Assembly (NCBI GenBank): GCA_965178125.1
Contig: OZ237753.1
Span: forward strand, 992,001-1,056,000
DNA length: 64,000 nt
Reading direction: 5' to 3'
Source: Bilabrum cf. latius
Lineage: Eukaryota
Shown here: piece by piece, positions 1-64,000 of the stretch
How positions within the stretch are numbered: position 1 is the stretch's first letter
How the letters are laid out: each line of letters opens with the position of its first letter
Notes under the pieces: generated by a model
Databases searched by the model: none
What the model was told of the DNA's origin: nothing
What the model saw: the letters and a program-made list of their open reading frames with translations, nothing else
Program-made: the position numbers and the translations under genes

Positions 1-2599
1 CAGTGGTCCACGCCCGCGCCGTGGCCCTTGCCCAGCACCAGCTCGGGGGCAAGGTACTCGGGAGTACCGCACAGCGTGTACGTCTTGCTGCCCGCCGCCA
101 GCTTCTTGGCGAAACCCATGTCTACGATCTTGATGAAGCCCTGCGCGTCCAGGAGAAGGTTCTCGGGCTTGAGATCCCTGTAGACGATGCTCTTCTCGTG
201 CATGGCGGCGAGCCCTGCAATGGTGCAGGCCGCGTAGAACTTGGCGTGGTCCGAGGGCAGGCAGCCCGTCTCCTGGTTGGACAGCAGCGTGAACAGCTCG
301 CCCCCCTGGACCAGCTCCAGCAGCATGAACAGAGAGTCCTTGTCCTGGAAGGTTTGGATCAGGCCCAGCACGAAGGGGTGGTTAATCTGCGCCAACACGT
401 CCCTCTCGTACTAGATGTTCTTGACCTGGCCGTACTCCACGACCTGAGCCTTCTGCAGCACCTTGAGTGCCATGGCCTCGCCGGAGGGACCGTGCCGGAT
501 CAGCTTCACCTTGCCGAAAGTGCCCGCGCCCAGGATGCGGATCTGCTCCAGGTCGCTGAACCGGATGTCCGTGCGCAGCCTGGACGTGGTGGTGTCCCCA
601 TCCGCGCCCTCACCCGCCGCTCCAGCCGCCGAGGTCGTCTCCTTTGGCTTGCCCTTCCTGGCCTGCACCTTGGCTAGAGACACGCCCACCGCCCGCTCGA
701 AAGTGGGCTTATCGATGGCCAGCACCGCGGTCTTGTCCTCCGTGGCAGTGGCGGAGGGCACCCTGGAGCCGCCCGAGCCCATGAGCGCCTCGAGGCCGAA
801 GCAAGCACCCGCCTCCACCTTCACGCCGCCGTCCAGCTGCACCGCGCCCTGCTTCACCACCATGAAGAGACCGTGACCCGCGGCGCCCCCAGGCTGCACC
901 ACCTCCCCCGCGGCGAATTCCCTACCCACGAGCGCCGCCACCATGCGCTCCTTCTCCTTGTCGCCCAGGTTGGCCAGCTGGGCCTCCGTGCTCACCACGC
1001 GGATGCCCAGGTTGTGGTCCAGCACCTCCTTCAAGGGACCCAGCAGCTCCGTGAATGCCTTCCGGTCCAGCACCATGCACTTGCAGCTCTCCGCGGCCAC
1101 CACGTCGGCCGCCCTCGGCTCGTCCAGGAGCAGAGCCCTCTCGCCGAAGTAAGCACCCGTGGGCAGGGCGAGTTCCTTCCCCTCCGCGCCGATGTTCTTG
1201 CACATGACGCTTCCCTCCTGCAGCATGTAGAACTCCTGCGCCTTGTCTCCGCTCTCGCCCTTGGTGATGATCGTGTCACCGGGCTTGAAGGTCCTCATCT
1301 GCACCGCGTCCGCCACCTGGGCCACCTGCGAGTCAGTGAGGCTCTCCAGGAGGGGTACCTTGCGGAGGCTGGCCACAACCTGCGCCTGCTGGTCCTCCTT
1401 CGTCGAGGCGATCATGTAGCGGAAGGTCACTCGGTCCAGCGCCCACACCCGCGCGGGACCCGCCGCCACCACCGAGGCCGCCCTGGGAGCGTTGTAGAGG
1501 AGCGCCAGCTCCCCGAATGCGTCGCCCACAGTGCGGGAGGCCACCTTGTTGTCGCCCACGAAGATGTCGAAGACGCCCTCCTCCACGACGTACCACTCGT
1601 TCCCGTGGTCTCCCTGCTTGATGATGGCTTCTCCCTTGCTCAGCTTCTTCTCCTTCATGGCCATCACCACGTCCTCGATCTCAGAGGCAGACAGGGAGCT
1701 GAACAAAAAGCCCGCCGCGCCGTCCGGGGACAGAGTCTTGCGGATGATAGACTTGCTGGCCTCTCCCTTGGGATAGACAGGGAGCTTGAAATCCTCTCGT
1801 CGGCTAGCATCGTAAGACTCGGCCATGATCACGCCGCGCTTCTTCTTTGCCTTGCCCGAGGCAGCCCCGCCGGCGGCACCGCTCGGTCGCTTCGCACCGG
1901 CACTGCTCAATCGCTTCGAGCCGGCCGGTGGCTCCCACTGCGTCAAATTCTTCTCTTCGTTCCAGAAAAACACGTCTCCAGACTGCTCGTCAACCTCCTC
2001 GGTCCACCCGGGGGGTAGCGCCCACTCCGGTTCCTTCTTGGGCTTCGAGGGGTCGTCCCACGTGGTTTCATTTGTTTCTTCATTCCCTGCGTATTCGGTG
2101 AGGCTTCATTGACGAGGGCAAACGGGCGTGGCAGTGGTTCATCATGCCAGCGAATCGACATCGACGGGAAACTGTGGCCTTGAGTCTCGTACAGGGGGCA
2201 AAGATGGAATGATTCTGCCTGCCATGACTTGAACACATAGACTAGGAAAACATTATGCCCGAACAAACGACCCTAGCGTGCTTCTGACATGCGACTACTG
2301 AGGGTTCAAGCCCAGCACCGGATCCCGCCAGATCAATCGCGCAGCACACCGGTCGCGAGAGGCACTTCAGTCCTTTCGAGCTCACAGTAGTAGTAATCAC
2401 GACTCTCTTCATCCCAAACAGCCTGCCACTTGCCGGGAAGGCGCGCTGAAATTTCAGCTTCCTGCGAACACCAAGCGGACCCAATCACGACGCGAATCGT
2501 GGTGCGAATGCCTGCTCCCGCAGAGCGATCGCAGTCAACCCAAGCAGCGGAATAGAAATTTTATATTATAAAGAATGATAAACATACCTTATCGGCCAT
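1..2599 (-). CDS. cGMP/cNMP-dependent protein kinase (PKG-like) with two N-terminal WW domains; 3' end runs off the window
   Basis: Exons 2599-2588, 2461-2386 and 2086-<1; introns 2587-2462 (GTATG..CAG) and 2385-2087 (GTGAG..CAG). Spliced N-terminus MADKEAEISARLPGKWQAVWDEESRDYYYWNEETNETTWDDP (WW1), then LPPGWTEEVDEQSGDVFFWNEEKNLTQWEPP (WW2). cNMP domains FGELALLYNAPRAAS and FGERALLLDEPRAAD plus a degenerate third. Kinase motifs LGAGTFGKV, ALK, YRDLKPEN, DMGFAK, TLCGTPEYLAPE. One in-frame TAG (411-413) lies just before the alphaC Glu (QVKNI*YERDVL) and the frame continues. Confidence 0.9.
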
Positions 2600-2750
2600 T
2601 GTATCAGCGCACAGATACTCGGACTGGCGCCAGACTGAGATCAAGGGCCGACATGGATCGGTTGGGGCCTCGTGGCGCCGCACACACGTCGCAAGCACGA
2701 GGTTCCGCAATTGCAAGCTGGAAGGTATACTACCCGCTTGCTGATATGCG

Positions 2751-3311
2751 ATGGCAGGAATGAGCATTCGGATCAAGGTGAGGATTATACCATCCCGCCC
2801 CCGTTGGAGCTGGCAAGCAGTAGAGCTCTCTGATATCTCTGTTGGTGACTGGGCTGAGTCCTTTTGCGCCGAGCCAGCGATAGTCATGCTACGAGGCGTA
2901 GAGGTACCATTGGTTGCGCCAGTATCATTGCTCCAGAATAATGACTCTGTGACATTGGTGGAAGCGAAGTCGATCGGAATGCCGGCTTGGAAACGGACAA
3001 GACGCGGCTGCAGAGCAGGGGCAGGGCGCAAACGCAAGAGGAGGCCTCAGCCAGGTGTAGCAGGCCCGTGCAAGCACGATGGCAGTGCTTTGTCCCAATG
3101 TGATAAGCCAGCGATTGCATGCTTCAAATTACAACCGCCTGAGCAGCCTGCAAAAGACAAGATTGCGGCAGCCACTGTTGCCGCTGCAAGCAGCGGCACG
3201 TCCAGTCGCAAGAAGGCCGGCCGATCCCACTTGAGCATGGCAGCAGCCATGGCATCATTTGGAGCTATGAAGTTGTAGGCGCACGGGCGTGGTCCGCCAC
3301 CGCCAAGCTGA
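2751..3311 (+). CDS. small basic protein with possible coilin-N-like N-terminal domain
   Basis: ATG 2751, in-frame TAG 3276-3278, TGA 3309-3311. N-terminal IRIKVRII..WSWQAV...LRGVEVPLVAPVSLLQNNDSVTLV recalls the coilin N-terminal pattern and is followed by NLS-like RKRKRR. Domain call by eye only. Confidence 0.45.
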
Positions 3312-3511
3312 CCTGTGCGCCAGCCAACGCGTGCATTCCTCCTTCAAGAAGCTCGGAGTTGTAGCAAGGTGGCTTTGACCCTGCCTGCCTCGTGAAGCGT
3401 AATCCAGTGTTTGTTGTTTATGGACACAGGTCGATAGTAGACATGCTTCACGATTCAACAGGCTGTGCGCAAGCCGGAATCTCACCAGTGTAGCACAGTG
3501 CAGTGCACCCG

Positions 3512-5499
3512 TCACCCCCGCACCTTGCCCTCCACTGCCCCGCCCCGTCCTCGCCCCCGCCCCCCCGCACCCACAAGCACGACACCCCCACCGGCACTGC
3601 CCCGCAACTGCGCCACCGCCGCGGCCGCCTTGGGTCCCCCCAGCGCCACCCTCGGGTCGAGCATGGCACCCGGCAGGTCGGCAGCCCCGGGGGCCCGCCG
3701 CGCCGCGATCCCCAGCCGCGACGTGTGCCCCAGCGGGGCGGGGCCCATGGCGCTGGCAGCCGCTGCCCCTATCCTGCCTGTGCCCCTGCCCCTGCCCCCG
3801 CGCCTGCCTGTGCCCCCTGCCCTGCCGCCAGCGCCACCAGTGGCAGCGCCCGCGCGGGCCGTGCTGCCGGCCCCCGCGCCGACCGTGCGGCGCACCGCCG
3901 CCTTGGCCACGGCCTCGCCCAGCGACCGTGTGCCCGTCATGGCCGGCACGGGCACCTCGCCCATGCCCGCTCCAGGGGGCAGCGAGGGCCCGTCCAAGAG
4001 GTGCCTGAACCCCAGCTCGTCCGTCTTGACACCCGCCCGCTGCAGCCTAGTCTCGCAGGCGCCTACCACCTCCCTCAGCCGGTCCTCCACCCTCCTCAGC
4101 TCCCCCTCCAGCTCGGCCACCGCGTCGTCCTTCGCCCTCACCATCGCGTCCACGCCCTCTTCCACCTGACCCGTGGCATCCGGCTCCAGGTCCGCCTGCC
4201 GCAGGGTCTCCCCCAGCTGGGCCATCTTCTTCTCCAGCTCGTCCCCCGCTGCATCCAGCTTCTTCTCCAGCAGCAGCCTCCGGAACCCGCTCTTCTGCTG
4301 GACGTCGTACAGCGCGCCCACGAACTTTTTCTGCAGGTCATCTCTCTCCTGCTTGAGCTTGCCGTGCCTCTGCCGCAGGAGCTCGTGCTCCCAGCGGAGG
4401 GCGTTCACGCGGCTCTCCACGCTGACGATCTGCTCCTTGTGACCCCGCAGCTGCTCCAGCTCCTCCAGATAAGTGTCCCGCTCCTGCCGCAGCCTGCGGG
4501 ACTCCTCCAGCGCCCTGGCCAGCGGAGCGGACATCCTCTTGTTCTCCTGCGCGATGCCCACGATGCGCTTCTCGTCGGCCGCCTCTTTCTTGCTTAGCTC
4601 TGCCACCTCCTCCTTCTTGCTCTTGATCATGTCCATGTTCGCCTGCGTGATGTCTCCGTAGTACGACCGGATGTCCGCGAAGGCCTGGTCGTGCGCCTGC
4701 AGCAGCCTCGCGATGTGCTTGGCCTTGCGCTCCTCCACTCGCCTGACCTGGTCCTGGCGCCGCTGGAACAGCTCGCGGCGGGTCTGGGCGAGCACCGTCT
4801 CGTACTGGGCAGCGAGCTCTCTCGACTCTTGTTCGAAGGAGAGTCGCATGCGGGTGAGAGCCTTGTTGTGCTCCTGCGGCAGGGGGAGCGGGGGAGAGGG
4901 AAGGGGGACGGCACCGAGGGGAGTGACACAGGGTCGCGGGGTGGGCAAGATTCAAAGCTCTCTAGGCAGCGGACGCGATACTTGCGTGCTACTACGACGA
5001 GATAACTCACCAGAACTGCGTCTCGCTTTCTGGCCTCATGGGCGGCTTCGCGTTCCCGAAGCTGGGCCTCCATGGCTCGCAGGTCCTCGCGCAGCTCTGC
5101 TTCACTTTCGCGCTGGGCATCCTGCGTGAGCTTCAGCGACACGACCCCGTCTGTTTTGGACTTTGTAGCTTCTCCCTGGTGCTCGAACAGCAAGTGCTTC
5201 ACGCGCTGCTTCAGCTCCTTGATTTCGACTTGCATTCGCTCGTCTGCATCCTGCAGCTCGCGCTCCTTGTTTCTCAGAGTAGACTTGCGGTCCTCCAAAT
5301 CCTTTTTTGCTATGATCCAAAAATGATTGAGCTTGTCTTTCTGCAGCAGATACTCGTTGTACTTGGCCTCTTCGTCCTCTTTTTGCACAAGCGTACTTTG
5401 GCAGTGATCTGCAAGGAGAAGCCGCTCCATCTCGGCCTTTTCGGCTGCCTCCTCCTCCGGTGACTTCTTCTTTTTACCCTTTTTACCCTTCTTTGGCAT
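3512..5499 (-). CDS. GAS8: dynein regulatory complex subunit 4 / growth arrest-specific protein 8
   Basis: Exons 5499-5011 and 4873-3512; intron 5010-4874 (GTGAG..CAG). MPKKGKKGKK start; motifs KDKLNHFWII, VEIKELKQRVKHLLFEHQ, HDQAFADIRSYYGDIT, VQQKSGFRRLLLEKKL; Gly/Ala/Arg-rich tail; TGA stop; no internal TAG. Confidence 0.92.
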
Positions 5500-5655
5500 G
5501 TTGCAAGCGTAGCTCTCTCGAAATCCTGCAGTTGCTGCAAAACGGACAGATTCAAAATGACACGCTACTCATAATTAAAATGAGATTTGAGCTTGCGACC
5601 GGTGGATGATTTCGATGGCAACGCCCTTTCGTGCGCATTCGCGTGCTGAGTTACC

Positions 5656-7425
<1,770 letters not shown>

Positions 7426-7990
7426 GAGGGACCAGCAGGTGATGTGATTTCCCTGCAAAGGGAAAGGAGGCTAGGCGGAGGGGGGGCGGAGGGGAGGTGT
7501 AGGGGGTTGAGGGGGGTCGAGGGCAGGCTGCCGGCGACGGCGCCTGCTCGGGATGGGAGCTGGAATCGCTCTACTTCGTGCGTTTGGGGGTGGTGTCGCA
7601 TGCTGTGTGTTGGCTTGCGTACGTCCGCAGCGCGACCGTCAGTCTCGGTTTCTCGCAGCCCCGTGATCCGGTGGGATCCGCGGTGGATGCAGTTGCCGTG
7701 GGGGCCGGTCGCGCGCGAGGCGCAAGGTCTGGATCGATGATATGTATGTCTTCGTGAAGTAAGTTACGTCTTCAGCTGTACCTGAGCCAGCCTTTCCGGC
7801 CGTGCCACAGCTTCAAGTGCATCGCGAGGGGGGGCAAGACTGCGTTGTCTTTCCAATGTTGCAACCTCACCTGCGGCCACCCAGATCGGCAACTCGGAAT
7901 CGTAGCTTCGCACGCTCCGCTCTCTGCGGCGCCACTCGCAGAGGCACATCAAGCCTGGCAAATAAATTTGCAATAGAACAACTTGACATT

Positions 7991-10900
7991 ATGGCGTCTG
8001 GTGACGACCGGCGCTCTAAGGCTGCAGAGGCAGCGAAAATCCTAGAGCCGGACAAGAAGCTAACACAAGAGCAACGGCTACGTCTATTTATCCGCGTGGG
8101 CATACAAGGAAATGCAGAGACGTACAAGCAGATTCCGCGCATCAAGATGACAAAAATAAATTTGGACAGGGTGTTCGAGATGGATGTGGCCTTTCTGCAG
8201 GAAGAGTCTAGCGGAGCTGCCCTGTGGCCGCCGCAGTGGAAAGAGCTGTGCTAGCCACCCCCCGAAATGTACTATGTGCGTCCAAAGTACACCCCTATGC
8301 TAGATCCAGATGCTCTAGAAGAAGAAGAGTACCGCGGACAAACTTCGGTGTTTGTCGAGAATGCGCCGCCGGAATGCGGCGAGGCCGAGCTGCGAGCCTG
8401 GCTGGTGGAGGGCATTGCGAACGACGACCCCGAGGTGATTGCGGCAAAGCTAGAGATCGAAGATAGAAATGCACAGATCAAAGCCATTGAGGGCGTCCTG
8501 AGAGCCGACGCGTCTCATGATGTAGACATGGCGGACGACCAGACGATCGACGGCGCGCTTGGAGAGCTGCAGGGCAGGCTCGGGGGGATGCAGGGCAGGC
8601 TGAGGGGGTTCCGCAGGGATGTGATCCAGCTGAAAAAGTACCTTCATGAAATTTAGGCAGAGAAGTCGGGGGCCGTGGACGACCTCTCGTTCTCGCTGGA
8701 GAAGGTGGACACGTTCCAGGTGGTGGACACGGGCACTTGGAGGGTGCGGTTCACAGATGACGCCAAGGGGAAGCGACTTGCGTACGTGGCGGTGCATAAG
8801 CTTGACTGGGCAGAAGTGAAGGTTGCAAGGCCAGCTATCCCGTCCGCGGGGCCCTGTGTGGCCGGCATGTTCGAGCTGCCGGTCCCTGGGTACACGGTGG
8901 TCGAGGTGAACATGAGGAACGTTCGCGTGGTTCGTCTGCGGGAAGGGAAGGGGATGATCAAATTCGCCGACGACCGCGGGTACTTCTCGGGCGGCTTCTT
9001 GCACGGGGCGCGGCACGGCCCCGGGGTGGAGCTGGGTCCCCGGGGCAAGTTCACCGGCAGCTTCCATCAGGAGTTCAGGAGGGGGCCGGGGGAGCAGGTG
9101 TTCGCGAACGGGGACGTGCTGCGGGCGTCCAGCTGGAGGCTGCGGCCCACGCGGGGCAAGCGTAGCCTCATTCGCGGGGACGAGTACTGCGACGGACAGG
9201 CCCACGGGAACGTGCAGGTGGACTTCGCAGACGGTGCGCGGTTCGTGGGCCTGATGCAGGACGGGCGCGTGAGTGGGGAGGGCGAGTACGAGGACTCGAG
9301 CGGGATCTTCTACAAAGGAAATTTCAAGGAAGGGGCGCTGGACGGGCACGGTAGCATGGTGGCGGGCGACATGACGAGGGTGGGGCTCTGGAGGCAGGGG
9401 TGCCAGCACGGGCGCGGTGTGCAGATCGACCTGGTGCTGGGGAAGAAGAGGGGGCACTTCAGGCGGGGCCTGGAGCACGGTGTCTTCAAGTACAAGTGCA
9501 AGGCGATGGAGGGCAGGATGCGGGCGTACTATTGGAATGGCATGCGGCACGGCAGGGGCGTGCTCAACTACGGGAACATCGGCGGAGAGCAGGAGAGCAA
9601 CGGGAGGCAGGAGGAGGAAGAAGGACAGGGAGATGGGGAATAGGATGGATCAGGGGCAGGAGAGGGCCCCGTTGGGATGCATATCGGCGGGATGTCCACA
9701 GGCAAGGACACTAATAACGCCAGCAAGTAGACAGCCCCTGAGGGCCCGCAGCTGCCCCGCATGGCACTGCCACCGATAGGACCTCCATCCCGGGCTGAGG
9801 GCCAGCCGACTGCCGGCCAGTCGGCGCTGGACTCGACAGCCCGGGCAAAGGCCAAGGCCAGGCAGAGGTACCAGTCCAGGTTCAAGTTCCTGCTTCCACA
9901 CGAGAAACCCACGGGCCCGCAGCTGCCCGGCCAGCGCGCTGATGGCCTGGCCATGTCATCGGTGGAGCTTGGATAGGTGGCTGACGGTGTCCTGGGGCCC
10001 GAGGAGGTGCCTGGGGGAGGGAGAGGGATGGGCAGCATCGTGCGCGTGCCACTGCACGAGGCAGCGATGCACATAGACGAGGGCGCGGGGGAGCTGGGGC
10101 TGCTGGAGGCCGAGGAGGAGGCGCTGGCTCTGGGCGCACCTGTCTCGGGGGCTGCGATGAGGAACAGGAGGGAGCTGGAGCGAATGGGGATCGAAATGGA
10201 GAGCCAGGTAAGCGCAGGGGCGAGGTCGATGGAGCTGCAAGCCCTCGATGGTCTGGAGGCGAGCCTGGACGATGCGGGAGCGGCGGCTGCCCACCGCGGC
10301 TCGGGCATCGATGCGCAGATGTCTCGGCTGGCAAATCAGGAGGCGCTCGGTGTGCTTGGCATGGACGAGTGGGAGGCCCGGGAGTTCAAAGAGAAGCAGC
10401 AGAAAGCCGATGGAGTGGGGGAGTACGACAAGTTCCTGGGTGCTGGAGGGGGCAAGGCCAAGGGCCGGGCTGCGCGCGCCTACCAGGGAGACGTCATGTA
10501 CGAGGGCATTTTCCGGGCGGATCGGGTGCGTGCGGGTGGGGTCATGACCCTCCGGATGGGCCAGCTGGCGCCACACATGCACCATCGTTGGTTTGCGCAC
10601 AACAGCGACAACACCAGGTTCATTGAGCTGGTCGACCTGGCCGACCGGGAGGCTGCACTGCGCAAGGGGAGGGACAGGACATTGAGACTGTCGCATGCTG
10701 GAGCGCTGGCCAAGAGGCGCAAATAGGAGGCCGAAAACAGGCGGAGTTTCGCGTACTGGCAGGACAAGGCCAGGAGGATGGACCGGTGGAGGCTTGGGCG
10801 GAACCGCATGCAGCTGAGGGGCGTGAGGGACCTGCGGCTCAAGCTGGCCATTGGAGAGGACGAGTACAGGGGCGACCTCGCGGTGAAGCTGGGGCTGCAA

Positions 10901-11125
10901 GACCTGCAGGAGGGTGCAGATGCCATGAGAGAGGCGCAGGAGAGGGTGGAGAGGGAGAGGGCTGAGGCGGAGGCTCGACGGAGGGCGGAGGAGGGGGAGT
11001 AGGAGGGGCAGAGGGGGCAGGGGGGTGGTAAGGCGGCGCAGTCCAACTATTGGGGAGACGAAGCCGTGCAGGACGAGTGGACCTCTGAGATGCGGCAGGG
11101 GTACGCGAGAGACGATGCGCTGTGA
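7991..11125 (+). CDS. MORN-repeat protein (~1044 aa with TAG read through)
   Basis: One frame from ATG 7991 to TGA 11123, broken only by 7 TAGs (8252, 8654, 9641, 9728, 9974, 10724, 11000). MORN repeats e.g. YFSGGFLHGARHGPG, YKGNFKEGALDGHG, WRQGCQHGRG, WNGMRHGRG; coiled-coil segments. Confidence 0.82.
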
Positions 11126-11250
11126 AGGCAGGACGAGCTGGTCCCGAGAGTGGCCCCGCACAGCGCAGAAAAAGGCTCCTTCGGAACCCGGAACATCGGC
11201 AGCTTGTGGAGCACTGTCTCTGGTATTGAATTGCGTGCGAAAACTCTATT

Positions 11251-11302
11251 TTCTCTCTCTCTCTCTCTCTGTTGACTCAGACATATTATATTCTCTCTCT
11301 CT
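11251..11302. repeat. (CT)n microsatellite tracts
   Basis: CT dinucleotide runs at about 11251-11270 and 11291-11302, intergenic. Confidence 0.8.
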
Positions 11303-11315
11303 GTCATTCATAGCA

Positions 11316-11870
11316 ATGCAAATGGCCATCGGAAGTGTAACAAGGACGCGTTTTCAAGTGGGCGTACTATGCAGACGTCTATGCACGGGGGCTGACAGGG
11401 CAGGCACCGGGTAGCAGGGCGTATCGGACGCGGCAAAGTCTGCTGGGCGCAGAGTTGCTGCAACTGGAGCGGGGATAGCAGTAGCTGTGGCAGCCCCGAT
11501 GCTATGGTATGCATCACAGTGTATAGGGGCATCCCCGCCTGACTATGCTGGCCAGATACGGGGGAAATTCGCTTCAGATAACGGCGAGTTCAGCATAGCT
11601 TTTAACAGATTTAGCATCTGCAAGTTCAGTTTGCCAGGTGGCTCCGAGGGCATCGGACCAGTGAAGAGTTGGGACAAGGACAGCATTTTAGTTCGGTTAC
11701 CACTGACAGAAGGAACTCGAATAAAGATAGAGCACTGGCCCGTTCTGTCCAAGTCGAGCGAGCTTCAGCCTGCCGCTCAACAAGGTGACAGCGACACGTA
11801 GAAGGAGCTGGAGATAGTAGGGGACGAGGATGTCATTGTTGCAGGTGGTCAAGTTCTGTTCCGATAGTGA
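11316..11870 (+). CDS. small putative mitochondrial single-pass membrane protein (~184 aa)
   Basis: ATG 11316; Arg/Thr-rich, acid-poor N-terminus (MQMAIGSVTRTRFQVGVLCRRLCT); hydrophobic segment GAGIAVAVAAPMLWY; TAGs at 11412, 11799 and 11865; TGA 11868-11870. Confidence 0.55.
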
Positions 11871-12034
11871 TGATAAATCGCGACACGCATTATGCATCAC
11901 GTCACGGCACTGCCAGCCTTATGGACTAGATCAAGGCTCGTCGTGGCCGACCCGAAGGGGGGGTGGCCAAGGCACCACGGCATTGCCACATACGCACACG
12001 TATTTCTATTTTCACTGCCAATACTGCTTATGCC

Positions 12035-15000
12035 TCAGAGGGTCTCGACGCCCTCTCTGCTGATTCCTTCGTATGGCGTGAGGCCCTCCAAGTTGGTCAC
12101 GGTGTCGTCCGCTCCCTTGTCCTTGAGGTACTCGGCGAGCTCCTCGAACCCATACGCATAGCAGAAATGCAGCGCCGTGTTGCCGGCATTGTTCCTGGCA
12201 TTGATGTTCGCCCCGCGCCGTAGGCACAGCTTGGCGATGCGCCGGTTGCCGTTCTACGCCGCGACGAGCAGCAGGGCGTTCCCGCTCTCGTCCCGGATCT
12301 CGATGTCCACGGCGCCCCCGCCCGGCCCGCCCGTGTTCAGCAGGGCCTCCAGCTCGTCGAAGCGGCTGTTGCGCGCCAGCGAGAACAGCTGGGACACCAG
12401 GTTTGCCTCGTCCCCGGCATCTAGCCGCCGGCCGTCACCCCCCGCAGCCCCCCCGCGTGCGGGGCCGCCCGACCCAGCGCCCAGCCCGTCCTCGTCCTCG
12501 TCCCGAGGCATGGACGAGCCGAGCCCGTCCCCGGGGCGGCCGATCTGCGTGACGAGCGTGGTGACCCGCAATCTCCTGCCCGCAGACCAGGGATCGAACC
12601 CCACCGCGGCCCAGTCCTCCACGATACGCCTGGGAGCCACCACACCCAGCACCCTGGCCTTGTTCGTGTTGGGGTCCTGAGGGAGGTAGTCCGCGTGCTG
12701 AGAGGCAGTTGTGGGAGATGTCACGGCCGTCACGAAGCCGCGGGGCAGGCGCGGCTGCATGGACCGCACCGCCAGCCCCCGCTCCGCGGCGTCCATCCCC
12801 GGGCCCGCTGCCTGGGGCACGTACATGTCGCCCGCCCCCGCGGCCCCGTGCCTCTGGTATGGTGCCATCGCGCCCTGCGGCTGGGCGGGGAGGGTGCTCC
12901 CACCCATGCCCCCCCCTCCTCCCCCCCTGGCGTTGGGACCCCTGCTCTCGTCAGGGGTCATGGTGGGCAGCCGAGGCATGTCCGACATGCGCATCGTGCC
13001 CCCTCCCAACCGACTCTCCCCGCGAGCCGCCTCGAGGAGCGTCATCTGCCCGCCATCCCCTCCTCCACCTCCTCGCCCGTCCCCGGTGTCCCCCCCGCGC
13101 ATCCCCTTCACCGTCGTGCCCCTGGTTACCGCGAACGACACCGCCGACCTGGCCCCCGGGCTGTGCCCCTGCACCTCCACGGGGGAGCGGGGGGCAAATG
13201 CGAAGCCGTCGTCCAGCTCGCCGTGCTCGTGATCGTCCTGCTGCCCGGCAGGACCCATGCCACGGTACATGGGGGCGGCCTGCTGCTGCCCGCCCATGCC
13301 ACTGGATCCATGGAAGCGGTGGCCCGGGGGTATCTCGATAGGCGAAGGCTGGAACTCTTGTCCCTGCCCCTGTACCATGCCAGAGCCCACATCCAGCGGG
13401 GGAGGCATGCTGCCCATGCCCGGCACTCGGCTGGCGCCAGGCACCACCAACGGCGACGACCCGCTGGGCAGCTGCAGCCGCTGGCTCTGCCCGTGGCCCT
13501 GTTGCTGCTGCTGCTGCATGCCGATCCCCAGCCCCAGGCCCAGTCCCAGCGAGAGCAAATCGTGAAGGGACTGGCCACCAGCACCCGCCATGGCGCCCGG
13601 TCCCTGGAGGCCCGCCCCAGCTCCGTGCTGCTGCTGCTGCTGCTGCAGCTGCGGCAGCACGGACTGGAGAGCAGAGGCGATTGAGGCTGCCAGCGCTTGC
13701 GGGTCCTGACCTGCAGGTACCATGACCCCCCCGCCCTACCCGCCCGACTCGCCCATATCCATGCTCCCCGGGACACCGACACCGGACATGCCACCCGTGT
13801 AGCCGCCCGACATTCCCATGGAGGCCTGTCCGCCGGCCTCCTCGAGCGATGAGAGGGCCCCTTGCCCCGGTGCCCCCATGGTGGGGGGTCCTGGGGCCAC
13901 CCCCGGGTGCGCCCCCATGTCATGGAGGGCCCCTCCCCCCATGGCGCGGGGCTCCCCAGTGATGCCGCTCCCCGGGGTGGCCCGCTGTGCCACGTCCCGG
14001 AGGGCCCCGTCGGTCCCCGCAATGGCGGGACCGTATCTGCCAGGCCGGATGGTGTGGGGGGCGCGCGCGTCCACGACCGAGGTGCCCTCCCTCGCCGCCT
14101 CCGCCTCAGCGGCGAGTGCAGCGGCCTGCCTCTGCCGCTGCACCTCCGCCTCCCGCTCGTCTGCTGCCCTCGCTTCGTCCTCGTGCGCCTGACGCTCGAA
14201 GCCGGCCGCCTGGGGGGGCATCAGCAGCGGGTTCCCGTCAGGACCCACACCCGCCTCGGAGGGAGCCTGGCGCGCGAACCGCGTGCCCTCCGCCACCACC
14301 ACGGCGCCCGGCTGGCGACCGGGCACGGCGCGGGGCCCCAGAGTAGACACGCTCTTATGCGAGTCCGTGATGCTTGACGCCCCGCCCTTGCCCCCACCCC
14401 CACGCACCGTACTGGCGCCCCCATCCACCAGCCCGTCACCATCCCGCGGGGCCAGGATGTGCTGCCGCATGCGCTCCTGAGTGTAGGGCCCCGCCGACAG
14501 CGTCTCGCCGGGAAGATCAAGCCCGCTCTTGCTGTACCCCGCGGGACCGGCACGCCCGGGGAGGCTCTGCCCTCCCGCCTGCACGGTCCCGTCATCTCCC
14601 ATGATGCCGCTGTCCTCCAGCCCAGCGGCCCCCCGGGGCACAGGGACCATGTCCCCGGGGGCCTCCTCGCCGTTCATGAGCCGCAGCTGCCTCCGATGGG
14701 AGCGCGACGCTTCCGCCTCAGATCGCAAAGTGTCCACCGCGTCGGTCCGAAGGGAACCCCTTGGGGTCAGCAGGCGCTGGTGCACGAAGCTCCCGTCGTC
14801 GTGCCGCGCATAGAGGTCCCTGGGCAGGCTGCTCTCCAGCGAAAACTCGCCCTCAGCGGGCCCGCCCCCGCGCGCTCGCTTCTCGTCCTCCAGCCGCAGC
14901 TGCTACCCGCCCTCGTCCCTCAGCCGCAGAAGCGTCTCTTCCTCCTCCTCGGCGCCCTCGTCCGGGTCCGGCAGCGGCGGCAGGGGTGGCTCCCAGTACG

Positions 15001-18000
15001 TCTCCCCCGTGCGCCGGTTGTACCAGTATGGGATCCCCCTGCGAGTGCGGAACTCCTGGATCTCGCCCGTCTGCGCGAAGCGGAACGAGCGGTAGATGGT
15101 GGGATCCAGCGGGCCGGCAGGGGCCATGGGGTTGCCATGCAGCAGGAACTCGCCGCCCTCCTGGTGGCCCAGAGCCGTGAACACCTGCGGCTCCGGGGGG
15201 AAGGGGCGCGCCGTGAGCAGGAGGTGGATGAAGTCCTTGGCCGTGTTGGGGGCAGTCGAGGGCTCCGCGAACGGGTAGAACCGGTCGGCGTGCGTGGTGG
15301 TGCCAGCGATGGGCCGGGCCTCGTTGGAGGTGGCCACTTCCTCCGAGGGCGTGAAGGTGTCTGCCTCCAGCCCTGAGGGCACCTCCCGGGGGCGCACCGC
15401 CTCTGCTGTCCTGAAGCCAACGAAGAAACCCTCGCCCGTCTGCTCCTCCCTGTTCACACCGGAGAACAATGGCGCGTCGTGGCCCACCACCAGCACCTCG
15501 GCGCCAGCCCGACCCCTTGCCGTGACACCCACCCGCACGCGCTGGGCCTGGCTCCCCCGGAACTGCCCCTCAGGCTCATGCACTCCCTCCCTCAGTGCCA
15601 CGGCCACGGTGCCATCCCCACCCCCCTGCGCCTGCCCTTCGGCCGCTGCTCCTGCCTCCTCCTTGCTCTCTTCGGCCCCTGCATTCCTCCCCTCCTGCTG
15701 CGCCTTGGTCCGCTGCTCCTCGTCCTCGTCCTCGACCTCCCTCCGCACCTGCTCCAGCGCCTTGTCCACCAGATAGCCAGCCAGGGTCGAGGCCGTCACC
15801 GTCGGTGGCACGCGGTCGTCCAGCGGACTCACCAGCGGCTCCAGCGTGTACATGGGCGCCTCTGCGGGCACGTCCGCCGAGTCGAACACAATGAACCCTC
15901 TGAGCTTGGGGCGGTCAAAGGCCTGTGCCGCCACCGCCGTCGCATCGCCCTCGGGGTCGACCGCATCGCTGCCCACACCCGACTGTGCCGCGGCCTGCTT
16001 GCGGTCCCCCTGTCTCGCCATCCACGCGTCCGTCTCCTGCGTCCCGAAGGCCACTCGCCGCAGTGCCCTCAGGACCCTGGCCTCCCCCACGGGCTCCAGG
16101 CCCCCTGCCACCCCTTCCTCCTGCAGCGCCTCCTCCTCGCCGAGGGCGGCGCGCCAGGTCTGCGTGTGTCCCCTGCCCACGGCCACCATGTCGCTGATGT
16201 CCACGGGGCCCTGGGCCTCGTGCATGCGCACCACGTCCGGCACACGCACGGGGCCCACCGAGGTGCGCTGCACGGCCATGTCGCCCCCAAACTGCGGCGG
16301 CATGCGCGTGGTCACCCAGGCTGTCGTGATCACCTGCTGCGGGAGCCCGCCCACAACGCCCTCCTCTCTGCCCCTTGTAATGCGGAAGAAGGTGCACAGC
16401 AGGCGGTGCTCCGGGGGCGCGCGGGGCCTCTCGATGAACGAGGGCACTGGCTCTGTGTGCACCGTGCCCGCGTCGATACCAGCGGGGAGGGCCAGCGGCC
16501 CAAGGTGGACCTCCTCCCGGGGGCCCTCGGCCTGCATCCACTCCCCTGAGAGCCACCGCTTGTTCCTCGCTTGGCTCCGTTGCTGGCTCCACGCGCGCTC
16601 CTGGGCGCGGGCCTGCTCCCGCTCCTCCCTGCTGGCTTCGTACGCGTCTGCCTCCTCAGCGACCGCCTTGAGCTCGGTGCCGTGGGGCACGGGCACCGGG
16701 ACGGTCCTAGGCTCGTACGGCTCGTACCGGCGGGGCTCCCGGATGGCCCGTGGGCGCGGCGGGGGCAGCGTGATCATGTACCTCCATTGCAGGCCGGCCG
16801 CATCCCTGTGTCCCAGGTCCATCTGGTCGGGCCCGTCCATCACCTCGGGGCCCTTGGACTCTTCGGCATCGAAGAGGTGGGCGCGTCCGTGCCTGCCGTC
16901 CGCCCGGGCATCTTCCGCAGCGCGCACCTCTGCCCGCATCTGCTCCTCCATGGCCTCTGCATGCCCCCCTTGCTGCTGCTGCTTGGCCTCTGCATCCGCC
17001 TCGTCTGCCGCTGCCTGCAGCCTCAGAGCCTCCTTCCGATCCGCATCGGCCAGCCGCTGCTAAGACAGCCACTGCTCCCGTACCTCCTCGGCCGCTGCAT
17101 CCGGGTCCTCGTCACCCCTTGCCTCCGCCTCCCTGCGCGCCTCCTCGCAGCGCTCCAGCAGAAGGTCGCTCGGGAGGGGCCGCACCGTGACTCCCAGCCC
17201 CGGCCCCCTCTCGCCCTCCGCGTACACCACTCCCTCTCGCTCCAGTCGGCTTACGAGAGTCGTGGAGAGGCCCCTGTCAGTCTGCACCGGGTACTGATGC
17301 CCGCTGTCCGTCAGGAAGCGGGGCACCCTCCTCGCTCGTCGCCTGCGCTCTGCCGCCAGCCGCACTGGGTCGTCCAGCTCGGGCGAGATCTCCAACAGGT
17401 CGGTGCGCACCGCACCCTCGCCCTCACCCTCCTTGGCCTCTCCTGCCATCTCTCGCATGGCCACCGCGCGCTGCGTGCCGTCCGTTGGGCTCCCACCGCC
17501 AGTGACTGTGACCCCCCGTCCGTCCTCCAGCACCCGCAGCATACCCCTTCCCCCCTGCACCGCCAGCTGCGTGTTGGTCCCCACGCTCTCCAGCACACCG
17601 CCCTCCTTGGTCTCAGTCCAGCGCACCGTGGGCACGTCCAGGAAAAGACCCACCCCAGCCCCCCGCGGAGCATTGCGCCTCTTGTCGCGCGTGCGCCGCA
17701 GCACCACGGGGACATGCGGGTCCTCTTCGTCCCCGCTGCCGCTCCCCAGCTCCACAGCGGCGCGCTGCTGCTCCTCGTCATCATCCGGCAGGATCTCCCC
17801 CGTCTGGATCTTGCGCTGGCGCTCATGCTCCTTGCGCTATTCCTCGAAGCTCCTGCGGTTGGCCTCGGTCACTCGGTGCTGCGCCTTTGCAGGCAGCTGC
17901 CCGGTGAGCATGGCCAGCGGGAAGCGATGCGCCCCCCTCCACCGCATCTTGCGGGACCACCTGTAGTTCCGTAGAGTCCCCCGCAGCCGCATGGTGCGAC

Positions 18001-21000
18001 CGATGGCCCCTCCTGCCTGGTAGCCCGCAGACAGGAGACCCACACGGACCGCCTCCATCAGGCTCCTCGCCCACTGCCTCCTCCTGCGCAGTCTCCTCTG
18101 CCTCTCGTTGTGGTGGCCCACTGCGTCTGCCAGTGCCCTGTACATAGGGTGCCTGGACTCCTCCACCGCGTAGAAAGCCTGCTTCTCAGCGTCAAAGCGC
18201 AGGCTAGCCGCGTGCTTGCCGAAAACCTCGTGGATCTCCTCCGCTCTGAAAGGGCGCCCGATGGCTGCCACGTTCCAGTTGGAGCACGCCAGCACAGACT
18301 GCCCCTGCTTGACACCAAGGAGCATCTGCTCGGGCTCGTCCTCCTGCCTGTGCAGCTGGCACTTGGCACCCGTGCCCATTACCCAGCAGTTGAAGCAAAC
18401 CTCTCGTCTGCGCTTGGGGGGCATGGGCACCTCGACGTTGGGCCGCGGCAGGGCCCCATCGTCCTCCTCTTCTTGTCCCTTGGCCTCCCCGAGCCCCTCG
18501 TGCTCCTGGGCGGCCCCCCGCGAGCCGGCCCCCAGCTGCTGCCCCAGCCCCGCGAACTTCATCGTTGGTGCCATCTCGTCCGTTGCATCGCTCTGCTGTA
18601 CGGGCATCCCGCGCCTGTCAGTTCCCGTCCTCGTCTTGCTGCCCCCGCGCTTGCCCTTGCCCTTGCGCCTGCGCCTGCCCTTGCCCTGCCTCTGCTGCTG
18701 CCGCTCCCCCACTGCCGCCCCGAACGGCTTCCCCATGCCCGCCAGCCCCTGGTCTCCCGTGGACGAGGCCAGCAGCGCCGCCACAGAGTCATACTTGGTG
18801 GACCGCAGTGCTCCCGAGACCACCTCCCGCAGACTGGACTTCCTCGTCCCGTCGGGGTGGAACAGCCTGCCCTCTTCCAGCGCGTCCTCTGCGTCCACGC
18901 TGCCCACGCTCTTGGCCTCGTCCTGCTGCGGGTCCTGGGGCCGGTTCTCATGCTGTCCGTACGGCCCGGGCCCCAGCGAGTCCAAGCTCCCCTGCCCTGG
19001 CAGCGGGCCCGGCGGTGGCTGCCCGTGCGTGGACGCGTGCATGAGCGCCCTCCCATCCGATACACCCTGCTGGTCGCCCTCGCCCAGCTGCTGCCCGCTC
19101 GCTCCCGGACCCACCTGCGTGGCCCAGTCGCCCCCGCGGGAGATGGAGGACGGGGCGGGCCGATGGGCGAGCGCCGCCCTGTGGTCCAGCGGCTGCAGCT
19201 GCGATGCACCCAGCATACGGGGCTGCGGCAGGGTGCCTCCCATGGCCTGCGTATCTGTGGAGCGGACGCTCTGCAGGGCCATGGGCGTGCCGGGCTGGTG
19301 GAGCCCAGGCTGCTGGTAGTACTGGTGCTGCCCCGCAATGGGGTCCAGGGGACTCCGTGGGGGCATGTGTCCGATGGTAGAGTCCAGCGCCCCGGGAGTA
19401 ATAGCACGCGGAGGCAGCCCGCCGGCACCGTGCTGTCCTTGCTGCTGTTGCTGCTGCTGGGTTGCGATCCTCAGCTGGGAGAAGGAGCCCCCCGTCACCG
19501 GAGGGGAACCCCCTTGCGGGCCGTGCGCCAAGGGGCCTAATCGGTGGGGCTGCGGGGTGCCCGGCTGCTGCATCCCTTCGGCTCGCATGCGCCGCGCAGA
19601 CTCCTCGGACATGGGCTGCAGCGCGGGGCCGCCAGGGGTGGGCAGCATCGAGTCGCCGCCTAGAGTCCGGCCAGGGGTGCCCAGGCCGTACGGGTCTGCC
19701 GGCCCCGCCTCCGGGTCGATCACTACGGCCCCGCTGGGCAACTGCCTCTGGCGCTGCCCGGGTACTGCGGCTCCGCTGTCCCCTGCCCCCATGGATCTGG
19801 CCGAGAATTCCTCGTGCATCCTCCTGGCCTCCTCTTCCTCGGCATATACCCCCGTTTGCGTGTTGAGCAGATAGACCTGCCTCGTCCCCGGGTCCACGAT
19901 CCGCTGCACCACTAGGCCGCCGTGGAACGCGCGCTCGTACGCTTTCCGAAACTCGGACCGAAGCTTGCGCACCCTCCGCCTTGCTGAGAAACCTCGCCAT
20001 GCCCGCTGCATGCCCTCCACAGCCCGCATGTGCTCCACCTCCCGCTCCCCCTCCTGCATCCCCCGCTGCACCCCCGCCTCCGCCCTCGCCCTCGCCTCCA
20101 CCCCTCCCTCGGCCATGCTCAGCCGCTCCTGCTCCGCCTCGATCTCTGCCACCGTCATGCCCTTGCGCGGGGCGAAGTCGTCCACGCCCTCCCGCACGCG
20201 CCGCTCCTCTGCGTCGAAGCCAAAGCGCCCGCTCGGTCTGCCGTCACCAGCCTGCTGGTCTCTCTCCTGATACCCTGTGCCCTGCCCAACCTCCCCCGCG
20301 CGACCGTCCATTTGCACGGGCGTGTCTGGTCTCGAGTCACCTGCGAGTGATGACTCCATGCTAGCCCGCCCCGAGATCGAGGGCCCCACCCCGCTGACAT
20401 CCGCTCCCTCGGGCCCCACCCCGAAGTCCTCCTCTTCCTCGTCACGGTACTCGTCCTCAGACCCAGACCCAGGCCCCCTAGAGGAGCCGCCCGGGGTCTG
20501 CGCGGATGGGGTCCCTGGCGCGCTACCAGGAGTACGCCCTTGCCCCAGTCCGTGCGTATCGAGAACAGGTGCGGGGGCATCCGCCGGCGGGGCCTGCACG
20601 CCAAGCCCAGCAGCACCGGCCCCCATTGGCACCGGGGCACGGGCTGCAGCAGATCCAGGCGGCATGCCCCCGCTCGTGCCAGGCATGCCACCGGCCATCG
20701 GCATGCCATATCCCATGCCCATGCCGGGCTGCATGCCCATGCCCATCCCAAAGCCCATGCCGGGCTGCATGCCCATGCCCATGCCCATGCCCATCCCCAT
20801 GCTGCCGCCCATGCCCATGCCCTGCGAAGCCGCCAGCATGGAGGACGAGCCCATGCCCAACGAGGGCTGGGACTAGAAGTGCGATTGCGAGCTGGAGGCC
20901 AATCCCAGCTGGCCCTATGACATGGACCCAGATACCTGGCCTTGTCCTTGTCCCTGCTACGGCTGCTGGCTACCCAGTGGGGGCAAGGGAGCATACCCCT

Positions 21001-21592
21001 GCGGGGTCATCCCCGGCATCGGCAGCATCATGCCCTGCAGGGGCCCGAATGGGGCCATTGCCATCGGCACTCCACCCGCGCCGCCAGGCCCATTATGCTA
21101 GCTGCCTTGGCCACCGGAATACATGCTGCGCAGTGCTGCCTGGGCCGCTGCATGAGCGGCCTGCGATGCCTACTTCGAAATGTCGTCGTCAGTCACAACA
21201 CCACCTAGTGGTATCGGCGGTACTGATGGGGGATGTCTATCTCTATCTTGCGGCGGCGATCTTGAGCGGCGGCCCCGACTTGGTGGGGATCGCGACCTCG
21301 ATCCACCAAGCCGACTTGAGCTCCTTGTGCCACGCCGCCCGCGACCGCGGCGCTGCTCATGCTATGATGCTACCGCAGAATCCTGAGCCCACCTGCCTCC
21401 AGTGCCAAGCAGTTCTTCAGTCTGCTCAGTGATGTACCCAGGCGGGAGCCTGGTCGAACTCCCCCCTCGCTGCATCTACCTCCCCCGTAATGTGGCATCT
21501 TTTCGCCCTTTCAAGAAGGATCTAGTTGAGTCATTCAGGCCTGGACGACGGCGCTGGGCAGCGCCGCGCCCACCATCGTGGTAGGCCGACAT
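12035..21592 (-). CDS. giant (~3185 aa) low-complexity protein with IQ, WW, Cys/His cluster and C-terminal ankyrin repeats
   Basis: One frame from ATG 21592 to TGA 12035-12037 with 12 TAGs (21476, 21362, 21170, 21098, 20957, 20915, 20873, 17837, 17060, 14903, 13736, 12254). IQ-like MQRAWRGFSARRRV; WW GIPYWYNRRTGETYWEPP; CFNCW..CQLH; ankyrin GNALLLVAA*NGNRRIAKLCLRRGANINARNNAGNTALHFC. Confidence 0.82.
20715..20822 (-). repeat. coding (Met-Gly)n / MQPG low-complexity repeat
   Basis: Runs of GCCCAT units on + encode MGMGMG and MQPGMG repeats in the giant protein. Confidence 0.7.
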
Positions 21593-21774
21593 TTTTGCTG
21601 CGTTTTCCAAAACCGATACATGCATTGTACAGTGTTGATTCGACAGACCCTCGAAATCTGGTATAACTTGGGACCCGTTGGGACAACCAGGAGCTGCAGC
21701 TGCAGCAGTAGCCAACACCCCTGTTCATTGTCACAAGGCAAGATTCAATCAGTCAATTATTGTGACTTATTGCG

Positions 21775-24038
21775 ATGCAGGCCACTAAAGCTGCATCGAA
21801 CACCGGCGGAGGCAAGGGTCCTGGGAGCGGCGCGAGTGACCACGAGACTGTCAAAGTTGCCGTCCGTTGCAGAGGTTTGAATGCCAAAGAGCAACAAAGT
21901 GGGGCTGGAGTTGCAATTACAGTACATCCTGTGAGCCTCGACGCAAATTGGAACGCCAGGATCCACGAGATCACCCACTGCCGGGTATCGACGCACATCC
22001 TCGTGCCATTTGCTTTGTTGATTGCTACCATTGCTTTGTTTTTATTCCAACAGGAGACCCAACAAGTGACTGCTGGAAAAAGAGCGTTTTCCTTTGACTG
22101 GGCGTATGGGGAGACTTCCACGCAGCAAGAGGTGTACGAATCATCCGTGGCACCGCTGGTGCAGGCCTTCCTGTCCGGATTGAACGCTTCCATCCTCGCC
22201 TACGGACAAACTGGCGCGGGTAAGACATATACGATGGGAACAACGTTCGATCCGTCCGAAAGCGCCGGTCGCGTGGGCGTGATTCCTAGAGTCCTGCAGG
22301 ACGTGTTTGGCGGAGTGGAAGCCGCTGCTGCGTCGGGCGAGTGGAAGCACAGGCTAGAGGCGTCCTACTTGGAGATCTACAACGAGCAGGTGCGCGATCT
22401 GCTCATGCCAGAGGGTGAGCAGCCCCCCAAGCGCGGGTACCACATGCACCGCGACGATTTCGGCAACTACGACGTGCAGGGGGTGACGCACGTGCCCATG
22501 ACGAGCTTGGAGGACCTCGCCCTGCTACTGGAGAGGGGCGCGCACAGGAGGGCGACGGCCGCCACCAACATGAACGCAACTTCCTCCAGGTCCCATGCCG
22601 TGTTCACGCTGCGGCTAGAGCAGATCCCCACCACCTCTTCGTCGTCGTCATCGGGGGCACTGCCAGCAGCAGGGGCAGCATCGGCTGCGAGCGGCGAAGA
22701 GGAGGTGGATGAGGATGACACGGACAGTGCCGGAAGCTAGGCAGGGGCACCGTCTACGCCGGACGCGAAAGCTCGGCCGGCCCCCGTAGTGTCCTCGGAT
22801 GGTCTGCGCAAGGTGTCTGTGTTCCGGCTGGTGGACCTGGCAGGCAGCGAGCGGGCCAAGAAGACTGGGGCCGAGGGGCAGCGGCTGCGGGAGGCCAACA
22901 ACATCAACCAGAGCCTGAGCACGCTGGGGCGGTGCATCACCGCCCTGGCTTCCAGGGCGAGCCACGTGCCATTCCGAAACAGCAAGCTCACGCAGCTGCT
23001 GAGCAACAGCCTGGGTGGCAACAGCGCCACCCTCATGATTGCATGCGTCAGCCCTGCCGACAGCAGCTTTGAGGAGACTCTCAATACCCTGCGGTACGCA
23101 GATACGGCCTCTTCTATCGAGAACAAGCCGGTGGTGAACGCAGACCCGCACGCTGCATCGGTGGTGCAACTGCGGGGGTGCATCAGCGAGCTGCGGCGCG
23201 AGCTGGCGAGGCTCTACTCCAAGGGGGTGGCCATCGACGGGGACATCCTGCAGCGGTACGACATCTCGGGGGCCAGTGGAGCCTCCCCTAGAAAGCTGGG
23301 GCCGGGGCAAGGGGCGGTGGCGGGATCCTCGCGCTCGCCGGCAGTGCTGGCACGGGTGGCTTGGGGGGACGAGAGGCCAATTACGGGGACGGGGGCGGCG
23401 CGGGCGCTGGGTGCCTCTGCGCTGTCAGCCAGCTCCAGCTCTGCCGCTGCTGCGGGCGGTGCCCCGTTCGGTGTCGGACTGGGTCCCGGCGCGGTCGGTC
23501 ACGAGCTCAGCGCTCTGCGTGACGAGCTCGCTGATGCGCATGCGCAGGCGCACCGCGCGAATGCCGACCTCGCCCAGGCCCGCCGGGAGCTGGCTGACAT
23601 GGGACAGAGGGGGCGCTGGGCCGTCGACCAGGCCAGCCGGTTGCTGGAGGAGAACGCGGGGCTGGAAGCAGCAAGAGACAAGTGGAGGTGGCGGTTTGAG
23701 ACCGTGGCGGCGAGCGTGCACGCACCGACGGAGGCGGAAGACGACCATGCAGAGAGCAAAGAGACCGAGGGAACAGAGAGAAAAGAGGCAGACAGCGCTG
23801 GGGAGGATGAGGGGGAGGATGAGGCCGGTCTCGAGCAGCTGCCCGCCGGGGCCCGGTGGGTGGTGGGGCGGCTCCGGTCGAGCGGTGAGAAGGCCGCCCT
23901 CCAGCTCGTGGGCGAGAAGGACGAGGAGCTGCAGTGCCTGAGGCACCGCTTGCAGTCCATGCGGGCTGGGCTAGAAGGGGTGGCCGCCGCTGGGGCCGAG
24001 GCGGAGGAACAGATCGCCGCCGATGCCCAACCGGGCAG

Positions 24039-24075
<37 letters not shown>

Positions 24076-27000
24076 CCCATGGCGGACGAGGGCGAGGGCG
24101 AGGGCGAGGTAGGTGGTGAAGACATGCGCCAGGCTGCAGCCAGGCCCGTGGCCTCCATTGCGCCTAGGGCCCGGGCTATCCTCGCCGCGGACGATGCGTC
24201 TGCTGCAGAGGCCCGCACGCTGAGGGCACATCTGGATGGCCTGCGCGACGATAAGCCGCAAGGAAGTGGGGAGCTCAGCAGTGGTGACGGCGGCGCGATG
24301 GTGGACGAGCACGCTGCCGCTGCATACTCAGAAGGGGCTGGGGGCGCATCGGTCGAGCTCGACAACGCGATGAGCGCGAGCACCAGCACAGGCGGGCCGG
24401 GCGAGCATGACGTGGCGCACATCAAGAAACAGATGGAGCTGCGGGGCCAGCTCCAGGAGCTGGGCGAGGTGATTGCCGCGAAGCAGCGGCTGCTTGAGGC
24501 CAGCCAGGCCCAGCTGGGGCCTGGCGCTCGGGAGGACGAGTTCCAGCAGCTGTCGGAGGAGTTCAAGGCGGCTATGCAGCAGCGGGAGGAGGAGGTGGCG
24601 GCGCTGGAGGCCAAGTGCAGGGCACTTGCCGAGGAGCTGCGGGCGCACAACGAGGAGGCATCCAAGAGCAAGGCGGACGCGGCACAGGAGCAGCTACTCA
24701 AGAAGAAGGACCAGCAGCTGACCGAGCTGAGGGGCCGGATCCGGTCGCTGCAGGAGGAGATGAAGCAGGCCCAGCGCGAGCACCGCGCCAAGGAGAGGAG
24801 CGTCCAGCGGGTGTCTTTGCTGCAGCGGGAGATCGAGGACCACAAGAGGCACAGGGCGCAGCTGGACAAGAAGATGGGAGAGACAGCCCGCAAGTACCGG
24901 GAGGAGAAACAGCGCATGCACAGGGAGGCGGCACAGGCGGCCAAGCGGGAGCGCCAGCGCGCCCTGGAGCTGAGCAAGGCCCGGGCCGCGCTGCAGCAGA
25001 AGGAGAGGGCGCTTGAGGCCGCGAGGCAGAGGGAGCGAGCGCACAAGAAGCAGGACGACCTTATGAGGAAGAAGAGGGAGCACGTGCAAAGCGCCAGAGC
25101 GGCATCGGCTGCGGCATCGGGAGCGAGGGGAGGCCGCGCATTCGCTGTGCCCAGGTCCGGGTCCAGGGTGGCAGGCGACGGCTTCGCTTTGCCCAGGACC
25201 CGGGGCGGCAGGGAGCGGGGCACGAGCTCCAACGAGCTGCCCGACCTGGCAAGGGATACTAGCGGCCTGGAGGGGGGCGCAGCGGCTCTTGTGGAGGAGT
25301 GTCTGCGAGACGCGGAGGGTCAAGGCCAGGGGCAGGGATACGGGGCCTCCTCGGACGGCGGCCTGGAGGGCATCGACCTGGGGCAGGACGGGGAGAAGGC
25401 GCTGCCGGTGGCTTCCCGCGCCCTGGACTCGCACTCGCAGTCGATCGTGCGGCGGGCTCTCTACTACCGGGCGCAGGCGACCGTGTGGCTGCGGCGGGCC
25501 GAGGCCTGGGTGCAGGAGAGGGCGAGGCTGGCGCGGGAGGTGGACGAGCTGGGCAAGCGGGCCATGCGGGCCATGGAGGGAGACGGTGGGGCAGCGGGTG
25601 TGCCAGATGGGGGGGAAAGTGGCGAGTCGAGCTGCGCGGTGCTGTCGCAGGCGATCGAGGAGCGTAAGCGCAAGATGGTATCATTGACGCTGCAGATCCA
25701 GGACGCGCAGGCCCACCGGCAGCACTTCCACGGGCTGTGCGAAGAGGAGGGGCTCGTGGGAGACGGCTGGATCCGGAGGGTGCTGGCAGAGAACAAGCTG
25801 CCCCGCAGGATCGCACGCACTGTGGGGTCTCGGCTGCTGCGATGGTTCGCCACAATGGTGGTCACCATGAACCTCAGGCTGTTTGCAGCGCTGGGAGAGG
25901 TCGATGGTGCCGACGGGGCTCGCCGTGATGGTGGGGGGGAGCAGGAGCAGGGGCGGGCGGCGTCGGGGCCCACGGCTGCGGCGCGGCTAAAGAGCCGCAT
26001 CACCGAGCTCGAGAGCACTCTGGAAACAGAGCGTGCAGCGGGCAGGCGGGTGCAGTGGAAGCTGCAGCAGCAGCACGCCATGGCGCAGCACGATGACGCG
26101 GAGACCATCGCGGCTCTGCGGCTGTAGCTGAACCAGGCAGAAGCTCAGGCAGTGGGAGCTGGTGAGGGGGCAGAAGGAGGGGAGACTGACGGGGCGAGCG
26201 GTCCCTCTCAGGCTGGCGGCGCCGCCAGCGGTGCCTCAGGGGATGGCGAGGCGGCAGCGCGCAAGGAGGCGGCCCGGCTGCGTCTGGCCTTCGCCCGCAT
26301 GCAGCGGCGCATGGCCAGGGACCTGGAGGCCGCGCGGGAGCGGACAGACCGAGCGGAGGAGGACAGTGGGCGGGTGCAGGAGCTGGAGGCGCACGTGCAG
26401 GAGCTAGAGGAGAGGCTAGCCGAGGCTCGGCGCAGCGCACGCCTCGCCTCTGCCCCTCGCACGCTGAGCAAGATTCCCCGGAGCGCGTCCAGAGCGGAGG
26501 GGGACGAAGAGGAGCGGCAGCAGGGGCGCGGGTTGGCGGGAGGTGCCGTGGCTCGGGCCATCTTTGGGGAAGGGGCTACATCCACCTCGAGCACAGGTGC
26601 AGCGGCTGCAGGGGCCCAGCCGGCCATGAGTGGCAATGGAGGAGGGGAGGCCGATGGCGGCGAGGGCGACGCTGACATGGAAGGCGAGGAGGAGGGGCCA
26701 GAGGGCGAGAGCTTCATCGTCGATGTGGAGGCGGGGACGGAGGGGGGGGCTGCCGCTGCATCATCGATTGCTTCTCTCAGTCCTGGGAGCAAGAGACGAC
26801 GGGAGCAGATCGAGGAGGAGGAAGCCGAGAGCGGTGAGTCTTCCAATGCCACCACGCCCAGGATGCGAGCTATCAGCGGACAGGAGGAGGAAGAGGCGCC
26901 TGGGTCAGGCGGATTGGGGCGCTACATTCGCACCACTTCGGACGATGATGTTGGGCCTGCAGCGTTAGCCAAGCGCGAGGGTGCCAGGCGTGCATCTGTG

Positions 27001-28245
27001 CCTGCCGCAACTCGCATCGGGGGCAACGCAAGCGCCTCCAAATTGTCAGCGGACGGGCCTGCCGAGCCTGCCAGCAAGCTGAGGCGTGTGATGACTGGTC
27101 TCTCGCGCCAGGTGTCCGACCTTTCGGACAAGGCAGGCAGCAAGGCAGAGCCAGCCACGATGCTGGCGAATGGTGGGGTTGAGGAGGACTCGGACGAGGA
27201 CTCGGACGAGGAGGAAGAGGACGAATACGTGGATGCAACGAACGGGGGCTTCGAGCAGGCCAAGGAGCAGCACGAGAAGGAGAAGGAGCTGCACGACGCA
27301 TCTGCAATGGCGGAGCGACTCAGGGGCAAGAGCATCTACGGCATGAAGCGGGCAGCGTTTGGTTCTTCCGTGCGAAGGGATGCGCCCGTCGACCATGCCA
27401 AGCGGGTGGATGAGAGGAGGCGCGTGTTGCGGCAGTCGGTCCGGCAGCGGTCAGGGTCGGCAGAGGAGGGGCGTCTGGGCGAAGGGGCGGCTGCAGCAGG
27501 CGGCGTTGAAGCGACAGGCGAGCAGCATCGGCTTGCGGCGCGCAGGAGGCGACGGCAACGGGCAGGCATGGATCCCAGCAAGCTAGCAGCGGCGCAATCT
27601 GCGGTGGATGCTGCCAGGGGCGTTGCATCGGGGCTTGCCAGCAGGCCACCGAGGGCGGGTGCGGGCGCGCCTCAATCGCAGGGCGCAGCACCTCCCGCCC
27701 CAGTGTCGGCCCAGGTGGACTTGTCTGACATGGTCGGAGAGATTCCTCTGCACCCTGAGGATGAGGTGAGTGCCGATTCCGGGCCCGGGCAGGCAAGCAG
27801 CAGCAGCAGTGCAGCATCCTCGTCGTCATCCTCGTCCCAGGCAGGTGCTCCCCAGGGCAAGGCAAGGTTTAGGGCGCACATGCGGATGGATCCGGAGAAG
27901 AGACGCGCGAAGCGGCGGAAGAGCTCGATGGCTAGGTTGATCGAGACTGCGGATACTCAAGGGGCAGGGTCTGCCGCAGGCGAGAGTTCGGAATTCGCGG
28001 CGCCGGGCACACCCACAGCGAGAAGGAAGCGAGCTGCGGCACTCAGGGCGGCCGATGGGAACCAGGCAGCGGCGTCCGGTAGCAAGCGCAGGGCCCGGTC
28101 GGTCGACACGCCCGGTGCCAGCGAGAAGAAGAAGAGCGCGACTGGTGCAGCAAGTGGTCGGCGCGCATCCGGAGTGGGAATGGCAGGGCACCGGAGGGCC
28201 AGGACGAGAGGGGGTGCAATGCAAAGGGGTGGTCAGAGGGGGTAA
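21775..28245 (+). CDS. kinesin-4 family motor (KIF4/KIF21/KIF27-like) with long coiled coil and disordered tail
   Basis: ATG 21775; probable 123-nt intron 21931-22053 (GTGAG..CAG). P-loop AYGQTGAGKTYTMG, SSRSHAVFT, LVDLAGSER, SPADSSFEETLNTLRYA..IENKPVVNADP. In-frame TAGs at 22738 (motor-domain loop between switch I and II) and 26125; ends TAA 28243-28245. Confidence 0.9.
24043..24075 (+). repeat. (GGCTCG)n hexamer repeat encoding Gly-Ser
   Basis: About five tandem GGCTCG units within the kinesin stalk. Confidence 0.7.
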
Positions 28246-28424
28246 GGGTGCTAGCTGAGGCGCAGTTTGTACCTATTGAAACAATCATCTTACTAATTGT
28301 TCATCCACTCGGTACAGTGTCACGTGAGTATATGGGGAAATCGCACCGTAAAAATAGCCGCTGAGTTCCCGTCCCTGCAAGCTGCACGCGAGGAGACACG
28401 GTCCGCCCCAACAGCCCGTCCCCA

Positions 28425-31400
28425 TTAGGTAGTTGACGTCCCTTGCCCAAACGAGTCCGCCGAGCTACTGGAGTCGAGCCAGTCCACTCGCTGGACCCCG
28501 GAGGTTTGCGGTGGCCCTGTCTGCGTGCCTTCATGCGTGTACGAACCGCCTGCTAGCTGCTGTACAGACGATCGCCCTGTGGCTGTCATGGATGACCCCG
28601 CAGTGCCACTGCTGCTGTCGCTCTCTAGCATACTGCGAGCCAGCCGTTTGGACCGTGGGCTTGCAGATCTTCGGCCCGCACCCGAGGCCTCCTCGTCTGG
28701 CCGGCTCTCTTGGGGTGGACCTCTGTCCAGTGTGCTCTGCTGCAGCTCGGAGCCTTCGGCAAAGCCCATTGGGCGCAGCAATCGAGTCCCCACGGGGGAC
28801 ATCAAGTCGTGACCGTGGTCCTTTGCCCGCAAAACATCAGTCTGAAAAGACTTGGGGGCGACCACATGCCCATCTGCGCCCCCATCGGCCGGTTTCTGAC
28901 TTGCTGTCCCCTAGGACCGATCTGAAGACGACTGCGACAGAGATAAGCCGGACGGACTCGCAGGAACGGAGCCCAAGCCAGCTCGTTGGCCGTGCTTCGC
29001 CAGTCGCTGCACACGCAATGCTACCTCCAGCTGTGCAGCGCTGGACCCCTGAGCCAGCTCGCTAGCGATGGTCCTCCGGCGCACGCTTGAGTTTGCGTCA
29101 AGTGCGCCGAGGGCTGCGGGTGGAGGCGCCGTCGCGAAGTCGTTCTCCAGGTACCCACGACCTGCAGGGCGCCATGTGCCAGCATCTTCCTGGCTTGCGT
29201 GTCGCCTGGCGTCCAGCAAGCTCGCCCTCATCCGCTGCCGGATCTCTGCAGGTGACGAGGCTCGCATCGAGCCGGTGGTACGCTGCCTCTGAGAGAGCAA
29301 GCTCGTAGCTGCGCGATCGCTTTCATTTGGCTGTGCACGGTGCCTCGAGATGTCGTCGTCGCTGACACGGGAAATTTTGTTCCTAGGAAAAGCTGGGGCT
29401 CGGGCTGCGTCTTGGCCCAAGCTGCCCGAGCTGGACTCGGTGGATTCACCGCTCCACGTCGCTGCCACCTGGTGCCCGCGGACCACGGTGACCTCAGAGT
29501 CCTCCAGGTCACGGCGCGCCGCCTGCAGCCACCGCTGTGCCTCTTCCATATCCAGACCACCGCTACCGCGCTGCGGTCGATCCCCCCTTTGCACCCGACT
29601 AGGCCATGCCGACGAGGCCAGAACTCCCCTGGAACCGCCCGGCCTAGATCTTTGCATCACCGAAGCTGAACTCTTCTTTGGTGCGTTGATAGGGTCGTCC
29701 CCATCTGCTCGCAGTATAGGCTAAGTGGACTAGTGAGTAGCTTGCTGGTACCCCGACCCGCTGGCCAAAGCTTCGTCAGCGTGTGTCTGGTCCTGTATCG
29801 GTTCATTTGCCTGCTCACTGGTCCTGGCATGATTTAGGGGATAAAACCGAACTCCGGCTGCACGCTCACGCACGGTAGGGGCCGCCCGGATGGATTGATC
29901 AGCTCCCCACCCCGCCCCACGACGATCGCTAGCAGGCCTGTCCATTGAAGCCGCTGCTGCCGCGATCCGCCTCTTCTACTACTATCGCTTTTGCACGGCA
30001 GCTTGCCACCGATGGAGTGCCCGCTTGGCTACCCCGCGGTAAACACCTGCTACAGCTGCTTCCATTTCGCTTCGACGGGCAGCAAGACTCCTTCCCCAGG
30101 CATCGAAGCTCCTGCGCAACACACTGGCAGCCCAGTGCCTCACAGCGGCCAGCTCAGCACGTCGCAACTGCGCCCTCTCTGCCGCAACAGACCCCCAGGC
30201 AAGCATGCACCGTCTGGCACGCACGCGCCTGCCCACTGTCCTTGCGCGCCACATCTGCACCCACCTTAGCAGGATCGCGCGAGCCCGCCGTCGCAAGATG
30301 TGGCGCGACCTCGCCTCGTCCTCCAAGCGGAGCTGCCGCCGCTACTGCACCGCCTCGACGAATGCCGGAAACGCCTTTTGCCGGAGCCGAACAGCCCAGA
30401 ATGCGATTGCCTTGTTTTGCTGTCGTCTGAGTCTGCGGGCAATCCCAGCGCGTCGCCTCCAGAGACCGAACGCTAAGGCCCGCGCGCATGTCCCTGCACT
30501 TCTGGCTTGGACATCCGTTGCACGCGAGCCATCGAGGACAACAGCGATCCGGCTAAGCATGAAGCGGGCGCCCAGCTGCCACACACGTGCGTTCGGGTCC
30601 TGCCGGGCCTCACCGTTCTCGCACTGCGCCACACTGCCGGACGATGAATCCGAGGATACAGCCGCAACGCGCAAGGCCTTGCTATACCAGGGCTCTGCCG
30701 CGCTGGATGCCTGATGCTCCTCAGCAGCCCACTGCCTCCACGGCTGGATGCAGGATCGAAGCAGGCGGAGGTGGCACAACCGCTCCATGTGCTTCACCCG
30801 GGTCATCGAGGTTGTTCTCTGCTTCCAAGCGAGGAACGCGAGTCTGCCCACTTTCCAACGGTACCTGTCGCCGAGCAGGGCACTCAGGCGGCGTCTGGCG
30901 ATTCGCAGTCGGGCCATCACGGTCCACTTGTGGACGCACCGTCGCAGGGCAGAGCTCTTGGCGTGTGCCCTTGCAAGCGCCGTGCGGGTTCGCGCCTGGC
31001 TGCTCTCGTGGGCGCTGCGAGCCCACTAAGCCATGCACGCCTGAGCGAGCTCTCGCTCTCGGTGTGCAACGCACCTCTTCCGGAGAGCGAGGTAGGTGGT
31101 CTGGCGCCGCCATGAAATCCATGCGCCGCGTTTGGCTCTTGCCGCAAGCCTGCCTTGCAGCACCAGCTCGCGTGAGTGCAGGGTTCGCTTTCGATGCAGC
31201 TCGCCTCGCCACACCTGCATGGACCCTGCCAGCGCGCCTCGCCTCGTCCTGGTAGAGAGAACAGCGGAGGCCCTCGCCCTGTCTAGCACGCGAGCGGATG
31301 CACCATCGGCGAGGGCACGCAACGCACGGGCCTGCAGGCGCATGCGGCCCCGGAACGCCATCTAGAGCGCCAGAGCAGCGGCGGTCTTCTGGTCAGCCGC

Positions 31401-34400
31401 CCCCTTGCTCCACGCTCGCATCGCAAGGCGGAGGGACTCGAGGCGCTGGCGACTTGCGCGTGCACGCACTTCCCGACGAGATCGCACGAACCGCACCATC
31501 GAGGCCCACGTCGCGCGCACCCGAGCCAGTCGGAATGCCCGCCGCACCGATAGGACAACGAGGCGAAACGAAGAGGAACGGCGCGCGGCACGGCCCCAAG
31601 CTCGGAGAGCGCCGTGAGCTGCGCGAGTGGCCCAGAACGAGTCTGCCCGCTACTGCAAGGCTCGAGTCTCGTTCATGCTAAAGACCCGCCGCGACCATCG
31701 ATGAATACCGCGCCTGGCCAGCAGCACTGCTCGCATTCTGGTGGCCACTGCATCTCTGTGCCGCTCCAGTCGAGCATCTGAGGCAGCCACCGCCCAAGCA
31801 TGGAGATGATTCCTCGTACGACGGGCCCTGACGCGCATCTCCAGGACATCAGCTGCACCTTGTGCTCGACGCCCGCGGCGGGCTGCCTCTCCCAGCAAAG
31901 CCAGCGCCTTGCGCAGCACGGTGCGGTGGTGCCTGCGTGAAGCAGCCCGCAGCGCAGCACGCCTGGCTTGCGATTCTACCCGGCAGCGAAGCAGAGACAG
32001 CAGCCCGCGGCGCAAACGGAGTCGAACCCGAAGCGAGTCGGCCACCCGCTCCAGCGCAGTGCACCTGGCCTGTTCTCGCGCAGCTTGCAGCCACCCGTGC
32101 AGCGCTGACGAGGCCAGTCGCCTGGCCCTGAACACGATGGCGGCAGCCTCCTGCCTGGCTTCGTGAAGCACTTGCTCAGCACTGGCTGACCACCGCTGGA
32201 TAGCAGCTCGCAGCACGACTCGATGCATGGCCGCGCATATGCACCTCAGCGCCGCCCTTCGCTCCCTCTGCATCCTGGTGCCTGCCCTCAGCGCCGCCAG
32301 CGCACCGGCGAGGGCAGATCGCTCCCGCTGCGACGAGATTCGCGCGATGCCGGCCCGGACCGCCGCAGTATTTCTCCAAGCCTGTCTCCACCTACGCAGC
32401 GTGTGCCGTGCCCTCCTCCTGACCGCTGCTCGCGCTACTGCTCTGGCAGCCTCACGCACCTCCCGCTGTCTGGCCGCGCCTTCAGCCCAGCCCTTGATGG
32501 CCCACCGCCCCAGTCGCAGTGCAGCAAGCGCCCTCGCAGAGGCGCAATTAACCCGGCGGCGGGCGTGTTCGCTGGCCCATTGCCTCCACGCAGACACGCC
32601 CCTGTGAAGGCCGCGCTTGCGGCGAAGCAGATCCGCGGCGTTGGCCCGCAGCCGGTTCATCCTGCGGCTCCTGGCAAAATTAGCCAACTGGCTCAGTCCT
32701 TGCTTCGCTTGCCTGCTTACATGGTGCTGTCTGGCTGTTTGCAATGCATGGCGCTGCAACAAGACATATCGTCCTGCCATGTGCATCCTGCGGAGAGCGT
32801 CGGATGCGAACCGCAATCGGCGCCTCGTCTCCAGCATCGCAGCGCACGATCGACATCGAGCCTCACGGTTGGCGGCGGCTTGCCATGCCCGCAGAATGGC
32901 CCGGCAATGGTACGATTCGTCGCAGTGCCGCAGCTTGGCCGTTGCTTCGACACGTGCTTGCTCCCTGCGGCCTGCCTCCTGTTTCCACGCTCGCAGGGCA
33001 CGTCTCGAGAGAGACACCCGCGCGAAATCAACTGCGGCACCGGCTTGCGCCCGCTCTAGTAGACGTGCTTCGGTTGCTTCACGCCACGCATACCAAGCCT
33101 TGCGTCTGCTCCTCATATCCACCGACTATCGAGCTCGTTGCTCCACCACCAGGAGCACGCGACGCCTCTCGAGAGCACTGCCCCACCTAGCAAGGGTCTC
33201 TCGCTGCAACCGACGACATGCCCGTGCCCGCACCACGCTAGCACAGGCACTGAGCTGCTTGGAGCGGACCGTAAATCGGCGCCACATCCGCCAGCTCCGA
33301 TGGCGCAGGCGCATCCGTCTCCATGCAGCAGCGGCCTGCAGTGCACGTGCAAGGCGAAGCCGGCTGTGGAACTGCTCCCGCCACGCTGTCCAGGCCGTGT
33401 CTTGCAGCGCCTGCCTCCGCAAGCGGGACACATGCATGCGGCTTATCCTCAGCTGTGCCTGCTTTCTGCTCGATGCATGCCAGTGCTGCATCGATTGCCT
33501 GACTCTCCGGGCCATAGACTCGACCCGCAGCTGCCGTTGCAGTCTGCACCACGTGGTGATGCGGCGCCAGCCAAGCTCCATGGCCCGCCTTCTTGCGAAT
33601 TCCTCCGCTCGAATACACAGGGTGCGTCGCATCCACCCATACCTGCGGATTCGTTCGGTCGCGAGGTGCATCTGAAGGCGTTGCGCCCCTCGTGTGAGCA
33701 GCGCAAAGCCCTATCGAAGCTTGCGCTAGCTGGCGATGTACCGCCACCATTGGTGAACAACCCGTCTCTGCCGGACTTTGTGCAAAAAGCAAGTCAAGCG
33801 CCCGGCCATTAATTCCGCTTGGCCGACTTGCTTGGCTCGGAGGGCTATAGCGCCGAAAGCGCGGCGGAGCAGAGGTCGAGTGAGCCCGCAGTGCACCAAT
33901 GCGCGGGCTCGCCTCATCTTCTGGGCTGCCCTGGACCATTGCTGAGCGCATGCCTTCCCAAGGCGGAGGACATGGAGTGTCCTGAGCCCCCGCACCTGCT
34001 GCTCCTGTCGAACCACATGCCTCCATGGAACCAGGATGGTTCGTTTTCGTCTTGCTCTCAGGCGGGCAGACAGCTCCAGCCCGAGCTCTTTCAGGCTCCT
34101 GGCTCGCCTCACAGAAGCCTCGAGCCCTGTCCATCCCAGCTCAAGCAGGCGCCGCCGCCTGAAAGATGTAGCAGCACGATGCGGCCTCTTAGTTTCGGCA
34201 AGAACTCGTGCTACGTGGTGCCAACGGCGTAGTACGACCCTTCCGAAAGCCTTCGCAGTCGACATCTGACCCACGTGATCACGCCAGGACAACAAGTACG
34301 ACCTGACTCTCTCTCGCTAGAATCGAGCATGCAGAGCCTGCTGCACCAATTCCATCACCGGCCCCTACACCTAAGGCACTGCAAAAGATACTCCTCGAAC

Positions 34401-36590
34401 TGCTCCCACAGGCATCATCCCGTCCGACCTGCCAGCCGTGCCTGCTCCCCCGCCCACTCCCACAGGCATCATCCCGTCCGACCTGCCAGCCGTGCCTGCT
34501 CCCCCGCCCACTCCCACAGGCATCACCCCGTCCGACCTGCCAGCCGTGCCTGCTCCCCCGCCCACTCCCACAGGCATCATCCCGTCCGACCTGCCAGCCG
34601 TGCCTGCTCCCCCGCCCACTCCCACAGGCATCATCCCGTCCGACCTGCCAGCCGTGCCTGCTCCCCCGCCCACTCCCACAGGCATCATCCCGTCCGACCT
34701 GCCAGCCGTGCCTGCTCCCCCGCCCACTCCCACAGGCATCATCCCGTCCGACCTGCCAGCCGTGCCTGCTCCCCCGCCCACTCCCACAGGCATCACCCCG
34801 TCCGACCTGCCAGCCGTGCCTGCTCCCCCGCCTACTCCCACAGGCATCATCCCGTCCGACCTGCCAGCCGTGCCTGCTCCCCCGCCCACTCCCACAGGCA
34901 TCATCCCGTCCGACCTGCCAGCCGTGCCTGCTCCCCCGCCCACTCCCACAGGCATCATCCCGTCCGACCTGCCAGCCGTGCCTGCTCCCCCGCCCACTCC
35001 CACAGGCATCATCCCGTCCGACCTGCCAGCCGTGCCTGCTCCCCCGCCCACTCCCACAGGCATCACCCCGTCCGACCTGCCAGCCGTGCCTGCTCCCCCG
35101 CCCACTCCCACAGGCATCATCCCGTCCGACCTGCCAGCCGTGCCTGCTCCCCCGCCCACTCCCACAGGCATCATCCCGTCCGACCTGCCAGCCGTGCCTG
35201 CTCCCCCGCCCACTCCCACAGGCATCACCCCGTCCGACCTGCCAGCCGTGCCTGCTCCCCCGCCCACTCCCACAGGCATCATCCCGTCCGACCTGCCAGC
35301 CGTGCCTGCTCCCCCGCCCACTCCCACAGGCATCATCCCGTCCGACCTGCCAGCCGTGCCTGCTCCCCCGCCCACTCCCACAGGCATCATCCCGTCCGAC
35401 CTGCCAGCCGTGCCTGCTCCCCCGCCCACTCCCACAGGCATCATCCCGTCCGACCTGCCAGCCGTGCCTGCTCCCCCGCCCACTCCCACAGGCATCATCC
35501 CGTCCGACCTGCCAGCCGTGCCTGCTCCCCCGCCCACTCCCACAGGCATCATCCCGTCCGACCTGCCAGCCGTGCCTGCTCCCCCGCCCACTCCCACAGG
35601 CATCATCCCGTCCGACCTGCCAGCCGTGCCTGCTCCCCCGCCCACTCCCACAGGCATCACCCCGTCCGACCTGCCAGCCGTGCCTGCTCCCCCGCCCACT
35701 CCCACAGGCATCATCCCGTCCGACCTGCCAGCCGTGCCTGCTCCCCCGCCCACTCCCACAGGCATCATCCCGTCCGACCTGCCAGCCGTGCCTGCTCCCC
35801 CGCCCACTCCCACAGGCATCATCCCGTCCGACCTGCCAGCCGTGCCTGCTCCCCCGCCCACTCCCACAGGCATCACCCCGTCCGACCTGCCAGCCGTGCC
35901 TGCTCCCCCGCCCACTCCCACAGGCATCATCCCGTCCGACCTGCCAGCCGTGCCTGCTCCCCCGCCCACTCCCACAGGCATCATCCCGTCCGACCTGCCA
36001 GCCGTGCCTGCTCCCCCGCCCACTCCCACAGGCATCATCCCGTCCGACCTGCCAGCCATGCTTGCACCTGCACCTTCAGGTGCCCCCACGCTGAAGTCTA
36101 CGTGCTGTATAGTATCAACTGCGGATCGTTCCATTCTGGTATTCGGATTTGATACGGGGATTGCCCTGGTGGGCTGATTTTGGTCACTCAACTGCAACGA
36201 CCGAAGGACATCGTGGCCCGTGTCTGCAACTAGCCTGGAGAGGTGCGCCTCAGGAGTATGCCCAAGCCCAACAGGTGTAGAATACACTTGAGTCCGCTGT
36301 GCAGTATCTTGATCGTAGCCGAGTGCCTGATATGCTGAGTCTCGAAGCGTTTCAGAGCGGCTGGCGTCGTACTTGCTTATGTGTTGAACCCCTGCACAGC
36401 TCCAGATGCCATGCAGGCTAATCGATGTTGTCATATTCTGCTTCGGAGATCTAGGAGAAGGGTGTTTGCTTGGGATTGTCAGCGCAGTGCGAAGTGCCAC
36501 TCTTGCCTGAATTGAGTCCCGTTGCCATCCTCTGTCTATGTCATCAATCAAATCTCCAAGTATTCCACCACTGCAAGGCGTGCCTTCCAT
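28425..36590 (-). CDS. SFI1-like centrin-binding repeat protein (~2700 aa) with an N-terminal 18-aa tandem repeat
   Basis: Eleven ORF-track fragments share one frame, joined by 16 TAGs (34371, 34365, 34317, 33726, 33711, 33126, 31650, 31362, 31026, 30342, 29982, 29979, 29976, 29730, 29721, 28911); TAA 28425-28427. Dozens of Arg/Ala-rich repeats of the form A..(F/H)....L.RRA(F/L)..W, typical of SFI1 repeats. First in-frame ATG at 36590; the 5' end is uncertain. Confidence 0.75.
34403..36057. repeat. 54-bp minisatellite, ~30.6 near-identical copies
   Basis: Unit ctcccacaggcatcatcccgtccgacctgccagccgtgcctgctcccccgccca. Variant catcaCccc in copies 3, 8, 13, 16, 24 and 28, plus one C>T near 34833. 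Encodes GRSDG(M/V)MPVGVGGGAGTA in the minus-strand gene frame. Confidence 0.97.
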
Positions 36591-37023
36591 AGCGCTGAAT
36601 GCACTCAGATTATTTGTATCATATTTACGCCCGTGCACCCGACGAATTTTACTCGATTCGAATCAGCAACTGCTTGAACGTGCATGTGATGAGTGCACCC
36701 GTTGGTCACAAAGTACTCCCTTCAAATGCACAAAATCAGATTGCGTCCCAAAGGCAACTCGGTTAATCCACAGGCGTACAGCTCATTTTGTGTAAATAGT
36801 AACGTATACTACAGCTAACTTAGTTTAGATAATCTGTATGAATGATTCAGGTTCCAATGGGAGGGGTGATGTGTCGCGAAGCATGCTAGAAACTGTGTTT
36901 GATCGTGAGATTGCTTCCGTCTGCGCAGCATTTGTAGATCCCGATACATTGGTACTGGCATCATTTTGTTGATATTTCTGTTTTGTAGGAGTTGGGGCGG
37001 AAGGAATATGCACGTTTCTAACC

Positions 37024-40000
37024 ATGAGCGATGTTATTCAATGCAACGGGGTAGCCAAGGCGATTTCGTCAAAGATTCGTGCAGTTGCTCCGGCATGGCA
37101 ACACGGCGCACTGGACTCTTTGCGGACTCCAGGGGATTGTACAGAATTCCGTAGATGTAGCGCTTCGTTGCAACGTGATTTTGGCTTGGACTGTTCGGCT
37201 GCGTGGGCTTAGTCACGGCGAGTAATCGCGATTCGGCTGTGCTTGCACATCTAGTTGCAAAAGATTCGAAACAAGAGGCAACTAGTAGATGCACAAGAGA
37301 TGGAAAGTACACTAGCTGGTGATCATAGTTTGCTACTGGTTTTCAAAGGTATGGTCTCTTGGATTACGGCAGCTGTTGATTTCGTCGGACGCGAAGCCTC
37401 AAAGTGGCTAGACCTGGTGTGCGGCGACTTGCATCCCTGCCCCTAGAATGGCGCTCTGATGCTGATAGTAATCTTGCTGGAGCATGAAGCGATGGTGCTC
37501 GAGTCCGATGTGCAAACAGCGGCCCACGAAAGCCCCGATTCTGGGGGCTCAGCATCACGAGCAACAATTCAGAGCAGTACCGCAGACCCGATTCGAAGGG
37601 AACAGACGTGGAGGCTAGCAAGCCTCCTCGACAAAGAGTCAGGTGAGTGGACTAGTGTGTCGTGCAGCGGACCCGTGCCTCGATTACTACCGCTTGCCAG
37701 TGGTGATGGGCACGGTGCACCGGTTGGCAGCGCCGGAGGATCCTCTGCAGCTGGGAGGAAGCCGCCGCCGGTGTCGTAGCCCCAGTGGCTGAGACAGACC
37801 TCCTTCTACATGCTAGCATCTCGACTGCTGCGACTGCAATCCCCTGGCAAGATGAAGGAGCAGCTGTAGATGCCTGTCCCCGTGCACATCCCCGAGCTGC
37901 ACCTGGCAGTGGCCCTCGGGCAGGAGCGGCTGGTGGCTCTCAGGCGATTCCAGCTGTCCTGCTGGGCGAGGCACAAGGCTATTTTGCAAAGTCAAGGGAA
38001 GCCGCTACGCGCGAATAGACGAGGATTTGCGGCCTCGTACAGTCACACGCTGCACAGACTTGTGGCGCTCGATGCCAGCATCCCACTGCGGGCAGAGGTA
38101 CCAAGCTCACATTTGCTGCTGGACGCGCGGGCAGCAGAGCGGAAACGAGTCGCCGCCATGGAGAGCCAGCGGAACGATCACTGTAGGTCGTAGTCCAAAG
38201 AAACTCGCGTGTTACTTGCAGAAGGATCCTTCCTTCACACACACGGGTACTTGAGGCGCTGCGCCAGCCAAGAATCGAATCGCTCGAACGCGCCGCTGCG
38301 TGCTCTGACGGTGGACGAGGCACACGCCCGGTGGCACACGTTCGACTTGGAGCGGCATCATGACGCCAGGTACGGGAACCCATGGGACGATTCTGGCGCG
38401 AGTGTGGCCCTGCACCGCGGAGTATTGGGAGTCGAGCCTTGCTGTTGCTGCGACTCGGAGAGCTAGATCTAGCTATGCTGTAGACCAGATGGCTGCACCG
38501 CGTGGGGGTGCAATTGGAGCTGTGCAAGGCTTCCCATGTGTGCGTGCGAGTCATTTGTATCCATGGTCTTCTACTTGCTAGCCAGCACAATCATCACGTT
38601 CGGACTGGCAGCTGCCATGCTCATCGGGTCCGTGCAAGCCTGCCTACATGTGGATCTCCGGCGGCTGGCGGTGCTGCTCGATGTGCAGTCCGTGCTGGAC
38701 TTGCCCGTGGAAGCAGGGGGGACGCAGGCAAATGAGACTGCCGCAGTGGCCCAAGTCATTGAAAACTGCGGCGCGTTTGGGGGCTCTCCGCCCATTGCCA
38801 CTTCGCTCCGGAGAGCGCACGAGTTCCAGGCATGGCCCTGGGTGCTGGCTCCGTCCGTTGGAGTGCTGCTGCTCGCAGCTGCCGCACTCGGAGAGATCTT
38901 CAATTGCTGCGCCTCCTCATATCCAATGTGTGCCCACCTTTCGAGTTTATCGCCGTTTGCCGTATCCCGACAGCCCCGGTGGCTCGGCTTGCTAGCTCAC
39001 CGAGCAGGCTGGCTCATCGCGCTTGGGCCTCTGATGGCTGCTATCGCTATCATTGCAGTTTGGGTGGACGTCAGCAATGCCATCGCAGCTGATGGCAGTG
39101 CGTATGGTCAGCTCGGAGCACCAGCAGCTGGATGGGTGTTTGGACTGTGCGGCGTGTTCCAGATCTCAGTGTACCTGTGGTACCGCGCTTGGAGACCTCT
39201 CCACCAGTTGGACCAGTCCACGTGGGCTGAGGTCGGGTTGGACAAGACTACTTACGTTGACATGTGCCTGCTCTTGTTTCCGGTGCTTGTTGCGATCTTG
39301 GTGGGCACACAGAGCCCGGTCAATCCACTCGTGGCCTCGCTTCCTGTCGTTGTGCACCTTGGCTGGTACGTTTGGCTCAATCGAGAGACGTTTGTCAGGG
39401 CATACAACCTGCAGCTGCGTCTGCATGAGATTGGCTTGCTCGTAATCAGCTTGATCCTAACCATACTAGTAGTTAGCTCGCTGGCATCGGCGGATGTGGC
39501 ATCGTCGCCAGAGCAGCCGGTGTCACCTGTAGTGGTGGAGGCAGGCCGCAGCGACTTGCGACAGGCCACCTTTTTGGGAGTTGCAATTGCCTTGCTGATC
39601 TTCTATCCCCTCCCAGTGCTGGTAGAGTGCCTCCGTCAGTGCAGAATTGCAAAGGAGGACAACGAGGCAATGACCATGCTGCTCGCATCGGTGCCACCGC
39701 ATCCCAGGCCCAGCCTCTCTCGAGCTGACTTTAGGCTGGTTGAGGAGGTCTCTACCCCGGACATGGCTTGGCACCGCCTCCAGCACCGCTTGCGGCTGAC
39801 ACCATCGAGGCTGCGAGGCGCCTTGTCTCGTGCCATCGCCGACCTAAGCGTACAGGTGAGGGAACAGCAGGGCAGCGGAGCTGAGGCCGTGCGGTGGGAG
39901 CGCAGGATTGCATCCGGCTTGGAGAGCCAGGAGCGAGCAGCAGGGGCGTCTGCATTTGGGACAAATGCCAATACCAGGGGCACTTCTGGGGCCTCTACTC

Positions 40001-40611
40001 CCAGAGAGCAGGGCTTGTGTGTGGACTGCAGCGACCAACTCAAGGTGGAGAGCCGCCTGCACCTGTGGCTGCCTCTGGTTCGGTGGATTGCGAAGGGGCT
40101 CACAAGAGGGCACTTCCAGGCACAGGCAGATGAGCGCTGCCAGGCTGCTGGAGACACAGACAATCTTGATGCTGCAGACGGGTCCCTAGACGTGAATGGC
40201 GATTCACATGGGTCTGAAAAGGGTGCTAGCATGCCAGATGATGCCAGTGCCACCGCAGCGGGTGCTGCTGCGGCTGCTGCTATGGAGCCGCCGATGGGCA
40301 CTAGGACTGCGGAGGTCCAGCTCGAGCCCATTGGTATAGATATGAACAGTGACAGCAGGGTTGCAATTTGGGGTGATTGTGGTCTGCAGCAGCAAGTAAA
40401 TGCTCTGGTTTCGGAGCTCGGGGGCAAGGGGGGTGCCGCCGACACGTTTGCCGGCGGATGCGGCGTTGCAGCTGATGGAACTGGTGCCGAGACTGTGGTC
40501 CTGGACCCGCTTCCGATTCGTGGGCTTCTTGTTCCTAATCTGTCTGTCAGGGACTGGTTTCTGCAACACGCACGTTCGTGCGCTCGCGAAAGCGAGGCAA
40601 TGTCGGCTTGA
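37024..40611 (+). CDS. orphan multi-pass membrane protein (~1195 aa)
   Basis: Seven ORF fragments in one frame joined by TAGs at 37210, 37252, 37444, 37777, 37867, 38191, 38464 and 38470; TGA 40609. About 8 hydrophobic segments between 38560 and 39630. Start uncertain (ATG 37024 or 37300). Confidence 0.65.
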
Positions 40612-40680
40612 CAAAAATGAGCATGAAGATAATTAAGTGTCCAGATGCCGTAGATCACAAAACTCAAAGCTTGAGTATCA

Positions 40681-43600
40681 ATGGTGTCCCAGATGCCTAC
40701 CGTATACTCAATGTCCATCGATATGCCAGAGTTGTGCACTGATGATCCATTCGTGGCCTATGCTGCCCAAGAAAGCACCGAGTGGCATACTCTGTTGCGA
40801 CGCCAGGTGCAGCCCTGGCGAGGTGCCCTGCCTCAATCTCGGAGCAATTCTGCTACATATTCAGATTTGCATAATTTGGATATCCTTGCAAGCTGCCAAG
40901 ATCGATACTTGTAGGAAGGCTAGAAGGTGGGGCGAACCTAGGGTGCTAGAGGAGGCAGTAGGTTTGTGCCCGACCTTCTGGCTGATTCTGCGATACAGGA
41001 CCCAGACACGCTAGACTCAATGGTAGATGTTGTTGAATCGAAAGAGCATGTCATTCGCGAGGACGTGAGCCGCTCAGTGGGCGCGGAGCTTCGAGAGGTG
41101 TTTTCAAGCTCTCAAGTGGACGGCAACAGCCTGCGCTCCATCAGGGATAGCCTGCAGCAGTCTATAGGACAAATTATTTAGCGAGCATGTAATCCTATGG
41201 ATATAGTCGGCGGAAATTTAGGTGAAGCAAGCGATCCAACAGCTAGGATTGCTAGCTCCCAACGACGGCCGCAACGGCGTAGCAGACGTTTAGCACGAAT
41301 AGCCATCGCTGCGGCGACTCGGTCATTGTTGCTAGATCCGCAGGGGCCTGCTGGGATGCCGCATGTGACAGACGCCTTGCTCGCCGCAGTTGACCTGGTG
41401 CATGCTGCCAAAGCCGATCCGGGGTCCACGGGCTTCGCATGCCGGCTCATGGTCGCGAAGAACCGCGCCTCTTCGCTCCCTCGCGTGCCGAGAGCCGCAA
41501 GCGCACTGACCGACCACGCGATCACAGTAGTTTGGACGCAGGTGCTCTGCCGTCGCTTCGAGGAAGACAGGCTGCGGGGCCAACTGGCGGGAGCGGGCGC
41601 CGCCGGCTCCCTCATCGTGGCAGCCAGGGCGGGCGATCAGCCAGGGAACAAAAACCCGTGGGTGGCCCGACTCCTGCGGCACCCTTCATGGAGGGCCAGT
41701 CTGCTGCAGGCTGCCGGATTGCCCCCCAAGAACCTGTTCCTGGACGCCGTGCGCAGCGGCTGCCTGCGGGAAGCACTGCACCAGTTGCGCGCACCCGGGG
41801 AAGGGGAAGGAGACCTATGGGGTGGGCGGCTGGCCTCTGCCGTGGAGGACATGGCTGCAGTGGCCAGGACTAGCCGGACCCCACTGCCCGTGCAGGCCGC
41901 CCTTCAGCTGGCCTCCTCCCGGGCTGCAGATGCAGTGCAGGCGCACCCTGTCCTGGCTGCGGGTGCCCTCGCTGCCTCTGCTGCTGAGTTGCCGGCGTCG
42001 CTGCTGGCCGCCGCAATGCACGCAGGCCTTGCATCTCGGCTATTGTCCGTTAGCTTCAGACCAATGGGTGCGCAGCGGGCCCTCCGAGTAGCGGACGAAG
42101 CGAGCGCTGTGGCCGTGCTGCGTGGAGCTGGTTCTCTCAAGCCGCTGGTGTCCGCGTCAGATGCTGGCGCGCCCGGCGCGCAAGCAGGCGCTGCATAGGC
42201 GCAGATAGATGCAGGTTGGCCGGCAAGTGAGACAGCGGGGAGGGCAGGGGCCTAGCCGGCGCGCGGTGCCCTTGCCAGAGGCCAGGCCGCCTCGGCTGCC
42301 TCTGCGGGCGCGCGGCAGTCCCATTTTTATGGAGGGGTGGCACAGCGAGGAGCCGTCCGGCATCAGGGCTCAGAGCAGGCTGCGGCGAGTCGGCACGCGA
42401 GAGAGGCGGCGGTGTGGGCCGATCGAGTGCTGGGTGGCACCGACCATGGCACAGGCACAGGCACAGCCTCTGCTCCACCCAGCTCTGCCCTGCCACCGGC
42501 CGGCAGCGCTGCACGTGCGGCACAGGTGCCGGGTGCTCACGCGGGCGGTGCCCTGGCTTGCAGGCTCCAAGCTGCCAAGCTGAGCGCCAGTCTCCTGGCC
42601 CTCGCGGTGCAAGATGTCGGAGCTGCCGGCGGGGGCGTTGTGCTGCCTCGTGGCCTGGCCTGGTCTCTCGCATTCGCGGCGAGCTCGGCCTCGCAGGCCA
42701 TGGACGTTGGGGCCGACTATGCAGCCAAGATTGTGTCAGCCGCTCGGCGGTTTGTGAGTGGCAGTGACAGCCAGAGCGGTGGTTCCAGCAACAGTGGGGA
42801 GTCTTCGTCGTCGGGTGCCGCATGGCATGTAGGGCTGTCGGGTGCAGGCATTGCTGCGGGCATCTTGACAAACAGCCGAGGGGCTCCTGAGACCGTGACA
42901 GCTGCTGCGGCTGGGCTTGGGGCCCCTGTGGATGCAACCGCTGGTGTCAGCAAACGGGAAGATCCGCCCGTACGGCGAGAGGGCGAGGACGGACCGGGTC
43001 GCAGTGGACGACTGGCGCCTGCACCAGGCGGTATTGAGCTCGTGCTGGAAGGAGAGCACGCTCTGGCTCTGCTGCCGCCTGACAGCGGCTCGCTCCCGGT
43101 ATCAGAGCCGAAAATCCGCTCGTAGGGCAACCCTATGCTGCTTGCTGCCGCGAGACCGAGCGAGGGTTAGTAGACTGGCGCATCTGGCAGCAACACAAGC
43201 ATCAGCTCGTCGGCGTGGCTCCGAGGAGTAGTTGCCATCATGGGTGCGCTCTCCGTCGCGCGCCACCCCACTGAAGGGGCTGCTGCGGATGCTGCGTCTG
43301 TTTCGCAGCCCAAGGCAAAGGTGTTGCTGATGGCCTGCTGCAGGTGTCTTCGGCTGCACACTCTCCGCCAGGTGCTGCGTCTGGTGCTCGTGCGACCTGA
43401 GCAAGCTGGTGCGAGCGACCGCACGTTGGCCGCAACCGCGCTCAGTATCGCATCCCACGCTCCTCTGCTGCCTGGCTCTGGCGACCGCGAGTTTGCTGCT
43501 GCGGTGGAATCAACGGCAGTGGACGCTGTGGCTCGCCGGTGCCACCGCAGCCTGCGGTCTGTGCAGAGAGCGCATGAGCTGTGCCAGTCGGCACACTCTC

Positions 43601-44745
43601 TTGCAGGCCGCCCCGACGGCGCGACTACTGCACCGGCGAAAAGCAGCAGTAGTAGCAGCGGTAGCGTGTGGGCGGGCGCTGCCTCCTCCGCTGTCTCCGT
43701 GGACAAGAAGGTGGAGACCCGGGCAGAGGCAAAGGCGGAGACTGCGCTGCTGGAGAGTGCAGCCACCTCTGCTGTGGATGCGAGCGTGGTGTTTGGCCTC
43801 TTGCGGCGCCACCTAAGGGCCCGCCGAGACCAGGCGAGGGTACCTGAAAGCGTGGCGCTGGGAGCAGCGCGCGTGTGTTGCCGTGTGGCAGCCAGGGCGG
43901 CTGCAGAGCGGCCGGGTCTGGCGCTCGAGGCCCTGGCCGTGCTGGCGTAGGCAGCGTGCGCGGCGGGAGGGCCCTGGGCGAGAGAGAGCGGGGGAGCTGG
44001 GGACGCTGAGGACGGCGAGGACGAGGACGGGGCCGGGCATGCGTGGCTCGGGAGCGGGGACGATGCACGTGATGAGGCAGACTACCTGGCGCTCATGGAG
44101 AGCAGGAAAAAGAGCAGCGGCGGCGCGCGGGGCAGCGGCGAGTAGAGCACCGGTGCACTGGCTGGCGTGTCCGGGGGCGCGCTCACCGAGTTCCGCAAGT
44201 GGCTGGCAGTGCCCCTGGAGCAGCTCCTGGGCAGCCACACGCGGCACGGGGGCGGGGCCGTGCTGGGTGCAGTGAGCTGGGTGAGGGGCATGGTGCGCGC
44301 GCAGGGCATTGAGGCAGGTGTGGCCAGGGTGTTGGTGGGGGCTGTGCTGCGGGGCATCGCCCCCACACCGCACAAGCCGCCCCTCTTGCGCGCCGTGCTG
44401 GACCTCGTGGCAGACGGGGCCATGGCCAGACCCAGCCGGCTGCCTCTGGGGGACTTGCCTGCCATGAGGGTCGGCGCTGGGATGCTGGAGAGCGCTTCCA
44501 AGCAGCTGCTCAGGCTGTGCAAGCGGTAGATGCAGAAGCAGAAGGAGGCAGCGGCCGGTGCCGCGGCCCAGGCGCCCGTGGCCCCCGCCTTGCAAGGGCC
44601 GCCCAAGGCGGTCCTGCTGGCGGCGCGCAGGGCCAACAAGGCACTCGCAGACGCGCTGCACGCCCGGGGCCAAATACCGGAGCTGAGCGTGGCTGTCACG
44701 AAGGCCCAGAGCACGATTGAGGAAATTGATAAGCTGTGCAATTGA
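40681..44745 (+). CDS. orphan Ala/Leu-rich, probably helical protein (~1354 aa)
   Basis: One frame from ATG 40681 to TGA 44743 with 12 TAGs (40912, 40921, 40939, 41179, 42196, 42253, 43123, 43168, 43171, 43948, 44143, 44527) and no internal TAA/TGA. No family recognised. Confidence 0.65.
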
Positions 44746-44928
44746 GAGGAAGGTGCCAATACAGCAGACATCGCGTATGATAGTGTGACTAGTGCGACAA
44801 CGGACACCCAAATGTGCAGCTTAAATTGGGCCAAACTCCGGCATTTGTCACTGCAGACGGGTCTATGGCCTCTGTCAGTAGTGACGAACTAGATGATTCG
44901 CTTAATGACGGAATAAGTGAGCGATATC

Positions 44929-46859
44929 ATGGTTGTGAGGCTGCGTAAGGTATGCAACAAACTCCGCTGAATCCGCTTTCGCTTGTCTTGTTGCCACCGC
45001 AGGCCCATCCAAAGGACCAAATGAGTCAGAGCTTACAGACAAGGCAGCCATGGATACTTTGTAGACTGCGTCCAGCCCGGCATCGAAGGAAGATGGTTCA
45101 GACGTGAAGCTCGGGGATGAGAAACCAGCAACTAGCGTAGACAAAGGTACCACAAACGAACAGCCTGCAAATTCGAGTACCGCTCCAGAATCGACATTAA
45201 CATAGTAGCCTGTTGCTGCATCTGGCGATAAGCCAAACTAGCCATTAAGCAGTGAGGTGTCCAGTAGCTCAGGAAGTGCAGGAGCATCAGAAGCTGCTCA
45301 GCAGCGCGCAGAAGACAAGGAACCAGACGTAACAGACGACAAAGCAAGCTCTAGAGTATCATTTAATGGTGATACAGCTGCAGATGATCTCGAAGAGCAG
45401 CTGCTGGCTCGGACGGAAGAGCTCGTGGCTGCTAGAAAGGAAAATGTGAAGGTGAGCAACTGCGAAGCCAGAGAAATCAACATGCAACGGCTGGTTCATA
45501 AGGCCCGCCCCGCCGCAATTAGAGCATGGTCTCTCCAACGGCGGCCCGGGAGTATCCACAGCCAAGAGCGATCGCCTGATTCGCAACATCTACTGTTTTG
45601 CCTGCCCCCTTGGAATGATTGCATGTATGCACTTGCCCTGTTCCACGTCACTGCCCCCTTCGCAGCTATAGTCAGACTTACAGAGAGCGCGTGAGGCTGC
45701 CCAAGCTAGTGCCAAGTCTGGCGCAGGGACCGCTGCCTCTGGACCACCGGCCCCTGCTGAGCTGGACACCCTCAAGGCGGAGATGCAGGAGACGAGGAGC
45801 GCGCTCCTGGCAGCGCTTCCTCTCGGCCAGCCTAAGGACGGCTCTGCTGGTAGTGGTGCGCCTGGATCGGATGCCAAATTGCCAGAGCTGGCCCGCTTGC
45901 TGGCTTCGCATGCTTCCGCGGGTCGCACCGGGGACGCCGAGTCGCAGGTGGACCAGCTCAGGGAGGAGCTTCGGGCCTCGCGGGCCGAGGGACAGCGGCT
46001 CCACGAGGACTTGCAGGAGGCAAGGGGGGCACTGGAGGAGGCGCAGCTCGAGGTGGATCAGATGCGGGCCGACGAGCATGCCTCGGGGGCGCGCATGGCG
46101 GCCTCACAGCTGAGGTCGCTGAGGCAGCGGCACAAGCGTCTGAAGCACGACCTGGCAGGCAGCGAGGACAAGGTGGACGCTCTCACGGAGCACATCGAGA
46201 AGCTGATGATCCACCTCAAGCACGAGGCAGCGGCCAAGGCACGCGCCATGGACGCTGCCAGGAAGGCAGAGCGGGAGGCCGGCAGGCTGCGGGATCGGGG
46301 GCACGGGCTGGCGCAGTCCAACTTGGAGCGGGAGCGGGTGATCCTGGAGCTCAAGGAGGGAGCCAAGATCCTGGAGGACCAGCTCCGGCTCATGGATCAG
46401 AAGTACGTGGAGCTCAGGGGTAAGCTGGATTGGACACGAGCCCATGCCAAGAAGGAGGTAGCTCGGGCGGAGAAGCAGGTAGACCACGTGAGGAGGCAGT
46501 GGATCCAGGTGCAGGCAGCGGTGCCGCGCAAGCTGAGGCAGCAGATCGCGGACCCGCCGCCTCCCCTGAAGGAGACGCTAGCAAAGAAGGGGAAGAGGCG
46601 AAAGAAGAAGAAAGCAGGAGCGGGGTTCGACTCGAGCGGGAAGCGATCTGACAGCGAGGCGGGGGCTGGGCCAGCGGGGGCATCACCCATGCGGTCCACG
46701 GGGGGGTTCTCGTTGGGCAGCACGGAAGGGGGCAGGCTTTCTGGGATGCATACATCCAAGCGGGACCAGGACTACTCGCAGGCGATGAGCGTGCTAGATG
46801 CAGCGCCTGCGAGCAGGCCACAGAGCAGTCAGCAGAGAGGGACTGGGGCCCGGCGATGA
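44929..46859 (+). CDS. coiled-coil protein
   Basis: Clear intron 45452-45665 (GTGAG..CAG) joining RKENVK|L*SDLQRARE. Possible first intron 44945-45002 (alternative start ATG 45050). TAGs at 45062, 45203, 45206, 45239 and 45669. Conserved-looking core LTEHIEKLMIHLKHEA...LEDQLRLMDQKYVELRGKLDWTR; TGA 46857. Confidence 0.7.
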
Positions 46860-47044
46860 CCAGTGCTGTCACCTATAGGTCATTCTGGTCCCATACCAAA
46901 GAACGCTTCCGGTGGTACCCATTCCAGCGCTGCTGCCAGCAGGGTGCAGGGCTGCAACGTGCGTCCTTCAGATTCGGAGTCGCACGCCGGAATCCCCGAA
47001 GCTTGTTGACGTGCGTGTTTCGATTCATTTCCTGTAGTGCTGCG

Positions 47045-50000
47045 ATGTCCACTAGCCATGCACCTGCTCCGCCCTCGTACTTCGATTGTATAGCATTGTT
47101 TGGCTGGTGGGCTGCTGTGGAAGGCGAGCCCAGCACCGGCAAGATACTACGATCATTTCCGCGCGAGGTCGACAGGTACGTATCAGGGGCCACTACACTG
47201 TGGCGGTTTGCATTTTCTGATATTGATGATGCCGGGTCTGCTCAAGAGGCCATCGAACGAGCGGGAGCTGATGCTGAGGTTGGCACCGCCATTCTGGATG
47301 GCAGACAAGCAGATTCGTCAGGCCCGCGCCCATCAGCGTGGGTGAATACGTCTAGACGATTTATGTTTTGGAGACGTATGCGACCACCAAGTGCAGCCGC
47401 TTGTGGACGTACTGACCTGGGCAGCATGGCAGCAGTCCCCGGCACTCTCTCGCATCCAGGCAGGGGGCGACCAACTACCCTTGCCATTGCAGTTGTGTCT
47501 CGAGTGTGAGTTCTGTATGCTTCTATAGTATATTTAGTGGCATACCCACGCGCGTACTCAGCCCCAATCCCATCATTCATGCCGCGACATCACCGCAGGC
47601 CATGCCAGAGGTTTGCGAGATCAGTCCTGGGCTCCCTTGTCGTGGCGATGCACGGGGGAGCAGCATGCCTCAAGGAGGCGGCTGGCCTCGTGATGGGGTT
47701 GAGACTCCCCCAATTGTACCCTCCGAGCACCGGCACTGACTAGGACCAGGACCAGGACCACTGCGCCCTCGCCACCCGCCTGGCGTGGGCCACAGCAGGC
47801 CTTGCCCGCCCCCTACCACCAGGTGGGGATGCTGCGAAACGCAGCCCTCTCGAATCGCAGCTGGCTGCATCTCCCGCGCCCATTGGACCGTCGACAGGGC
47901 TGGCACATTGGATGCCACTGTGGAGGGGGCTCGGCGCTGCTCCGGACCCACGCGGGGATTTCTGGTGCGACGTGGATGCAGGTGCGGCGGCCGAGTTCTT
48001 CACGGGACCGGCGCTGTCGCTGCTAGTGCACGCGCTTTTGTCGGAACGCCGCGTGCTGGTGCTTGGCCTCAGCCCGTCCTCCACGGGAGACGTCGTCCTC
48101 TCGCTCATGGCCCTCCTGGCCCCGCTGCGGTGGGCGCACACCGCCGTGCCGTGGCTGCCCAAGAAATTCTGCGGGTTGCTGGCGGCGCCACAGCCGTGGT
48201 TCGTCGGCATGCACCCCGCCCAGCTGTCGGAGGTGGCCGAGTTGCACTGCGGCTCCATGGTGGTGGCCTCGTGTGTGTCGGGGAGAGTGGTGCTCTGCAA
48301 CGGAGCACAGCCCATCCCTGACGTGACCCTGCGGGCAGCTGCCCCGCCACCCGGTCAGCCGTGCTGCATGCTGCGCGGGGCGGCCGGCTGGAGGGCCCCA
48401 GCGGCCCCGCCTGCTGGCTCCAGTCGCCCATCCGCCGATGACCTGGTCTCGCTCGCGGCCCGTGGTCCTCTAGACCCGGGGCGGTTGGCGGCTCTGCGGG
48501 ATGCCAAGGCGGCAGGGCGTGCCGGTGCAGCGATGCAGGGAAGGTAGGAGGCTAGAGGCAAGGCACTGGAGCGGCGCCACCGCTGGGGGGTCCATGCCTC
48601 TGAGTGGAGGCCCCCCACGCTGCCAGGATAGGGCCAGTACACCTGGCGGGCAGTGTCCCTCGTGGAGCTGCTCGCAGGGGCCGGGTTAGAGCCTGTCAAG
48701 GGCGGCGAGCTGGCCCAGGACATCGGCACCGCTGCCTCTCCCGAGACTGCGGGGCCCTCCATGGCAATGCGAGCTGCCCTGGCATTTGGCGACCTGCGCA
48801 GAAAGTTCGGCGACACTTCGCTGGGGCAGGTGTTCAACGGGGGCGGTGCGGATAGCCGGGTCACGCTCGGGTCTGGTGCGCTTCGGGTCACCGTGCCGGT
48901 CGACGCGTGCGAGCGGTGGGGTGCGGAACTCAGCGACGCATTTTCAAGGGCCTCAAGCAGCACCTCTGAGCTTACCTTAGCTGCGGAGGGGGTGTCGCCA
49001 TCGGCTGCTGCTGGGGCCACGGATGCATCACGGCGAGCCTCAGGCCGTCTGGTCTAGGATGCAGAGGGGAAGGCAGAGGCGCCCGGCATCTCAGGGGGCG
49101 GCGATGGGGTGGTGGATGCAGACAGGCTGCGTGCCATCACAGCGGCGTTCGTGTGCTCGGTCGTCACGGGGGCGCTGGCATATGTCAGGAGCTCTGCAGC
49201 ATCGAGTAGCCGGGGCGAGAGGGCCAGCCTGGTGGACCAGGAGGCGTGGGTGAAAGCAGAAGCGGAGGCCAGGCCGGTCGTGGCGGCTGCGCTTGTTGGC
49301 GGCCCCCTGTCGCAGAGCTTGCTGCTAGGAATGGGAATGAGCGCCAGCTCGGGAGCCAAGATCCAGGGGATAGCTGCCGCGCAGGCAGTGGAGCAGCTCG
49401 TTGGGGCCATCCGGTCCACTCGGTCGGAGGCAGCGACAGGGCGCGGCAGTGAGGCCGAGGTGTAGCCGGAGCTTCTCTGCAACTTGGCGGTGGGCGGGGC
49501 ACCGCGAGGGCAGGCCCCCTTTCACCTCTTGCTGACTAGATTGCAAGGCAGCGCGGACTCATCATAGCGCTCCCTGTCGTACGGCTGGCTCGCCCGAGCG
49601 GCCCAGCAGGCCATGCGGCGGCGGCAGGACGCCACTGCTCTCAGAACCGCCAAGCTGCACGCCCTCATTCTGCAGCAGGAGTACCGGTTGCAAGTTGCTG
49701 GGGGTGTCCCGCATACGCCCACCATCGCCAAGAAGGTAGTGTGGAACGCACGGAGAGGAATTGAGTCTGCGCGAGACGTGGAGACAGCCAGGGGCATCTT
49801 GCAGTGCCTACCTGCGACGTCAGCCACGTTCCTGCAGGCAGGCATGGCCCATGCGATCGTTCCGAGGAGCGGACCACCTGTCGTCGGGCCTCTTAACGGG
49901 GCCAGAGGTGCAGGGGCGGCAGCGGTGGTGCGCATGGCGCTTCGGCGAGCCAGCGATGCCTGGCCAGGAGCCACTGTGCCGGTGGGCATCAGCCGTGCAT

Positions 50001-51427
50001 GCGTGGCAGTGGCTGCATCTGACCCTGGACATGGAGCTGTGCTTGCCACCGTGCTTTGTGACCATCTCGCGCAAGCAGCTAGAATCGTGCTGGCGAGGGC
50101 AGCTGGCGCCCCAGCAGAGCTGTCTGCCGGTGCATCCTCTGCGCTGGGACGTGCTGCCGCCCTTCTTGGCCTGTGCAGAGCAGTGAGTGTGGTGGGGCCC
50201 CCTGCTGCGTGGGCTAGCATGCAGCAGAGTCTGCCGATTCTAGAGGCCATCCTCGATGCGTGGCCGGGGGGTGGCCTCGAAAAGACGGTCGGGCTGTGGA
50301 GTCGAGTGGAGAGTGAGCGCGCCGCCCCTGGCTTGGAGGCGCAGGTGCTGCGAGGCGTGGTCACGGCCAGGAGCAAAGTCAGTGGGAGCGCCGGGAGCGG
50401 GGCGGCGCTGGGGGAAGCCGTGAGACTCGTGGTGGGCAGGGTGGGCTCCACTTGGTCGAACGGCATCGCGGCGCATAAGGCTCGCAGGTGGCGGTCCCAC
50501 CGGCCCGAGTCGTCATCCCTGTGTGGCCAGGGAGGGGCCACTGACTTGCATCAGGGAGGGCGAGTGCTCGAGGCAAACGCAGGGGGGATGGGGGCTTGTT
50601 TGCGGCAGGTGGGACTCATGTACCGCATGCTAGTGCACCCATAGAACTGGCTAGCGGAGCGAAGGCTCGTGAACCGCATCCAGGCGGCAGAAGCGAGCAG
50701 GACAGGCCACGACGGGACGGGCGAAACCGTGCCAGCCGCCTACCCCCTCGCCGATGTGGGCAGTTCGGTGCAGCGGGGCGACTGGCCTACGCCAGTGCCT
50801 GCAGGGCTCCAAGCATCGGCTCAGAAACAGTCGAAACCACCGCTCTCCGCCGCAGTGGCTGCCACTGCTGGAGCGTGGTGGACGAGGGAGGCAACATCAC
50901 CTTCACCGCACGGAGCTGCTAGAGCCCCGGTGAAGCGGCAGACCACTGCTGTACGGAAGGTGGACTCGGATCGGTTCGGCAGGTTCCATTCCATTTGCAG
51001 GCCTCCGTTCTGTGCGCCGCAGCCTGAGCCCGATGTTTCCGGAGGTCTTCCGTTCAGAGCGGCGATGGCGTCGGGGGCTGCTGGTGCGGCGGCTGGGGGG
51101 CGGGCAGGGGCGGAGGCACAAGTCGCTGACCAGCTACAGGCGATGAGGCGCGTGCTCTCGCAACCGGCATGCCTGCCTGTTGCTCTCGCGCGAGCTCTGG
51201 GTGCGGGTGCCGCTGGTGCTGGTCGCCGGAGGGGTGCCTCGGAATCATCGGTCGATCTGTTCGGACAAGGCAGCGGGCTCGTCGCTGCCTCAGATCCGGG
51301 CGCCCCAGGAAAAGACGCACATGATTTTGATCCGTTTGGAGATCATGATTTGGGCGACAATACTTATAAGGCTACTGCCGGAGGGCACGATCCCGATGCG
51401 GACGAGGTGGACTTGCTAGGGTTCTGA
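47045..51427 (+). CDS. DENN-domain protein (putative Rab GEF) with C-terminal endocytic motifs
   Basis: ATG 47045; uDENN-like YFDCIALFG..GKILRSFP; intron 47506-47598 gives IAVVSRVPCQRF; cDENN LLVHALLSERRVLV..LMALLAPLRWAHTAVPWLP..LLAAPQPWFVGM. Seven TAGs (47741, 48545, 48629, 49055, 49463, 49565, 50642). Tail VDLFG, FDPFG, VDLLGF; TGA 51425. Confidence 0.8.
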
Positions 51428-51597
51428 ACAACCGAATAGATCTGCTTGGGATTTTGTGTGACTGTGCGTCTCACAGGTACTCAAAACGATTAAATCCAGA
51501 TTAAGAAAATGCGGCGGCGCGCACTAGATCGTGCAAAAAAAATAACTCCAAGTATTGGCATAGGGGGCCATCATACCTGCGGTACCAAATTCACTCG

Positions 51598-54500
51598 TCA
51601 TGTCTCTTCGTCCATGTAGGTTTCCATGGGTGGGCAGGTGCACACGAGGTTCCTGTCACCATACACGTTGTCTACCCTCCCCGTGGTGGGCCAGAACTTG
51701 TTCTGCCGAGACCAAGGGGCGGGGTATGCGCCGTGCTCCCTGGGGTACTTCCTCTCCCACTCGTTTGCCGTAACGACCGCGGCCGTGTGGGGCGCGTGCC
51801 TCAGGGGCGAATCCTCGATGGCATAGCGCCCTTCCTCCACGTCGCGGATCTCCTTGCGGATGAGAATCATGGCGTCGCAGAACCTGTCCAGCTCAGCGCG
51901 GTCCTCCGACTCGGTGGGTTCGATCATCAGAGTCCCGGGCACAGGCCAGCTCATGGTCGGCGCGTGGAACCCGTAGTCGATGAGTCGCTTGGCCACGTCC
52001 TCCTCGGTGACCCCCGCGGCCTTGAATGGTCGCAGGTCCACAATGAACTCATGGGCCACCTGTCCCTTGTCTCCCCGGAACAATACCTTGTAGTCGTTCT
52101 GCAGCTTGTGGGCCATGTAGTTTGCGTTCAAAATGGCCAGCTGGGTGGCGCTCATGAGACCCTTGTCGCCCAGCATCTCGATGTACATCCACGAGATGGG
52201 TAGAATCAGCGAGGATCCATACGGGGCAGCAGACACTGCTCCATCCCTCTTGGGGGTCACGTTGTCGCCGTCGCCGCCAGTGGGCACCACGGGGTGACCC
52301 GGCAGGTACGGGGCAAGGTGCTTGGCCACCCCGATGCTGCCCACGCCCGGCCCTCCGCCTCCGTGGGGGATGCAGAACGTCTTGTGCAGATTCAGGTGGC
52401 ACACATCGGCTCCGATGCTGCCCGGGGACGTGAGGCCCACCTGTGCATTCATGTTGGCTCCATCCATGTACACCTGCCCGCCCCTCTCGTGGATGAGCGC
52501 GCACACGTCCTGGATGCCCTCCTCGAACTTGCCGTACGTGCTGGGGTACGTCACCATGAGGGCCGCCAGGTTGTCCTTGTGCTTGTCTGCCTTGGCCAGC
52601 AGGTCATCCATGTCCACATTCCCCTCGCTGTCGTTCTTCACGACCACCACCTTCATGCCTGCCATCACTGCGCTCGCGGGGTTGGTGCCGTGGGCCGACT
52701 GCGGGATGAGACACACGTTGCGGTGCCCCTCCCCGTTCGCCTCGTGGTAGGCCTGGATGCACTGCAGACCCGCGTACTCGCCCTGGGCCCCGCTGTTGGG
52801 CTGTTGCGATACTGCGGCGAACCCAGTGATGGTGGCGAGGTGCTCGGCCAGCGAAGAGATGAGCTCGTGGTACCCTGCCGCCTGGTCCGTGGGTGCGAAG
52901 GGGTGCATGTCGGTGAACTCGCGCCACGTGACGGGCATCATCTCGGCGGTGGCGTTCAGCTTCATGGTGCACGACCCCAGCGAGATCATGCTGTTGCACA
53001 GGGACACGTCCCTCATCTGCAGCTCGTACAGGTACCGCAGTAGCTGCGTCTCGCTGCGATGCGTGTTGAACACGGGGTGCGTCATGTACTCCGACTGGCG
53101 ATCCAGGCCACTGCCCCACGTCATGGCCTCGGGAGCGCACGCTGCTTCCGCGAGCCTCTCGAAGGAGCTGCCGGGAGCGAGGGGGTCTGATTCATCGATC
53201 ACGGCAGGGGAGCCGAAGACCCGCAGCAGCTCGACCACATCAGCGGCCTGCGTTGTCTCATCCAGGGCAATTCCCACCCGGTGTGGCTCCTCGTTGCCTT
53301 CCAGCGGCTCCTCAATGAGCCTAAGGTTGTACCCAGCCGCGCGCGCATCTCCCACCAGCTGCTCCGCCGTCCGCCCAGTCGCGGACGAGGACACGTCCAC
53401 GTCGAGCGTGTCGAAGAACCCGCGGCCCAGGGAAATGTCGCAGCCTGCCTCGCGCAGACCAGCAGCCAGCACCAGAGCCTGTGCCCTGACCCTCTCGGCG
53501 ATTGCACGGATGCCCTCGGGCCCGTGGTAGATGCCGTACGCGGCTGCCATGTTGGCGAGCAGAGCCTGCGCTGTGCAGATGTTGCTGGTGGCTCTATCTC
53601 TCCGGATGTGCTGCTCCCTCGTCTGCATGGCCATCCGCAGTGCCCTTCCGTCCTGCGCATCCTTGCTTACGCCAATGATGCGCCCCGGCATGCGCCTCTG
53701 GTGCTTGGTCGTGGTGGCCAAGAAGGCTGCGTGCGGGCCGCCGTACCCCATGGGCACGCCGAACCGCTGCGCCAGGCCGACTGCGATGTCTGCGCCCCAC
53801 TCCCCGGGGGGCGTCAGCATCGTGAGAGAGAGCAGATCGCAGGCAGCCACGACGAGCGTCTTGTGCTCCTTGGCCGCCGCTGCCACCTCCTGCAGGTTGG
53901 TGACGTGCCCGTATGTGTTGGGGTACTGCACCAGCACGCCGCTGTACTCGCCGCTGGAGAACTTGCCGCTCTTGGCAGCCGCATGCACGTCACCCACGTC
54001 GATGGTGATGCCAAATCCCCTGGCTCTGGTCTGCAGCAGGGCAATGTTTTGCGGGTGGCAGTCCTCGGCCACGAAAAACTTGGAGCGCTTCCCGTTGAAC
54101 ACGCCGTGGCAGAGGCTCATCGCTTCCGCTGCGGCTGTGGACTCGTCCAGCAACGAGGCGTTGGACATGTCCATGCCAGTCAGGTCCGCCACCATGGTCT
54201 GGAAGTTCAGGAGCAGCTCCAGCCGGCCCTGGGAGATCTCGGCCTGGTACGGCGTGTAGCTCGTGTACCACGCCGGGTTCTCGAGCAGGTTGCGCTGGAT
54301 CACCGCGGGGGTCACAGTGCCGTTGTAGCCCATCCCAATGTACGACTTGAGCACGACGTTCTTCTCAGCGATCTTCCTCAGCTTGGCGAGGGCGGCCTGC
54401 TCCGTCATGGGGTCCTGCAGCCCGAGCGGCGTACCGAGCCGGATTCGGGCGGGAACGGTAGCATCTGTGAATTCTTCGAGCGACGTGTACGAACCGGCTA

Positions 54501-55130
54501 CCTTCAGCATCTCGGCAAATTCGTGTGGTCGTGGCCCGATGTGCCTCCCTTCAAATGCATCTGGCTGTGGCTCCAGCCGGGCAACTGCCGGACTGCGTGC
54601 AGGGCCTGACGGCGAAGCGGCCGCCGCCGACATAGAAGCTACCTGATTGGTCCATCCCTGCAACGATTGCATGAAATAGTAGAATGAATGAACTACAGCG
54701 TCTACGGAGGCGGTACATGGACCTGTCTTCCCACAACAAGATCTGGAACAGTGACGCACGCACTTTCGCGCCGGTCCCCTGGCACACGATGCAGGATTGT
54801 TAAGGATACGTTTTAGCGTCCAACCATAATATATACCATAGTTAATCAACACAGAACCAGCCAAATCACAAACGTCGGCATCAATTAGCATTCAGATCCA
54901 CCCGGCGAATCGAGGAACTGACGGGCGCAATTTCGAGTCTGTTGACGCGTCAATTGTTTGCATTTCAAAACAAGCACCCCGCAAATCGGTACGCAATAAC
55001 AATTATATGCCTACCATGACCTGTCAACGCAATAGGAGTAACTAACCAGCGGGAGCGCGCGAGTAATCCGGGACGGAATCTTCGACAGTGCCCTCGCAAG
55101 CGACGCAGATCGAGACTGGAATCTGTACAT
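51598..55130 (-). CDS. GLDC: glycine dehydrogenase (decarboxylating), glycine cleavage system P protein, mitochondrial
   Basis: Main exon about 54657-51598 with [56 protein letters not shown]-lysine [18 protein letters not shown] and [18 protein letters not shown]. Probable exon 1 at 55130-55047 ([28 protein letters not shown], transit-peptide-like, GTTAG donor); micro-exons between them not excluded. No internal TAG. Confidence 0.95.
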
Positions 55131-55461
55131 GCTCGACTGCTAATTAGTCAAAGATGGTAGCGAGATACAAGCAGCCGCGGCAGCGACCCCAGACGGCGAG
55201 AAAAGGTGCAGCGTCACTGCTTGATATTTTGAGTTAAGACGCCGCAAGGCGCGGCGGTTCCGCAACTGCCACGCGGGCCGGCCTTTATCAGGGTGACGGA
55301 TCCCCCGGGAGTTAGAGCTCTACTTGTACATACAATGAACATACAGCAGTGGCTAGGTGAAGCCAATGACATCAGGGTAGCCTGGCGGCGAGGGCTTGCT
55401 CGCCCAGATCGTCAATGCCACGGAAGACTCAAGGCACAAGCTGGTGCACGTTGCAATACCG

Positions 55462-57109
55462 TCATGAAAAGCGGGGGTCGCCGCGCCCCCCTCCCACGCC
55501 ACTGCCAGCCGGAGCGTATGGCTAAGTGGGGTCGTAAGCATCCATTCCACCGCTGGACGAACTAGCGGACACAGGGTAAGCTGCTGAAGACGAAGACGAG
55601 GCCATCGGCGCAGACCCTATCGGGTAGGCCTGGGAGCTAGTCGGTTGGGGTGCAGCGTACTGCATTGTAGGTGGGCCTCCATGCTGCTAGCCCGATGATT
55701 CCTGCTAGCCCGGATGCGGAGGGTGATGCCCACTGGACGGAGGCATGTGCTGCGGGGGCGGGCCCTGGGGGTATGGGCTTGGGCCCGGGCCACCGCCTGG
55801 TGCACCATTCGGGGGCGGGCCCTGTGGATACTGCGGTGCCTCGTATCGGCGCTGGTACCCGTCAGGCCCAGCCTACTGGTGCTGGTGGTGGTACTAGGGT
55901 GGGGGTCCCTGCGGGGGCTGCTACGGAGGCGGGCCACCGGACTGGTACGACGGCGGAGGCAGGTGACGCTGCTCCTGCTGCGGTGGCGGGTGGCTAGGGT
56001 GGAGTGGCTGCGGCTGGCGCGGGGGCGGGCCGCCATGGCCCTGGGGCGGGCCTGTGTGAGGCCCCGCCGGAGGAGGGTATGCCGGGGGCGGGCCGCCGCT
56101 ATGGTAGGCAGCAGAGGAGTGTCCATAGCCGTTGTGCCCTGGTCGCGGAGGGCTCGATGCGGCTGGCTCCCTGGGCGGCGCGCCTCTGTCGATGCGAGAG
56201 GTGCGCTCGTCCATCTCGGTGTCCAGGGCAGCAGCGGCACGGAAAGCCGCCGGACTCTGTTGCATGGTCTATTTGGCGAAGCTGAGCATAAGCCTTCTGC
56301 ATTGCCCGCGCTCCGCCCCTGCCTCCCTCTGCGCATCTCGGTAGTCGAAGAGGTATCCGTCCAGAGCAGCAAGGGCCGCCTAGGCCTGCGGGATGCCAGC
56401 AAACTCCACGAAACACATCATTTTGGCGGATGGTCCGGCGCCTCCATCCCCTTTAGGCTTGAGCCTGACCTCGACAAGCCCTCGGAACGGCCGGAAAATG
56501 TCTGCGGTTGTCACAGGCCTTCGGAAACACTCAATACGATTCCAGACAAAATTTGGATAAAAACAATAGCCAGTCCATATATCTCACGTGAAATTTCGCG
56601 TTCAGTGGCATCTGTTGGCACGTTCTGTACGAACAGCGTTGGACTCGGTGCGCTTGCACGAGGTCGGCTGGTAGATGGCTCGCGCCTGTAGCTGCTCATC
56701 TCGCTACGCGGTCGTTTCGCTGGCCTCTCTTCGCGGCTCTATGGCTGACCCTTAGCCTTGGCGTATTGTATTCCTGCGATCGAAGAAACGATTGCCGGGC
56801 TGGCCAAATACGAATGTCAAGAGTGATAGCCCGCGATACATCGCACATCCTTTGGATGTCTCCACATGCCGTCTCACGGATTCCGTCATGAGCATCGGAA
56901 AGCTTGAATCCGTCCAGTTTCTCCAAGGCGCTTGTGGCCTGAGCTACTGAGTCAAATTCCACAAATCCCATCTTGTGTCCAGTTCTGTTGTTGCGCAGTC
57001 TCGAGGTCTTGTATCCGTTGCACGACCGGAAAACTTTTTCGAAGGCTACTTCTGGAAGATCATCGGGAATCTATCCTACATGCAGGGTTGTTGACGGAGG
57101 TTCTCCCAT
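55462..57109 (-). CDS. tandem-RRM RNA-binding protein (similar to plant nuclear speckle RNA-binding proteins) with Pro/Gln/Gly/Tyr-rich tail
   Basis: Exons 57109-56878, 56773-56588 and 56501-55462; introns 56877-56774 and 56587-56502 (GTGAG..CAG). RRM1 TLHVG*IP...MGFVEF...GIRIQYAK; RRM2 TLFVQNVPTDATEREISHIFRPF...MCFVEF...LSFAK. Ten TAGs (57071, 56739, 56380, 56269, 55921, 55894, 55873, 55705, 55687, 55522); TGA 55462-55464. Confidence 0.85.
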
Positions 57110-57276
57110 GCTTTTTCAAGTTTGTCGTGATTCATCAACGAAATCTGTATTTCAGCATCTTGTACAGTGCTATCTCAGAATGAGTTTGGTTTGCTCCTCA
57201 CCGCAGCTGGGTCCCTCTTGAGGGCAAGAGGCAGCTCAACTGCCCAATCATTTACGCAAGGTTAAAGTTGCTTTCC

Positions 57277-63119
<5,843 letters not shown>

Positions 63120-63370
63120 TGGTTTGGGCGGATGGCAACGCAAATTTTGTTGCATTGAATAAATCCAAGGTGTTCAGTTATGAGGTGCGATTTGTCTGTC
63201 GTGGTGGTTTGGTGATGGCATGGTCTGGAGCATCGACTCGAAGTCGCCGGCCCGAGCCGCGGCGGACTCGGAGCCGAGCGCGGCAATCAAGATCAAGATT
63301 CGTTCGTTCGTTCGCGGTACCCGCTTCAGATTGATCACCTTGGCCTAGGTTTGGGCATGATTCAAACACA

Positions 63371-64000
63371 ATGAAGATCACTATACGGCCATTTCTAGCG
63401 ACTGGTACCGCGCCAGCAGTATCGCTGGACGTTGATAGGCTCTCCACGACAGAAGACTTGCTTGTCGCTCTAGAGCGAAAGATCGGCATCTCCCGATGCC
63501 AAGGGCAATTAAAGACAGCAGAGGGCATGTTGATGCTTCCCGGCTCAACATGCGAACACTGCTGTCTCTCCAAAGGGGGTGAGCTGCAGGTCTCGCTGCG
63601 GTGTCCGTCGTTGCGTTCATCAGACCTGTCTCGGTAGCTTGTTGAGGTCACGCCGGTGCACTTGTCCAAACATGTTGATCCCGATTTGAAGCACGGTGTT
63701 AGGCTATCGCTAGGCTCCACCATACGGCCAGCCGACGGCTTACTATCCTGCCTCGGAGGCAAGGCGAGTGCTGCGCCGAACCCCACTGCCAGTGGCAGCA
63801 AGCTCCGACTCGTGCACTGCCCTGCAGGAGGGATGCCCCGCGAGGTGGAGTGCTCTTTGTCGTATGACAAGTTCTCGCGCACCATTGTGCTAAGACCCAC
63901 CTCGGCGCTCTCTTCGTTCCAGCGGTATCGTGTGCAAGCTATGGAAGGGGCCTTCGCTCGGATCCCGCAGGCAGGTCGAAGGCGAGGCGGGGTCGCTCCA
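63371..64000 (+). CDS. protein with N-terminal ubiquitin-like domain and possible Ig-like domain (partial)
   Basis: MKITIRPF..VSLDVDRLSTTEDLLVALERKIGI..LSKGGELQVSLR resembles a ubiquitin fold. TAG at 63635, then the frame stays open to the window end with SYDKFSRTIVLRPTSALSSFQRYRV (Ig-like beta pattern). Confidence 0.55.

Follow-up and report, generated by a model that had tools for sequence, protein, structure and literature searches.

We find that UAG is an ordinary sense codon in the genes of the 64,000-nt stretch of DNA analysed here (the window; 64.1% G+C). We read TAG as sense because it lies inside conserved domains whose homology continues downstream, and because it is unchanged in spliced contigs; the observation itself is confirmed. 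Alignments with homologues indicate that the codon most likely specifies glutamine. Taken as a whole, the window very probably belongs to the GC-rich nuclear genome of a stramenopile of the Bigyra, in which UAG serves as an ordinary, moderately rare Gln codon while translation terminates mostly at UGA and otherwise at UAA.

The choice of genetic code had a large effect on the reading frames. Under the standard code only three stop-to-stop ORFs reached at least 1000 aa, compared with nine when TAG was treated as sense, three when TAA was, and five when TGA was; at 1500 aa or more, the corresponding numbers were zero, four, zero and one. With TAG translated as Q, the largest frames were 3229, 2745, 2159, 1931, 1356, 1305, 1212 and 1120 aa long. 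TAG occurred 81 times in the 17,816 codons of 13 CDS segments, while TAA and TGA were both absent, bearing out the claim of an earlier reading, made from the sequence only, that the exons hold no internal TAA or TGA. By comparison, comparable ORFs read in their other two frames contained 304 and 236 TGAs per ∼18,100 codons. The 81 TAGs, together with four in the second exon of the coiled-coil gene and two in exons 1-2 of the two-RRM gene, bring the total to 87 in-frame TAGs in 11 genes (Table 1), and the codon accounts for ∼9% of the Gln-type codons in the window. The sequence-only reading's count, about 92 in 14 of 17 genes, has the right order of magnitude, though it differs from ours in both codons and genes.

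Table 1. Genes of the window, with the evidence for their identity, their in-frame TAG codons and the codon at which each visible frame ends.
Gene	Position	Strand	Identification and structure	In-frame TAG	End
cGMP-dependent protein kinase (PKG)	6..2105	-	Pfam Pkinase 3.9e-49, cNMP_binding 7.9e-44, WW; extends beyond window start	1 (413, inside kinase domain)	
GAS8/DRC4-like flagellar protein	3515..5568	-	Pfam GAS 5.3e-57; two ORF pieces	0	TGA
MAP-kinase-like gene (MAPK)	5500..7425	+	Pfam Pkinase 4.2e-23 (last exon); several exons	0 in conserved exons	TGA
MORN-repeat protein	7856..11125	+	Homologs P0121-P0127	7 (8252, 8654, 9641, 9728, 9974, 10724, 11000)	TGA
Ankyrin-repeat protein (ANK)	12035..21724	-	3229-aa frame, C-terminal ankyrin repeats	12	TGA
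Kinesin, KIF21/KIF4-like	21766..28245	+	Pfam Kinesin 5.7e-100	2 (22738, 26125)	TAA
W/R-rich repeat protein (REP)	28425..36662	-	2745 aa; tandem array, 54-nt x 30.8	16	TAA
TM1212	36973..40611	+	1212-aa frame, hydrophobic C-terminal half; no Pfam family	8	TGA
U1356	40675..44745	+	1356-aa frame of unknown family	12	TGA
Coiled-coil protein (CC467)	44860..46859	+	Introns 44917-45002 and 45450-45663, removed in RNA	5 (spliced frame)	TGA
DENN-domain protein	47040..51427	+	Pfam DENN 1.3e-11; intron 47506-47598	7 (47741, 48545, 48629, 49055, 49463, 49565, 50642)	TGA
Glycine dehydrogenase (GcvP)	51598..54606	-	Pfam GDC-P 8e-182	0	TGA
Two-RRM protein	55464..57109	-	Pfam RRM_1 4.4e-10; P/Q-rich tail; introns 56502-56587, 56773-56876	10	TGA (55464)
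RNA polymerase III largest subunit (RPC1)	57277..63119	+	Pfam Rpb1 domains 1-5; PDB 7a6h_A match 1302 bits; intron 57337-57443	7 (57477, 57540, 59775, 60825, 60999, 61314, 61563)	TGA

Conserved-domain homology runs past the TAGs of RPC1, PKG, the ankyrin protein and the RRM protein, in line with the earlier claim that the frame resumes after each TAG. The final TAG of RPC1 corresponds to residue 1414, and the Rpb1_5 match extends to residue 1663. In PKG the single TAG is residue 565, within the kinase span (520-700), while TAG 3157 of the ankyrin protein falls within an Ank match (3119-3210) and one TAG of the RRM protein lies within RRM_1. The translations also contain a 10-letter motif in RPC1, the kinesin motifs GQTGAGKT, SSRSH and DLAGSE, and YRDLKPEN in PKG, which we take to be the catalytic motifs of these proteins and which are intact, as had been stated before.

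Transcripts retain the codon. Eight GT..AG (or CT..AC) introns were skipped by contigs of sequencing runs X5, X6 and X7, which come from two studies other than those of the DNA runs, and were not skipped by the DNA run X3; six of the eight splice joints were present in all three. No run listed as containing the stretch carries an RNA label (X5 is automatically labelled 'RNA? (probably DNA)'), and the RNA nature of X5-X7 is read solely from the intron-skipping joints. The X5 pieces, which are contigs rather than raw reads, cover 27 TAG codons (seven in RPC1, seven in the DENN gene, eight in exon 3 of the RRM gene and five in CC467) with no other letter at any of them. An RNA contig spans positions 57444-62870 of RPC1, likewise with no other letters, and the CC467 frame with its five TAGs is continuous through two splice joints. 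The same letters were found in four runs from three studies, and of the only two variant places listed in 20 kb neither is at a TAG.

Because the 27 TAGs are unchanged in spliced contigs, editing, splicing-out and assembly error are excluded at those sites, where UAG persists in the spliced mRNA; the confirmation in RNA that the sequence-only reading had proposed comes from contigs from which introns are removed elsewhere. The idea that the TAGs are untranslated, whether they were mistakes of assembly, lesions of pseudogenes, codons edited to CAG in the RNA or parts of spliced-out introns, strikes us as exceedingly improbable overall and is already largely refuted for positions 44001-64000. 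It may apply to a few marginal cases, since local GC3 is low at the 5'-most TAGs of TM1212 (80, 94 and 158) and at one TAG in the MAPK ORF, which may therefore lie in introns or UTRs. Beyond these, the agreement among runs and studies counts against it, and coding sequence free of TAA and TGA is unlike that of pseudogenes.

To what amino acid UAG corresponds is best seen in the 12 of 87 TAG sites that can be aligned to homologs. Over these 12 columns, from three proteins, glutamine scored +10.94 nats and threonine, the next residue, -5.49; the scores of lysine and leucine were -7.47 and -16.13. Among 120 RPC1 homologs, one TAG column has Q in 57 of 106 sequences; a second has Q in 112 of 120, and Leu only once. 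The five filled RPC1 columns together gave Q +5.07 nats, the next residue being D at -0.59, and the mean Q score per column was 1.01 at TAG vs 1.04 at the gene's own CAG/CAA sites. Columns with more than 40% Q made up two of these five, 34% of the true Q sites and 0-5.7% of the sites of other residues. Composition around the TAG sites also ranked Q first of 20, by a method that was right for only eight of 20 control codons and to which we give little weight.

Close relatives offer a second view of the same codon. Two relatives of the DENN protein (P0130 and P0280, 94-95% identical) carry Q at the window's TAGs q323 and q351, two of three aligned sites, and P0130 terminates directly before TAG q629. 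At the third site, q493, the close relative has Ala, which counts against Gln. A homolog search at shorter lengths with the 2745-aa REP protein returned one match only, P0282 (88% identical), which terminates directly before TAG 1179. With Q at two of the window's TAG sites and an ORF stop at another, a relative ∼95% identical shares the trait.

Several columns point elsewhere, as they would if UAG encoded another residue (Leu, Lys, Glu, Asn or Tyr) or were decoded ambiguously by near-cognate tRNAs. In a well-aligned MORN column all five covering homologs have Leu, contrary to Gln, and another has K in five and Q in two of seven; kinases of known structure (PDB) have Lys or Leu opposite the PKG TAG, and four of the five PDB alignments shown have Asn opposite the RRM TAG, although both of these are variable positions that settle nothing. 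Codes with UAG as Leu or as Ser are also on record (PMC11687900). Set against the combined 12-column score, the RPC1 column with Q in 112 of 120 sequences and the Q residues of the close DENN relatives, we regard such a meaning as very unlikely. Glutamine, proposed earlier with enrichment of Gln at TAG columns as a check, is the best of 20 residues, that enrichment is found, and the Leu column of the MORN protein is the one contrary case.

Thirteen gene ends are visible, 11 at TGA and two at TAA, so that the ends are all TGA or TAA as first described, but number 13 rather than 15. Their being TGA or TAA is by construction, as the ORFs were defined by TAA and TGA with TAG read through. The sequence 3' of both TAA ends is non-coding-like. 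These ends, only two of them TAA, and the lack of either codon in frame are consistent with UAA and UGA remaining terminators, as the first reading had held.

The same construction leaves room for UAG to have two meanings set by context, an amino acid within genes and a stop at some of their ends, as in Condylostoma, karyorelicts or Blastocrithidia: a gene ending on TAG would be read through unnoticed. Long low-complexity C-terminal tails, reaching ∼220 aa past the last conserved block in RPC1 and seen in GAS8 too, are what such read-through might look like, but neither of these two tails contains any TAG. TAG and CAG positions along genes did not differ (KS p 0.065), TAGs were spread evenly over gene quintiles (21, 16, 12, 17 and 15), and all four bases followed TAG (T 15, C 24, G 25, A 17), without a special +4 base. 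Considering also that all 13 ends are at TGA or TAA and that non-coding-like sequence follows both TAA ends, we judge a dual use of UAG to be quite unlikely.

The RPC1 tree (FastTree, 42 rows, a single gene) paired the window's protein with a metagenome protein at support 99. The pair lay within a seven-row clade (support 100) that was sister to Blastocystis plus labyrinthulomycetes, and this assemblage was nested in a 32-row stramenopile clade (support 100). Cafeteria roenbergensis is among the homologs of the MORN protein. Together, these sequence comparisons support the organism being a heterotrophic stramenopile of the Bigyra, probably with bicosoecid-like relatives; the stramenopile-like character suggested at the outset agrees with both the tree and the Cafeteria homolog. 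When metagenomes were scanned with RPC1 residues 1-650, 80 loci were kept, none of them a close relative; most were ∼40% identical and archaeal-like. The best segment (L056) was 59% identical, in an intron-rich record with 46.6% G+C.

The window's DNA also occurs, at a low share, in runs that carry the labels of other organisms and of metagenomes, and mis-annotated fragments may therefore already be present in public protein sets. Gene callers using the standard code truncate the proteins of this organism at each TAG; the database fragments P0130 and P0282 are examples.

The code itself (NCBI translation table 15) is already known; what would be new is its host. The literature searched, whose coverage was incomplete and whose supplementary species and code lists may bear on the point, yielded no stramenopile with a reported change of nuclear code. 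We lean slightly towards the view that UAG→Gln in this GC-rich, bicosoecid-like flagellate lineage is the first nuclear code change in Stramenopila, and that at least one sister strain or species has it too while the nearest sampled RPC1 relative apparently does not. That relative (P0001) is a 1768-aa call with no break, in which the TAG rate of the window predicts ∼6 such codons. If this is true, the change would be recent, having arisen while G+C pressure turned UGA into the default stop, a compositional setting opposite to that of the A+T-rich ciliates that usually host such codes. In the parts consulted of PMC5304391 and PMC11687900, UAG=Gln is named for a single fornicate and for a few lineages of ciliates. 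Reassignment of UAG decoupled from that of UAA is rare, and a stramenopile case would be a further independent origin, in a supergroup without a reported nuclear change. A GC-rich case would bear on codon-capture and ambiguous-intermediate models, as well as on the way eRF1 discriminates UAG from UAA.

As to mechanism, UAG would no longer act as a stop and would be translated as Gln. By analogy with other lineages that use this code, the reader may be a tRNA-Gln with a CUA anticodon, one mutation from CUG, or alternatively an efficient near-cognate tRNA-Gln(CUG). The same lineages suggest an eRF1 that has lost recognition of UAG and kept that of UAA and UGA, and an origin that could have been aided by G+C pressure, with UGA the usual terminator and UAG little used. 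Scans of the 64-kb window gave no tRNA genes and no Rfam matches, and the gene for eRF1 lies outside it.

The code described here shares features with four groups of known codes. As in the context-dependent codes of Condylostoma, karyorelicts and Blastocrithidia, a standard stop is translated inside genes; unlike them, two dedicated stops remain and TAG shows no positional or +4 signal. The UAG=Leu codes of the rhizarian exLh and some ciliates, and the UAG=Ser code of Scotinosphaera (PMC5304391, PMC11687900), resemble it in that UAG alone has changed and UAA is still a stop, but differ in the residue, Leu scoring -16.1 vs Gln +10.9 nats over our 12 columns. Table 6-type codes, with both UAA and UAG as Gln, are described in many ciliates, hexamitin diplomonads, some green algae and an aphelid (PMC5304391, PMC11687900). 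They too have a stop captured for Gln, one transition from CAG; unlike them, TAA is found nowhere in our 17,816 codons, ends two genes and is followed by non-coding-like sequence. Closest is the table 15 type, in which UAG is Gln and UAA and UGA are stops, given for Iotanema spirale (PMC5304391) and for Protocruzia tuzeti, Hartmannula sinica and Trochilia petrani (PMC11687900). With these cases the window shares the reassignment of UAG alone, to Gln, the use of UAA and UGA as stops, and the presence of UAG at conserved Gln positions. The hosts are different, a stramenopile here and a fornicate or ciliates there, and so is the setting: 64% G+C with UGA as the main stop (11 of 13 ends) in the window, whereas I. 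spirale and those ciliates have UAA as their primary or dominant stop (PMC5304391, PMC11687900).

The window has a G+C content of 64.1% (57-71% per 4-kb bin) and carries eukaryotic nuclear genes, densely packed on both strands. With TAG read as a sense codon, four stop-to-stop ORFs of at least 1500 aa and nine of at least 1000 aa are found, as against none and three under the standard code, none and three with TAA as sense, and one and five with TGA as sense; the frames with TAG as glutamine measure 3229, 2745, 2159, 1931, 1356, 1305, 1212 and 1120 aa. The 17,816 codons of 13 CDS segments comprise 81 TAG, 708 CAG and 137 CAA, with no TAA or TGA, as the sequence-only reading had stated for exons. 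Read in their other two frames, comparable ORFs hold 304 and 236 TGA and 29 and 34 TAA, and at this frequency of TGA the TGA-free frames of thousands of codons cannot be chance. TAG provides 81 of 926 Gln-type codons (8.7%), its share ranging by gene from 0% (glycine dehydrogenase, GcvP, and GAS8) to 23.5% (RRM exon 3). Once exons set by RNA joints are added, the total is 87 TAGs in 11 genes, of the same order as the approximately 92 in 14 of 17 genes counted earlier; TAG is absent from GAS8, GcvP and the conserved MAPK exons, and a few of the TAGs nearest to 5' ends could be intronic or in UTRs.

Features of the window with their positions (nt; strand in brackets; > marks a splice joint)
Feature	Position	Pfam match (E-value) or remark
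RPC1 (RNA polymerase III largest subunit)	57277-63119 (+)	Rpb1 domains 1-5, 2e-87 to 6e-28
RPC1, part compared with human and yeast	57324-63119	
Kinesin		5.7e-100
Kinesin, hydrophobic stretch	~21940-22060	
cGMP-dependent kinase		Pkinase 3.9e-49; three cNMP-binding stretches 7.9e-44; WW domain
GAS8/DRC4		5.3e-57
MAP-kinase exon		4.2e-23
DENN protein		1.3e-11
Ankyrin repeats		Pfam, end of 3229-aa frame
Glycine dehydrogenase (GcvP)		8e-182
Two-RRM protein		4.4e-10
Ankyrin-kinesin gap	21724-21766	divergent frames
Kinesin and repeat-protein stops	28245-28425	convergent
Repeat protein, 2745 aa	28425-36662 (-)	
W/R-rich repeats	28428-34400 (-)	
Tandem array	34403-36065	54-nt period, 30.8 copies, 99% matches
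Coiled-coil gene	44860-46859 (+)	
Joint	44916>45003	
Joint	45449>45664	
Joint	47505>47599	
Joint	54656>55046	intron 54657-55045
Joint	56501>56588	
Joint	56772>56877	
Joint	57336>57444	RPC1 intron 57337-57443
Joint	63577>63827	
X5 piece, RPC1	57444-62870	
X5 piece, DENN	47599-51078	
X5 piece, RRM exon 3	55046-56501	
X5 piece, coiled-coil exon	45003-45449	
X5 piece, coiled-coil exon	45664-47044	
RRM-GcvP contigs	51481-57100 (-)	

The human and yeast RPC1 structures match the RPC1 frame with 1302 and 1263 bits; relative to both, the frame has two large low-complexity inserts (residues ~645-830 and ~1200-1320) and a tail of ~220 aa beyond the last conserved block. In the 2745-aa protein the tandem array lies towards the N-terminus, where it codes for an 18-aa unit rich in G, A and M; the remainder of the protein is a long run of degenerate W/R-rich repeats that matched no Pfam family at E 0.001 and that we take to be reminiscent of centrin-binding Sfi1 repeats. 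Pfam matches the kinesin motor domain in two stretches, and the in-frame hydrophobic stretch between them resembles an intron left unspliced within the frame. The divergent ankyrin and kinesin stop-to-stop frames lie ~40 nt apart, the convergent kinesin and repeat-protein stops 180 nt.

The stretch 51598-61597 was almost complete in four sequencing runs of one study (X1-X4), and was present in three runs of two other studies (X5-X7) at shares of 0.93, 0.79 and 0.74; 16 further runs (X8-X23), labelled as other organisms or algae/protist metagenomes, held 3-18% of its sampled words and may represent this organism, a relative or conserved segments alone. Contigs of X3 (a DNA run), X5, X6 and X7 were compared with 44001-64000, where those of X3 are colinear with the window and those of X5-X7 omit eight short segments with GT..AG ends (CT..AC for minus-strand genes), six of the eight joints being present in all three runs. 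The X5-X7 contigs are therefore spliced transcripts (the automated type guess for X5 is 'RNA? (probably DNA)'). The X5 pieces over RPC1, DENN, RRM exon 3 and the coiled-coil gene show no other letter and no gap along their whole length, and they take in 27 TAG codons; the only two variant places in the 20 kb (56940 and 60215) are not at TAG. The coiled-coil frame, with five TAGs, continues over two splice joints, and removal of the RPC1 intron connects a first exon that contains an ATG with the conserved frame, a short way upstream of the first TAG. Because these 27 TAGs stand unchanged in spliced contigs while introns are removed elsewhere, editing to CAG, splicing-out and assembly error are excluded for them, as far as contigs, from which rare variants are lost, can show. 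In X5, X6 and X7 alike, one contig connects the RRM gene (stop 55464) with GcvP, a 389-nt intron being spliced; such a contig may represent read-through from one gene into the next, or a 5' leader of GcvP that overlaps the 3' end of the upstream gene.

As to which amino acid TAG encodes, we aligned RPC1 with its 120 best homologs. Two of its seven TAG columns are Gln columns (Q in 57/106 and 112/120 sequences), three are variable and polar (E43/D30/N21/Q7; D48/T23/N22; S/A/P/T), and the remaining two sites fall within lineage-specific inserts. When the five filled columns are scored by profile log-odds, Q is favoured (+5.07 nats; next best D, -0.59), and the mean per TAG column, 1.01, matches that at the gene's own CAG/CAA sites (1.04). 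More than 40% Q is reached by 2/5 of TAG columns, as against 34% of true Q sites and 0-5.7% of sites for each of the remaining 19 residues. In P0001, the RPC1 homolog nearest to the query, three of the seven TAG sites carry Q.

Among 1.84 billion representatives, a full HMMER scan with the DENN protein picked out P0130 (496 aa, 95% identical), with P0280 (552 aa) in the same cluster. Both have Q at the TAG sites q323 and q351 (residues in the DENN frame) and A at q493, so a close relative has CAG/CAA-type Gln at window TAG sites; at q55 a (DQ)n run is two residues shorter in the relative. In the more distant pair P0131/P0281 (50-54% identical), four TAG sites are occupied by Q, D, T and E. P0130 terminates exactly before TAG q629, and P0282, which matches part of the repeat protein at 88% identity, exactly before TAG 1179; since the relative's ORFs are broken at shared TAG positions by a standard-code gene caller, the close relative appears to have the same code.

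The sole clear result against Gln comes from the MORN protein, whose seven homologs (one from Cafeteria roenbergensis) give TAG columns of L 5/5, mixed, K/Q/R with Q 3/7, and K5/Q2. The Leu column, at 8252, has the motif C-L-P in all five covering homologs, Cafeteria included, and is the only aligned TAG site favouring Leu over Gln. A combined score over twelve columns (five RPC1, four MORN and three DENN), leaving out the MORN homolog P0123 as a near-duplicate of P0122 and taking one DENN row per relative, gave Q +10.94 nats, T -5.49, D -6.38, E -7.30, K -7.47 and L -16.13. The kinase TAG aligns with K or L and the RRM TAG with N, both at variable positions. Weaker lines are the Q-rich surroundings of TAGs (e.g. 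QQPqQGQGQ, KRqqqKRR, PPPqQPPQ) and local composition, which ranked Q first at TAG by a method correct for only 8/20 control codons.

Fifteen gene ends, all TGA or TAA, had been claimed; we see 13, with TGA at 11 and TAA at two. The TAA-terminated genes are the convergent kinesin and repeat protein, and the sequence beyond both TAAs is non-coding-like and meets another stop within 17 and 34 codons, respectively. A context-dependent dual use of UAG, as sense and stop, is argued against by the base after TAG, none being special (T15, C24, G25, A17), by an even spread of TAG over gene quintiles (21, 16, 12, 17, 15) and by positions along genes that do not differ from those of CAG (KS p 0.065); dual use keeps some probability because the ORFs by definition read through TAG.

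The window is without 18S, and placement was by a single-gene FastTree of RPC1 (42 rows). The query pairs with a metagenome protein (support 99, 59% identity) within a seven-row clade (support 100) sister to Blastocystis plus labyrinthulomycetes, the whole nested in a 32-row stramenopile clade (support 100). Taken with the MORN-protein homolog in Cafeteria, the tree points to a place in Bigyra close to bicosoecids, in line with the stramenopile-like character proposed before; GAS8/DRC4 and the MORN protein presumably fit a flagellate. P0001 is an unbroken call of 1768 aa despite ~6 TAGs expected at the RPC1 rate of the window (7 per 1891 codons), a hint that the nearest sampled lineage may be without this code.

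The data demonstrate a UAG that stands in frame, is retained in mRNA after splicing and aligns with Gln; a close relative appears to share it. The sequence-only reading of TAG as a sense codon is confirmed by ORF lengths, codon counts and spliced contigs, and its interpretation as Gln is supported. Decoding would be by a tRNA-Gln(CUA) or a near-cognate tRNA-Gln(CUG), with UAG no longer recognised by eRF1; within the 64 kb there were no tRNA genes or Rfam matches. UAG may have fallen into disuse as a stop under G+C pressure and then been captured, a course that UGA at 11 of 13 ends would fit.

Novelty had been made to depend on a literature check, and the literature searched (few subscription journals, no supplements) did not describe a changed nuclear code for any stramenopile, the accessible text of candidate papers having organellar codes or unrelated mentions only. 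The depositors of the assembly may already be aware of the code. The code itself is already known as NCBI table 15: one paper reports UAG=Gln with UAA still a stop for Iotanema spirale, Protocruzia tuzeti, Hartmannula sinica and Trochilia petrani, UAG=Leu for a rhizarian and UAG=Ser for Scotinosphaera (PMC11687900; for I. spirale see also PMC5304391). What we describe is a known code variant in a lineage and a compositional setting where it is unexpected.

Follow-up and report, generated by a model that had tools for sequence, protein, structure and literature searches.

Codon counts, alignments and gene ends in the 64-kb window (the whole 64,000-nucleotide stretch of DNA analysed here) probably reflect a nuclear code that ends genes mainly with UGA and to a lesser extent with UAA, and that uses UAG as a minor codon for glutamine, with the TAA triplets at 28243 and 28425 as real gene ends. 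The original prediction, that UAG had become a sense codon without UAA following it, is supported by the lack of TAA in ~19,000 codons, by repetition of the pattern in a metagenomic relative (L001), by alignment of TAG with glutamine and by two TAA ends among 13. This code type (the NCBI table 15 pattern) is already known, and the literature searched holds no stramenopile report of it. Judged from its sequence, the window comes from a GC-rich, intron-poor eukaryote that groups with stramenopiles in a Bigyra-like clade. The following features of the window are referred to below.

21766..28245, + strand, kinesin-4-like gene, stop-to-stop ORF of 2,159 aa with 2 in-frame TAG, 0 TAA and 0 TGA
21931..22053, + strand, kinesin intron of 123 nt, GT..AG, in frame; spliced out in an X6 contig, where 21930 stands next to 22054
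28243..28245, + strand, TAA ending the kinesin-4-like ORF, read from the sequence
28246..28424, no strand, region of 179 bp between the convergent genes, 3′ UTRs plus intergenic DNA
28425..28427, - strand, TAA (TTA on the + strand) ending the SFI1-like ORF, read from the sequence
28425..36662, - strand, SFI1-like gene, stop-to-stop ORF of 2,745 aa with 16 in-frame TAG, 0 TAA and 0 TGA
51598..54891, - strand, glycine dehydrogenase (P-protein) gene, 0 TAG, TGA end, tail not aligned to homologues
57324..63119, + strand, gene for the largest subunit of RNA polymerase III (RPC1), 7 in-frame TAG, TGA end
57477..57479, + strand, in-frame TAG of RPC1, glutamine the commonest residue of the alignment column (52/120)
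61314..61316, + strand, in-frame TAG of RPC1, glutamine in 112/120 homologues, the best-conserved TAG column of the alignment

The kinesin ORF matches the Pfam Kinesin motor (E 5.7e-100) and a KIF21A-like domain, which fits its earlier naming as a kinesin-4. The SFI1-like ORF matches no Pfam family; it carries repeats rich in R, A and L with tryptophans mostly spaced at ~30-36 residues, and these may resemble Sfi1 repeats. Both ORFs are long only when TAG is read as sense. Introns are few, the kinesin intron with its pyrimidine-rich 3′ end being the one confirmed within ~57 kb of coding DNA, and frame shifts between homologous ORF pieces of the GAS8, MAPK and RRM genes imply a handful more. 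The run that carries the spliced kinesin form (X6) is labelled 'RNA? (probably DNA)', no run listed for this DNA is recorded as RNA, and all run evidence consists of assembled contigs, from which neither poly(A) sites nor transcript ends nor strand can be read.

Ten long ORFs, together 16,854 codons, contain 72 TAG, 0 TAA and 0 TGA in frame. When smaller exons are included, ~19,005 codons contain 84 TAG, 0 TAA and 0 internal TGA, a single TGA in this total being a terminal stop caught by segment bounds; an ORF piece outside the counts (44939-45694) has 4 more TAG. The earlier count of no internal TAA is borne out, and that of ~92 internal TAG is thus about right. Since TAA was among the stops that bounded the ORFs, its absence in frame is informative only through ORF length and the comparison with off-frames. 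UAG accounts for ~8% of glutamine codons in the window genes, and the gene for a cGMP-dependent kinase has one in-frame TAG.

Judged by alignment, in-frame UAG corresponds to glutamine. TAG columns of RPC1 were read from an alignment with 120 homologues, and apart from the two glutamine columns given above the remaining 5 of the 7 are uninformative, 3 being variable (commonest residues E, S and D) and 2 mostly gaps. The relative L001 was compared through its kinesin and big-ORF orthologues: an L001 TAG stands at 39 alignment positions, and at 13 of these the window has Q; the 39 positions stem from 33 TAGs because a few were counted twice in a weak second alignment of the big ORF. At least 7 of 11 neighbours are identical at 10 of those 13 positions. 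The other positions fall on 6 gaps and on scattered residues, among which G is the next commonest at 5. In the converse comparison, which covers 11 TAGs of the window, a single one has Q as its L001 counterpart, and the alignment is poor around most of the rest. In addition, TAG occurs within GPPPQ-like repeats of the RRM protein.

The two genes that end in TAA are convergent. Both ends were found as predicted, for the kinesin on the + strand and for the SFI1-like gene on the - strand, and the gap between them, described earlier as ~180 bp and AT-richer at the kinesin end, has a GC of 0.45 in the 85 nt adjoining the kinesin and of 0.62 in the remaining 94 nt (0.54 overall). All six frames of this gap carry stop codons. 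A scan of the gap for bacterial-type promoters and terminators gave one promoter-like match and no terminators, a result that is meaningless for a eukaryote. Contigs of the DNA runs X1 and X5 span 28197-28306, which X6 contigs leave uncovered: one of these stops at 28196, before the kinesin TAA, and on the other side an X6 contig reaches 28307, which is 118 nt beyond the SFI1-like TAA.

Among the 13 gene ends of the window 11 are TGA and 2 are TAA, and the evidence at the latter, which is indirect, suggests that UAA terminates translation there. A codon-usage score over the 75 codons past each TAA ranks between the 1st and the 23rd percentile of stretches inside genes, a range also obtained past TGA ends; a simpler score over 50 codons shows no drop at TAA (from 0.06 to 0.08 for the kinesin and from -0.01 to -0.04 for the SFI1-like gene). 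GC falls from 0.60-0.72 before the kinesin TAA to 0.42-0.47 directly after it, as at most TGA ends. Both TAA ends follow non-conserved tails, and the caveat attached to the original prediction, that there are only two such ends and both have such tails, stands. The C-terminal 704 aa of the kinesin had no matches in a word-index search, and a full HMMER search gave 2 matches, neither extending to the C-terminus (P0139, 93% identical over query residues 290-553, and P0140, 57% over 348-470). The motif (G)TATTG was seen in 5 of the 13 post-stop regions, which is marginal given 1,024 possible five-letter words and the AT-richer composition of UTRs.

A different account of these ends makes TGA the sole terminator, TAA being avoided or unassigned, and treats the two TAA ends as errors of the gene models caused by a terminal intron or by read-through. 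We consider this unlikely. It draws on the small share of TAA ends and their non-conserved tails, and the kinesin TAA is embedded in GGTAAGG; the likeness of this context to a 5′ splice site makes a terminal intron beginning at GTAAGG a candidate there. However, introns are scarce in the window, no joint near 28242 was found in contigs of any sequencing run compared, and there is hardly any space for a further kinesin exon ahead of the convergent gene. Read-through of the kinesin TAA is implausible. Downstream in the same frame are a TAG at +2 codons, a TAA at +16 and the first TGA at 188 codons, which falls in the antisense of the convergent gene, so that translation would have to continue for another 188 codons, past the TAA at +16, and enter the neighbouring gene in antisense. 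For the SFI1-like gene read-through is hard to exclude, because a TGA lies only 34 codons past the TAA (about 28320-28322), and GC is still 0.72 over the first 40 nt downstream. If 28307 were close to the transcript end, however, the 3′ UTR would measure ~13 nt with this TGA, compared with at least 118 nt with the TAA. Moreover, two TAA exactly at ORF ends, with none in ~19,000 codons, are what the reading of UAA as a stop predicts.

In off-frames +1 and +2 of the ten long ORFs, TAG occurs 96 and 76 times, TAA 27 and 32 times, and TGA 282 and 227 times. TAG is thus about equally common in frame and off-frame, without in-frame depletion, and the in-frame lack of TAA is far beyond chance. The TAG counts bear on a dual meaning of UAG, as sense inside genes and as stop at some ends in the style of Condylostoma or Blastocrithidia, which we hold to be improbable. 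An ORF scan with TAG as sense is blind to TAG terminators, and for several genes long non-conserved C-terminal tails are predicted (~220 aa in RPC1 and ~180 aa in GAS8). However, the RPC1 and GAS8 tails are without TAG, the glycine dehydrogenase ORF reaches its TGA end without any TAG (its C-terminus is not aligned to homologues), and the lack of in-frame depletion also speaks against a second role. A dual meaning of UAG would be compatible with UAA as a stop. A full code of the Condylostoma or Blastocrithidia type, in which all stops are also sense, was rejected on the absence of internal TGA and of TAA from the ~19,005 codons.

The TAA counts bear on a coupled code of the NCBI table 6 type, in which UAA and UAG both mean glutamine, TAA is merely too rare to be seen at high GC and TGA is the sole stop. 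Counted over both strands, TAA does have the fewest sites of the three triplets (244, with 712 for TAG and 1,331 for TGA), and TGA stands at 11 of the 13 ends. However, CAA makes up 17.7% of CAA plus CAG in the window, and from this ratio ~15.5 in-frame TAA would be expected if TAA shared the meaning of TAG, with a probability of none of ~4e-8. The off-frames of the same ORFs do contain the triplet, and TAA/TTA reaches a density of 13.0 per kb outside coding DNA but of 2.7 per kb within it. In L001, which is less GC-rich than the window and whose kinesin is 55% identical to that of the window, 3,331 codons of the two orthologues contain 33 TAG, 0 TAA and 0 TGA in frame, and TAA occurs 10 and 25 times off-frame. 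The CAA fraction of L001 is 0.32, and 15.7 in-frame TAA would be expected there under coupling (probability of none 1.5e-7). The coupled code would also impose on the kinesin the 188-codon extension antisense into its neighbour, and we regard it as very improbable. That there is no code change at all, the TAGs being assembly errors or pseudogenes, is hardly credible, since 84 in-frame TAG are distributed over 16 of 19 coding segments without a single TAA or internal TGA, X1 and X5 DNA contigs match the window with no differing letters over the pieces compared, the pattern repeats in L001 and in a second relative (L002), and TAG stands at glutamine columns.

For the preferred reading, with UAG as glutamine and UAA as a minor stop, the mechanism would follow that proposed by Panek et al. 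2017 in the part of the paper available (PMC5304391). A tRNA-Gln with anticodon CUA would decode UAG, and it probably arose from tRNA-Gln(CUG) through a single anticodon change. UAA would not be decoded by this tRNA, because a CUA anticodon cannot pair with UAA. Correspondingly, eRF1 may have lost efficient recognition of UAG and kept recognition of UAA and UGA; the motifs of its N-domain given for stop recognition are GTS, NIKS and YxCxxxF (PMC5304391). A tRNA scan found no tRNA genes in the window or in the related loci L001-L003, and an Rfam scan of the window and related loci gave no matches.

The placement of the organism comes from a FastTree phylogeny of RPC1 with 37 rows picked from 120 matches, one gene analysed by a fast method, in which the query falls within a 29-row stramenopile clade (support 100) and, inside it, within a 12-row subset that includes labyrinthulomycetes and Blastocystis (support 97). 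The metagenome protein P0003 is its sister in the tree, and the homologue search for RPC1 found nothing above ~59% identity. Three loci came out of the metagenome scan and stop short of the 3′-ends of the orthologues, and scans of genome contigs and of viral contigs found no relative of the window. L001 and L002, in which in-frame TAG recurs, come from other metagenomes. The more distant relatives L003 and P0003 have no in-frame TAG, and hence the code change, if real, would be datable within the clade.

The code of ciliates in which only UAG has become glutamine is presumably the NCBI table 15 pattern, and the code proposed here has the same table, with TAG as Q and TAA and TGA as stops. In the available text of McGowan et al. 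2024 (PMC11687900) it is described for two phyllopharyngean ciliate lineages and Protocruzia tuzeti. Code changes are frequent in ciliates, whereas no nuclear code change in a stramenopile was found in the main texts of the literature searched; the Cafeteria genome paper, as far as its text was available (PMC6972860), gives a non-standard code for the mitochondrion only. A close parallel is Iotanema spirale (Metamonada, Fornicata), in which UAG is glutamine and UAA and UGA are stops according to the accessible part of Panek et al. 2017 (PMC5304391). As in Iotanema, UAG alone would have changed to glutamine here and UAA would have been kept as a terminator, through the same putative mechanism. 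Unlike in Iotanema, where the same source gives UAA as the primary stop, TGA prevails here (11/13, with TAA at 2/13); moreover, the organism belongs to an unrelated supergroup, and the evidence comes not from a transcriptome but from genomic DNA, namely the 64-kb stretch and a metagenomic relative.

UAG is also decoupled from UAA, which is still a stop, in the rhizarian exLh, where UAG means leucine (PMC5304391, as excerpted), and in the green alga Scotinosphaera, where it means serine (PMC11687900, as excerpted); the amino acid is another in both, and glutamine fits the alignment columns here. The list of rare UAG-only cases in the original prediction (Iotanema, a rhizarian and a few ciliates) agrees with the available text of PMC11687900, which adds Scotinosphaera. 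Coupled codes with UAR as glutamine are recorded in the same text for many ciliates, Hexamita, ulvophytes, Streblomastix and Amoeboaphelidium. They share the change of UAG to glutamine; TAA, however, is not sense here: the window and L001 each show none in frame, where ~15 would be expected. Genomes of giant viruses (GVMAGs V2) likewise read TAG as glutamine and stop at TAA and TGA, according to the accessible part of PMC13524828. Their codon table is the same, but the present window is cellular, since it encodes RPC1 and a kinesin and contains a spliceosomal intron.

We lean towards the view that this is the first nuclear code change in a stramenopile and an independent origin of UAG as glutamine, shared by at least two divergent Bigyra-like members (the organism of the window and L001). 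UAG and UAA are nearly always reassigned jointly, and from the few exceptions it is clear that translation is able to distinguish them. UAG-only cases are natural models for engineering a UAG-only recoding in eukaryotes (PMC5304391, in its available part). A new, independent case in a GC-rich stramenopile would offer genomic DNA together with a relative of the same code, so that eRF1 and tRNA-Gln could be compared directly between close lineages that have changed and others that have not. It would also permit a test of whether GC pressure, under which UAA is rare and UGA dominant, eases capture of UAG. In practice, standard gene callers will fragment most long genes of the organism. If the reading is true, hosts of the giant viruses with TAG as glutamine (PMC13524828) might be sought among such free-living flagellates.

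The convergent gene pair on which the question of UAA turns, and the two codons that close it, read as follows:
21766-28245, + strand: kinesin ORF, 2,159 codons with 2 TAG, open only with TAG as sense
28243-28245, + strand: TAA in the sequence at the kinesin end
28425-36662, - strand: SFI1-like ORF, 2,745 codons with 16 TAG, open only with TAG as sense
28425-28427, - strand: TAA in the sequence (TTA on the plus strand) at the SFI1-like end

The original prediction had both genes ending in TAA around a gap of about 180 bp that was AT-richer toward the kinesin. This was confirmed: the two TAA are 179 bp apart, with a GC of 0.45 over the 85 nt beside the kinesin and 0.62 over the remaining 94 nt. 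The earlier label of kinesin-4 also fits, as the plus-strand gene carries a Kinesin motor domain and a KIF21A-like domain (Pfam). No Pfam match was found for the minus-strand gene. Its tryptophans are mostly spaced at 30-36 residues within repeats rich in Arg, Ala and Leu, a pattern like that of Sfi1 repeats, and the SFI1-like label is therefore plausible. The N-terminal part of this ORF (about 34430-36100, - strand) is a long, near-perfect tandem array, open in all six frames, in which an 18-residue Gly/Ala-rich unit, AGRSDGMMPVGVGGGAGT, recurs about 30 times as counted by eye in the translation.

The window has a GC content of about 64% and long genes packed densely on both strands, including:
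57324-63119, + strand: RNA polymerase III largest subunit (RPC1)
glycine dehydrogenase
cGMP-dependent protein kinase
DENN protein
GAS8-like protein
MAP-kinase-like gene
RRM protein

Ten long ORFs (16,854 codons) contain 72 in-frame TAG versus 96 and 76 off frame; thus TAG is not avoided in coding frames. Seven TAG columns of RPC1 were read from an alignment with 120 homologues. The best conserved column has Q in 112 of 120, and in a second Q is the commonest residue (52/120); three are variable, with E, S or D commonest, and two are mainly gaps. In the RRM protein, TAG falls inside GPPPQ-like repeats. TAG use is lowest in the most conserved genes (0 in 1,097 codons of glycine dehydrogenase, 51598-54891, - strand; 1 in 701 of the kinase at 3-2105, - strand) and highest in poorly conserved ones (8 in 373 codons of the RRM protein; 12 in 1,356 of the ORF at 40675-44745), as expected if TAG is a minor Gln codon. 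The reading of UAG as Gln is well supported. In the GAS8-like gene, about 180 Gly/Ala/Arg-rich residues without TAG follow the conserved GAS domain and end in TGA (3512-4100, - strand); this tail may be genuine or may hide an intron.

Neither TAA nor TGA occurs in frame in the ten ORFs, and off frame they occur 27 and 32 times (TAA) and 282 and 227 times (TGA). The in-frame zero is partly built in, since the ORFs were bounded by TAA and TGA. It is still informative, because delimiting does not build in ORF length: frames of 3,229, 2,745, 2,159 and 1,931 codons run without TAA, and off-frame TAA appears about once per 560 codons. With smaller exons added, there are 84 TAG and 0 TAA in about 19,005 codons, and the predicted absence of internal TAA is borne out. 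Of CAA+CAG in the window, CAA makes up 17.7%; at this CAA:CAG ratio about 15.5 in-frame TAA would be expected if TAA shared the meaning of TAG, and none was observed (chance about 4e-8). TAA/TTA sites are also fivefold denser outside coding segments, 13.0 per kb versus 2.7 inside.

Scanning metagenome contigs with the kinesin gave three related loci. The first, L001 (10.3 kb, 59% GC), encodes a kinesin orthologue with 55% identity overall and 77% over the motor region, and an orthologue of the neighbouring 3,229-codon gene with 62% identity; L002 is almost the same sequence from another sample. In frame, L001 has 33 TAG, 0 TAA and 0 TGA in 3,331 codons, with 10 and 25 TAA off frame; CAA makes up 32% of its Gln CAR codons, giving 15.7 expected TAA and a chance of none of 1.5e-7. 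Two lineages thus give strong support for UAA being excluded from coding frames. The alignments of L001 with the window cover 39 L001 TAG positions; a weak second alignment of the big ORF brings a few of the 33 TAGs in a second time. Thirteen of the 39 lie opposite Q in the window, and at 10 of these 7 or more of 11 neighbours are identical; six lie opposite gaps, and the others opposite a scatter of residues, among which G comes next (5). In the reverse direction only one of the 11 window TAGs is opposite Q in L001, and the others lie mostly in poorly aligned stretches.

Whether UAA terminates is a separate question. Thirteen gene ends could be placed, 11 at TGA and 2 at TAA (kinesin and SFI1-like). 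The TGA at position 40611 may mark the edge of an intron and not a gene end, in which case the tally would be 10 TGA and 2 TAA. The ORFs 36973-40611 and 40675-44745 (+ strand) share a frame and may form a single intron-bearing gene; the 63 AT-rich nt between them (40609-40674 region) have in-frame stops at five places, four TGA and one TAA, as well as a duplicated GTGTCC(C)AGATGCC. Past the kinesin TAA, a TAG follows at +2 codons and a further TAA at +16, and the next in-frame TGA comes 188 codons on, within the antisense of the convergent gene; GC drops right after the TAA from 0.60-0.72 to 0.42-0.47, as after most TGA ends. The SFI1-like end is weaker evidence by itself, since a TGA lies only 34 codons past its TAA and over the first 40 nt GC remains high. 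Codon usage was scored in 25-codon windows ranked against in-gene windows. The 75 codons past TAA fall at the 5.9th, 23rd and 3.9th percentiles for the kinesin and the 13.8th, 3.4th and 1.1th for the SFI1-like gene, in the same range as at the 11 TGA ends; a cruder 50-codon score showed no fall across TAA. A (G)TATTG motif occurs in 5 of 13 post-stop regions (150 nt downstream), e.g. at 28272-28278, 27 nt past the kinesin TAA; the enrichment is marginal after multiple testing, and AT-richer UTRs alone may explain it.

Public sequencing runs bear on the transcript ends. Seven runs from three studies contain the stretch, none recorded as RNA, and four were compared, all as contigs. The stretch 26500-30500 appears under three organism labels in three studies, and other samples may contain the organism as an unrecognised companion. 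In one run, X6, a single contig spans the 5′ part of the kinesin, and in it 21930 is followed directly by 22054:
21931-22053, + strand: kinesin intron, 123 nt skipped, GT..AG borders, pyrimidine-rich 3′ end

Because of these borders and this 3′ end, and because the 123 nt interrupt the motor domain, they appear to be an intron removed by splicing, and X6 in this respect resembles RNA; the run classification labels it 'probably DNA'. The intron is in frame and without TAA and TGA, so ORF scanning reads through it, and only the spliced contig and the interrupted motor domain revealed it. X6 contigs stop at 28196 and restart at 28307, with nothing over 28197-28306, as these two contigs wholly explain the binned depth of 8.35. 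Two DNA runs bridge this interval with no differing letters (X1, 24119-34000; X5, 27917-28963). This hints only weakly at both transcripts ending in the gap, because the contig on the kinesin side stops 47 nt short of the TAA and X6 contigs also break within genes. If 28307 is near the SFI1-like transcript end, the 3′ UTR would be at least 118 nt with TAA and about 13 nt with the downstream TGA. The proposal that UAA stays a stop is probable, from two gene ends and indirect evidence, and a code with UAG decoupled from UAA is, taken as a whole, quite likely.

From the codon behaviour shown by these genes we infer the decoding machinery. By the account in the relevant part of the Iotanema paper, UAG-only reading would need a tRNA with anticodon CUA, most simply from tRNA-Gln(CUG) by a one-base change, and an eRF1 that loses UAG and keeps UAA and UGA (PMC5304391). 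No tRNA genes were found in the window or in the three metagenome loci. A code in which UAG is Gln while UAA and UGA remain stops has been described before, in Iotanema spirale (PMC5304391) and in Protocruzia tuzeti and two phyllopharyngean lineages (PMC11687900). The latter paper gives other UAG-only changes, to Leu in rhizarian exLh and some ciliates and to Ser in Scotinosphaera (PMC11687900). In Iotanema, UAA is the main stop (PMC5304391), whereas TGA dominates here.

The best RPC1 matches bearing names are from oomycetes and labyrinthulomycetes; above them stand two others, one a metagenome protein and one a EukProt transcript. In a quickly built tree from 37 of the 120 matches, selected by hand, the window falls among 29 stramenopile rows (support 100). 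Within these it belongs to a group of 12 that includes Blastocystis and labyrinthulomycetes (support 97), and it is sister to the metagenome protein P0003 (59% identity). The stramenopile placement is provisional, being from one gene and a fast method. In our full-text literature search no paper reporting a change to the nuclear code of a stramenopile came up; the portion of the Cafeteria genome paper on codes mentions a non-standard one for the mitochondrion only (PMC6972860). Relatives that are more distant lack the codon: in the third metagenome locus, L003 (48% identity), TAG is absent from 774 + 367 codons, the 774 being its kinesin orthologue (L003:2494-4815), and P0003, a full-length prediction of 1,768 residues, was called whole under a standard-type code, without in-frame TAG. 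On these few codons, the TAG reassignment seems to be confined to a subclade.

Follow-up and report, generated by a model that had tools for sequence, protein, structure and literature searches.

A TAG triple within a Sfi1-like gene and the probable decoding of UAG as glutamine in a nuclear genome of likely stramenopile origin

The TAG triple and the genes around it

The window, a stretch of 64,000 nt (G000:C19:992001-1056000) from an assembly of 48.6 Mb in 111 contigs, contains on its minus strand a Sfi1-like gene (centrin-binding repeat; 28425..36590) of 2,721 codons from the first ATG at 36590, the predicted start. Its open reading frame ends with a TAA at 28427-28425 and holds 16 in-frame TAG codons. 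Three of these form an uninterrupted run (TAGTAGTAG) at 29976-29984, which has no second occurrence on either strand of the window; ten lie before the run and three after it. On the minus strand the context is AAG CGA TAG TAG TAG AAG AGG CGG, and the triple, read as Gln-Gln-Gln, would occupy approximately residues 2203-2205 of 2,721, where the Sfi1-repeat region ends. A sequence-only reading of this DNA had reported three in-frame TAGs within KRQQQKRR and about 500 further codons up to a TAA. Both observations hold, the frame being open for 516 codons past the triple.

The assignment to Sfi1 is marginal. The best stretch of the Pfam match (PF08457; 30669..31343, minus strand; 22.3 bits against a cut-off of 22 bits, E 5.5e-5) includes the TAG at 31028 and came from one of the two parts of the ORF that were scanned; the whole ORF, scanned with TAG as X, had no Pfam match. 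The spacing of Trp residues has maxima at 33 and 66 residues, and the middle of the protein is rich in Arg, Ala and Trp. With PF08457 and Trp-anchored repeats, the two features by which Sfi1 repeats were judged, the product is marginally placed among the Sfi1 repeat proteins and is predicted to bind centrin. The 5' part of the ORF carries a 54-bp tandem repeat (34403..36065; 30.8 copies, 99% alike) that is in frame and encodes an 18-residue unit.

The part past the triple (28428..29975, minus strand) is a low-complexity tail with a coding-like codon score and the three remaining TAGs. Its frame has no TAA or TGA over 516 codons, whereas the other five frames have 3-12 each over the same stretch; sequences simulated with the same dinucleotide make-up contained 8.0 on average and none in only 9 of 20,000 cases. 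A contig from run X1 spans 28307-32265 without any difference from the assembly, and an X4 contig likewise covers the triple with 0 differences; neither carries information on strand, transcript ends or expression level. Run X1 was labelled as doubtful RNA, probably DNA, and is counted as RNA from a single spliced GT-AG joint that is missing in the X4 contig. This joint corresponds to an intron between 21930 and 22054 in the kinesin gene (21766..28245, plus strand; two TAGs, stop TAA), which is spliced in X1 and unspliced in X4. Since X1 covers the triple unchanged and is spliced elsewhere, the TAGs of the Sfi1-like gene are probably present in the transcript, neither edited nor spliced out. 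A transcript terminus just after 29976, which would have made the triple a genuine tandem stop, was not seen, as the X1 contig runs straight through this site.

The triple is mildly unusual in number. Among 31 long ORFs (78,502 codons), TAG occurred three times in one of the 36 QQQ windows, with 0.03 expected if codons were independent, although this case was picked post hoc; TAG-TAG made up 5 of the 278 QQ pairs against 2.3 expected. The run of glutamines was probably produced by repeat slippage. The triple is an ordinary QQQ run and a symptom of the code change, not a special signal, and hundreds of other TAGs carry the evidence.

Two TAG pairs had also been pointed out. The one at 43168..43173 (plus strand) is indeed in frame within a long ORF (40675-44745; 1,356 codons, 12 TAGs, stop TGA) that matched no Pfam family. 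The one at 45203..45208 (plus strand) is present in a frame free of TAA and TGA, but the coding nature of this frame, probably the first exon of a coiled-coil gene without homology support, is only putative. In-frame TAGs were found in nine of the ten long gene-like ORFs of the window. They include the gene for the largest subunit of RNA polymerase III (RPC1; 57324..63119, plus strand) with seven TAGs, one of which, at 61314, stands at a column with Gln in 110/120 homologues (the columns of five others examined are variable or gapped), and an ORF with C-terminal ankyrin repeats (12035..21724, minus strand; 3,229 codons, 12 TAGs, stop TGA). The gene for glycine decarboxylase P protein (51598..54891, minus strand), a high-GC3 gene, has no TAG, stops at TGA and serves as an internal control. 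TAGs crowd the 5' parts of long ORFs (20875-21478, 40912-41179), where codon bias seems weaker; in the ankyrin ORF 7 of the 12 lie within the first 290 codons.

The meaning of TAG in conserved genes and at gene ends

Dynein heavy chains, found by Pfam AAA_6 (28 matches), offered the largest set of columns. All 20 stop codons inside these matches were TAG, and neither TAA nor TGA occurred. Nineteen loci were aligned with 149 homologues (P0253, a 99% self match, was left out); they contained 265 TAGs, 149 of them in well-aligned columns. The log-likelihood summed over these 149 columns was +115 for Gln, -66 for Lys and -71 for Glu, so that Gln leads by about 180 log units. Among the 24 TAG columns conserved to at least 70%, 18 were Gln, five Glu and one Val. 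As a control, all 61 sense codons were put through this test, and each came out with its standard meaning. When nearer homologues were added (without L080, see below), the residue profile at TAG columns (Q 0.25, E 0.13, Y 0.012, L 0.049) was practically that at CAA columns (0.26, 0.13, 0.012 and 0.040). Tyr, Leu, Glu, Lys, Trp and Ser as meanings of TAG were ruled out by the dynein columns, and pyrrolysine, a label that ARAGORN gives to any CUA tRNA, by the Gln profile.

Some columns deviate. Glu is slightly over-represented at TAG columns (Fisher p 0.08, 0.17 and 0.016 with three homologue sets), and in the pooled conserved columns TAG falls on Gln in 20/29 cases compared with 297/364 for CAG. 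In Prp8 both conserved TAGs are off Gln columns, on Pro (119/119) and His (120/121); in the same gene CAG is on Gln columns in 57/75 cases, and the protein deviates at 295 of 1,702 conserved columns. A TAG of GluRS aligns with Trp and Tyr in two solved homologues.

The usage of the codon points the same way as the dynein columns. In the 31 long ORFs TAG accounts for 340 of 3,730 Gln-type codons (9.1%), and its share of Gln codons correlates with that of CAA (rho 0.72) and inversely with GC3 (rho -0.84), the behaviour expected of a rare synonym. In a tandem repeat, the sixth copy has TAG in place of the CAG of the other five. The genes for eRF1, RPC1, Prp8, GluRS and the dyneins all have TAG inside but no internal TAA or TGA.

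The gene ends complement this picture. Every dynein gene that could be aligned to homologues to within two residues of its end (12/12) stops at TGA (10) or TAA (2) and none at TAG, and the eRF1 gene ends with TAA; with about a dozen anchored ends, rare TAG terminators would still be compatible with a sample this small. In L068 a TAG lies 19 codons upstream of the stop, in the aligned part. The 12 anchored ends and the 28 Pfam matches show that UAA and UGA, judged from the genes, remain stops and do not occur inside genes. In all probability, then, UAG is read as a third Gln codon in this nuclear genome, and UAA and UGA terminate translation.

The candidate tRNA, the release factor and the rival explanations

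An intact gene for a tRNA with the anticodon CUA lies at G000:C23:907607-907679 (69.8 bits in an Rfam search) and is followed by a T run. It was the top-scoring nuclear tRNA among the matches listed, in a search that scored 63 of 780 candidates and gave at least 48 matches. Among the 14 matches to a pattern for CUA or UUA anticodons, this gene alone was called a suppressor by ARAGORN; two pattern searches of the genome, covering intronless genes, revealed neither a second copy nor a tRNA(UUA). The sequence-only reading had held that efficient, dedicated decoding of TAG is implied; dedicated decoding is supported by the genome-wide use of TAG as a third Gln codon together with this tRNA gene, and it would presumably be efficient.

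The sequence of the tRNA is a mosaic in comparison with 28 other distinct nuclear tRNA sequences, a set in which Trp, His and Leu tRNAs are absent (pattern searches gave no tRNA-Trp or tRNA-His and no Leu tRNA was recovered, hence the set is incomplete). The acceptor stem agrees with tRNA-Tyr(GUA) at 12/14 positions, the next best candidate reaching 6/14 (Gln(CUG) 6/14, Gln(UUG) 2/14). The anticodon stem agrees with Tyr at 8/10 (next best 6/10), the variable loop has five bases as in Tyr, compared with four in Gln and Glu, and C1:G72 is shared with tRNA-Tyr alone. In contrast, the D stem agrees with Gln(UUG) at 8/8 and with Tyr at 3/8, and G73 and the T loop are those of Gln(UUG). In a count of matches, Tyr reaches 50 and Gln(CUG), the least similar candidate, 42. 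The T stem agrees with Ser at 9/10, which indicates that the agreement of single arms can arise by chance. A tRNA-Asp gene was found as well and is unlike tRNA(CUA).

Amber mutants of E. coli tRNA-Tyr are mischarged with Gln. A review (PMC9976931) records acceptance of Gln by the amber forms of tRNA-Trp and tRNA-fMet from E. coli. It names A73, C1:G72, G34 and U35 as the eukaryotic Tyr identity set and G73, G2:C71, G10, U35 and A37 among the bacterial Gln elements, its part on Gln giving no eukaryotic set. The tRNA(CUA) keeps C1:G72 and U35 of the Tyr set but has G at position 73 and C at position 34, and it has all five of the Gln elements just named. Descent from the organism's own tRNA-Gln(CUG) or tRNA-Gln(UUG) is not what the comparison suggests, since the likeness to Gln(UUG) is confined to the D stem, G73 and the T loop. 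Descent from a Tyr tRNA gene, recombination of such a gene with one for Gln, and the direction of the change are tentative readings of these features; we consider the chances about even that the tRNA arose from, or recombined with, tRNA-Tyr(GUA) and acquired the identity of a Gln tRNA by way of a D stem of Gln type, G73 and G2:C71.

Three further observations concern the tRNA complement. The 3' half of tRNA-Tyr recurs without a change at G000:C1:271855-271886 (L012, 1332-1363), 170 bases upstream of the sole tRNA-Tyr gene found, as a remnant of a duplication. In the nuclear tRNAs for Ile, Val, Asn, Lys and Arg, position 54 is A instead of T. The nuclear tRNA-Ile has the anticodon GAU, and the anticodon loop is altered in three copies that resemble tRNA-Met (L011, L023, L028-L030, L042 for these nuclear tRNAs).

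The genome has one gene for eRF1 and one Pelota-like gene. The eRF1 gene itself holds two TAGs, at positions 44 and 69 (human numbering, i. e. yeast + 3). Position 44 is Gln in 116/118 homologues, and the nearest ones read PPKSQ. Position 69 is Leu in 117/118 homologues in one count and 118/120 in another, and Gln in 1/120, so this TAG is off a Gln column. T32, E55, NIKS, S70 and Y125 are retained. Changes unseen in 120 homologues are KAD for RGN before GTS (across a predicted exon join), Val60 and Ser-His at 129-130; in the nearest homologues the usual motifs are intact. In the homologues P0127, P0132 and P0138, GTS is preceded by RGA, and positions 129-130 are Ser-Arg. According to the mutant data in Blanchet et al. 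2015 (PMC4381064), L69A increases readthrough slightly more at UAG, N129 is proposed to sense a G at the third position and N30A is without effect. A plant eRF1 (P0122) has Gln69 too, so this residue cannot alone be the determinant. The altered positions suggest that eRF1 has lost UAG recognition or that this recognition is weakened.

A possible mechanism combines these elements. The only cytosolic GlnRS (G000:C33, about 559-561 kb) would charge the tRNA(CUA) with Gln, and the tRNA would read UAG only, since C34 cannot pair with the A of UAA; UAA could thus stay a stop. Recognition of UAG by eRF1 would be lost or weakened, and TAG would arise as a rare synonym through CAG-to-TAG transitions. 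The anticodon GUA of tRNA-Tyr is one base away from CUA. Tentatively, and with a probability that we put somewhat below even, this would be the first nuclear code change in stramenopiles, in which a Tyr-derived amber suppressor (GUA to CUA) was captured by GlnRS, UAG passed from stop through Tyr or a mixed meaning to Gln, and the dependence of eRF1 on UAG locked in the change.

UAG could also be a sense codon of ambiguous meaning, Gln for the most part but Tyr or Glu in a genuine fraction of cases, owing to the C1:G72 and U35 retained by the tRNA or to partial charging of the tRNA by GluRS. This would fit the Tyr-type acceptor and anticodon stems, the five Glu among the 24 conserved dynein columns and the GluRS TAG at an aromatic position. 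Yet the Tyr frequency at TAG columns (0.012-0.016) is at the level of CAG and CAA (0.010-0.013), that of Glu equals the value for CAA, the Tyr determinants A73 and G34 (PMC9976931) are missing from the tRNA, and the Glu excess can be explained by a one-step route from GAG to TAG, i. e. from Glu to Gln. Such ambiguity therefore seems improbable. In Condylostoma and Blastocrithidia codons are stop or sense depending on context, and UAG might accordingly be Gln inside genes and a stop near the 3' end of the mRNA. Few gene ends were examined, and an eRF1 that keeps T32, E55, Y125 and NIKS may still see UAG; however, TAG ends none of the 12 anchored dyneins nor eRF1, and it is used as close to a stop as in L068, so we consider a double meaning more improbable still.

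Hardly credible is the view that the triple is a true tandem stop with a 3' UTR tail, or that the TAGs reflect pseudogene damage, assembly errors, an intron or RNA editing. The triple does lie where the repeat region gives way to a homology-free low-complexity tail. But the ten TAGs upstream in the same ORF would have to be read before it is reached, the tail is open to an extent rarely simulated, the contigs of X1, which is spliced, and of X4 show no differences at the triple, and the TAGs are carried by the essential genes for eRF1, RPC1, Prp8, GluRS and dyneins, which are free of internal TAA and TGA.

The lineage and the comparison with known codes

Of 80 metagenome loci, one (L080) comes from a close relative, being 78% identical in DNA over 7,019 bases and 90% in protein. 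It has ten in-frame TAGs, which stand opposite CAG (8), CAA (1) and GAG (1). In their aligned part, 76 of the remaining 79 loci have no TAG and three have one each. A sister sequence (L081) has no TAG in 2,970 codons, and in the next relative (L089) a dynein stops at TAG. This indicates that the change is present in at least two species and missing from their nearest sampled kin.

The top named homologues are stramenopiles, with best identities of 53% for RPC1, 77% for eRF1 and 79% for Prp8. Trees were made by FastTree only: the last exon of eRF1 falls on a long branch in a clade of eight rows with Bicosoecida sp. CB-2014 (SH-like 89), the dyneins lie inside a clade with Aphanomyces, and RPC1 lies near Blastocystis and thraustochytrids. 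The mitochondrial contig (G000:C111; L053-L056) has 38.4 kb and 24% GC and uses code 4 with a tRNA-Trp(UCA), as is described for the bicosoecids Cafeteria and Cafileria in PMC6723347, which gives 42.8 kb for the mtDNA of Cafileria marina. All 22 mitochondrial ORFs of at least 150 codons lie on one strand and stop at TAA; only ten mitochondrial tRNAs were found by standard ARAGORN, implying heavy tRNA import. The assembly is unlike Halocafeteria seosinensis (38.9 Mb, 46.8% GC and 44 kb of mtDNA as stated in bioRxiv 10.64898/2026.06.25.734631) and unlike Cafeteria burkhardae with its GC content of about 70%. Taken together, these data suggest that the host, a single-celled flagellate of marine type, is very probably a heterotrophic stramenopile and probably a bicosoecid.

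The main 18S rRNA gene is arrayed and short (1,700 bases) and seems divergent at its 5' end (G000:C12:950271-1029808; L051, L052). A second one, 77-83% identical to it, lies on a contig of 17.9 kb (G000:C95:6099-7900; L050) and probably comes from a co-cultured or contaminating eukaryote.

The type of code is already known; the lineage and the Tyr/Gln mosaic tRNA are the new points. The same table, with UAG as Gln and UAA and UGA as stops, is given for the nuclear code of Iotanema spirale (Panek et al. 2017, PMC5304391; Vargova et al. 2022, PMC9161772), where UAA likewise stays a stop and the change is limited to a narrow lineage. Iotanema is a fornicate with T32G in eRF1, whereas here a stramenopile keeps T32; its tRNA is described as unidentified, with descent from tRNA-Gln(CUG) predicted (Panek et al., PMC5304391), the very tRNA that tRNA(CUA) resembles least here. 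The ciliates Hartmannula sinica, Trochilia petrani and Protocruzia tuzeti share the codon table by independent origins, and in the account of H. sinica and T. petrani no suppressor tRNA was detected (McGowan et al. 2024, PMC11687900). In the rhizarian exLh, as here, UAG alone is reassigned and position 69 of eRF1 is changed (PMC5304391); there, however, UAG is Leu with L69A, and here it would be Gln with a TAG-encoded Gln69. The ciliate PL0344, with UAG as Glu and UAA as Lys, has nuclear tRNA(CUA) genes that resemble the tRNA of their own amino acid (PMC10553269), whereas tRNA(CUA) of the window organism is closest to that of another. Code-15 phages and giant-virus MAGs read TAG as Gln with TAA and TGA as stops (PMC9523058, PMC13524828); these are viral, whereas the present genome is cellular and nuclear, has a tRNA of its own and encodes an altered eRF1.

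We found no nuclear code change in stramenopiles or bicosoecids in the literature, which as covered included few subscription journals and no supplements, and publication elsewhere is possible. A stramenopile case is absent from the parts of PMC5304391 and PMC11687900 that deal with variant codes, and the relevant part of a stramenopile review (PMC11412368) touches on genetic codes only via a mitochondrial reference.

Codes that split UAG from UAA are rare, and for the UAG-only Gln codes of Iotanema, Hartmannula and Trochilia no cognate tRNA is reported in the passages on these codes in PMC5304391 and PMC11687900. Here one contiguous assembly provides the full set of candidates, i. e. tRNA(CUA), GlnRS, the features targeted by TyrRS, and eRF1. 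Together with close relatives of standard code as controls, this makes testable the loss of UAG by an eRF1 that keeps UAA and the acceptance of a CUA tRNA by GlnRS. A Tyr/Gln mosaic tRNA, if true, contradicts the origin from tRNA-Gln that was expected for such suppressors (PMC5304391). The eRF1 gene needs UAG to be read at two sites, one of them linked to UAG recognition, by which the change, if true, would be locked in.

For the organism itself, annotation with the standard code would cut most of its long genes short. The packaging ATPase of endogenous viruses (PF04665) had no match in the genome, which does not prove its absence, and no copy of the tRNA(CUA) motif or of a host marker gene was present in the viral contigs searched. 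No viral link was found here; if the reading above is true, giant viruses in which TAG means Gln would have a candidate type of host in this lineage. A code change in a flagellate that feeds on bacteria is also relevant to the range of viruses able to infect it.
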